Shown here: positions 1-44,755 of the stretch, piece by piece | Layout of the letters: every line of letters begins with the position of its first letter | How positions within the stretch are numbered: the first letter of the stretch is position 1 | Source: Chiloscyllium plagiosum | Taxonomy: Eukaryota | Assembly: GCF_004010195.1 (NCBI RefSeq) | Contig: NC_057756.1 | Span: forward strand, 8,666,221-8,710,975 | Direction: 5' to 3' | DNA length: 44,755 nt | The notes under the pieces: generated by a model | Told to the model about the DNA's origin: nothing | Seen by the model: only the letters and a program-made list of their open reading frames with translations | The model's database searches: none | Program-made: the position numbers and the translations under genes

Positions 1-186
1 TTTGTAAAAACCCTTAGGATTCTCCTTAATTCTATTTGCCAAAGCTATCTCATGTCCCCGTTTTGCCCTCCTGATTTCCCTCTTAAGTATACTCCTACTT
101 CCTTTATACTCTTCTAAGGATTCACTTGATCTATCCTGTCTGTACCTGACATATGCTTCCTTCTTTTTCTTACCCAAACCCTCAAT
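1..186 (-). mobile_element. CR1 LINE ORF2 fragment
   Basis: Reverse strand encodes EIALANRIKENPKGFYK, the same linker motif as in the other CR1 copies here. Confidence 0.8.
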
Positions 187-498
187 TGTCTGGTCAATGC
201 GGATGAAGGATCTGCTTCCATGTTGTATGACTCTGTCACCCTATAACTATTTATCCTGCCCCAATGTGCCCTTCTCATCTGATTCCAGTCTACTTCAACC
301 AGTCACTGGAACAACACATCACTTGCCAGATTCCCTGGAATAGCCTGGGATCACTGTCACTGATGCAATCCTTAACTGCCCATTATGCTCCCAATCAGGC
401 ACCATCAGTTTGGAACTGCTGACTACAGTAGCTGACATGTTCCTCAGATGTGGCACCAAGGGAAAAAATGGTGCACATTCTGTATCTTATAATTCTGC

Positions 499-628
499 TC
501 CACAACCACCTGATGAAGGAGCAGCGCTCCAAAAATAGTGCTTTCAAATAAACCTGTTGGACTCTTACCTGGTGTTGTGTTATTTTTAACTTTGTCCACC
601 CCAGTTCAAAACCGGCACTTCCACGTCA
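499..628 (+). mobile_element. Penelope-like terminal repeat fragment (family B) with a degenerate hammerhead core
   Basis: caaccacCTGATGAaggagcagcgctccAAAAatagtg; same family as 40353-40552. Confidence 0.7.
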
Positions 629-641
629 TCCCCAGAGGACA

Positions 642-1100
642 CCACCGTACCAGACCATGCCAGTCTGACCACGATCACCACCTGAGTCAGTGCCATCTCA
701 GCCATCTGGAGGAATGCCCAGCAAAGTAGGAATGAGGTCAATGACCTGCTTCATTCTGCCAGGGAGTCTCACCATCTGTTAAGTCTCACTATTCCGTCTC
801 AGCCATCTACCCATCTACCCACCTGCCATCAAGGCTCATGCTCTAGCCCTCCCAATTTTGCATGCAACATCTTTCTTTCTTCACTTTCATCCACCTAAAC
901 CCTCTGCATGACTAACCGTGTACGCCTTCTGCACTGCTTATTCACTCCCACACAAACACTTCTCTGCCATTTCTCCCACCAACACCAAGGTGAACAGCTG
1001 TGCCAATCACTAACATCTCACATAATACCTCCCTCATTCCAGGAGTAAACGGTCCACAATAGAGAAGAAATAGAAAAAAAATGGGAATGGACTGGTCAGC
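642..1100 (+). pseudogene. Decayed Myb/SANT-like (Harbinger accessory protein type) coding remnant
   Basis: PPYQTMPV*...*VSAISAIWRNAQQSRNEVNDLLHSAR, then an intron-like spacer and acceptor ttccag|E*TVHNREE; resembles the MSANTD motif W..IA..V......R...QC.KK.NDL; contains stops and a frameshift. Confidence 0.5.
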
Positions 1101-1139
1101 ATTGGCCCACATATCCCTTACGAAGTTGTGTGCTGAAGA

Positions 1140-1378
1140 TGTTATTAAATGAGTTCTAAATGAATGGTTGAAAATATCATTGAATGGCTGAGTTTGTGAA
1201 GTGGATATGATTGAAGGAGTGATGATGATATTGAAGGGTTTATTATTGAAGTGGTGATGATATGATAGAAATGAGATGATATTACTGAAGGAGTTGTTGA
1301 AGTGATGATGATGTTATTGAAGGGGTTATTATTAAAGAATGATGATACTATTAAGAAATTACTAATAAAGGAATGATG
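1140..1378. repeat. AT-rich degenerate minisatellite (gatattattgaag-type), block 1
   Basis: Recurrent TATTATTGAAG and GATGAT units. Confidence 0.8.
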
Positions 1379-2837
1379 GTTTTGTTTTATTCCTGTGTGG
1401 GATGTAGATGTTGCGGTCTCGTCAGCATTTATTGGTGTGCTGCCTTCTTGATTTACTGCAATCAACATGCTATAGGTTGACCAACAATTCCCTGGGAGAG
1501 GGAATTAAAATAGTGTTTTTCCCCAGCAATTCTAAAGGAACAGCGATATATATCCAACCCAGGATGTTGGGTGGCTTGGAAAGTGCTTATTAAGGAGTCT
1601 TGGTGAATTTTTGCAGTGTATCTTGGAGATAGTACATACTACTGGGATTGGATGCTTGTGGATATAATGCCAATCAAGCAGGTTGCTTTGTCCTGGATGG
1701 TGTCAAGATTCTTGAGCATTGGCAGAGCAGTGCCCATCCAGGCAAGTGGGGAGTATTCCATAATATTCCTGACTTATGTCTTGTAGAAGGTAGATAGGCT
1801 TTAAGGAGTCAGGAGGTGAGTTAATTGTTACAGTATTCCTGGTTGTGACCTGCTCTTGTAGCCAGTGTGTTCATGTGACAACTCCAATTGAATATCTGAT
1901 CAATGGTAACCCCAAGAATATTGACAGCAGGAGATTCAGTGATGATAACGCCATTGAATGTCTAAAGTGGTGGTTAGATTGTTTCTTATTGGAGATAGTT
2001 ATTGCCTGTCATTTGTGTGTTGTGAACGTTACTTTCCACTTGTCAGCCCAAGCCTGGATATTGTCCAGTCATGTTGCATTTGCACATGAACTGCTTCAGT
2101 ATTTGAGGGTTTATGAGTGGTGCTTAACATTGTGTGCAGTCACTGGTGAACATCCCCACTTCTCACCTTATGAAGGAGGGAAGGTCACTGATGGAGCAGT
2201 TGAAGATGGTCAGGCCTAGGACATTATTCTAAGGAATTTCTGCAGAGATGTCCTGGAGCTGCAATGACTGACCTCCAACAACCAACAACCATTTTCCATG
2301 TGCCAGGTATGACTCCAACCAGCCAAGAGATTGCCCCTGATGCCCATTTATTGCAGTTTTGCTAGGGCCCCTTGACACCACACTCAGGCGAATGCAACCT
2401 TAATCAAGCGCTATCACTCTCATCTCACCTCGGGAATTCAGCCCTTCTATCCATGTTTGAACCGAGCCTGTAATGAAGTCAGGAGCTGAGTGGCCCTGGC
2501 AGAACCTAAACTGGGCGTCACCGAGCAGGTGCTGCGTGATACCACTGTTGATGGGACTGTGCATGGTTTTACTGATGACCAAGAGTAGACTGATGGAGCA
2601 GCATATACCTGGCCAATTTTCTACATTATCCAGTAGATGCCAGTGTTGCAGCTGTATTGGAACAGCTTGGCGAGGAGAGTAGCAAGTTCTCAAACACAAA
2701 TCTTCAGCACTATTGCTTGAATGTTGTCAAGGCCCATAAACCTTGCAGTTTCTAGCGCCTCCAACTGTTTCTTGATATCACGTGGAGTGAATGGAATGAG
2801 GTGAAGACTGGCATCCACTGGGGACCACTGGTTCATT

Positions 2838-2964
2838 CCTGAAGAAGGGCTTATGCCCGAAACGTCGATTCTCCTGTTCCCTGGATGCTGACTGACCTGC
2901 TGCGCTTTTCCAGCAACACATTTTCAGCTCTGATCTCCAGCATCTGCAGACCTCACTTTCTCCT
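2838..2964 (+). mobile_element. Short Penelope-like insertion (family A) with hammerhead core and 12-bp TSD
   Basis: TSD cactggttcatt at 2826-2837 and 2965-2976. Confidence 0.85.
2839..2866 (+). ncRNA. Minimal type I hammerhead ribozyme motif
   Basis: CTGAAGA-a-GGGC-ttat-GCCC-GAAACGTC; palindromic ACGT helix III; GUC triplet; helix I weak (2 bp). Confidence 0.65.
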
Positions 2965-2976
2965 CACTGGTTCATT

Positions 2977-3148
2977 AATGTCCTTTAGAGGAGGAAATTG
3001 CTGTCCTTAACTGATCTAGCAACTCTTAACATGTGATTCCAGACTCTCAGCAACGTAGCTGACACTTAATTGTCCTCTGAACAATTCAGAATGGATAATA
3101 AATGCTGACTTGGCTAATGACGCTCAAATCCCATGAATGCATAAACAG
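2977..3148 (+). mobile_element. SINE 3' fragment sharing its tail with the CR1/L2-group LINE
   Basis: Tail aataaatgctgacttggc...atcccatgaatg resembles the LINE 3' ends at 22080-22135 (+) and 5100-5135 (-). Confidence 0.55.
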
Positions 3149-4623
3149 CTCATCAGTTCTGGCTGAAGATTTTTGTGAGTGCTTAAGCTTTATATTTTGC
3201 ACTGATGTATTGGACTCTTCCATAAATGGGGATATTTGTGGAACTTCCTCCTCTAGTGAGCTGTTTAATTGTCCACCACCATTCATGACTGGATGTGTTC
3301 TGATCCATTGACTGTGGGATTGCCTTTATGCTGTTGGATAGTCCTGTTTGGTAGCTTTACCTCGTTGACACTTCTTTTTTAGATTTGCCTGGTGCAGCCT
3401 TTGGTATGCCCTCCTTCATTCTCCACGGAACCAGGGCAATACCCTGGCTTGGTGGTAATGGTTGAATGGGACATAGTTAAGACCATGAGGTTGCAGATTG
3501 TGATGGTTGATGGATATTAGTTCATAAGATATAGGAGTAGATTTAGGCCATTCAGACCTTTTTTTTTTGCATAATGTGCTGGAGTACCATTCTGCTGCTG
3601 TTGATAGCATACAGCAGCTCATGAATGCCCAATCCTGAGTTGCCAGAATGTGAAGGCAAGACTCGGTTTCCACAAAGACTGTGCAGTGGTCAGCCTTAGC
3701 AGTACTGTCATGGACTGCTGCATCTGCAGCTGGCAGGTGAGTGAGGATGATGTCAAGTATGCTTTTCCCTCTTGATGGTTCCCTTACCGTCTGCCACAGA
3801 CCTAGTCTAGCAGCTATGTCCTTTAGGAAGCCACCAGGTCCATTAGTAATGCTGCTGCCAAGCCACTCTTGATGGTGGACATTCAAATTCTTCATCCAGA
3901 ATACATTTGTGCTTTTGCCACCCTCAGTGCTTCCTCCGAAGTGGTTTTCAACATGGAGGTGTAGATTCATCAGCTGAGGGAGGATGGTACATTGTAATCA
4001 GCAGGAGGTTTCCTTGCTCATGTTTAACCTGAAGCCACGAGATTTAAGGGGCCTTGAGTCAAAGTTGAGGACTTCCAAGGCAACTCTGTCTGACTGTGTG
4101 CCACCACCTCTGCTGGGTCTGTTCTGGATATCCAGGGATTGGGTTGGTGATGTCTGGGACATTGTATTTATGGTATGGATATATGAGGCCATTGCTTCAC
4201 TAGTCTGTGAGATAGCTTTTCAATTCTGGCACTGCCCTTCAGATGTTTGTAAGGAAGACTTTGCAAGGTCAATGGGGTTGTTTCAGCCATTGTCTTTTCT
4301 GATGCCAAGGTCGATGCCAGGCGATCTGTCTGGTTTCATTTCTTTGTTGAGAATTTGTTGCAACTGATACAACTGAATGGGTTGCTGGGCGATTTCAGAG
4401 GACAGTTGAGTGTCAACCACATTGCAATGAATTTGGAGTCATATATAGGCCAGGCCGGGTGAGTGACAGATTTCCTTCTGTGAAGGGCATTAGTGAGCCG
4501 GTTTATCTGGCAATTGACAATGGTTTCATGTTCATCAGTAGATCCTTAATTCCAAATATTTTTTATTGAATTCAAATTTCACTATCTGCCTTGACTGTTT
4601 TGAACCTGTGTCCCCAGAACATT

Positions 4624-4714
4624 CCTGAAGAAGGGCTTATGCCCGAAACGTTGATTCTCCTGTTCCTTGGATGCTGCCTGACCTGCTGCGCTTTTCCAGC
4701 AACACATTTTCAGC
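4624..4714 (+). mobile_element. Short Penelope-like insertion (family A) with hammerhead core and 13-bp TSD
   Basis: TSD tccccagaacatt at 4611-4623 and 4715-4727; core CTGAAGA...GAAACGTT at 4625-4652. Confidence 0.85.
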
Positions 4715-4784
4715 TCCCCAGAACATTAGCTCAGTTTCTGGATCAGTTCAGAGATAATACCATTAGGCCATCACGTCCCCATAA

Positions 4785-5097
4785 TAAAATTATTGAAGGG
4801 GCTAATCATGCAGGGATGATGATATTATTGAAGGGATTATTGTTAAAGGATGATATTACTGAAGTGGTTATTACAGATGAGGATATTATTGAAGGTATAA
4901 TGATATTGTTGAAGGAGTTACTATGGAAGGATAACGATATTGAAGGGGTTATAACTAGTGGTTATAATTTGAGGGAATGATATTGAGTTGTTTATTATTG
5001 AAAGATAATGAAAAAAATTGAAGTGGTTATTATTGATAGCGGTATTATTGAACAGCTAATTAATAAAGGATATTGTGGGGGTTATTATTGAAGGGAT
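4785..5097. repeat. AT-rich minisatellite, block 2
   Basis: Same gatattattgaag units as 1140-1378. Confidence 0.8.
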
Positions 5098-6362
5098 TTA
5101 GGCATTGCTGACTGGCCAGCATTTATTGCCCCTCCCTAGTGGCTCTTGAGAAGATGGTGGTGACCTGCCTCCTTAAACCACTGCAGTCCACCTGTTGTGG
5201 GTTGACCCACAATGCCAAAATAGGAAGGGAATTCCAGAATTTTGGCCCAGCAACAGTGAAGGATTGGAATATATATCCAAATCAGGGTGGTGAGTGGCTT
5301 GAAAGTGGTGGTGTTCCCATGTATCTGCTGCTCTTGTCCTCCTTGATGGAAGTGGTCACGGGTTTGGAAGGGTGCTGACTGAGGATCTTTGGTGAATTTC
5401 TGCAGTGCATCTTGTAGATTGTACACACTGCTGCTACTGACTGTCAATGGTGGATGGAGTGGATGCTTTTGGATGTGATGCCAATCAGGTATACTGTGAT
5501 GTCCTGGTTGGTGTCAAGTTTCTTGAGTATCTTTGGAGTTGCACCCATTCAGGCAAGTGGGGAGTATTCAGTCACACTTCTGACATGGTGGAAGGCTTTG
5601 GGGAGTCAGGACGTGAGCTACTTGTTGTAGTATTCATAGCTTGTGACCTGCTCTTGTAGCCACCATGTTTATTTGGTGAGTCCGGTTGAACATGATAACC
5701 TCAGGATGTTGATTGTGGGGATACAATGATGGTAATACCATTGAATATCAAGGAACTGTAGTTAGATTGTCTCCTATTGGTGGTGGTCATAGCCTGACAT
5801 TTGTGTGGTGTGAATGATCACTTGCCCTTGGTCAGCCCAAGCCTGAATATATCCAGATCTTGTTGCATTTGAACATGGACTACTTCGATACCTGAGTCTT
5901 CAAAAATGAACATTGTGCAATCATCGATGAACAACCTCACTTTTGACCTTATGATGAAGGGACGGTCATTGGTGCAGTAGCTGAAGTTGGTTGGGCCTGG
6001 GACACTACCCTAAGGAACACCTGCAGAGATGTCCGAGATTCACGATGACTCACCTCCAACAACTGCATCTACCTTCCAATGTGTCAGGTATGAATCCAAC
6101 CAGCAGAAAGTTTGCCCCGTTATACCCATTGATTCTAGTTTTGCTAGTAGCTCTTGTTGCTACACTTGGTCAAATGCAGACTTGATGTCAAGGGCTGACA
6201 CTTTGACCTCACCTCAGGAATTCAGCTCGCTTGTTCATATTTGAACTGAGGCTGTAATGAGGTCAGGAGCTGAGCGGCTCTGGCAGAACACAAACTGGGT
6301 GTCACTGAGTAGGTTATTGCTGAGGAGATGCTGCTTGATACCACTCTTGATGACATCTTCCA
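5098..6362 (-). mobile_element. 5'-truncated CR1/L2-group LINE (same family as 1490-4780)
   Basis: Collinear similarity with 1490-2580; reverse strand has a VP*GSVPGP RT motif near 6000-6020 and a 3' tail near 5100. Confidence 0.8.
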
Positions 6363-6494
6363 TGTTATTGAAGGTGTTATTAATGAAGGACAATGATATT
6401 ATTGAGGGGTTCGTTATTGAAGTACAATGATATTATTGAGGATGTTATTATTGAAGAATGATGATATTACTGAAGGTGCTAATATTGAAGAAGC
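6363..6494. repeat. AT-rich minisatellite, block 3
   Basis: gatattattga units. Confidence 0.75.
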
Positions 6495-7150
6495 ATAAGA
6501 CATAGTTGAAGAAATTAGGCCATTCAGTCTACTCTGCTGTTCGGTCATGGCTGACAAGTTTCTCAACCCCCCCATTCTCCTGCTTTCTCTCCATAACCCG
6601 TATCCCCATGATAATCAAGAACCTATCTATCTCAGTCTTAAATATATGCAATGTCCTGTCCGCCATAGTCTTCTATGGCAATGAATTCCATCGATTCACC
6701 ACTCTCTGGCTGAAGAAGTTTCTCCTTATCTCCGTTCTAACAAGTCATCCCTTTACTCCAAGTCTCTGTCCTCATGTCCTCATCTCCTACCAATGGAAAC
6801 ATTTTCCCAATATCCACTCTGTCCAGGCCGTTCAGTATTCTGTAAGTTTCAATTAGATCCCTCTGTTATCCTTCTAAACTCTATTCAGTTTCGATCCAGA
6901 GTCCTCAAATGTTCCTCATATGTTAAGCTTTTCACTTCTACTTCCATTCTCGTGAACCTCCTCTGAATACGCTCCAGGGCCAATACATTCTTCCTGAGGT
7001 ATGGGGCGCAAAACTGTGCACAATACTCCAAATGTGGTCTGACCAGAGCCTTATGAACCCTCAGAAGTACATCCCTGCTTTTATGTTCAAGTCCAGTCAA
7101 AATAAATGCCATCATTGCATTCGCCTTCCTAACTATTAACTCAACTTGCA

Positions 7151-7339
7151 TGTTTTGAAAAGGGTGGCACTGGCACAGCAGGTCAGGCAGCTTCCAGGGA
7201 GCAGGAGAGTCAATATTTCGGGCATAAGCCCTTCTTCGTCAACTCTCCTGCTCTTTGGATGCTGCCTGACCTGCTGTGCTTTTCCAACACCACCATTTTC
7301 GACTCTGACACTCCAGCATCTGTAGTCCTCACTTTCTCT
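7151..7339. mobile_element. Penelope-like inverted terminal-repeat pair (family A)
   Basis: Minus copy at about 7155-7237 joined to a plus copy at about 7238-7339; TSD ctcaac(t/c)tgca at 7140-7150 and 7340-7350. Confidence 0.8.
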
Positions 7340-7560
7340 CTCAACCTGCAAGTTTACCTTGAAAGAAGCCTGGACTAAAACTCCCAAGTCTCTTTGCACT
7401 TCACACTTCTAAATTTTCTCCACGTTTAGAAAATAGTCCATGCCTCTATTCATCCTACCAAAGAGCATGACCTCACACTTTCCCATCTGCAATTTTTTTG
7501 CCCACTCTCCCAACCTGTCCAAATCCTTCTGCAGCCTCTCTGCCTCCTCAATGCTACCTG

Positions 7561-7981
7561 GAGGAGGAATACCTCATCTTCCACCTTGGGACCCACCAAG
7601 CACACTGCATCAATGTCTATTTCACCAGTTTCCTCATCAGTCCTTCCCCCACCTTATCCCAGATCCAACCCTCCAACTCAGCTCTCTTGAACTGTCCTAC
7701 CTATCCATCATCCTTCCCACCTATCCACTCCACCCTCTGCTCCAATCTATCACCATCACCCCCCACCTTCATCTACCTATTGCCTTCTAAGCGACCTTTC
7801 CCCCCAGTCCTCCCACCTCCCATTTATCTCCCAGACCCCTTGGGCCACCCTCACATTCCTAATGAAGGGCTTACGCCTGAAGTGCTGACTCTCCTGCTCC
7901 TCGGGTACTGCCTGACCTGATGTGCTTCTCTAGCGCTACACGTTTTGACTCTGATCTCCAGCATCTGCAGTCTTCACTTTC
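7561..7981 (+). mobile_element. Penelope-like element 3' end (GIY-YIG C-terminus, pyrimidine-rich UTR, terminal repeat)
   Basis: LEEEYLIFHLGTHQAHCINVYFTSF followed by the family A repeat with a decayed hammerhead near 7858; TSD ctacctg at 7554-7560 and 7982-7988. Confidence 0.8.
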
Positions 7982-9214
7982 TACCTGTCCCTCTACCTAT
8001 CTTTGTATCACCTGCAAAATAAGCCAGAATTCCCTCAGTTCCTTCATCTAGATCGTTAATATATAAAGTGAAAAGTTGTGGTCCAAACACTGAGCTGCCA
8101 TCCTGAGAAAAACCCTTTTATCCCAGTCTCTGCTTTCTGCCAGACAGTCAGACGTCTATCCATACTAGCATCTTGCCTCTAACATCAGGGGCCCTTATCT
8201 TACTCAGCAGCCTCCTGTATGGCACCTTGTCAAAGGCTTTTTTGAAGTCCAGGTAGATAACATCCTTAGTCTAATCTGGTCCGTTACTTCCTCAAAGAAT
8301 TCTAGCTGATTTGTCACGTATGACCTCCCCTTGATGAAACCATGCTGACTTTGCCCAATTTTACCATGCACTTCCAGGTATTCAGAAATCTTATCCTTCA
8401 CAATGGATTCCAGGATCTTACCCATGACCGAGTTAGGTTAATCAGTCTGTAATTTTCCATTTTTGCCTAACTCTCTTTTTAAACAGGGGTGTCACATTAG
8501 CAATTTTCCAGTCTTCTAGGATCTTTCCTGATTCTAGCGTTTCCTGAAAGATCACCACTAATGCCTCCAATATCTCTTCAGCTGTCTTCCTTAGAACTCT
8601 GGGGCGTAGTCCATCTGGTACAGGTGATTTATCCATCTTCAGGCCATTTAGTTTTTTTTAAGCACATTCTCCTTGGTGATAGCCACCATACTCAGCTCTG
8701 CCCTCTCACATTTGAATTTTTTTGGATATTACTCATGTCTTCCACTGTGAAGACTGATGCAAAGTAGTTATTCAGTTCCTTAGCCATTCCTTGTTTCCCA
8801 ATTCTGTCTTTCTAAACATCATTTTCCAAAGGCCCAATGTCCATTTTGCCTCTCTTTTCCCCGTTGTATATTTAAACTCTGACAGTCTTCCTTTATATTA
8901 CTGGCTAGCTTACTCTCATATTTAATCTTCTCCCTCCTTATTTGTATTTTTTTTGTTGCCGTCTGTTGCCTTGGTAAGCTTCCCAATCCTCTGGTTTCCG
9001 GCTGTCCTTTGCCACACTATATTTTTTCTCTTTTGCTTTTCCTGACTTCCCTAGTCAGCCACGGTTGCCTTATCCTCCCTGTACCATGCTTCTATTTCCT
9101 TGGGTTGAATCTCTGCTGTGTCTCCTGGATTACTCCCAGAAACTCCTGCCATTGCTGTTTCATGGTCTTTCCTGTCAGTCAATTCTACCCAGCTCCTCCC
9201 TCATGCTTCTGTAA

Positions 9215-9530
9215 TTGAGGAGAGATGATAATTACTGAAGGTGTTATTATTGAAGGCCAATGATATTATTGAAGGATGGTGATATTATTGAAAGTGTTAT
9301 TATTGAAGGGGTATGATAATTATTGAATGGGCTATTATTGAAGAGAGATGATTATTGAAGGGGCTATTATTGAAAGATGGTGATTTTATTGAAAGTGTTA
9401 TTATTGAAGGGGTATGATAATTATTGAATGGGCTATTATTGAAGAGAGATGATTATTGAAGGGGCTATTATTGAAAGATGGTGATTTTATTGCAGGGACT
9501 ATTATTGAAAGATGGCAATATGATTTTTAT
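9215..9530. repeat. AT-rich minisatellite, block 4, with a recent 101-bp tandem duplication
   Basis: Near-identical copies begin at 9291 and 9392. Confidence 0.85.
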
Positions 9531-9559
9531 TCATGTCTGGAACACCTTGAGCTGCTCAG

Positions 9560-9710
9560 TTGATGCTTCGGTCACGTGCTCCTTCTCTTGGCGGGTTTTT
9601 CTTTGTCCCGTTACTCTGAACCGGGATTTGAAAATCTGAAAGGTGCGCAGGCGCGGGGCTGGGACCGGCCGCCGGCCGGAGGTCTGCGCGTGCGCGGGAG
9701 GCGCGTTGGG
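9560..9710 (+). promoter_or_regulatory. HAUS5 CpG-rich promoter and probable non-coding exon 1 (donor AAG|gtgcgc at 9642/9643)
   Basis: Local CpG cluster; E-box CACGTG 9573-9578; E2F-like TTGGCGGG 9588-9595; CHR-like TTTGAA 9627-9632. Confidence 0.65.
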
Positions 9711-9998
9711 AGAGAGAATGGTATTGTGGGTGGGGGCAATGAGCAAAGGAGGAATAAGTAGGGAGAAAGAGTATGAATGATAAGGAAGAGAGCTGGGAGG
9801 ATAGGGTTACAGACATTGGAGTAAATCCCAGCAAGTTCAGCTGCCTTGGGATGTTGACAGTGTTACAGTGCTAGGGCTAGGAATGTGTCAAGTATGACAT
9901 AAGGTAAAAAAAGAGCTGTGGCATCTGTGCATTGCTTGCAAATGATTGATTCTGCTGAAGATTTTTTTGCTCAAACAATCTGCTTTATTTCCCAGGTC

Positions 9999-10087
9999 AT
10001 GGAGGACATGGGCATGAAGCTGAAGGAATGGGCAGTCGCGATGGGAGTCCCCGATCAGAACATGCCCACTGACACTGGATTCCGAAA
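9999..10087 (+). CDS. HAUS5: HAUS5 coding exon 1 (exon starts 9996; ATG at 9999)
   Basis: ttcccag|gtcATG...CGAAA|gtaagg; [29 protein letters not shown]. Confidence 0.9.
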
Positions 10088-13000
10088 GTAAGGAGAGTGT
10101 ATATCGTTGAACCAACGCATACCCCTGAGATGCCACTGTGTCTTGACTGACTGTGCAGTCCTGCCCAATGTTTGCCTGTGATGCTAGTACCAAAATGTGC
10201 TGATGATCAGGAAAGAACAGGACAGACCGTGGGCTGCGTTCTCTACAAAAAAAGGAGGCTGAGTGGTGGCCTGATCCAAGTCGTAAAATTAGGCAATCAT
10301 TTGGATGTGGAGAAGGTGTTTTGACTTATTGGTAGGAGACCAGAGCTAGATAGCAGTGATAGAAGACAGTCCCTAATAAATCCAATGGAAAATTCAGGAG
10401 AAACATATTCCTCCAGACAGTGAGGGAGAATGTGAAACTTATGCCCACAGGGAGTGGTGGAGGTAATTTGAGTTGAGGGCTAAATTCAGGACTGCAGCTA
10501 TTTTGTGGCGTTTTGCCTTTCTGAAAAGAGATGTTTTACTGAAGATTTACATTGTGTACTTGTCAAGGCATTCCCAAAAACAGCAAATTTCGAAGGCCAG
10601 GGTATAAAATGTTGCAGGTCATAGAGTCATAGAGATTTGCAGCACACAAACTGACCCTTCGGTCCAACTCATTCATGCTGACCGGATAGCCTAACCTCAT
10701 ATAGTTCCGTTTACCAGCACTTGGCCCATACCAGCTTTCCCCACTTCCTCTGGCAGCTCATTCCATACACACATCACACTCTGCGTGAAAGATTGCCCTT
10801 TGGGTCCCTTTTATATCTGTGTTCGAAGTTTATAATTTTGTGTTGGTCGTGATGAGAAACGTTGATGACATTGATAAAACTGAGAACGTTGGGTGTGGAG
10901 ATCTGAAACAAAACAGAAATTGCTGGACAGACTCAGCAGGTGTGCCAGTATTCGTAGAGAGAAAGCATAGTCTCGGGTGCAGTGACCCTTCCAGACTGTT
11001 CTGTCCATTCTCAGTTTGAAGAAGCACCTTAGGATTCAAAGTGTTAACTCTGCTTTCTCTTCATAGGTCTGCCAGACCTGCTGAGTTTCTCCAGTTTGTA
11101 AACTTGATAACATGTCTTCTTCAGCAACTTTCCTCTTCTATATTTTGAGTCTGAAGAAGATGTGTGTTTCACAGATATGTATAAATGACAATTTTTTTTT
11201 TGCAAATCTTCAGAGTGAAATTCTCCTTATTTGTTCATTTTCTGTTTTGTGTTTTTTCTTCCAGTCTCTGTACTGGTCAGTGTCAAGACATCTGGGAATA
11301 TGTCACTTGCTACGTCAAGCGGAAAGAGTAAGTGACTGCACACTGCTGTCGTGTTGGTAGCTTGTCAAGGCGTAGGCCAGAGAAACTGGTGGTTTCCCAG
11401 GATGTCATGTTCAAGCAAGGCTGATATTTGAGACTTGGAGAAGAGGCATTCACCGTCTTGTGACTTACCCATAGAGGGTTACAAACCATTGCCCAAACAT
11501 AGTTGTTGCTGAAGGAAGTTTGTCTGAAGTCTGGACACAGCAAGCTCCCTCAAATTCCAGTAAATAATTACCAGATTGTGTTAATTTTAATGTTGCTGAT
11601 GGGATGAAAATTGGACACCAGGAGGAAGTCCCTCACTGCTTTTCCTCAACACAGTTGCTCTGATAATTATGGAGTTGACCTGAGCTTGGAGACAGTGTAA
11701 TGCTTCGAGAAGGGACAATGCTTCAAGGAATTGTTCAAGAGGAGGCGCTTCCTTGGCCCTGAGCCCCTGAGAACGTGGCGCTCCCTCAGCCCTGATCCCC
11801 TCAGAATGCGGCCTATTAAACTGGCCGAATCGCCGGGTGGCTGATGCCTGTTGTCACACATGTTTAGTTACAGTTAAACCTCCAGTGATTGCCTGGCTCA
11901 CTTCATCCATTTCTCTCTTACAGGGTAGTGAGAGAGATCAAGGGGAACCTGGAATGGTATCCTTTAAGCTGTTGGCAGTAATTTATGCTGGGAGACCATG
12001 CTCTGGGTTATAATGGTCATACTGGGGAGATTGTGAAACTCAGGCAAATCAAGTCAATCAGAAATGTCTTTAGATGATGAGACAGAAACAACAATTGAAA
12101 GATTGTTAAAGTTTGGGGCTGTGGGCAACTGAAGGCATGCTGTCAATGGTAGACTGATGGGAATTGGGGGATTCTGGAGAAGTTGGAATTTGAGGTGCGC
12201 AGATCACTCAGATAGGGAGTGATGCAGGGGCCAGAGGAGGCTGCAGGGTTTGGGAGGCGTGGAGAGGCCGGAGAAGGTTGCAGAGGGAGGCGTGGAGGGG
12301 CCGGAGAAGGTTGCAGAGGGAGGGAGGGAGGCGTGGAGTAAGGAGCCATATGATTTCCTTGCAGTGACGTTGAGACTTTCCTTGACTGTTTGCTTAGGAA
12401 CCGGTGGGTAAAAGGCTCTGAGGTAAGTGCTGTGAAGAGGAAGAGGTATATCAGGATGTCTTTCTATTCGGTTTAAAAAGTAAATTTATTGTGTGATTCC
12501 AGGCAGAGACAGCACAGGGTTCAATCCAGAGTAAAGTTTCCTTTATACTATCAAACGCTCCCGGACAGGGTCAGCACGGGTTAGGTACAACGGAAAGCCC
12601 CCTCTACGTTGTCTCCGTGAAATCCACCCAGGGCAGGACAGTACAAGTTTAGATGCATAGTGAAGCTGTCTCTACTCTGTCCCCATCATGAGAACATGAA
12701 TCTGTTTTCAGTCTTGCATTGTGATCAGCATGTGCAGGATAGACACAGTTTGCATTTAGCTCTAGTTGCCTGTTGGTAGGGTGATTGAATCTTACACAGT
12801 GTGTTTCTGTTCCACTCCCAGGCTCCATTGTCTGACAAGGAGCAGAAGAAAAGGAGGAAGCTACTGGAACAACTTGTATCTCTGCAGACTGATCTCCAGC
12901 AATTGGACGAAAGCTCAGAGCACGAGCAGCAAGAGATTGATGGTGAGCTGTCAGACCCTGTCAGATTCAGTCTGTTAGTGCAGCCTGGCCCACTCTTCCC

Positions 13001-16000
13001 TCAGCCCTTTGAACAGTCACAAATGTACAGCACTGAAACTGACATTTTGGTCCAATGCTTCCATGCCGACCAGACATCCTAAACTGATCTCATCTATTAG
13101 CCAGCATTTGGCACATATCACTCCAAACATCATTCATGTACCTTTTTAAATGTTGTTGTTGTACCATCTCTGGCAGCTCATTTCTCACATGCACAACCCT
13201 CTGTATGAAAACATTGCCCCATAAGTCCCTTTTAAATCTTTCCCCGTTTCAATTTAAATCCATGGCCTCGAGATTTGGATTTACCTACACTGGGGGGAAA
13301 AAACTACCTTGTCTATTTACCTTTTCCTTTTTCATAGCCTTCATGATTTTGTAAACCTCTATAAGAGCCCTGCTCAGCCTCTGAAGTTCCAGGGAAAATA
13401 GCCCAAGCCTATTCAGCCTCTCCCTATAGCTCAAACTTTCCAACACTGGCAACATCCTTGTAAATTTTTTCTAAACCAATTCAAGTTTCACAACATCCTT
13501 CTGCCAGTAGAGAGACCAGAATTGAATGCAGTATTCCAAAAGTGGCCTAACCAATGTCCTGTACAGCCACAACGTGATCTCCCAACTGCTATACTCAATG
13601 CAGTGACCAAAAAAGGTAAACATACCAGACGCCGCCTACATTATACTATCGAACTGTGACTCCACTTTCAAGGAACTTGTGCCATATTCCCCCTTCACTA
13701 ATGGGATGTGATGATATTGAAAGGCAAGGCAGGCTAGAAGGGCCAAATGGTCTATTTTGGGTCCAAGATGGGTTGTTTTTCAGACTGGAGGCCTGTAATC
13801 AGTGGAGTGCCACAAGGATCGGTGCTGGGTCCTCTACTTTTTGGAGTGCCACAAGGATCGGTGCTGGGTCCTCTACTTTTTGTCATTTCCATAAATGAGC
13901 ATAAGAAGTATAGTTAGTAAGTTTGCAGATTACACCAAAACTGGAGGTGTAGTGGACAGCGAAGAAGGTTACCTCAGATTACAACAGGATCTGGACCAGA
14001 TGGACCAATGGGCTGGGAAGTGGCAGATGGAGTTTAATTTAGATAAATGTGAGGTGCTGCATTTTGGGAAAGCACATCTTAGCAGGACTTATACACTTAA
14101 TGGTAAGGTCCTTGGGAGTATTGCCGAACAAAGAGACCTTGGAGTGCAGGTTTATAGCTCCTTGAAAGTGGAGTCGCAGATAAATAGGATAGTGAAGAAG
14201 GCGTTTGGTATGCTTTCCTTTATTGGTCAGAATATTGAGTACAGGAGTTGGAGATCATGTTGCAGCTGTACAAGACATTGGTTAGGCCACTGTTGGAATC
14301 TTGTGTGCAATTCTGGTCTCTTCCTATCGGAAAGATGTTGTGAAACTTGAAAAGGTTCAGAAAAGATTTANNNNNNNNNNNNNNNNNNNNNNNNNNNNNN
14401 NNNNNNNNNNNNNNNAGGGTGTGGTGGAGGCTGGTACAATTGCAACATTTAAGAGGCATTTGGATGGGTATATGAATAGGAAGGGTTTGGAGGGACATGG
14501 GTCAGGTGCTGGCAGGTGGGACTAGATTGGGTTGGGATATCTGGTTGGCATGGACAGGTTGGACCGAAGGGTCTGTTTCCGTGCTGTACATCTCTATGAC
14601 TCTATATACAGAAATATGTGCCAGATAGGGACAGGGAAGGTGTGGAGAAAGTGCAAGACACTTTGTAGACTTGACTCCCAGGGAGTGTAGATAAATGTCA
14701 GCAAGATAGACCAAGCCGAGGTCTTTTCACAAAAGAGTAGGGTGACTTGATTGAGCTGTTTTAAAAATGAGAGAGGGACTACAACTGTGGAGACTCAGAA
14801 ACTTAAATTTTTGGAGGCGTGGACAGGGTGTGTTAGGAGACCAGAACAAGGGGCCATCAAGAGAAGACAATCTCTAATAAATCCAATTGCCTTCTCCCAG
14901 AGAGTTGGGAGGGCGGGGGGAACTGCGTGTAGGAAATGTGGCACTCGCTCCCTTTTTGGAAGGTGGTGGTGAGGTGAGGGAGTTGCTCTTGCAGTGCGTG
15001 GTGTGTGGGGGGGAGCTGCAGGACTCGCTATCAAAATGTACAAGCTGAATTGTATTGATGTATAGAAACAGGGAAGCTGGATAAACAGGTGCGAGAGAAA
15101 CCAGTGGAAAGTGTGGGATGAAGAAAGGAATGGCGACAAGGCTGGTGTGAAGAAACACCAGCTGAGGGGCTGAATGGCCTCTGTCAGTGTGGGGCACTTG
15201 TCAGTGGGCGTGGTCTCTCCCTTGGTGAATTTTCAGCCTGATTTGTTGCTATGCAGAACAAATACTGACGGAGACTTGCGAGAGGCTGCAGGATCTGAAA
15301 CAGCGAAATATTTTGTTACAAGCATTTCTGCAGCGTGCAGTAAACAGGAGGAAGACACTGGAGGAACAGGGCAAGAAGCTGCACGATCGGCTACATGTCT
15401 TCAGACAGATAGGCAGGTGAGGAAACATACTGAGGGTGCATGGCATGCTGTGGGAGGGCTGAGGGAGCACTGTTGGCGATACCATATTCGGCCTGATTTT
15501 TGAGTATCCCTTTGAAAACTTTGCTGTTTCCTTACTTTGTCTCATACCTCCCCTATCTGTTTCAGTAAAGCTGAGCAAGATGTGGGAGTTGACAGTACCA
15601 TGGATGGCAAGTTGTGGCATGGCAGTGGTTTGGAACCCGAGGTGCTGGTGAGTATCAGTGGGAGGATGGGCACCGAGGAACCTGTCCCTGCAGCTGAGTC
15701 CTGTTGTGTGTTCATGGGGGTGGTGCTCTGTTCACATTCTCCTTCTGGGGGAGAAGTGGAATTAATCATTGAGACAGCTGGTTTTGGAGGTGGTGGGTCA
15801 TTGTACCTCCCAACCTATGCCAGAGGAGAGACTGGGTAAGGGAGGGGGGTGTCCTTCCTTTTAACCCACTGTCACCAACTAGCTAGACCTGAGAGGGGGG
15901 ATATGCTGGGTGAAGCCCCATTACTACAAATAATAGTCCCACACAGTTGGTCATTTTGTTTAATCTGGACTGGGGATGCCTTTGGCATCCCAGAAGAAAG

Positions 16001-19000
16001 CTGAGAGGTGGCCTCATCAAAGTTGTAAAATTAAGTAAGGGGCTTTCATCTGTATATCTACCCGATCATGTTTCAACTTATTGGTATTAGATCAGAACTA
16101 GGGAGCAGTGATAGAAGACAATCAGAGATGTATAGCATGGAAACGAACCCTTCGGTCCAACTCATCCATGCTGACCACAGCCTGATTTAATCTAGTCCCA
16201 TTTGCCAGCACTTGGCCCATATCACTGTAAACTCTTCCGATGCATATACCCATCCAGATACCTTTTAAATGATGCAAGTATACCAGCCTGCACCACTTCC
16301 TCGAGCAGCTCATTCCATACATGCACCACTCTCTGCATGGAAATGATGCCCTTGGGTCCCTTATAATTCTTTCCCCTCTCACCCTAAACCTATGCCCTCT
16401 AGTTCTGGACACCGCACCCAGGGAAAAGACCTTGTCTATTTACCCTATCCATGCCCCTCATGATTTTATAAACCTCTAAGGTCACCCCTCAGTTTCGACA
16501 CTCCAGGGAAAACAGCCCCAGCCTATCTGAGCCCGTTCAAGCTTCACACCATCCTTCCGATAGGAGGAAGCCCAGAATTGCACGCAATATTCCAACGGTG
16601 GCCTAACCAATGTCATTTACAGCCGCAACATGACCTCCCAACTCCTGTACTCAATGTATGATCAATAAAGGAAAACGTACCAAATGCTTTTTTCATTATC
16701 CTGCCTACCTGTGACTCTACTTTCAAGGAATTATGAACCTGCACTCCAAGGTCTTTTTGTTCAGCAACACTCCCTAGGACGATACAGCAACTCTCTGCTT
16801 TTATATCCCTTTATGTTATGGACCAGACCAAACTTTTAGCCACAGCAGAGAGAGCTGTATCGAGCAGTTTCAAACCGCCAACCTCAGCGAAACTGAAACC
16901 CTGGGTATGTGTGAATCTGACTCGACTCATTCATGCGTCCTTCATCTCGTTTAAAAAAAACCACAGAGCTCAAAGATGTTACCTGCTGCTTCTGAAGCAG
17001 AGATGTTGTCTCTGCAATAGAAACGACGCAGAATAAGTTTTAAAAGGCACAATATTGTACCAATTGGTCCTTGGATGTGTTCCCTCTTCCAGGATTGGAC
17101 CAATTCTCTTCTGGATTGTTTGCAGCAACTCCCTGTGCTTAGCTGGGATGTCCTCAACCAAGAATGGTGTCCATATTTTACAAAAACAAGCTTCCAATCT
17201 TGATGAATAACTCACTAGGGTGAGTTTATAAGAGCAAATTATCACACAGGCTGGAATCTGCACTGAAAACAAAAAATGCTGGAGATTACAGCAGGTCAAG
17301 CAGCATCTGTGGAGAGAGAGCAAACTAACATTTCTGAGTCTAGATGTCTCTTCAGAGCTGTAGTGAGGTGGGAAGGGGTTTGGAATGCTCCCTCAGGATT
17401 CTGACCCCGCACGCACCCCATTATTGAATGAATGCTGCTGCCACACACTTTATGTCAGCTCTGATGAGGAGTCATCTCAACTTGAAATGTTAGTTTGCTC
17501 TCTCTCCGTGGATGCTGTCTGACTCACTGTAATCTCCAGTACTTTTGTTGTCAGGGTGAGTTTATAACCCAGTTTCCTGTAGCAGCACCTTGAGCAGTAT
17601 GGGCAGACGTGTGGCTGATGCTGTTTAACCCTTAAGAAACAGGCAGTCCTCTGTAGAGGCTAACGTTCTCCATGGAGCACAAGAAATTGATGGAGACATC
17701 TGATTGAGTGCGGTGATTTAGTTAGTGACTGGTTTCGACAAGGGAGACAATGAAAAACTGTTCCCATTGGCTGATGGTAGGAACATGACCCAGATTTAAT
17801 GTTCTGGGTAGGAGTAGCAGAGACCAGGTTAGAACGGAAATATTTTTAATGCAGTGAGAGATAATGACCTGGATCGCATTGACCATGAGGAAGCTGGAGA
17901 AGGATTTCACAAAGAAATTGAGGAAAGATAAGCTTGCAAAACGACTTTCTCTGTGTTCCCACTCCACAGGTTGGAATGACCGGATTTCACTATACAGGGC
18001 TGGCATTGGCTTGATAGACAGATTAGACTCCTTCATTGCTGTAGTGACTCTGTTTTATAAAAATCAACATGTTCTGGATTTGGAACCTGTGAACTATATC
18101 TGTCTCTCTCACTTTCTGCCTTAATCCCTCTTTGTGTCTGTATGTTTCTCTCTCGCAATCTCCTTCTTTTTCTCTATGTCCTGCACACGTGCACTCCCTC
18201 TCTGTTCCAGACTCCGTCTGTCTCATTCGCTCACTCTCTCTCCAATCTCTTTCCCTCAGCAAGATGTTCGGGGAACGTGTTTCACGAGATTCCAGCTCCT
18301 GAAGTCGTTATATGATGAACAGGAGAGTCCTCTTGGAGGTGGTGGGTAGGTAGCTCCTGTGCTTCATGCATTTGTGGGTCTTCTCTGTCTAGTGCTTGGC
18401 AGATCTTGAGCTGAGAATCCAGGCGAGGGAAGTGGCAGTCACCGATGGTGGAGTGATGGGAATCAACAATTGGCTGGGAGGTGGGTGAGAGGCAAGCATT
18501 TGTGCAACATTGAGACTTCAGGGGTTGTAGGGAGTAGAAGAGGTGACAGACGAAAGGAACAATGTAGGAGCTTAAAGAGGTGACAGGTGGCGAGGGGTGT
18601 CGGGGTTGTGGGAGGTGACGGCGATGGGGCGGGAGTCGGTGCCTGGGCCGGGGCCGGGAAAGGTGGCGGAGATGGGGACGGTAGTCGGGGCCGGGGGAGA
18701 TGGGGGACGGAGATGGGGACGGGGCTCGGGGACGGGGGAGGTGACAGAGATGGGGACGGAGGTTGGGGCCGGGCGAGGTGTTCTGTACCTCATATTTATT
18801 AAATGTATTTTTCCTTTGCTCACAGTGACAGGGGCTATGACCTGAGAAGTGACAGTTATCAGCAATGGCTGAACCAGATAGAGGTGAGTGCCAATTCTCC
18901 TTGGGATATGGGGTCCCACATACCCATACTCACCAGGGTGTAGGGGGCTGCTGAGATAGGGAGCGCTGTGTACGCAGACTTGGGGGTTTTGTCTGGTTTT

Positions 19001-22000
19001 TTTGCAATTTTCAGCCTTTGTTTTTGTGCAGGGTGTTAATGCGTCACACCCACCAATCCACATCCTGGCGGCAGTGCAGACTCTGGCAGCTGAGAATAAA
19101 GAGGAGCTCATGGAACTCCAATCGAAAGTGGATGTGGGAAAGGACATGGAAGTCCTCAGGTAATCTTTGTTTGGCAGAACTCTTGCTGTGTGCAGGGAGC
19201 TTTACTCTGTGTCTAACCCCATGCTGTCCCTGTCCTGGGAGTGTTTGATTGGGAATAGTGTAGAGGAGACAACAAAGCTTCAGATGCTGGAATCCAAGGG
19301 AGACTAGCAGGAGGCTGGAAGAACACAGCAAGCCAGGCAGCATCAAGCGGTGGAAAAGTCAATGTTTCACGTGTAACCCTTCAGGACTAGGAGTGGAGGT
19401 GAGGGGAGCTGCAGTTAAAGGGGGGTCTGAGGGAGAGTGTTGGGTGGGGAGACTGACAAGAGGGGTGAGGTAGTGATAGGTGAACACAGGTAGAGGGTAC
19501 GGCCTGTTTGATAATGGGAGGAGTGAATATGGTTGGTGGCTGGAAGGTAGGGTCAGTAAGTGGAATGGAAGGGATGAAGAGAGGCTGGAAAGGGAATTGT
19601 GGGATGGGAAGGAAGGTTATTTAAAATTGGAGAACTCTATGTTGAGTCTTCTGGGTTGCCCAGTATAGAAGAAGCTTTACTCTGTATTTAACCCTGTGCT
19701 GTTCCTGTCCTGGGAGTGTTTGATGGGGGGACAGTGTAGAAGAAGCTTTACTCTGTATTTAATCCTGTGCTGTCCCTGTCCTGGGAGTGTTGATGGGTGC
19801 AGTGTGGAGGGAGCTTTACTTTGAGTTTAAACAAATAGAGGGACTTTTATTTTCAGCATAAAAGAATAGAAAGCATTACTCTGTATCTGCCCCCATGCAT
19901 TCTCTGTCCGGAGTGTTTGGGAGTACTGTAATAGAAGCTTTACTCCAGTTTAACAGTAGTGGGAGTTTTGCTTCCTATTTAAGAGTGTAGGGATGCTAAC
20001 TCTGTGCCTGACTCCATACTGTCCTTGACCTTCAAGTGTTTTTTGTTGAGACAGTATTGAAAGTGTGTTTACTTTTTATTTCCATTTCGTGTAAAAGAGA
20101 AAAGGGCGATTTACTTTCAGTTTACATTTCATTTAATAGAACAAAGGGAGCTGTACCCTTTATCTAACCCTGAGCTGTCCCTGTTCTGAGTGTGTTTGTG
20201 AACAGTGTGAAAGGAGCTCTACTTTCAGTTTAAAAGAAAGAGGAGACTTTACTCCCAGTTGAAATAAGTAAATGCATATTTCTCTGCTTAAAATAGTGTT
20301 TGATGGAGACTCAGTGTTAAACAAAACATGTAGAGGAGTCTTTAGTTTTAAAGAGTAGAGGCAGTTTTACTCTGTAGCTAAGCCTGTGCTGCACCTGGCA
20401 TGGAAGTGTGTGTGGGGTTGAAAATGTGTTACTGGAAAAGCGCAGCAGGTCAGGCAGCATCCAGGGAAGAAGGGCTTATACCCGAAACATCGATTCTCCT
20501 GTTCCCTGGATTCTGTCTGACCTGCTGCGCTTTTCCAGTAACACATTTTCAGCTCTGATCTCCAGCACCTGCAGTCCTCACTTTCTCCTCAAAGTGTTTG
20601 TGGGGTAAATGTCGATGAAGGTTTATTTTCCATTTGTGGTTTAAAAACGTAGAGAGAGCTTTACTTTAATTGTTTTTAAAGAAGAGAAGAGGCGCATTAC
20701 TTTTGGTTTGAGAGAGGAGTGTGAGCTTTACTCTGTATCTAGCCCTGTGCCGTCCTTGTCCTGGGAATGTTTGATGGGGGGGAGTGCAGTGTAGAGGCAA
20801 CTTTACTTTCATTTTAAAGTTGACAGAGCTGGACTCTGTACCCTAACAGTGTTCCCTCTGGTTTGAGTTTCTGAGAAGTGTGTGTGTGTTTACTGGAAGC
20901 TCTTTAATCTGACCGAGAGTTGTCTTTTTGTTAATGATATATCACTGCTGAGTCTGGCAATGGTGCCCTTTTTGTTTGCAGGTTCTCCTACAGTCGTTCC
21001 CACCTACAGGATGTCTCCGAGGCTCCTGCGGTTCTACGCTCTGTCAAGTCTTTACTTGAGGTTTGTACGATGTGAGAGATTAGCTTTTGAGTGGGAGTGT
21101 AAATGTTTGGTCAGAGTGAACATATTCCAAGCACAGGGAGAGCCAGCCTGAAACTATCCAGTAATGTCACACTGATCAGCACAAGTTCATCTTTATGATG
21201 TATAGTTGGGAAACAGGCCATCCTGTTCCTTGCTTCTTCCCTGTGCGCTCTCCCACAGCAGTGATTTCTCCCCTCCCCACCTCTCGACTCATCTCCCCTC
21301 ACTCCCTCACCAACATCTCCTTCTATTCCTTTCTTCCTTGTGTGTTTATACTTCTCTCTCTATTAATAAATTGACATGTTCCAAACCCCTTCCCTGTGGG
21401 AACAATTGCACATCCTCCCCTCTCCCCTGTGGGAGCAAGCCCCACATTCCCCACCCCCAGCCTTCTGGGGACTCTTTCCTGAGTGCTGAAACTTTCATCC
21501 TTGGCCAAATTATGTTGGAATCAACAATCTGTCCAAGATAATATTCAATAAGTGTAAAAGATGCAAGCTGCAGCTGAAGTTTTATGCCGTATCAATGCGT
21601 CTGTCAATGTAAACTCTCCTTCTGACTCCCCAAGGCACAAGCCAGGACTGTGATTGTATACTCTCCACTTGTCTGTGTAGGTGTAACTCCAAAACAGTCA
21701 AGAAGCTTGACACCTTCCAGGACAAAGTAGACCACTTGATTGGCATTCCATACACAAGCATGTGCTCCCCCCCACCACCAACATTCAGTAGCAGCAGTGT
21801 GTACTATCTACAAAATGTCCTGCAAAAATTCACTGGTGGGCCACAGAAAGCAAACCCACGACAACTTCCATCTAGAAGGACAACATATGGGAACACCACC
21901 ACCTTTGAGATCCTCTTCAAGTGACTCACCATCCTGACTTGGAAATATATCACCGTTCCTTCACTGTCACTGAGTTAAAATCCTGGAATTTCCTCCCTGA

Positions 22001-25000
22001 AGGCATTATTGGTCAACCCACAGCAGGTGGACTTCAGCGGTTGAAGAAGACAGCCCATCACCAACTTCTGAAAAGGCAATTAGTGATGGAGAATAAATGC
22101 TGATCCAGCCACTGACACCCGCCACAGTGAAGTAAATGGAACAGTTCTTGATTATGTCAAAACGCCTTCAGTTTAACAAAATGTTGCTGTGCCTGCAGTT
22201 TCCAACCCCCTGCCCCCATCTTTGATGCACTGGTTTTTGTTGTTGCTGTTTGACCAAATGATTGTGTTTCCTTTATTATTTCCTGGGATGTGGCTGTTTG
22301 AGGCTGGACCAGCATTTATTGCTCATCCCTAATTGTCCTGGAAAACATTGGGGTGAACTGCCTTCTTGAACTGCAGCAGTTTTTGGATTGTCAGTGGATT
22401 CCTGCTTGCTGTGACCATCCGTGAACCACTTGATCACACAGTAGTCGCTGAAAGCTGACATCCTTCCTGAGACAGACTCCATCTCCATGCAAAGTTGTTT
22501 TAGGGAGTCAGGGGGGAACTTGGAGGAGCTGGTGTTGCATAAGGTCACCCCCTGAGCCTCTGAGACACTGCCCTTACCCTTCTAGCTGGAAGTGTTCAGG
22601 AATATGCTGCCTCAGGCGACTTGGTAAATTGCTGCAGTGCGTCTTGTAGATGGCGCACACTGCTATGATTGAGTGACAGTGGTGAAGGGGGCGAATGAAC
22701 ATTGAACATAGAACGTTAAAGTGCTATACAGGCCCTTCGGTCTTTGATGTTGCACTGACCTGTAAAATTAATCTGATGCCCATCTAACTACACCGTTCCA
22801 TTATTCAGATGTATGTCCAATGCCCACTTAAATACCCTTAATGTCAGCGAGTCTACTACTACTGCAGTCAAGCTGTTCCACGCCCCTATTACTGAGTAAA
22901 GAAACTACCCCTGATATCTGTCCTAAATCTATCAACCCTCAATTTAAAACTATATCCCCTCGTGTTAGCCTTCACCATCCGAGGAAAAGGATCTCACTGT
23001 CCACCCTATCTAACCCTCTGATTATCTTATACATCTAAATTAAGTCACCTCTCAACATTCTCTCCAACAAAAACAGCTTCAGTTCTCTCAGCCTTTCCTC
23101 GTAAGATCTTCCTTCCATACCAGGCAACATCCTGGTAAATCTCCTCTCAACCCTTTCCAAAGCTTCCACATCCTTCCTATAATGCGGTGACCAGAACTGC
23201 ACGCAATACTTCAAGTGCGGCCTTTCCCAGTGTCTTGTACAGCTGAAGCATGACCTCATCGCTCTGAAACTCAATCCCCCTACCAATAAATGCCAACACA
23301 TCATATGCCTTTTTAACAGCCCTATCAAACTGGGTGGCAACTTTCAGGGATTTATGCACCTGGACACTGAGATCTCTCTGTTCATCTACACTGCCAAGAA
23401 TTTTATCATTAGCCCTGTTCTCTGCATTCCTCTTACTACTTCCAAAGTAAATCACCTTGGTTTCCACATTAAACTCCATTTGCTACTTGGCAAAAGTGAG
23501 GACTGCAGATGCTGGAAACCAGTGTCTAGGTTAGAGTGGTGCTGGAAAAGCACAGCAGGTCAGGCAGCATCCAAGGAGCAGGAAAATCGACATTTCGGAC
23601 AAAAGCCCTTCATCAGGAACTTCTCAGCCCAGCTCTGCATCTTATCTATGTCCCTCTGTAACCCACAACATCCTTTGATACTATCCACAACTCTGCATAC
23701 CTTAGTATCATCTGCAGATTTACTAACCCATCCTTCTACGCCCACATCCAGATCATGTATAAAAGTGACAAACAGCAGTGACCCCAAAACAGACCCTTGC
23801 GGCACACCTGGTAACTGAGCTCCAGGCTGAGCATTTCCCGTCAACCACCACCCTCGGTCTTTTCTTAGCTAACCAATTTCTGATCCAAACCATTAAATCA
23901 TCTTCAATCCCGAAACTCTGTATTTTGTGCAATAGCCTCCCGTGTGGAACTTTATCAAATGCCTTACAGAAGTCCATAAACACCACATCACCACTTTACC
24001 TTCATCTACCTGTTTGGTCACCTTCTCAAAGAACTCAATAAGGTTAGTGAGGCATGACCTACCCTTCACAAAAACGTGTTGACTATCCCTAATCAAATTA
24101 TTCCATTCCAGATGATTGTAACACCTTGCCCTCAACTGAAGTAAGGCTCGCTGGTTTATAATTACCAGGGTTGTCCCGACTTCCTTCCTTAAACAAGAGA
24201 ACAACATTTGCTATCCTCCAGTCTTCTGGCACTATTCCTGTTGACAATGATGACATCAAGATTGAAGCCAAGGCTGTGCAATCCCCTCCCTGGCTTCCCA
24301 GAGAATCCGAGGATAAATCCCGTCCGGCCCAGGGGTCTGATCTATTTTCAGATCTTCCAAAATTGCTAAAACCTCCTCTTTGTCACCCTCAATCCCATCT
24401 CATCTAGTAGCTTATATCTCCGTATTCTCGCTAATGTGAATACTGACAAAAGGTATTCATTAAGCGCTACCCCTATGTCCTCAGATTCCGCGCACAACTT
24501 CCCACTACTGTCTTTGAATGGCCCTAATCTTACTCTAGTCATTCTTTCATTCCTGATATACTTATAGATGGCCTTAGGGTTTTCCTTGATCCTATCTGCC
24601 AACAACTTCTCATGTCCCCTCTTCTTAGCCCTCTCTTTAGGTCTTTTCTGGCTAACTTATAACTCCCAAGCCCCCAACTGAGCCTTCACGCCTCATCCTC
24701 ACATAAGCCGCCTTCTTCCTCTTGACAAGAGCTTCAACTTCTTTAGTAAACCATGGCTCCCTCTATCAACAACTACCTCCCTGCCTGATAGGTATATACT
24801 TTTCAAGGACCCAGTAGCTGTTCCTTGAATAAGCTCCACATTTCAAGTTTGTCCATCCCCTGCAGTTTCCTTCCCCATGCTATGCATCCTAAATCTTGCC
24901 TAATCCCATCGTAATTGCCTTTCTCCAGTTATACCTCTTTCCTTGCAGTATATACCTATTCCTGCCTATTGCGTAAGCATAACCGAATTACAGTCACTTT

Positions 25001-28000
25001 TGCCAAAGTGCTCACCTATCTCCAAATCAAACAACTGACTGGGTTCATTTCGGTAAAAATAATGACTGCAGATGCTGGAAACCAGATTCTGGATTAGTGG
25101 TGCTGGAAAAGCACAGCAATTCAGGCAGCATCCAAGGCGCAGCAGCAAAATCGACGTTTCGGGCAAAAGCCCTTCATCAGGAATTTCCCCAGTATCAAAT
25201 CCAATATGGCGTTGGCCCTTTTTGCCCTGTCTATGTACTGTGTCAGAAAACCCTCCTGCACAAACTGACCCGTCTAAATTAACTGAACTGGAAGTTAAAG
25301 TCCCCCATAACAACTACCCTGCTACACTCGCTCCTATTGAGAACCATCTTTGCTATCCTTTCCTCTACATCCCTGGAACAATTCAGGGGCTTATAGCAAA
25401 CTCCCAACAGGGTGACCTCGCCTTTCCTGTTTGTAACCTCAGCCCAAACTACCTCAGTGGATGAGTCCGCAAACATTATCTCAGCTGCTGTAATACTATC
25501 CTTGATTAACAATGCCCCCCCTCCCCCCACCCAATACCCCTGGCTGAAACATCTTAATCCTTGTTGATGTGGGGCTGGAATGATCTGTGGTAAAGTTGAA
25601 CTGCCCTGCGTTATCTCCCAGAGGGGAAGCAGTTAAATTGCGTTTTTGTGTGGTCCCTCGGCAGGAGAGATGGCGAGACTGTGAGGTCCGGGCAGTGGAG
25701 AAGATCGGGGCCCTCAGGCGGGAGAAGGAAATGAGTGGAAGGCTGACGGCGCTGAATAAGGAGTTTAATCGCCTGCTGGAGGAACAGTATGCGCATGATG
25801 CTGAGCTCCTGTCTGCTGTCAGGTCAGAAGCTTTGTCCCCTCTTCGACAGTGTTTAGAAAGCACCTTGTGGCGAGGTTAGCTCAGTTGGTGGGATGGCTG
25901 GTTTACAATGCAGAGTGATGCCAGCTGTGAGGTTTCAATTCCTGCATTGGCTGAGGTTGCCATGAAGGAATCTGCTTCTCAACCTCTTCCCTCACCTGAG
26001 TAAACCACTTTGGGTAAAACACCAGTCATAGCACTGTATAGCATGGAACTTCGGTCCAACTCGTCCTTGCCAACCAGATATCCTAAATTAATCTAGTCCC
26101 ATTTGCCAGCATTTAGCCCATATCATTCTAAACCCTCCCTATTCATATACCCATCCAGATGCCTTTTAAATGTTGTAATTGTACCAACCTCCACCACTTC
26201 CTCTGGCAGCTCATTTCACACATGCACCACCCTCTAAGTGGAAAGAAAATTGCCCCTTATGGCAGTTTTTAAATCCTTCCCCTCTTACCTTAAACATATG
26301 CCATCAAGTTTTGGACATTCCCATTCTAGGGAGAAGACCTTGGCTATTCATCCTATCCATGCCCCTCATGATTTTATAAGGCCACCCATCAGCCTCTGTG
26401 ACACTCCTTTGAAAATAGACGCAGCCTATTCAGCCTCTCCCTACTCAAACCCCTCCCAACCCTGGCAACATCCTTGCAATCTTTTCTGAACCCTTTCAAA
26501 TTTCACAATATCTTTTGTGTAGCAGGGAGCCCAGAATTGAACGCAGTTTTCCAAAAGTGGCCTAACCAATATCATGTACAGCCGCAACATGACCTCTCAA
26601 CTCCTATACTCAATGCTCTGACCAATGAAGGCAAGTGTACCAAACGTCACCTTTGCTACCCTGCATATCTGTGACTCCAGTTTCAAGAAACTATAAACCT
26701 GGACCTCAAGGTCTCGTGGGTCGGCAATACTCCCCAGGACCTTACTATTAGTGTATAAGTCCTGCCCTAAATTGCCTAACTAAAATACAACACCTCACAT
26801 TATTCTAAATTAAACTCCATCTGCCACTCCCAGGCCGTCTGATCAAGTTCCTGTTTTATTCTTGCTGTTCACTGCACCAGCAATGTTGGTGTGATCTGCA
26901 AACTTCCTAACCGTACTGCCTATATTCATATAAGTGTCTATAAATTATAGACAAGAAGCAGTGGACCCAGCAGCAACCCTTATGGCACACTGCTAGTCAC
27001 AGGACTCCAGTCTGAAAAGCAACCCTCCATCACGATCCTATGCTAACCAGTCTACCGTCCAGAACCTTGTCGAATGCCTTACTGAAGCCAGTATAGACAA
27101 CATACACTACTCTGTCGTCATCAATCCTCTTCATTACTTCTTCAAAAAACTCAGTAAAGTTAGCGAGACATGATTTTCCCAAGCATAAAAACCACGTTGA
27201 GTATCCCTAATCAGTTCCAAATGCACGTGAATCCTGTCCCTCTGAATCCCTTCCAACAATTTTATAAAATCATTGAATTCTTAGTGTGGAGGTAGGCCAT
27301 TCAGCCCATCAAGTCCACACCGATCCTCCGAGGAGCATCCCACCCAGATCCTGGTGGTGTGACACAGCAGTGTGAACCACCGAGCCACTATGACACATCA
27401 ACTTACCCATCACTGAAGTCACGCTCCCTGGTCTATAATTCCCTGGCTTTTCCTTACCACCTTTCCTAAATAATGGCACCTTGTTAGCTAATCTCCAGTC
27501 TTTTGGCACTTTGCCCATGGCTATGGATAATGCAAGTATCTTGGCATGGGGCCCAGCAATCCCTTCCCTAGCTTCAGTGGAGATCAGCAAACAGGGACCA
27601 CAGAGGACAGAATGGTAAACCGAATCCTTTGTAAGATGGGACCATATAGATGGCGGAGGTTGGAGCTGCCAGGTAGGAGGCAGTGGAATAGCAGGGTGCT
27701 GTCAACCTTTCTGCAGACATTGAGCGGCATCGCTGGTCTCGCCTGCAGCCATGTCTCACTGGACAGTGCGCTTGTGTTTGTGACAGGGAGGCCTCGGAGC
27801 TGGAACTGACTGCGATGGAGAAGAGGAGCTACCTCCAGGAGCTCTCGGAACAGGCTCAGCTCTTAGCTAACTCCATAGAAGCCAAGAACCGTGAGATCCA
27901 GATCCTGCAGCAGAAGCACAGCAGCATTCTCCACTTCCAAGCTCTCGTGGTAAGTCTGCTGTTGAGGTAGGGGCTGGGCGAGACTGACAGGATCTGCCTG

Positions 28001-31000
28001 TGACCTGCTGGAGCGAAGTTTTACACCCTCTGACCTTTCTGTGTTCCCTCCGACCCCTGCTCTCTGAGGGCCCTCCCCAGTGTGAAATGTCACGTGTCCG
28101 CGATTATCCTGTGCAATCGATGGATTTGAAAGTATATTCCACCATTTTCAGACAGGAATCACAGCAGAACATCTTCTCTACAAAGATGTGGCTGTCCTGT
28201 GGCTTCACAGCCAATGAGTGATGTTCAGTAATGCGAGTTCACTTAGAAAAGCCCTTTGGTGCACAGTGCTATCCCACAAGCAGAGTGAGAATGACTCCTC
28301 CCACCTGTTTTTCAGTGATACTGGTGAAGGAATAAGTATCGGCCCCAGACATCGGGGAGGGCTGCTTCCTGCTTATCATCAAGATAAGCACACCCACACG
28401 AGAGGGCAGACGCAGTTTCCTTTTATAGTGTCAAATCAGAGATGACACCCCTGCTGGTGCAGTGCTCCCTTGGTACTAGTGCGGCACTCCCTCAGTGCTA
28501 CCCTTGGAGTATTGTCTGGAGTTTTGTACTCCGCCCCCTATAGTCAGGTCCTGTGACCGAGTTCAGTCTGACAGGGTGAATTATTCCTGCGATGCTGACT
28601 TGATCTGTTAAAAGGCCAGTCACAGGGTGTGTCCTGTCAGGGGCACTGTGCCTCTGGTGTTCCTTGTTTTCCTCAGCTTTTCTAACAATTGTTGTTTACA
28701 GGAGACAAAGCAAGATCTCATCCGTGCTTTAGTGAAAGGGAATTCATCAGCCAAGAGTCAACTTATGAAGACACAAATGGAGGTCAGTCTCCCACTAACC
28801 TGTCCCATCTCAGGAACTCCAAACCTTACTAGCATTAGTGAGGCAAGGAACAGGAAGTGAGTGCAGCTAAACATGTGGTTATAGGGTTAGTGCAGAAGGG
28901 AGGGCTTCAGAAACTTAGGTCATTGGGGCACCTTCTGGGGAAGGTGGGACCTGTACATGAAGGACAGGTTGTACTTAAACTGGAGGGGCACCAATGTCCT
29001 GAGCGGGAGATTTGCTAGAGCACCTTGGGAGGGTTTAAACTAGTTTAGCAGGGGAATGGGAATGAGAGCTACAGATCAGAGGGTAGTTGTTGTATGGGCA
29101 GAAATAGAATGCAAGGAGTCTGTCAGGAAGGATACACAGTTGATAGGGATGGGTTAAAGTGTCTGTTTCAATGTAAGGAGTGTAAGGAATAAGTGATGAG
29201 CTTAGAGCATGGATCGGTACTGGGAATTACGATGCTGTAGCTGTAACAGAGACATGGATTTCACAGGGGCGGGAATGGTGGCTGGATGTTCAAGGGTTTA
29301 GATCTTCTTAAAAAGAACTGGGAGGGGTGCTATTAGAGGAGGGGAAGTAGCGTTATTAATTAGAGAGTGCACTGGAGCTGCAGGGAAAAGACATTTGTTG
29401 AGGAAGGTTTGTCAACTGAGTCAGTATGGTGGAAGTCAGTAACAGGAAAGGAGCAGCAGAGAGATGGAAGAACAGATTGTACAGTAGATCTTGGCAAGGT
29501 GCAGATGTAACGGAGTTATTGTTATGGGTGACTTCAACATCCCCAATATTGATTGGAACCTCCTCAGTGCAGATGGTCTGAATGGAGCTGATTTTCGTCA
29601 GGTTTGTCCAAGAGGGATTTCTGACTCTATGTGGATAGGCCGACTAGAAGGGAGGCCATATTGGATTTGGTGCTTGGCAACGAGCCAGGCCAGCAGGTGT
29701 CAGACCTCTCAGTGGGACGGCATTTCGGTGACAGTGACCACAACTGCCTCACCTTTACCGTAGCCATGGAGAGGGATAGGAACAGTCAGTCTGGGAAGGT
29801 ATTTAATTGGGGGAGGGGAAATTATACTGCTATTAGACAGGAGCTGTGAAGTATAAATTGGGAACAATTGTTATGTGGGAATTGCACAACAGAAATGTGG
29901 ATGATGTTTAAGGAGCGCTTGTACAAATATTGGGTAACTTTGTGCCACTGAGACAGGCAAGGAACAGTAAGGTGAAGGAGCTTTGGATGTCAAGAGCAGA
30001 GGAGTTTCTCATCAAAAGGAAGAAGGAAGCTTACTTGAGGTTGAGGAAGCAAGAATCTGGCACAGATTTAGAGGATTACAGGGTAGCTAGGAAAGAACTC
30101 AAGAATGGACTGAGGAGAGCTCGGAGGGGGTGTGAAAAAGCCTTGGCAGGGAGGATTAGGGAAAACCCAAAGGCGTTCTACATGCACATGAGGAGTAAGA
30201 GAATGATCAGAGAGAGGGTGGGGCTAATGAGGGATAGTGGAGGGAACTTGTGCCTGGAGTCTGAAGAGGTAGGGGAGGCCCTAAATGAGTTTTGTTTGCT
30301 TCAGTATTCACGAGAGAGAGGGATCTCGTTGATAGTGAGAGCTCTGTGGACCCGGTGGATAGGCTTGAACAGATTGATGCAAAGGTAGTGGACGTGCTGG
30401 AAATTCTGGGAAGCATCAAGATCGATAAGTGCCCAGGGTCGGACCAGATATATCCAAGGAATGAGATTGTTGCGCCTCTAACGATGATCTTTGCATCCTC
30501 ACTCTCCATGGCAGTAGTACTGGCTGATTAGAGGGAAACGAATGTTGTTCCTCTGTTCAAGAAAGGGAATATGGAAATCCCTGGGAATTACAGACCAGTC
30601 TTGCATCTGTGGTAAGCAAGGTACTGGAAAGGATTCCGAGTGAAAGGATTTATGACCATTTGGAAAAATGTAGTTTGGTTAAAGATAGTCAGCATGGCTT
30701 TGTGAGGGGCAGGTCATGCCTCACCAGCTTTATTGAGATTTTGAGAATGTGACGAGAAAAGTTGACAAAAGGTCAAGCAGTGGATGTGGTGTATTTGGAT
30801 TTCAGGGAAGGCATTTAATGAGGTTCCCCACGGTAGGCTCATTCAGAAAGTTATGGGATACAGGGAAATTTGGCTGTCTGGATAGAAGGTTGGCTGGCCG
30901 AAAGAAGACAGTGAGTGATAGTGGATGGACAGTATTCCGCCTGGAGGTCGGTGATCCCACAGGGATCAGTTCTTGGGCATCTGCTCTTTGTAGTTTTTAT

Positions 31001-34000
31001 AAATGATTTGGAAGAAGAAGTGGGAGGGTGGGTTAGTAAGTTTGCTGATGACACAGCGGTTGGTGGTGTTGTAGATTGTAGCCTGCAACAACCCTTGACA
31101 CAACGAGACATTGACAGGGTGGAAGAGCTGGGCTGAGAACTGGCAGATCGAGTTCAACCTCGACAAATGCGAAGTGATTCAATTTGCAAGGTCAAATTTG
31201 AATGCTGAATATGGGGTTAAAAGCTGGATTATTGGCAGTGTAGAGGAACAGTGGGATCTGGAGTCCACGTACATAGATCCCTCAAAGTTGCCATCCATGT
31301 TGATGGGATTTTTAAGAAGGCATATGGTGTTTTGGCTTTCATTAACAGAGGGTGTGAGTTTAAGAGCTGCAGCTCTCTAAAATCCTGGTTAGACCACACT
31401 TGGAATATTGTGTCCAGTTCTTACAATGAGGCGACCAGAAGAAGGTAGATACTTTAGAGAGGGTGCAGAGGAGATTTACCAGGATGCTGCCTGGATTGGA
31501 AGATTTGTCCTATGAAGAGGGGTTGAATGAGCTAGGGCTCGAGAAGAAGGAAGAGAGGTGACTTGATAGATGTGTACAAGATAATGAAAGGCATAGATAG
31601 CCAGAGACATTTTCCCCAGGGCAAAAATGGTTGTCACGAGGGGTCATAATTTTAAGATGATTGTAGAAAGGTATAGGGGAGATGTCAGAGGTGGATTTTT
31701 TATACAGAGTGGGGAGTAGAGTCAGATACATTAGGAACATTAAGCGACTGCAGGCCAAGCACATGGATGGCAGTAAATCGAAGGGTGTGTAGGTTAGGTT
31801 GATCTTAGATTAAGATGAATGCTTGGCATAATATTGTGGGGCAAAGGGCCTGTACTGTGCTGTACTGTTCTATGTTCTTACTCTGCTGACAAAATCCCCC
31901 CACCCCTCTGCCGCCGCCACCACCACTCTCCTTTCCACACCAAAACACACACACTTTTTAAGATGCTCCTTAGTAATCAGTCTCATTGAGCAAGCTTTCT
32001 GGTCGCCTGTCCTTGATATTTCATTGTGTCTCAGGCCGGGTGTTCCGGTCCCCTGACTGTGGAGGTATTTTTTATTTTTCAACTTGGTTCAGGGAGCTAT
32101 ATAATCGCAGCCTGCTGCTGTCATTGTAGATTGGCTCCTTCATGAGGCAGAAACTTGGGGTGCAGGAGGATCCTATTCGCTCACTGACCGAGGAGCTCCA
32201 CAATTCCGTCAGCAGGGAAGTGAACCTCTTCACAGCCGTTTCACTGCCCACCCTGGATCGCCGACTTGTAGGAGAGTGAGTAACGATGACTTGGTTTTTG
32301 GGGATTGGGGGGTGGGGGGGTGGTGTACAAAATCCCTCTTAATATTGGGCTCCTCAGGAGTCAAGTGTGATACTGTTTGTTCAGCACCTTCCCCATGTCC
32401 AGCTTCATGGTGAGCGCACACCCCTCTGAGCCAGTACAATCCACGTTTGAGAGCCCACTGAATTCAAGCTGACAGTTCCCAATCAGTGCTGAGGGAGGGC
32501 CGCACCGTCGGAGGGTCAGTGCTGAGGGAGGGCCGCACTGTCGGAGGGTCAGTGCTGAGGGAGGGCCGCGCCGTCGGAGGGCCAGTGCTGAGGGAGGGCC
32601 GCGCCGTCGGAGGGCCAGTGCTGAGGGAGCGCCGCGCCGTCGGAGGGCCAGTTCTGAGGGAGGGCCGCGCCGTCGGAGGGCCAGTGCCGCGGCAGGGCCG
32701 CGCCGCCGGAGGGCCAGTGCTGCGGGAGAATTTTATTGTGAATCCCATCGTTCTATCAGCAAACCCTGATTCTCTCCTGGTTTTCATATAACGTTATGGT
32801 TGAGTGACTGTACTTTGTGTGACATTTAATTCTGTAACTTGTAATTCTCTGCCCTTCCAGCCTATTTGACCTTTCATTATACAGGGCATGTATGACATTT
32901 TAATCACCTCCTCCAAACTGTACCACCCCTCTCTGATCAACATCGAATTGTATTTGCAACGATACTTGACCAATGGTTCAGATCTTGTTTTCCTCCTACT
33001 CCTCCTTTGTTAACTCCCCCATGGTCAATTTAAATGGCTTAGCCATGTGAAGGCTGGTGTAAAGGCGGTGGGCATTGTGACCTGGGCTGTGCGGGATCCT
33101 GGATGTGTTATTTCATTACCTGGCTGTGGTTTTGGAGGTTTTGCAGTGTCTTGTTCTCTTCAGGTTCCAGAGGCTTCCTGTCCACAAACTGTCAATCCAC
33201 AAACTGGACTCTTCATTGAACAATCGTCAATTCTTCCAGGGCCTCAAGAAGAGTATGTATTTCCCGTTCTACAAGGTAATGACAATATGCATTTAGGTAG
33301 CACATTGAATGCTGTAAAACGTGCCCAGTGTGTTGCACAGGCGTATCAATTAAGCACTATCTAACACTTAACTCATGAGGGAATGTGTTGTGGACCCAAC
33401 ATTCAGTCAGAGATTTCGCTTTATAACGAGTGTCTTCGTGAAGAAGAGAGATACAGGGGTGGGGCGGGAGCGACGGGGACAGGAGGGGAAAGATGGGGAT
33501 GGTGCAGAGAGACAGAGATGGGCACAGGGAGAGAGACTTTAGGGAGAAAATTCCAGAGCTCGATCCCAGGCTGTTAAAGCATGGCCACGACTGACAGAGT
33601 AATGGGAATCGGGGAATGCCTGTGGGGGGAGGTTTTTAGAGGTTTATCACCCAATGAGAAGCCAGTGTTAGCTGAGGACGTAACCCGGGGGCAGGGATGA
33701 GACCTATAATAGTTGGAACCCCCGCCTGCCCGGATGCATACGCACAGACACGTGCACAGACTCAGGGAGACGAGCAGAGGCACCCATCCCTCAGTGGTGC
33801 AGAACTTCACTGAAGCGCAGCGAGAGTCCCTTTGGCCCATCGAGTCTGTGTCCACTCCTTGGAAAAATCAATTCCATTCATTCTCACTTCCCTCCCTTTC
33901 CCATTCAGCTATCTCCCTTTGGTATTGTGGAATAACTCTCTGCCTCTCTCCCCAGGCTCCTGAATTCCTGCTGGAGCATGCAGCCAAGATGAATGTGGAG

Positions 34001-35600
34001 CGCAGGTCACTGGAAGCAACTCTGCTCCACCAGAGAGACTCTGTGCAGACACTGCAGAGACGAGACAACATCACGCCGGTCACTGATGCAGACGGTAAGG
34101 TGGGGGGGGGGGGGTGAAGAGTCCACTGTGAGGCTAACAGAGGGGGAGGGGAGACACATTGTGGGATAACCTCATCACAACCCAGAGACACTGTTATAAC
34201 GCTGCTGGAACTGTGAAATATTTGAGGATTAAAGAGAGATTCCCATTCCTGGCTCAGGTCACTTGAAACCACAAATGCAATGAAGGGCCTTTTTTAGAAT
34301 TAAGCTCACACTTTAATGAAGGAAACACAAGCAGCCATTTTACATACAGCAAGATCCCACATGCAGCATGAAGCACAGCCACACCATCCGTCAGTTTAAG
34401 TTCTCACCTTGCGACAGCGCGGCGCTCCCTCGGCGCTGAGCCTCTGTCGGCGCGGCGCTCCCTCGGCGCTGAGCCTCTGTCGGCGCGGCGCTCCCTCGGC
34501 GCTGAGCCGAGTAACTTATGTCTCTTTCTGCTCTTCCCTTCCCAGCTCTGATTGAGCGCATCCTCTTGCAGAGCTCTGAATGTGACCAGAATACCATTTC
34601 AAACATTCACAAACTCTTGAATCAGTGCATTCAAGCCACTGAGTTTACCACTGAACTGAGGAACGATGTCCAGGACTGGTAAGTGACCTGATGTACCTGA
34701 TACCTGCTGATGATGTTACTCGGTAACGTAGTGGCCTGTGGTTGGTTAGCTCAGTTGGCTGGATGGCTGATTCATGATAGAGTAACGCCAACAGCATGGA
34801 TTAAATTCCTGCATCAGCTCAGGTTACCATGAAGAACTCTCCTTCTCAATCTCTCCACCCTGCTGAGGCGTGGTGACCCTCGGGTTAAACCACCTGCAGT
34901 CATCCCTCTCTAATGTGACAGCAGCCCCATGGGCTGATAAGATGATGCAGACTTTACCTTTATCGAGTCCCAGTCCAGGGCTAGATGGCCAACAAGGGTT
35001 TGTGTGGGTGAGCCAACTAAACAGGTTGGTCCCAGCCCTGTATATCCCTGCCCTTCCTAGGAGCAGGAGCGAGCCCTGATCTGCTGTGCGATGGGGAGAA
35101 TGAAATTGGAGCTTTTGCTGGCTGCCACATGCTGATAAAATGTGCCAGTCACCACGAGAATACGGACAGCCTGTTGAGGGCTAAGGCTAGGGAGAGGGCG
35201 GGTCAGCTGGTTTGCTTCCAATCAGAACTGGCAGCATGGGTTCCGATGCCCTTTCCTATTGAGATGTCATTGGGAGGGCAGGGGGTATTCGAGGTGGGAG
35301 GTTTGACCCCCACTATAACTAAACTCCAGCTGAAATTGGAGAACGGGTGGGCTGGGCAACATTTGATTTCACTGTGGGGGTCAGTCAGTGAGAGGCTGTG
35401 GTTGGGCAGGGATCAAGGACACCGTGTATTTGACTGTGTGTGTGTGTGTTTCCAGGTGGGAGCAGCCGGCCCAGTTTCTCGTTCCCTGGGTTAAGCAGCA
35501 CGGACACAATGTGCAAGGCTGGATTCACAAGTGGAGCGAGCTGGTCCACAGGGGCCTGATGCAAGCGTGGGGAGACCCTACTGTGAGGAAGCCCTGCTGA
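9999..35600 (+). CDS. HAUS5: HAUS augmin-like complex subunit 5, full spliced CDS (19 coding exons, 2001 nt, 666 aa)
   Basis: Exons joined by hand give an open frame from [18 protein letters not shown] to [12 protein letters not shown]...KPC*. Motifs match recalled human HAUS5: LCxGQxxDIW, IKGNLEW, GLEPEVL, SYQQWL, HPPx[20 protein letters not shown]. All intron phases are compatible. Confidence 0.93.
10617..10820 (-). mobile_element. CR1 3' tail fragment
   Basis: gtcatagagtcatagag terminal repeat and gacccttcggtccaac. Confidence 0.8.
10885..11097. mobile_element. Old inverted terminal-repeat pair, Penelope-like
   Basis: ctggacagactcagcaggtgtgccag is the inverse of tctgccagacctgctgagtttctccag. 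Confidence 0.5.
11265..11327 (+). CDS. HAUS5: HAUS5 coding exon 2
   Basis: cttccag|...|gtaagt; [20 protein letters not shown]. Confidence 0.92.
11924..11956 (+). CDS. HAUS5: HAUS5 coding exon 3
   Basis: cttacag|...|gtatcctt; [11 protein letters not shown]. Confidence 0.9.
11957..12397 (+). other. U12-type (minor spliceosome) GT-AG intron
   Basis: 5' site GTATCCTTT matches the U12 consensus. Branch site TTCCTTGAC at 12378-12386 lies about 11 nt before the AG, with no long polypyrimidine tract. Confidence 0.88.
12398..12422 (+). CDS. HAUS5: HAUS5 coding exon 4 (25-nt micro-exon)
   Basis: gcttag|GAACCGGTGGGTAAAAGGCTCTGAG|gtaagt; bridges phase 2 to phase 0 (W-NRWVKGSE). Confidence 0.85.
12500..12688 (-). 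repeat. Copies of the roughly 67-bp intronic satellite
   Basis: Reverse complement of the unit found at 19195-20830. Confidence 0.7.
12822..12942 (+). CDS. HAUS5: HAUS5 coding exon 5
   Basis: ctcccag|...|gtgagc; [40 protein letters not shown]. Confidence 0.9.
13015..13680 (-). mobile_element. CR1 3' fragment
   Basis: Complementary to the CR1 at 13770-14605; includes ttccaaaagtggcctaacc (LVRPLLEY). Confidence 0.85.
13770..14605 (+). mobile_element. CR1 LINE RT and 3' end (N gap at 14371-14415; 39-bp tandem duplication at about 13804-13881)
   Basis: [30 protein letters not shown]; tail ctctatgactcta. Confidence 0.9.
15257..15416 (+). CDS. HAUS5: HAUS5 coding exon 6
   Basis: atgcag|...|gtgagg; [52 protein letters not shown]. 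Confidence 0.88.
15566..15647 (+). CDS. HAUS5: HAUS5 coding exon 7
   Basis: tttcag|...|gtgagt; [27 protein letters not shown]. Confidence 0.92.
16122..16782 (-). mobile_element. CR1 3' fragment
   Basis: [13 protein letters not shown]; tail cccttcggtccaac. Confidence 0.85.
17232..17552. mobile_element. Penelope-like inverted terminal-repeat pair (family C) with two decayed hammerhead cores and a 15-bp TSD
   Basis: TSD agggtgagtttataa at 17217-17231 and 17553-17567; + core agctCTGATGA...GAAATGTTagtt at 17457-17495; - core at about 17327-17360. Confidence 0.8.
18260..18345 (+). CDS. HAUS5: HAUS5 coding exon 8
   Basis: ccctcag|...|gtaggt; [28 protein letters not shown]. Confidence 0.9.
18585..18780 (+). 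repeat. G-rich CpG-containing degenerate tandem repeat (gagatggggacgg)
   Basis: Multiple GGGG runs in HAUS5 intron sequence. Confidence 0.75.
18826..18883 (+). CDS. HAUS5: HAUS5 coding exon 9
   Basis: tcacag|...|gtgagt; [19 protein letters not shown]. Confidence 0.92.
19032..19159 (+). CDS. HAUS5: HAUS5 coding exon 10
   Basis: gtgcag|...|gtaatc; [42 protein letters not shown]. Confidence 0.92.
19268..19662 (-). mobile_element. Penelope-like element 3' end
   Basis: Reverse strand encodes [13 protein letters not shown] followed by a pyrimidine-rich UTR and terminal repeat. Confidence 0.7.
20419..20591. mobile_element. Penelope-like inverted terminal-repeat pair (family A) with 15-bp TSD
   Basis: TSD aagtgt(g/t)tgtggggt at 20404-20418 and 20592-20606; arms at about 20419-20465 (-) and 20466-20590 (+). 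Confidence 0.85.
20982..21060 (+). CDS. HAUS5: HAUS5 coding exon 11
   Basis: ttgcag|...|gtttgt; [26 protein letters not shown]. Confidence 0.88.
21610..22135 (+). mobile_element. CR1/L2-group LINE 3' fragment
   Basis: Complementary to 5100-5600; tail aataaatgctg. Confidence 0.75.
22275..22698 (-). mobile_element. CR1/L2-group LINE 3' tail
   Basis: ccagcatttattgctcatccctaattg; similar to 5110-5450. Confidence 0.65.
23489..23618 (-). mobile_element. Short Penelope-like insertion (family A) in CR1, with hammerhead core at 23589-23616
   Basis: Reverse strand reads ttcCTGATGAagggcttttgtccGAAATGTC; short actt duplication at the junctions. Confidence 0.8.
25052..25182 (-). mobile_element. Short Penelope-like insertion (family A) in CR1
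   Basis: atttc duplicated at both junctions; same sequence family as 23489-23618. Confidence 0.8.
25153..25180 (-). ncRNA. Minimal hammerhead ribozyme motif with intact core
   Basis: Reverse strand reads CTGATGA-a-GGGC-tttt-GCCC-GAAACGTC. Confidence 0.65.
25665..25822 (+). CDS. HAUS5: HAUS5 coding exon 12
   Basis: cggcag|...|gtcaga; [52 protein letters not shown]. Confidence 0.88.
25867..26028 (+). mobile_element. tRNA-derived SINE
   Basis: A-box-like tagctcagttgg and B-box-like gtttcaattcc; same family as 34735-34960. Confidence 0.7.
26029..27580 (-). mobile_element. CR1 LINE RT and 3' fragment
   Basis: [24 protein letters not shown]1 3' tail near 26030-26110. Confidence 0.88.
27787..27949 (+). 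CDS. HAUS5: HAUS5 coding exon 13
   Basis: gtgacag|...|gtaagt; [54 protein letters not shown]. Confidence 0.9.
28702..28782 (+). CDS. HAUS5: HAUS5 coding exon 14
   Basis: tttacag|...|gtcagt; [27 protein letters not shown]. Confidence 0.93.
28838..31880 (+). mobile_element. Near full-length degenerate CR1 LINE (end of esterase-type ORF1, then ORF2 endonuclease and RT)
   Basis: ORF1 [19 protein letters not shown]; endonuclease [46 protein letters not shown]; tail ttctatgttct; many stops and frameshifts. Confidence 0.93.
32130..32275 (+). CDS. HAUS5: HAUS5 coding exon 15
   Basis: ttgtag|...|gtgagt; [48 protein letters not shown]. Confidence 0.88.
32482..32728 (+). repeat. 33-bp GC-rich minisatellite (about 7 copies)
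   Basis: Unit gccgcactgtcggagggtcagtgctgagggagg; 11-aa periodicity in the spurious ORFs. Confidence 0.92.
33164..33275 (+). CDS. HAUS5: HAUS5 coding exon 16
   Basis: cttcag|...|gtaatg; [37 protein letters not shown]. Confidence 0.9.
33956..34094 (+). CDS. HAUS5: HAUS5 coding exon 17
   Basis: ccccag|...|gtaagg; [46 protein letters not shown]. Confidence 0.9.
34412..34508 (-). repeat. 33-bp minisatellite variant (about 3 copies)
   Basis: gcgcggcgctccctcggcgctgagcctctgtcg repeated. Confidence 0.85.
34546..34678 (+). CDS. HAUS5: HAUS5 coding exon 18
   Basis: tcccag|...|gtaagt; [44 protein letters not shown]. Confidence 0.9.
34735..34960 (+). mobile_element. tRNA-derived SINE
   Basis: ggttagctcagttggctggatggctg...aattcctgc; similar to 25867-26028. 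Confidence 0.7.
35456..35600 (+). CDS. HAUS5: HAUS5 coding exon 19 (last, with TGA stop)
   Basis: ttccag|[60 protein letters not shown]. Confidence 0.93.
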
Positions 35601-35823
35601 AGGGATGGTGCCAAACCCCCTGAGTGACCCATGCCCCATTCAACTAATCCTGAAGTGGACCAAAGCATCTAGGCTCTCCTACCCCGTCTGCTCCCGGATT
35701 TCCAAGTCTCAGCTGCTGTGTCGAACAGACAAAATCATCTTGTGACTGATCTGACTTGGACCACCTGTACTCACTCGGAGGATATCTGATCAGCTAACTG
35801 CATGAATTTGGTTTTAGATTGGA

Positions 35824-35829
35824 AATAAA
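35824..35829 (+). terminator. HAUS5 polyadenylation signal
   Basis: First AATAAA, about 225 nt after the stop codon. Confidence 0.7.
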
Positions 35830-36097
35830 GGCAATGATTTGGAGCATAGTTTCCTGAATGACATTGATCACTTCCTGTTTACGCAACTGTATCTGTGGGG
35901 CGGTGAGTACATGTTAAACCATGGGGATACCTTATTGTAGATCTAGGGGCTAGGCCAACCCGTTTCGGAATGTGTCAGTGGGAGTCTCACAGGTGTCGGA
36001 GAACACAACACGGTCACGTCTTTGGTAGCATTTGGAGCGAAAGGTCCAGGCTGAGGTGCACACTAGCCATCTCAGTGCATTTCACATTGCAGAGGAA

Positions 36098-36548
36098 GTG
36101 CCGCACTGTCGGAGGGTCAGTGCTGAGGGAGCGCCGCACTGTCGGAGGGTCAGTGCTGAGGGAGCACCGCACTGTCTGAGGGTCAGTGCTGAGGGAGTGC
36201 CGCACTGTCGGAGGGTCAGTGCCGAGGGAGCGCCGTGCTGTCGGAGGGTCAGTGCCCAGGGAGCGCCGCACTGTCGTAGGGTCAGTGTCGAGGGAGCGCC
36301 GTGCTGTCGGAGGGTTAGTGATGAGGGAGGATCGCACTGTCGGAGGGTCAGTGCTGAGGGAGCACCGCACTGTCGTAGGGTCAGTGCCGAGGGAGCGCCG
36401 TGCTGTCGGAGAGTCAGTGCTGAGGGAGGGTCGCACTGTCGGAGGGTCAGTGCTGAGGGAGCGCCGTGCTGTCGGAGGGTTAGTGCTGAGGGAGGATCGC
36501 ACTGTCGGAGGGTCAGTGCTGAGGGAGCCTGCACTGCTGGAGGGTCAA
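36098..36548 (+). repeat. 33-bp GC-rich minisatellite (about 13-14 copies)
   Basis: Tandem gccgcactgtcggagggtcagtgctgagggagc. Confidence 0.95.
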
Positions 36549-36619
36549 TGGTAATATATTTCAAAGTCAGGATTGTGAGGTCCTCTGTGGGAAAGTGCTG
36601 ATGGTGGTGTTCCCATGTA

Positions 36620-36794
36620 CAGAGGGACCTCGATTATCCAAAAGACACGGACGGGTATATTTCATTCAGTTTGATTTGAATTTTCTATAATCGAATGTCA
36701 GATAACATAGTTTAGCAGAGCATCTGGGCCTTGTAATCTTGCTGGATAATCCAATATTTGGATAATTAAATGCTGGATAATTGAGGTTCCTCTG
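36620..36794. mobile_element. MITE, Tc1/mariner-pogo (Tigger-like) type
   Basis: 21-bp TIRs cagagg(g/a)acctc(g/a)attatcca; TA duplication at 36618-36619 and 36795-36796; inserted in a LINE tail (cccatg-TA-tctgctgc). Confidence 0.88.
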
Positions 36795-37096
36795 TATCTG
36801 CTGCCCTCCTTGATGGAAGTGGTTGTGAGTTTGGAAGGTGCAGTCTGAGGAGCTTTTGGAGAGTTGCTGCAGTACATTCCCCCCCCCCCCCCCCCTCTCC
36901 CTGTACCCCCCGCCAGCCCTCCAAACCCTCCATGTTTTAACCCGAGTGACCATCATCCTCGGCCTTTCTGATTTAAAGGTTTTAGCTTGATAGGTACTGT
37001 TTGGGTGACTCCAGGCTCCCTCACCTTTCATTGAGCACACCTCTTTGTTTCCCTGAGAACATTCCCGTCAACCCTCGAGCAAGTAGGTCAATCAGA

Positions 37097-37186
37097 TAAG
37101 TACTAGTAACCAAGAGCAGTGAGGTTTCCAGTCACAGGGTTGTAGGTGTGTACTTTGTTTCCAGTAACTAAGTCGTAGATGTTACT
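37097..37186 (-). pseudogene. Second, more decayed C1q-like fragment
   Basis: Minus-strand translation NIYDLVTGNKVHTYNPVTGNLTALGY*YL resembles the C1q segment IFDxVxxNxGxxYNPxTGxFTA; in-frame stop. Confidence 0.45.
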
Positions 37187-37514
37187 ACATGACTTCAATA
37201 GTTGCTCAATCACTGACAGCAGCTGGCCTCCGTACCCTCGATAGCAAATTGTGGGATTACATCACCCTCAGAGTGCCACGCTGCAAGAACAATTGATCTA
37301 AATCTGCACACTTTTTAACACATACAATAATAAGCTTCAAATGCCATGTTAATTCAGTCTAAACTGAAAAAAAATCATGGATTCATTAACTGAGACTAAA
37401 TTTATGCTTGTGACTGGTTGCAATGTTAATGCAGTGATTTTGTTAATTATTACAGTGAATACAATGTACATATGGACTGAAAGTGATCAGGTTCAAGTGA
37501 AATATAACCATCCA

Positions 37515-37915
37515 TGTGGGGAGAGGGGGATTAAAATGGGCGAGATAATTAAGGGTGCTGGGAGTGGGGGTGGGAGTGGAATTAGACTGGTGGGATATTA
37601 AAGGATGCTGGGAGAGTGGGATTAGACTGAATAGGGGATTAAAGGTTGTGGGGAGTGAGGTTAGTTTGAGTAGGATATTTATGGGTGTAGGGAAGTGAAT
37701 GGGCGTATGAGATTTAACTGGGAGGGATTAAAGGGTACAGGGTGTGAGGGGGAGAGTGGGATTAGACTGGGTGGGATATTATAGGGTGAGGGGAGAGTGG
37801 GATTGAAGGCTGTTGGTGGTGTATTTGAGACTCAGATTAGTGTGGGTGGGATACTTAAGGGTTCAGGGAAGTGAAGGGGAATCTGGGATGAGACTGGGTG
37901 GGATACTGGGGAGTG
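37515..37915 (+). repeat. G-rich degenerate tandem repeat (gagtgggattagactgggtgggatatta)
   Basis: Several diverged copies. Confidence 0.75.
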
Positions 37916-37970
37916 AGGAAGAGGAGGTGGTGGTTGAAATTGGCCAAAGCCTAAATCAGCCCGTTCCTCC

Positions 37971-38358
37971 TCAGTGCAGAGGGACTCCCTGGGAATTTGA
38001 AGCGTCCATTCCACTCCATGCTGAACCACACTCGAGCTGCACCGAGACTTGGTCGCCCTTGAGGGCAGTATGACAGGTATGGTCACTGTCTGAACTGCAC
38101 CTGATGGCAGGATACTGAGAGTGTAACTCTGGGGAACAGTATTCTTCATCAGATACATGACAGTATCCTTGGCACCTATCCCCAGCAGCCGAGTGTAGGT
38201 AAAGGAGTAGATGTCACCATTGACGACAGTGAAGTCCCCAGTCAAAGGTCGAGAGGCACATCCTTTGTTCACAATGACCAAATTGTAGATAAGGTTTTGT
38301 TTCCCTTTTGGGTTCACTTTATCAGACACCTTGGCGTGGAAAATCAAGCCTGGTGCAT
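37971..38358 (-). pseudogene. C1q (globular head) domain exon with a frameshift; C1q/cerebellin-like pseudogene
   Basis: Acceptor ttccag|; APGLIFHAKVSD...LIYNLVIVNKGCASRPLTGDFTVVNGDIYSFTYT...YLMKN...VIL, then a frameshift near 38063 into LKGDQVSVQLECGSAWSG...QGVPLH*. This follows the C1q motif order (F-x-A, N-x-G, TGxFT, YxF, LxKN, GDxVxV). Confidence 0.72.
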
Positions 38359-38464
38359 CTGGAAATGAAAGTTACGAGGGCGCGAGAGACGAAGAAGAAC
38401 ACAAGCTACAATTATAGCAACGACCTGCACTCCCTTAGCCCCTGTATTGGCATGATCCGGCCCC

Positions 38465-38790
38465 AGGCAGTGGATGTGCCAATCCAGCAGGCTGTTTTGT
38501 CCTGGATGATGTAAAGCTGCTTGAGTGTTGTTGGAGCTGCACCCATGGTGTACATGCTTTGGGGAGTCAGGTGGGGAGTTACTTTCTGCAGGATTCCTAA
38601 CATCTGACCTGCTCTTGTAGTTAGACCTGACCTGTGTCTATGTGACTGGTCCAGTTCAGTGACCGGTCAGTGGTACCACTCAGGAATCAGTGATGGTGAT
38701 CCTATTGAACTTCAAGGGATGATAGTTAGATTCTGTCTTGCTGGAGATGATCATTGCTTGGCATTTGTGAGGCACGGTATTAATTCACCA
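38465..38790 (-). mobile_element. CR1/L2-group LINE fragment
   Basis: AAPTTLKQLYIIQDKTACWIGT; collinear with 1650-2030. Confidence 0.7.
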
Positions 38791-39144
38791 TATTCTCCAA
38801 ACTAAGATCATAGTTTGTTGGACAGCAGAGATGCAGTTGTCTGATTGACCTTTTGGAGGTTTGGGCAACCAACATGGCCGACCACAACACCAGTTTTAGG
38901 TCACTTGCAGCAAGCTCACAAGACCCTCCAAACCAGGAGCTGAGGGTGCACTGCATCAATCACATTGTCTCTCCCAAAGATCACACTCTCTGGTTCCGAA
39001 GAGCTAATCATTCAAAACCAGCCCTCCTGGGAGTGATATGTTGCTCGTAGAACTGCAAAGCGACAGCTCTACCGGGAGACTCGAATTTGACAGGACATTC
39101 CCAGGAGGACGGCGGACTTTTCCAGGATGTCTTCCCAGCAGAGG

Positions 39145-39645
39145 GGACGCTATGGTGTGCAGTTCTGGAGTCTACATCATCGGATGGAGGTGATTGCACT
39201 GGGCAGGGTGCAGAGGAGAATTTACCAAGATGTTACCTGGGGCTGGAGAGTTTCCTTTTTAAAGAGAGATGGGACAGACTGCAGTTATTTTCCTTGGAGC
39301 AGAGGAGTTTGAGATGTATAGTATCTGGGCTGGAAATGGCTCGAAACAATTCCCCCTTGGTGGAGGGATCAGTGACTGGAGCAGTTGGGGGTGGGGGGGA
39401 CATAAATTTAAGGGAATGGGCAGGAGGCTTAGAGAGGAGGTGAGATAAAGCGTTGTCATGCAGAGGCTGGTGGAAATCTGGAACTTGGTGCTTGTTAGGG
39501 TTAATAAGAGGTAGAAACGCGCAACTTTTAATAAATAATGAGATGTGCACCTATCGCGCCCAGGCGTAGAAGGCTAAGGGTCAAATGCTGGAAATGGGAT
39601 TAATCCAGAGAGGCTGTTTTTCCAGACCAACGTAGACTGGCCCTG
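39145..39645 (+). mobile_element. Old CR1 3' fragment
   Basis: GVQFWSLHHRMEVIALGRVQRR. Confidence 0.75.
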
Positions 39646-39849
39646 ACTCTAAGCCAACCAGCTCTTGGGAATCACTGGTTAGTGACTGAGTAAAAATGAA
39701 GAAAGTCACTGACAAATGACAGTGAAAGAGAGGAGGGTTATAAAGGCCAGATCTGGAAAATTTCAGTACATCTTTGCAGCGTTGGCACCTGTTTTCCCAA
39801 ATCCTCAACTTGAGCGCTCAGTGCATCCACCTTTTTACTTTTATTAATG

Positions 39850-39944
39850 ATCCCTGATGAAGAAAGAGCTGGTGCCTGAAGCCTTGACCCTCCTGCTCAT
39901 GGATGCTGCCTGACCTGCTGTGCTTTTGCAGCACCGCACTCTCG
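39850..39944 (+). mobile_element. Short Penelope-like insertion (family A) with decayed hammerhead core and 13-bp TSD
   Basis: TSD acttttattaatg at 39837-39849 and 39945-39957; begins atccCTGATGA. Confidence 0.8.
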
Positions 39945-40054
39945 ACTTTTATTAATGGCATCATTAGTATCGTGGACAGGTATCTGAGACTGTTTCCAAA
40001 CGAAGCCTGTGGGTCCTGTACAGGAGATGCACGGACAGAAAGAGGACCCTTGGC

Positions 40055-40153
40055 AGCAGTGCAGCACTCCCTCTGCGCTGACCCTCCGACAGTGCGGCGC
40101 CCCCTCTGCGCTGACCCTCCGACAGTGCGGCGCTCCCTCTGCGCTGACCCTCC
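40055..40153 (-). repeat. 33-bp minisatellite (about 3 copies)
   Basis: gcgctgaccctccgacagtgcggcgc repeated. Confidence 0.88.
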
Positions 40154-40352
40154 CTCTGTGCTGCAAAATGCACTCAGCTCACTGCTTGCTTGCAGCTGAA
40201 TCCTGTCCTCTCCACATCTTTTAGCAAATGACTTTATCAAATCCAGATTCTGATATTGATCCCTGACATTCTTACATAAGTCACTGCCAATGACTGCCAC
40301 TGTCCATGCTGCCATTCCCAAACATCTGTCTGTCTCTCCCTTCCTCAGTGAA

Positions 40353-40552
40353 TGACTTGGAGATGCCGGTGTTGGACTGAGGTGTACAAAGTTAAAAATC
40401 GCACAACACCAGGCTATAGTCCAACAGATTTAAGTGAAAGCACTAGCTTTCGGAGCGCCGCTGACAACCACCTGATGAAGGAGCAGCGCTCCCAAAGCTA
40501 GTGCTTCCAGTTAAACTTGTTGGACTATATCCTAGTGTTGTGTAATTTTTAA
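40353..40552. mobile_element. Penelope-like inverted terminal-repeat pair (family B) with hammerhead motif and 13-bp TSD
   Basis: TSD cttcctcagtgaa at 40340-40352 and 40553-40565; + arm aaccacCTGATGAaggagcagcgctccCAAAGCTAgtgctt; - arm keeps GAAAGCTAGTG. Confidence 0.85.
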
Positions 40553-40771
40553 CTTCCTCAGTGAAGGTTGTAGTTCAGGAAGTGGGCATCGGAATGGATT
40601 CACAACACAAATGGATCTGTAACAATCTCAGAGTCCAATTGGAACATGGTTTCTGAGCAGCACTGCACTGAGCTCACCTTCTGTCCATCAGTTCAACTTG
40701 ACCCATTCCACTCCTCCACCTTTCCTCTGTTGCTCAGAAAAGAATTGTTCTTCTCCTGCTGATCCAGTTGG

Positions 40772-41115
40772 GCTAGTCAGGCTAGGAACAGAGAGCGAGT
40801 GCAGCTGAACATGTGGCTTCAGATATATGAATCATTCGGATACTTTCTGGGAAGGTGGGACCTGTACTAGGAGGATGGGTTGCATCTGAACTGGAGGGCC
40901 ACCAATATCCTGGGTGGGAGGTTTGCTGGAGCACTTTGGGAGGGTTTAGTTTGGCATGGAGATGGGAACCGGAGCTACGGATCAGAGGCTGGTGAATGGG
41001 CAGATACAGCGTGCAGAGAGTCTGTGAGGAAGCATAGACAGTTGATAGGGCAAAGTTGAAGTCACTGTGATGGGTTGAAGTTGTCTATTTTAACGCAAGA
41101 AGTGTCAGGACTAAG
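40772..41115 (+). mobile_element. CR1 ORF1/ORF2 junction fragment
   Basis: Similar to 28840-29195 (GRWDLY, LHLNWRGTNIL). Confidence 0.8.
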
Positions 41116-41543
41116 GTGTCCCAGAGGTGTTCTCTGAAATGTTCTGCAAGTAGGCAGCCTGTCTCTACTTGCGGAACGTTTCAGAGAACACCTCTGGGAC
41201 ACCCGGACCAACCAACCCAACCACCCCATGGCTCAACACTTCAACTCCACCAAGGACATGCAGGTCCTTGGACTCCTCCATCGCCAGACCATAGCAACAT
41301 GACAGTTGGAGGAAGAGCGCCTCATCTTCCGCCTAGGAACCCTCCAACCACAAGGGATGAATGCAGATTTCTCCAGTTTCCTCATTTCCCCTCCCCCCAC
41401 CTTGTCTCAGTCAAATCCCTCGAACTCAGTACCGCCTTCCTAACCTGCAATCTTCTTCNNNNNNNNNNNNNNNNNNNNNNNNNNGCTTTTCCAGCAACAC
41501 ATTTTCAGCTCTGATCTCCAGCATCTGCAGTCCTCACTTTCTC
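41116..41543 (+). mobile_element. Penelope-like element 3' end with GIY-YIG endonuclease remnant and a short 5' inversion (N gap at 41459-41484)
   Basis: LLAERFREHLWDTRTNQPNHPMAQHFNS...LEEERLIFRLGTLQPQGMNADFSSF; 41117-41165 is an inverted copy; family A tail after the gap. Confidence 0.85.
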
Positions 41544-42212
41544 AACAAAGAGATGACAACCCAGTTAAACAAATACTTTGGATTGGTCTTCACTAAGGAA
41601 GACACAAATGATCTACAGGAAATGCTGGGGACACAAGGTCAAGCATGAAGGAGATCCTTATAAGTCAGGAAATGGTATTGGGGAAATTGAGAAGATTTGT
41701 AGCTCAGGTTGAAGTTCTGGATGTAGGTTTGCTCGCTGAGCTGGAAGGTTAGTTTTCTCATTGCTCTGCTATTCTTCTGGCGAGTGGCGTGTTAAGGGGA
41801 GGTTTGTATTTAAGACATTTTGGGTAGTACTTGTTTTCTTAGGCATTCATGCAGGAAGTACATGAATTTTAACAAAACAGAACAAATAGGGTGAGTGAGA
41901 CGATGACAGCAACCCAGCAATTATTATTCAATTCACAATTGGGAACACAAATGTACAGTCAATAAATATCAAGTTTCATTATAAAAACACTCCCATTCAC
42001 AAATTGGAACAGTAACACTTTTCAAGTCTGCTGTCATTATTCTGATTTCTGTAAAGGATCGAGAGACAAGGAAGGGGGTTGGAGGTGTGGAAAGTGGGTC
42101 TGTGCCAGGGGGTTAACTCCCACTCCCCCAGCCCCTGGGGAGCTTGTATCCCTGGGTCAGAAGCACCAGACGTGTTCCGGAGATGAATGGAATATTCAGG
42201 AGAATCCAAGCT

Positions 42213-42822
42213 GCCAGGATTGTTAGGAAGGTGTATGGTGTGTTGGCTTTCATGGACAGGGGGATTGAGTTTAAGAGCCGCAAGGTTATGCTGCAGCTCT
42301 ATGGAGCCATGGTTAGACCACAATTGGAATATTGTGTCCAGTTCTGGTCACCTCATTATGAGGAGGGATGTGGAAGCTTTAGAGAGGGTGCAGAGGAGAT
42401 TTACCAGGATGCTGCCTGGACTGGAGGGCATGTCTTACAAAGAAAGGTTGAGGGAGTGAGAGCGTTTCTCACTGGAGCGGAAAAGGACGAGAGATGACTT
42501 GATAGGGGTGTACAAGTTGTTGAGGCATAGAGAGCCAGAGACATTTTCCCATCGTGGAGATGTCTATCACAGGGGCAGAGGACTTAATTTTAAAGGTGAT
42601 TAGAGGAACATTTCAGGAAGATGTTGGAGCTAGGTTCTTTACACAGAGTGGCATGGTAGTTGAGTCAGATGCATTAGGGACATTTAAGCATCTCTTGACT
42701 AGACACACTGATGATAGTACAATGAAGGGTATGTAGGTTAGTATGATCTTAGAGTAGGATAAAAAGGTTGGCACAACATCGAGGGCTGAAGGGCCTGTAC
42801 TGTGCTGTTCTACGTTTTATCT
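42213..42822 (+). mobile_element. CR1 3' fragment
   Basis: [30 protein letters not shown]; tail gaagggcctgtactgtgctgttcta. Confidence 0.9.
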
Positions 42823-43275
42823 CTTCAGCAGGGGTGTAGAGGAGGGAGATCCTTACCTAGCCTGGGTGGGAGAGACACCAACAACTATTCACACATGGAG
42901 GGGGAGCAGCAGCTTAAAATAAATCCCAGAGTCCAGACTTTATTCCTCAACACCTCACCACCCCTGCCCCCCCCAATGAGAAAAGTTCTCCAAAACAAAA
43001 AAAAGGATATTTTTTAAATTGCCAAATAAATATTGCCGAACACATTATTTCATTGCCAGTTTCTGACCCCACAGGCTCCAGTCTGTTCCACCCCCAGTAC
43101 TCTTTGGGCTATTCAGCAATGGCAGGCATCAAATCTTAGTTTGCTTTAAAAACCCGAGTGGGGCTCAAATTTCAACATGAATGAGCAATGAGGGGTCAGG
43201 AAAAATACCAATATTACATACTCTACAAGCCCAACGGGACATTAATTTAAACAGGTACACAGGATCAGAGCTATT

Positions 43276-43595
43276 GGGTGGCACGGTGGCACAGTGGTTA
43301 GCACTGCTGCCTCACAGCGCCAGAAACCCGGGTTCAATTCCCGCCTCAGGCGACTGACTGTGTGGAGTTTGCACATTCTCCCAGTGTCTGCGTGGGTTTC
43401 CTCCGGGTGCTCCGGTTTCCTCCCACAGTCCAAAGATGTGCAGGTGAGGTGAATTGGCCATGCTAAATTGTCCGTAGTGTTAGGTAAGGGGTAAATGTAG
43501 GGCTATGGGTGGGTTGCGCTTCGGCGGGTCGGTGTGGACTTGTTGGGCCGAAGGGCCTGTTTCCACATTGTAAAGTAATCTAATCTAAAAAAAAT
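43276..43595 (+). mobile_element. Full-length HE1-like V-SINE
   Basis: A box tggcacagtgg, B box ggttcaattcc, V-domain tgtggagtttgcacattctcc...gggtgctccggtttcctcccaca, CR1-like tail gaagggcctgtttccac; ctatt duplicated on both sides. Confidence 0.9.
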
Positions 43596-43734
43596 CTATT
43601 CCGTATTTGGTGAAAAACCTGAGCTTCTAGATTTATGACAGACACTGTCTCCATGCCAGAGAAAATATACACAGCCCCACAGGAGCAGTAGTGTGGATCT
43701 CATACTCATATATACAGGCAGAGTGACCTTTCTG

Positions 43735-43878
43735 CACACACACTCACACACATACATACACACACAGGCAGTGTGACCCTTTCTCCTCCTCCTCTCTCAC
43801 ACACAAACACACACACTCTCTCACATATACACACACACTGTCTCTCACACACTCTGAGACACACACACACACACACAG
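43735..43878. repeat. Imperfect (CA)n/(CT)n microsatellite
   Basis: Direct inspection. Confidence 0.9.
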
Positions 43879-43996
43879 ATGTACAATTCTCTTCCTTGCA
43901 GACTGCCTGTGCGAACGGACACAGTTCTGTCCAGCACAGCAGCCTCAGTACAAGCTAAGGGACGTATTCGATCTCTTTCTCCGGACTGGATTCCTG

Positions 43997-44200
43997 TCAT
44001 TTGTACCGTTTGCCAAACTTCGAGTGTTGTGTCTGTCCCTGAGACAGGAGGAAGCCGGGGGGAGGTCTCAGGACCTTGTCCAGCCTTGGCATCAAGTAGT
44101 AGCTGACCAGGGGCACGGGCTGGTAGAAGGTAGCGTACTGGACCAGCTTGTGAGGATACTGGGGCCACACTGCAGCAGACTGGTATAAACCTCCGGGCAC
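43997..44200 (-). CDS. Probable terminal coding exon of an unidentified gene that starts beyond the window (67 aa, Pro/Tyr-rich)
   Basis: Strong acceptor ttttcttcctcccag|GTG. Frame VPGGLYQSAAVWPQYPHKLVQYATFYQPVPLVSYYLMPRLDKVLRPPPGFLLSQGQTQHSKFGKRYK* has GC3-biased codons; sequence is not repeat-like. Confidence 0.55.
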   Translation of the reverse strand: MPGGLYQSAAVWPQYPHKLVQYATFYQPVPLVSYYLMPRLDKVLRPPPGFLLSQGQTQHSKFGKRYK

Positions 44201-44550
44201 CTGGGAGGAAGAAAAGGGACAGTCAGAGGAATCAAACCAACAAGCCCCAATCTGGCCTGCAGACTGGACAGAATCTGCATTTCCATAGCGCCTCCCATCA
44301 CCTCCATGTTCCCCAAAACACATCGGCAAGCTCCCCCTAGCATTAGTTCTTTAGTGTTATTGGTCGAGGGGCAAACTTTGGCGTCAAGACCCAGAGAAAG
44401 CTCTCAGAACAAACAGTGGCCGAGAGATCTTTTATACCCCTCATCAGCGCAGTGCTCTGACTCAGCACGGACCCTCCGGCAACCTTCAACTGGCTGCATC
44501 AAATTCACACACATTACACTGTTATTGTAGGGGCTGGAGGGGGTTAGAGA

Positions 44551-44755
44551 GATAGAGTCATAGAGATGTACAGCACGGAAACCGACCCTTCAGTCCAACC
44601 CGTCCATGCCGACCAGATATCCCAACCCAATCTAGTCCCACCTGCCAGCACCCGGCCCATATCCCTCCAACCCCTTCCTATTCATATACCCATCCAAATG
44701 CCTCTTAAATGTTGCAATTGTACCAGCCTCCACCACTTCCTCTGGCAGCTCATTC
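44551..44755 (-). mobile_element. Young CR1 3' end, running off the window
   Basis: Near-identical reverse complement of 14420-14605. Confidence 0.9.

Follow-up and report, generated by a model that had tools for sequence, protein, structure and literature searches.

Hammerhead ribozymes have been described in the pseudo-LTRs of metazoan Penelope-like elements (PLEs), where a type I core is combined with an extra base at 9/10.1, a G10.1-C11.1 pair, a palindromic tetramer at 15.2-16.2 and a short helix I (Cervera and De la Pena, 2014, PMC4209133). Most are single motifs ascribed to truncated elements, opposite-strand pairs lie 100-700 bp apart, and there are many families with covarying helices; copy numbers reach the thousands in coelacanth and Xenopus. 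The literature thus already describes minimal hammerheads of truncated elements, both solo and inverted. Neptune-type elements combine a reverse transcriptase (RT), a CX2-5CxxC linker and, at the C-terminus, an endonuclease of GIY-YIG type, and their insertions display heavy 5' truncation, an adjacent inverted truncated copy, a tail of 30-40 bp at just one of the ends, short target duplications and microhomology at 5' junctions (Arkhipova et al., 2013, PMC3846280; Craig et al., 2021, PMC8557442). For another Penelope element, Poseidon of Anolis (PAc), in vitro work showed that the protein nicks at ATT and extends both strands, that copying starts at two internal sites, a tail length apart, downstream of the hammerhead, and that sequence from the ORF start is needed whereas ribozyme cleavage is not (Frangieh et al., 2024, PMC11167929). 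Animal non-LTR retrozymes are also short, non-coding, related to pseudo-LTRs and provided with a type I hammerhead, and dispersed monomers of them exist (Cervera and de la Pena, 2020, PMC7229834; bioRxiv 10.64898/2026.07.22.740005).

Here, we analyse a stretch of DNA of 44,755 nt from a shark-like host (the window), in which a sequence-only reading had noted hammerhead-bearing insertions at ten sites, assigned them to at least three Penelope-related families and taken them to behave like a non-autonomous, retrozyme-like population. Its view that these are short retrotransposed inserts of Penelope-like origin and great abundance is borne out: the inserts represent the end that bears the ribozyme in Penelope-like jumping genes, an element type already known. 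The features listed above for pseudo-LTR hammerheads and Neptune-type elements recur here, the protein domains in the nearest proteins. However, two supplementary files of PMC4209133 contain no shark, skate or Callorhinchus entry, and the available portion of that paper mentions no clustering of heads at the core; the density here is about one insert per 3 kb. Unlike Neptune-type copies, most insertions consist of the terminal 90-130 bp alone, with the inverted partner abutting another stump rather than an ORF. As in PAc, there are two fixed 3' ends, spaced by a tail length and placed some 90-130 nt downstream from the hammerhead, with ATT at the target ends of some copies and heads upstream of the cut, as for an uncut template; PAc belongs to another clade, however, and shows no start-site difference between strands, whereas each pair here has a long and a short arm. 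Retrozymes are defined as tandem repeats giving circular RNAs, with canonical hammerheads in the 2020 paper, while only monomers or inverted pairs with minimal hammerheads are seen here. The element type, the hammerhead and the inverted and tailed insertions are published; what this genome contributes is the scale (about 7% of the window) and a very regular product. Less ordinary are the clustering of heads at the core and the combination of a long with a short 3' end in all five inverted pairs.

Insertions in the window

The window contains 14 short insertions of 92-430 bases, made up of 19 arms and covering 3.1 kb (6.8%), 11 of them without coding sequence. All ten sites noted earlier are real, although two insertions (10872-11103 and 19268-19664) had been overlooked. 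The division into three families stands only in part, since the downstream module of family C is common to family A, and only family B is unrelated.

The inserts occur as monomers or as head-to-head pairs. Four family A monomers have a complete core: 2838..2964 (+, 127 bp, C3 at 2839, predicted cut after 2866, duplication 2826-2837 / 2965-2976), 4624..4715 (+, 92 bp, short 3' end, duplication 4612-4623 / 4716-4727), 23489..23618 (-, 130 bp, AUGU tetramer, one G-U pair in helix II, 4-bp duplication) and 25052..25182 (-, 131 bp, the best helix I in the window, 5-bp duplication). The core is decayed in another, 39850..39944 (+, 95 bp, short 3' end), which is bounded by a 13-bp duplication (39837-39849 / 39945-39957). 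The family B solo copy at 501..631 (+) has a long 3' end, CUGAUGA at 510, helix II GGAGC/GCUCC and a decayed GAAA box, and no target duplication was found around it.

Among the five inverted pairs, the family A pair at 7156..7339 consists of a short arm (7156-7237, -) beginning at core G5 and a long arm (7237-7339, +) beginning about 4 nt before the predicted cut site, within a 16-bp duplication with two mismatches. The second family A pair, 20419..20591, has a short arm at 20419-20468 (-), a long arm at 20466-20591 (+) beginning at G5, and a 15-bp duplication with one mismatch; one minority base is common to both arms. In the family C pair at 17232..17552, a long arm (-) and a short arm (+, core at 17461) are separated by about 95 nt and bounded by a 15-bp duplication (17217-17231 / 17553-17567). 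A decayed C-like pair at 10872..11103 also has a long arm (-) and a short arm (+), with a possible 10-bp duplication (one mismatch). The family B pair at 40353..40552, with a 13-bp duplication, joins a long arm (40353-40462, -) that keeps only the second half of the hammerhead to a short arm (40463-40552, +) with one core change.

The remaining three are long copies. The family A copy at 7561..7978 (+) runs from a GIY-YIG C-terminal remnant (7561-7656) through a pyrimidine-rich spacer and a decayed hammerhead at 7859 to the module, and its possible 9-bp duplication is within chance. The other, 41115..41543 (+), comprises a 39-bp palindromic head, a GIY-YIG C-terminal remnant (41165-41401, one stop), the start of the spacer, a 26-N gap and the 3' module; a target duplication was sought at its flanks and not found. 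The divergent A-related copy at 19268..19664 (-), whose upstream end is approximate, has a decayed hammerhead near 19385, an upstream spacer and, in translation only, a weak resemblance to the endonuclease C-terminus.

Hammerhead core and folding

A strict descriptor of the minimal type I form (helix I of at least 2 bp, CUGANGA, helix II of at least 3 bp, GAAA-NN-UH) gave five matches in the window (2839+, 4625+, 17461+, 23616- and 25180-) and none in each of 20 shuffles; 40472+ joins them when one core mismatch is allowed. The bare CTGANGA..GAAA pattern is weak alone, with 11 matches against a chance mean of 4.4. The inserts display the core boxes, the extra base before helix II, helix II, a short helix I and the palindromic tetramer. 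The proposed minimal type I hammerhead, in which the helix III tetramer is palindromic, is supported, as is helix II pairing across families. The full core is present in 5 of the 19 arms, three of which have a palindromic tetramer. ACGU, proposed for family A, holds for three of the four core-intact A copies, while AUGU occurs in 23616 and both C arms; AGCU, proposed for family B, occurs in two of the three B arms, none of which retains the whole core. Helix I of family A is made of 2 bp, a mismatch and then one to four further pairs. The 6-bp helix I and loop contacts of canonical hammerheads are absent from the inserts, and an Rfam scan of the window matched no hammerhead family.

In six dispersed A copies, core and helix II carry non-majority letters at 9 of 114 sites, compared with 36 of 332 in the downstream part (p = 0.47). 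It is likely that the dispersed copies are dead ends under neutral decay, and selection on the fold, as suggested earlier, is best placed in the parent elements. No pairs were predicted in a consensus fold of the downstream module from ten arms, and single folds of whole inserts were not superior to those of shuffled sequences (z -0.2 to -1.3, 6/6); consequently, we do not claim a conserved structure downstream. When two copies were folded by energy, the double-hammerhead form was not obtained, which such models are not built to predict.

Insert ends and target duplications

Duplications of 12-16 bp were found at seven of the ten sites noted earlier (2838, 4624, 7156, 17232, 20419, 39850 and 40353), and the short ones of 4 bp at 23489 and 5 bp at 25052 were also recovered. 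With random positions, a comparable score was reached in 6 of 150 trials, so the 12-16 bp duplications are regarded as real and those of 4-5 bp as within chance. When the flanks of 23489 are rejoined, they align through the insertion point with a further LINE copy of the window.

The 3' ends are bimodal, at +119 to +134 from C3 in 12 arms and +80 to +92 in 7 arms, that is, two fixed ends separated by some 35-40 nt. All five inverted pairs combine a long arm with a short one (p ~0.02). The optional tail, inverted copies and duplications of Penelope insertions are thus all represented, the last by 12-16 bp duplications at 7 of the 14 insertions. Nine of the 14 heads lie at -11 to +3 from C3, upstream of the predicted cut site, a clustering with p < 1e-6 under the most favourable single-rate truncation; one of the 19 arms begins near the predicted cut position, and no stand-alone fragment in the window begins downstream of the core. 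The last letters are CATT in two duplications and AT in a third, as in the element's own sequence before the core, and this microhomology blurs the true head. An initiator-like TCACATT precedes the core, too degenerate to count.

Coding sequence and parent elements

The proposed link between family A and GIY-YIG coding remnants is confirmed at 7561, where it is contiguous over 7561-7978, while at 41165 it crosses the 26-N gap (41459-41484), which hides the hammerhead. The hammerhead at 7859 lies about 200 nt after the remnant, in the terminal repeat downstream of the ORF, and 58 of 59 positions are identical between the family A module and the module attached to the coding remnant. Both remnants match RT + GIY-YIG proteins, with 63-81% identity between remnant P0002 and shark proteins of this kind; Pfam gave no match for the 79-aa remnant itself. 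The RT itself is absent from the window, where only family A has a coding link, family B being represented by its hammerhead, tail and inverted pair.

The nearest shark proteins match 93 longer proteins, most of about 850-950 aa with RT and GIY-YIG annotations. Before GIY-YIG, P0004, one of the nearest proteins, carries CHRRNCKTC, a CX4CxxC linker also found in alignment A5, outside the window; this linker motif is also common to Nematis. The closest full-length relatives of family A are Penelope-like proteins in which RT and GIY-YIG are accompanied by a zinc-finger linker of Neptune type. Among 79 related metagenome loci, 32 reach the end of the endonuclease with 400 nt to spare, and 12 of these 32 informative loci have a strict minimal hammerhead at most 800 nt downstream of it. 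Several of these hammerheads are nearly those of family A, for example that of L040, with helix II GGGC/GCCC and ACGU. The exact family A motif was found at no locus in viral and metagenome contigs, and no related ORF was confirmed in viral contigs.

Reads and contigs

Reads and contigs were mapped on the copy at 7541-8005, where the core is too diverged to locate heads genome-wide. Depth follows local identity, and only peak ratios are quoted: at its peak, the module is covered 11-18 times as deeply as the spacer or the coding sequence in two DNA runs, and 12 times as deeply in raw RNA reads. A depth ratio of ~100 in a presumed-RNA contig run was set aside. In contigs and RNA reads the 3' end is sharp and followed by unrelated sequence (agreement 0.38-0.49), not by a further unit. 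Read starts and ends do not pile up at the cut site, which a poly(A) single-cell library and contigs are unable to reveal, and this is weighed neither for nor against cleavage.

Origin of the insertions

We consider that the inserts are 5'-shortened pseudo-LTR ends of endonuclease-bearing Penelope-like elements, likely inserted by the parent RT-GIY-YIG protein at nicked DNA from an uncut RNA whose start likely lies just ahead of the ribozyme motif (probability about 0.55). Most inserts begin at the motif likely because the copied RNA starts there. Copying would run off the uncut RNA from the element's internal start sites; from those in the 5' pseudo-LTR it would cover only 90-130 nt to the RNA front and yield mini inserts, while a start in the 3' pseudo-LTR would yield the rarer copies reaching the ORF. 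Where both nicked strands keep their product, one per start site, a head-to-head palindrome would result. Several points count against this explanation. In related invertebrate-type loci with two pseudo-LTR copies, the shared part begins at the core in 1 of 11 and at -45 to -488 in the others, which means that the clade does not generally place the head at the core, although this comparison is loose, the pairs having been chosen through their ORFs. In D. virilis, transcription starts about 120 nt upstream of the hammerhead, not at it (PMC2377424, PMC4209133). The microhomology at the heads and the small sample (n = 14) are further points against it. A more specific version, which we advance tentatively and at slightly less than even odds, is that the mini inserts are directly integrated 'strong-stop' copies, one uncut RNA priming both nicked strands, one per 5'-repeat start site, with run-off at a transcription start placed by the hammerhead. 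If so, the genome would hold a record, likely in hundreds of thousands of copies, of the start site, the two priming sites and the strand using each; it would explain why the elements need a tandem for whole copying, and the ribozyme would not cut the template used for insertion.

With the same parentage, the head could instead be a truncation hot spot on full-length RNA, copying having started in the 3' pseudo-LTR and stopped at a protein-bound hammerhead, or the cDNA having been captured or cut at the element's own ATT immediately ahead of the core. This seems rather unlikely, though it has points in its favour: the duplications ending in CATT at 2838 and 4624 match the element's upstream letters, a related protein cuts ATT, also within the repeat of its element, and helps the hammerhead (PMC11167929), 5' truncation affects most PLE copies (PMC8557442), and arm starts at +3, +3, +11, +25 and +39 suit stalling across a structure. 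However, the other ATTs of the module (~+30, ~+84) yield no stand-alone heads, the family B heads and 39850 have no matching ATT, and helix II has only 4-5 bp in inserts that fold no better than shuffles. It is highly improbable that the short copies are the remains of longer insertions after deletion or pseudo-LTR recombination. Solo pseudo-LTRs made by recombination have been proposed (PMC3846280), and 501 and 41115 have no duplications, but duplications bound seven inserts exactly, the five palindromes would not be expected from direct-repeat recombination, and recombination would still require a 5' repeat that begins at the core.

The separate retrozyme-like population of the sequence-only reading, spread through tandem or circular RNAs and dimeric hammerhead processing, does not hold up well, and we regard it as improbable. 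Most copies are indeed non-coding, as the counts and depth ratios show, majority letters in sequencing runs restore the core (G5, A15.1 and U16.1), and non-LTR retrozymes derive from pseudo-LTRs and were found in the one cartilaginous fish sampled (bioRxiv 10.64898/2026.07.22.740005). Nevertheless, the window contains no head-to-tail tandem unit with a hammerhead, the cut site coincides with neither end of the inserts, none of the 15 joints listed (148 further exist) links a 3' end to a head, loose ends of contigs and reads show no common continuation beyond the 3' end, and the hammerhead is of the minimal PLE type, not the canonical type defining animal retrozymes (PMC7229834). Since the module is that of ORF-linked copies, tandems are lacking and the core decays about as the rest of the module does, the inserts are likely pseudo-LTR stumps of autonomous elements.

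Short inserts in large number, with the junctions preserved on both sides, could serve to test the in vitro model of PLE insertion in vivo by counting alone. Seven sub-threshold Rfam matches in the window (six microRNA, one snoRNA) were rejected because all lie on four palindromic inserts; the palindromic pairs resemble microRNA hairpins and can mislead annotation.

Insertions and their families

By self-comparison and profile scans of the window, 14 insertions of 92-429 bp each were identified, with 19 module arms (the module being the sequence 3' of the hammerhead), which amount to 3,060 bp or 6.8% of the window. They are genuine and numerous and belong to a known kind, that is, Penelope-like pseudo-LTR stumps with the known minimal hammerhead. 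All ten sites of the sequence-only reading and both coding-linked copies are among them, together with two insertions that it had overlooked (10872-11103 and 19268-19664). Its division into three families holds for B, whose module is unrelated to the rest, but not for A and C, which have a common downstream module; this module also occurs in the two overlooked insertions, and helix II differs among all of these. The ~95 nt between the family C arms (17362-17455) match neither arm's expected flank nor the rest of the window, and may represent captured DNA or an upstream portion of the repeat.

Target duplications of 12-16 bp flank 7 of the 14 insertions; scores this high came up in 6 of 150 trials of a random null. 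The duplications at 23489 and 25052 are 4 and 5 bp long, and the candidates at 7561 and 10872 (9-10 bp) lie inside the null range. The search at 19268 was swamped by a tandem repeat in the flank, and that at 501 and 41115 found none.

Hammerhead cores

A strict descriptor found five full cores in the window and none in any of 20 shuffles, and an extra base precedes helix II in all five. Helix II is GGGC/GCCC in family A and GGAGC/GCUCC in family B, and each family C arm keeps 4 of the 5 pairs of a GAGUC/GACUC stem derived from both arms combined. In the six A copies spanning the head, 5 of 66 core sites and 4 of 48 helix II sites differ from the majority, compared with 36 of 332 in the downstream module (p = 0.47, with low power). 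Nothing here points to the dispersed copies being under the selection on the fold that had been proposed; that helix II still pairs in different families reflects the parent elements. The Rfam search of the window did not detect the hammerhead motifs of the inserts. The palindromic inserts at 7175-7277, 20442-20529, 41130-41188 and 40438-40532 received sub-threshold Rfam microRNA-precursor scores, and one snoRNA score, which are a likely source of false annotations.

Parentage of family A

Translated, 41165-41401 gives the C-terminal part of a GIY-YIG domain, interrupted by one stop; it matches two shark proteins (named from bamboo shark) at 81% and 63%, and the remnant at 7561-7656 matches it at 65%. 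The longer shark protein comprises a partial RT, a CX4CxxC linker and GIY-YIG, and retrieves 93 longer proteins, the majority of full element size; a linker of this type is described in PMC8557442 as a mark of Neptune and Nematis. A young mini subfamily is identical at 58 of 59 positions to the module that follows the remnant at 41165 beyond a 26-N gap; the 7561 copy is gap-free. We put the probability of a Penelope-like parentage of family A near 0.9.

An alignment of 14 proteins from those relatives led to 79 metagenome loci, 24 of which contain a strict minimal hammerhead; it lies downstream of the ORF in 12 of 32 informative loci. Of the 8 loci with the hammerhead upstream, 6 have a long ORF starting at -18 to +185 of C3 (the zero point of all offsets); the module therefore serves as leader to the following ORF as well. 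The long ORF's first ATG overlaps the hammerhead in two full-length relatives: it straddles the predicted cut site in one (L017:1028-1060) and lies inside the CUGAUGA box in the other (L005:323-350).

Reads and copy abundance

The sequence 7541-8005 was matched to two DNA contig runs (36,213 and 29,899 contigs), raw RNA records (1,583 of 13.0 million) and one presumed-RNA contig run (2,512 contigs). The 3' end is sharp, with about 1,800 and 1,900 contigs, plus about 980 reads, exiting at 7980-7982, past which agreement is 0.38-0.49 and the hammerhead consensus is absent. Peak depth of the module relative to the spacer or coding part is 11x and 18x in the DNA runs and 12x in the raw RNA, depth here not being equal to copy number. 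The majority letters restore G5, A15.1 and U16.1. RNA reads occur in both orientations, all as partial fits, as would passenger transcripts. Extrapolated from one window, a density of one insert per 3 kb would put the copy number in the hundreds of thousands for a gigabase genome.

No tail-to-head link occurs among the 15 joints listed (148 others stand outside them). The 2026 bioRxiv retrozyme paper, which includes one cartilaginous fish, defines retrozymes as tandems; its tables may list these shark families. The suggested retrozyme-like population is unlikely, since the tests for tandems (in the window, contigs and reads) and for a canonical ribozyme both went against it. The hammerhead of the inserts is already described in PMC4209133, in single and opposite-strand copies and with low dimer activity. 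Further comparison was made with PMC3846280, PMC2377424, PMC7229834, PMC6765202 and PMC8455134. In the literature outside subscription journals, Dfam and Repbase, no work devoted to these shark families was found, nor, in titles and abstract starts of the same scope, anything on clustering of Penelope insert heads at the core.

Insert heads, 3' ends and a possible mechanism

In 9 of the 14 insertions the head that extends furthest upstream falls between -11 and +3 of C3, an interval picked after looking; under the most favourable single-rate truncation, such clustering has a chance below 1e-6. One more head is within about 22 nt, three are at the ORF end, and family C is uncertain. No stand-alone pieces starting downstream of the core were found among the window inserts. 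In related loci a head at the core is common to only 1 of 11 repeat pairs, which differs from the window heads at Fisher p = 0.012, although ascertainment differs between the sets. The 3' ends are bimodal: twelve arms stop between +119 and +134, and seven between +80 and +92. These two groups correspond to the 30-40 bp tail of published Penelope-like elements, traced in PMC11167929 to two internal reverse-transcription start sites. All five inverted pairs (two arms head-to-head) combine a long arm with a short one (p about 0.02 assuming independence). The fixed head and this pairing are the parts that merit a genome-wide count.

How could such heads arise? The predicted cut falls after +28 and only a single arm starts close by, so the cleaved 3' product was likely not the template. 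In the in vitro work of PMC11167929, a Penelope protein nicks at ATT and extends both strands; it starts within the RNA, downstream of the hammerhead, and depends on the ORF's first 172 nt, and the RNA that it inserts is uncut. Were the shark elements to behave likewise, priming would occur at a junction of repeat and ORF, hence in the 5' repeat, and copying would proceed for 90-130 nt up to the RNA front; tandem RNA would be needed for whole copies, and priming of both strands, one per start site, would yield long/short palindromes. We infer for this run-off copying an RNA start at the insert head. The two arms at 20419 have one minority base in common, which fits a shared template but is one instance only. 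A strong rival is that the heads come from full-length RNA, through a roadblock or through ATT capture.

At 41115-41203, a 39-bp palindromic head is built from endonuclease coding sequence, and its inverted arm outreaches the direct one by 11 nt on the upstream side. On either side, the flank resembles what we take to be one of two widely separated portions of a CR1-type element; given this distance and the lack of a duplication, a target deletion may have occurred.

Host gene and other repeats

Two consecutive exon pieces give weak, collinear matches to the HAUS5 profile (profile positions 371-414 and 417-440; E 0.08 and 0.008); for this reason, inserts beyond about 10 kb probably sit, judging from sequence, in introns of a HAUS5-like gene. 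Its putative exons span 9996-34093 on the plus strand and follow a GC-rich stretch (about 9600-9720). Both core-intact A copies inside it (23616 and 25180) are antisense; among the sense copies there, none has a full core with a palindromic tetramer (the 41115 core lies in the gap). The counts are too small to call a bias. In addition, a dispersed 33-bp GC-rich minisatellite occurs on both strands, with 2-14 units per site, at 11744-11806, 32484-32728, 34417-34508, 36088-36547 and 40057-40153, and an AT-rich 15/32-34-bp repeat family occurs four times upstream of the HAUS5-like gene (1130-1380, 4780-5100, 6360-6490 and 9210-9515).
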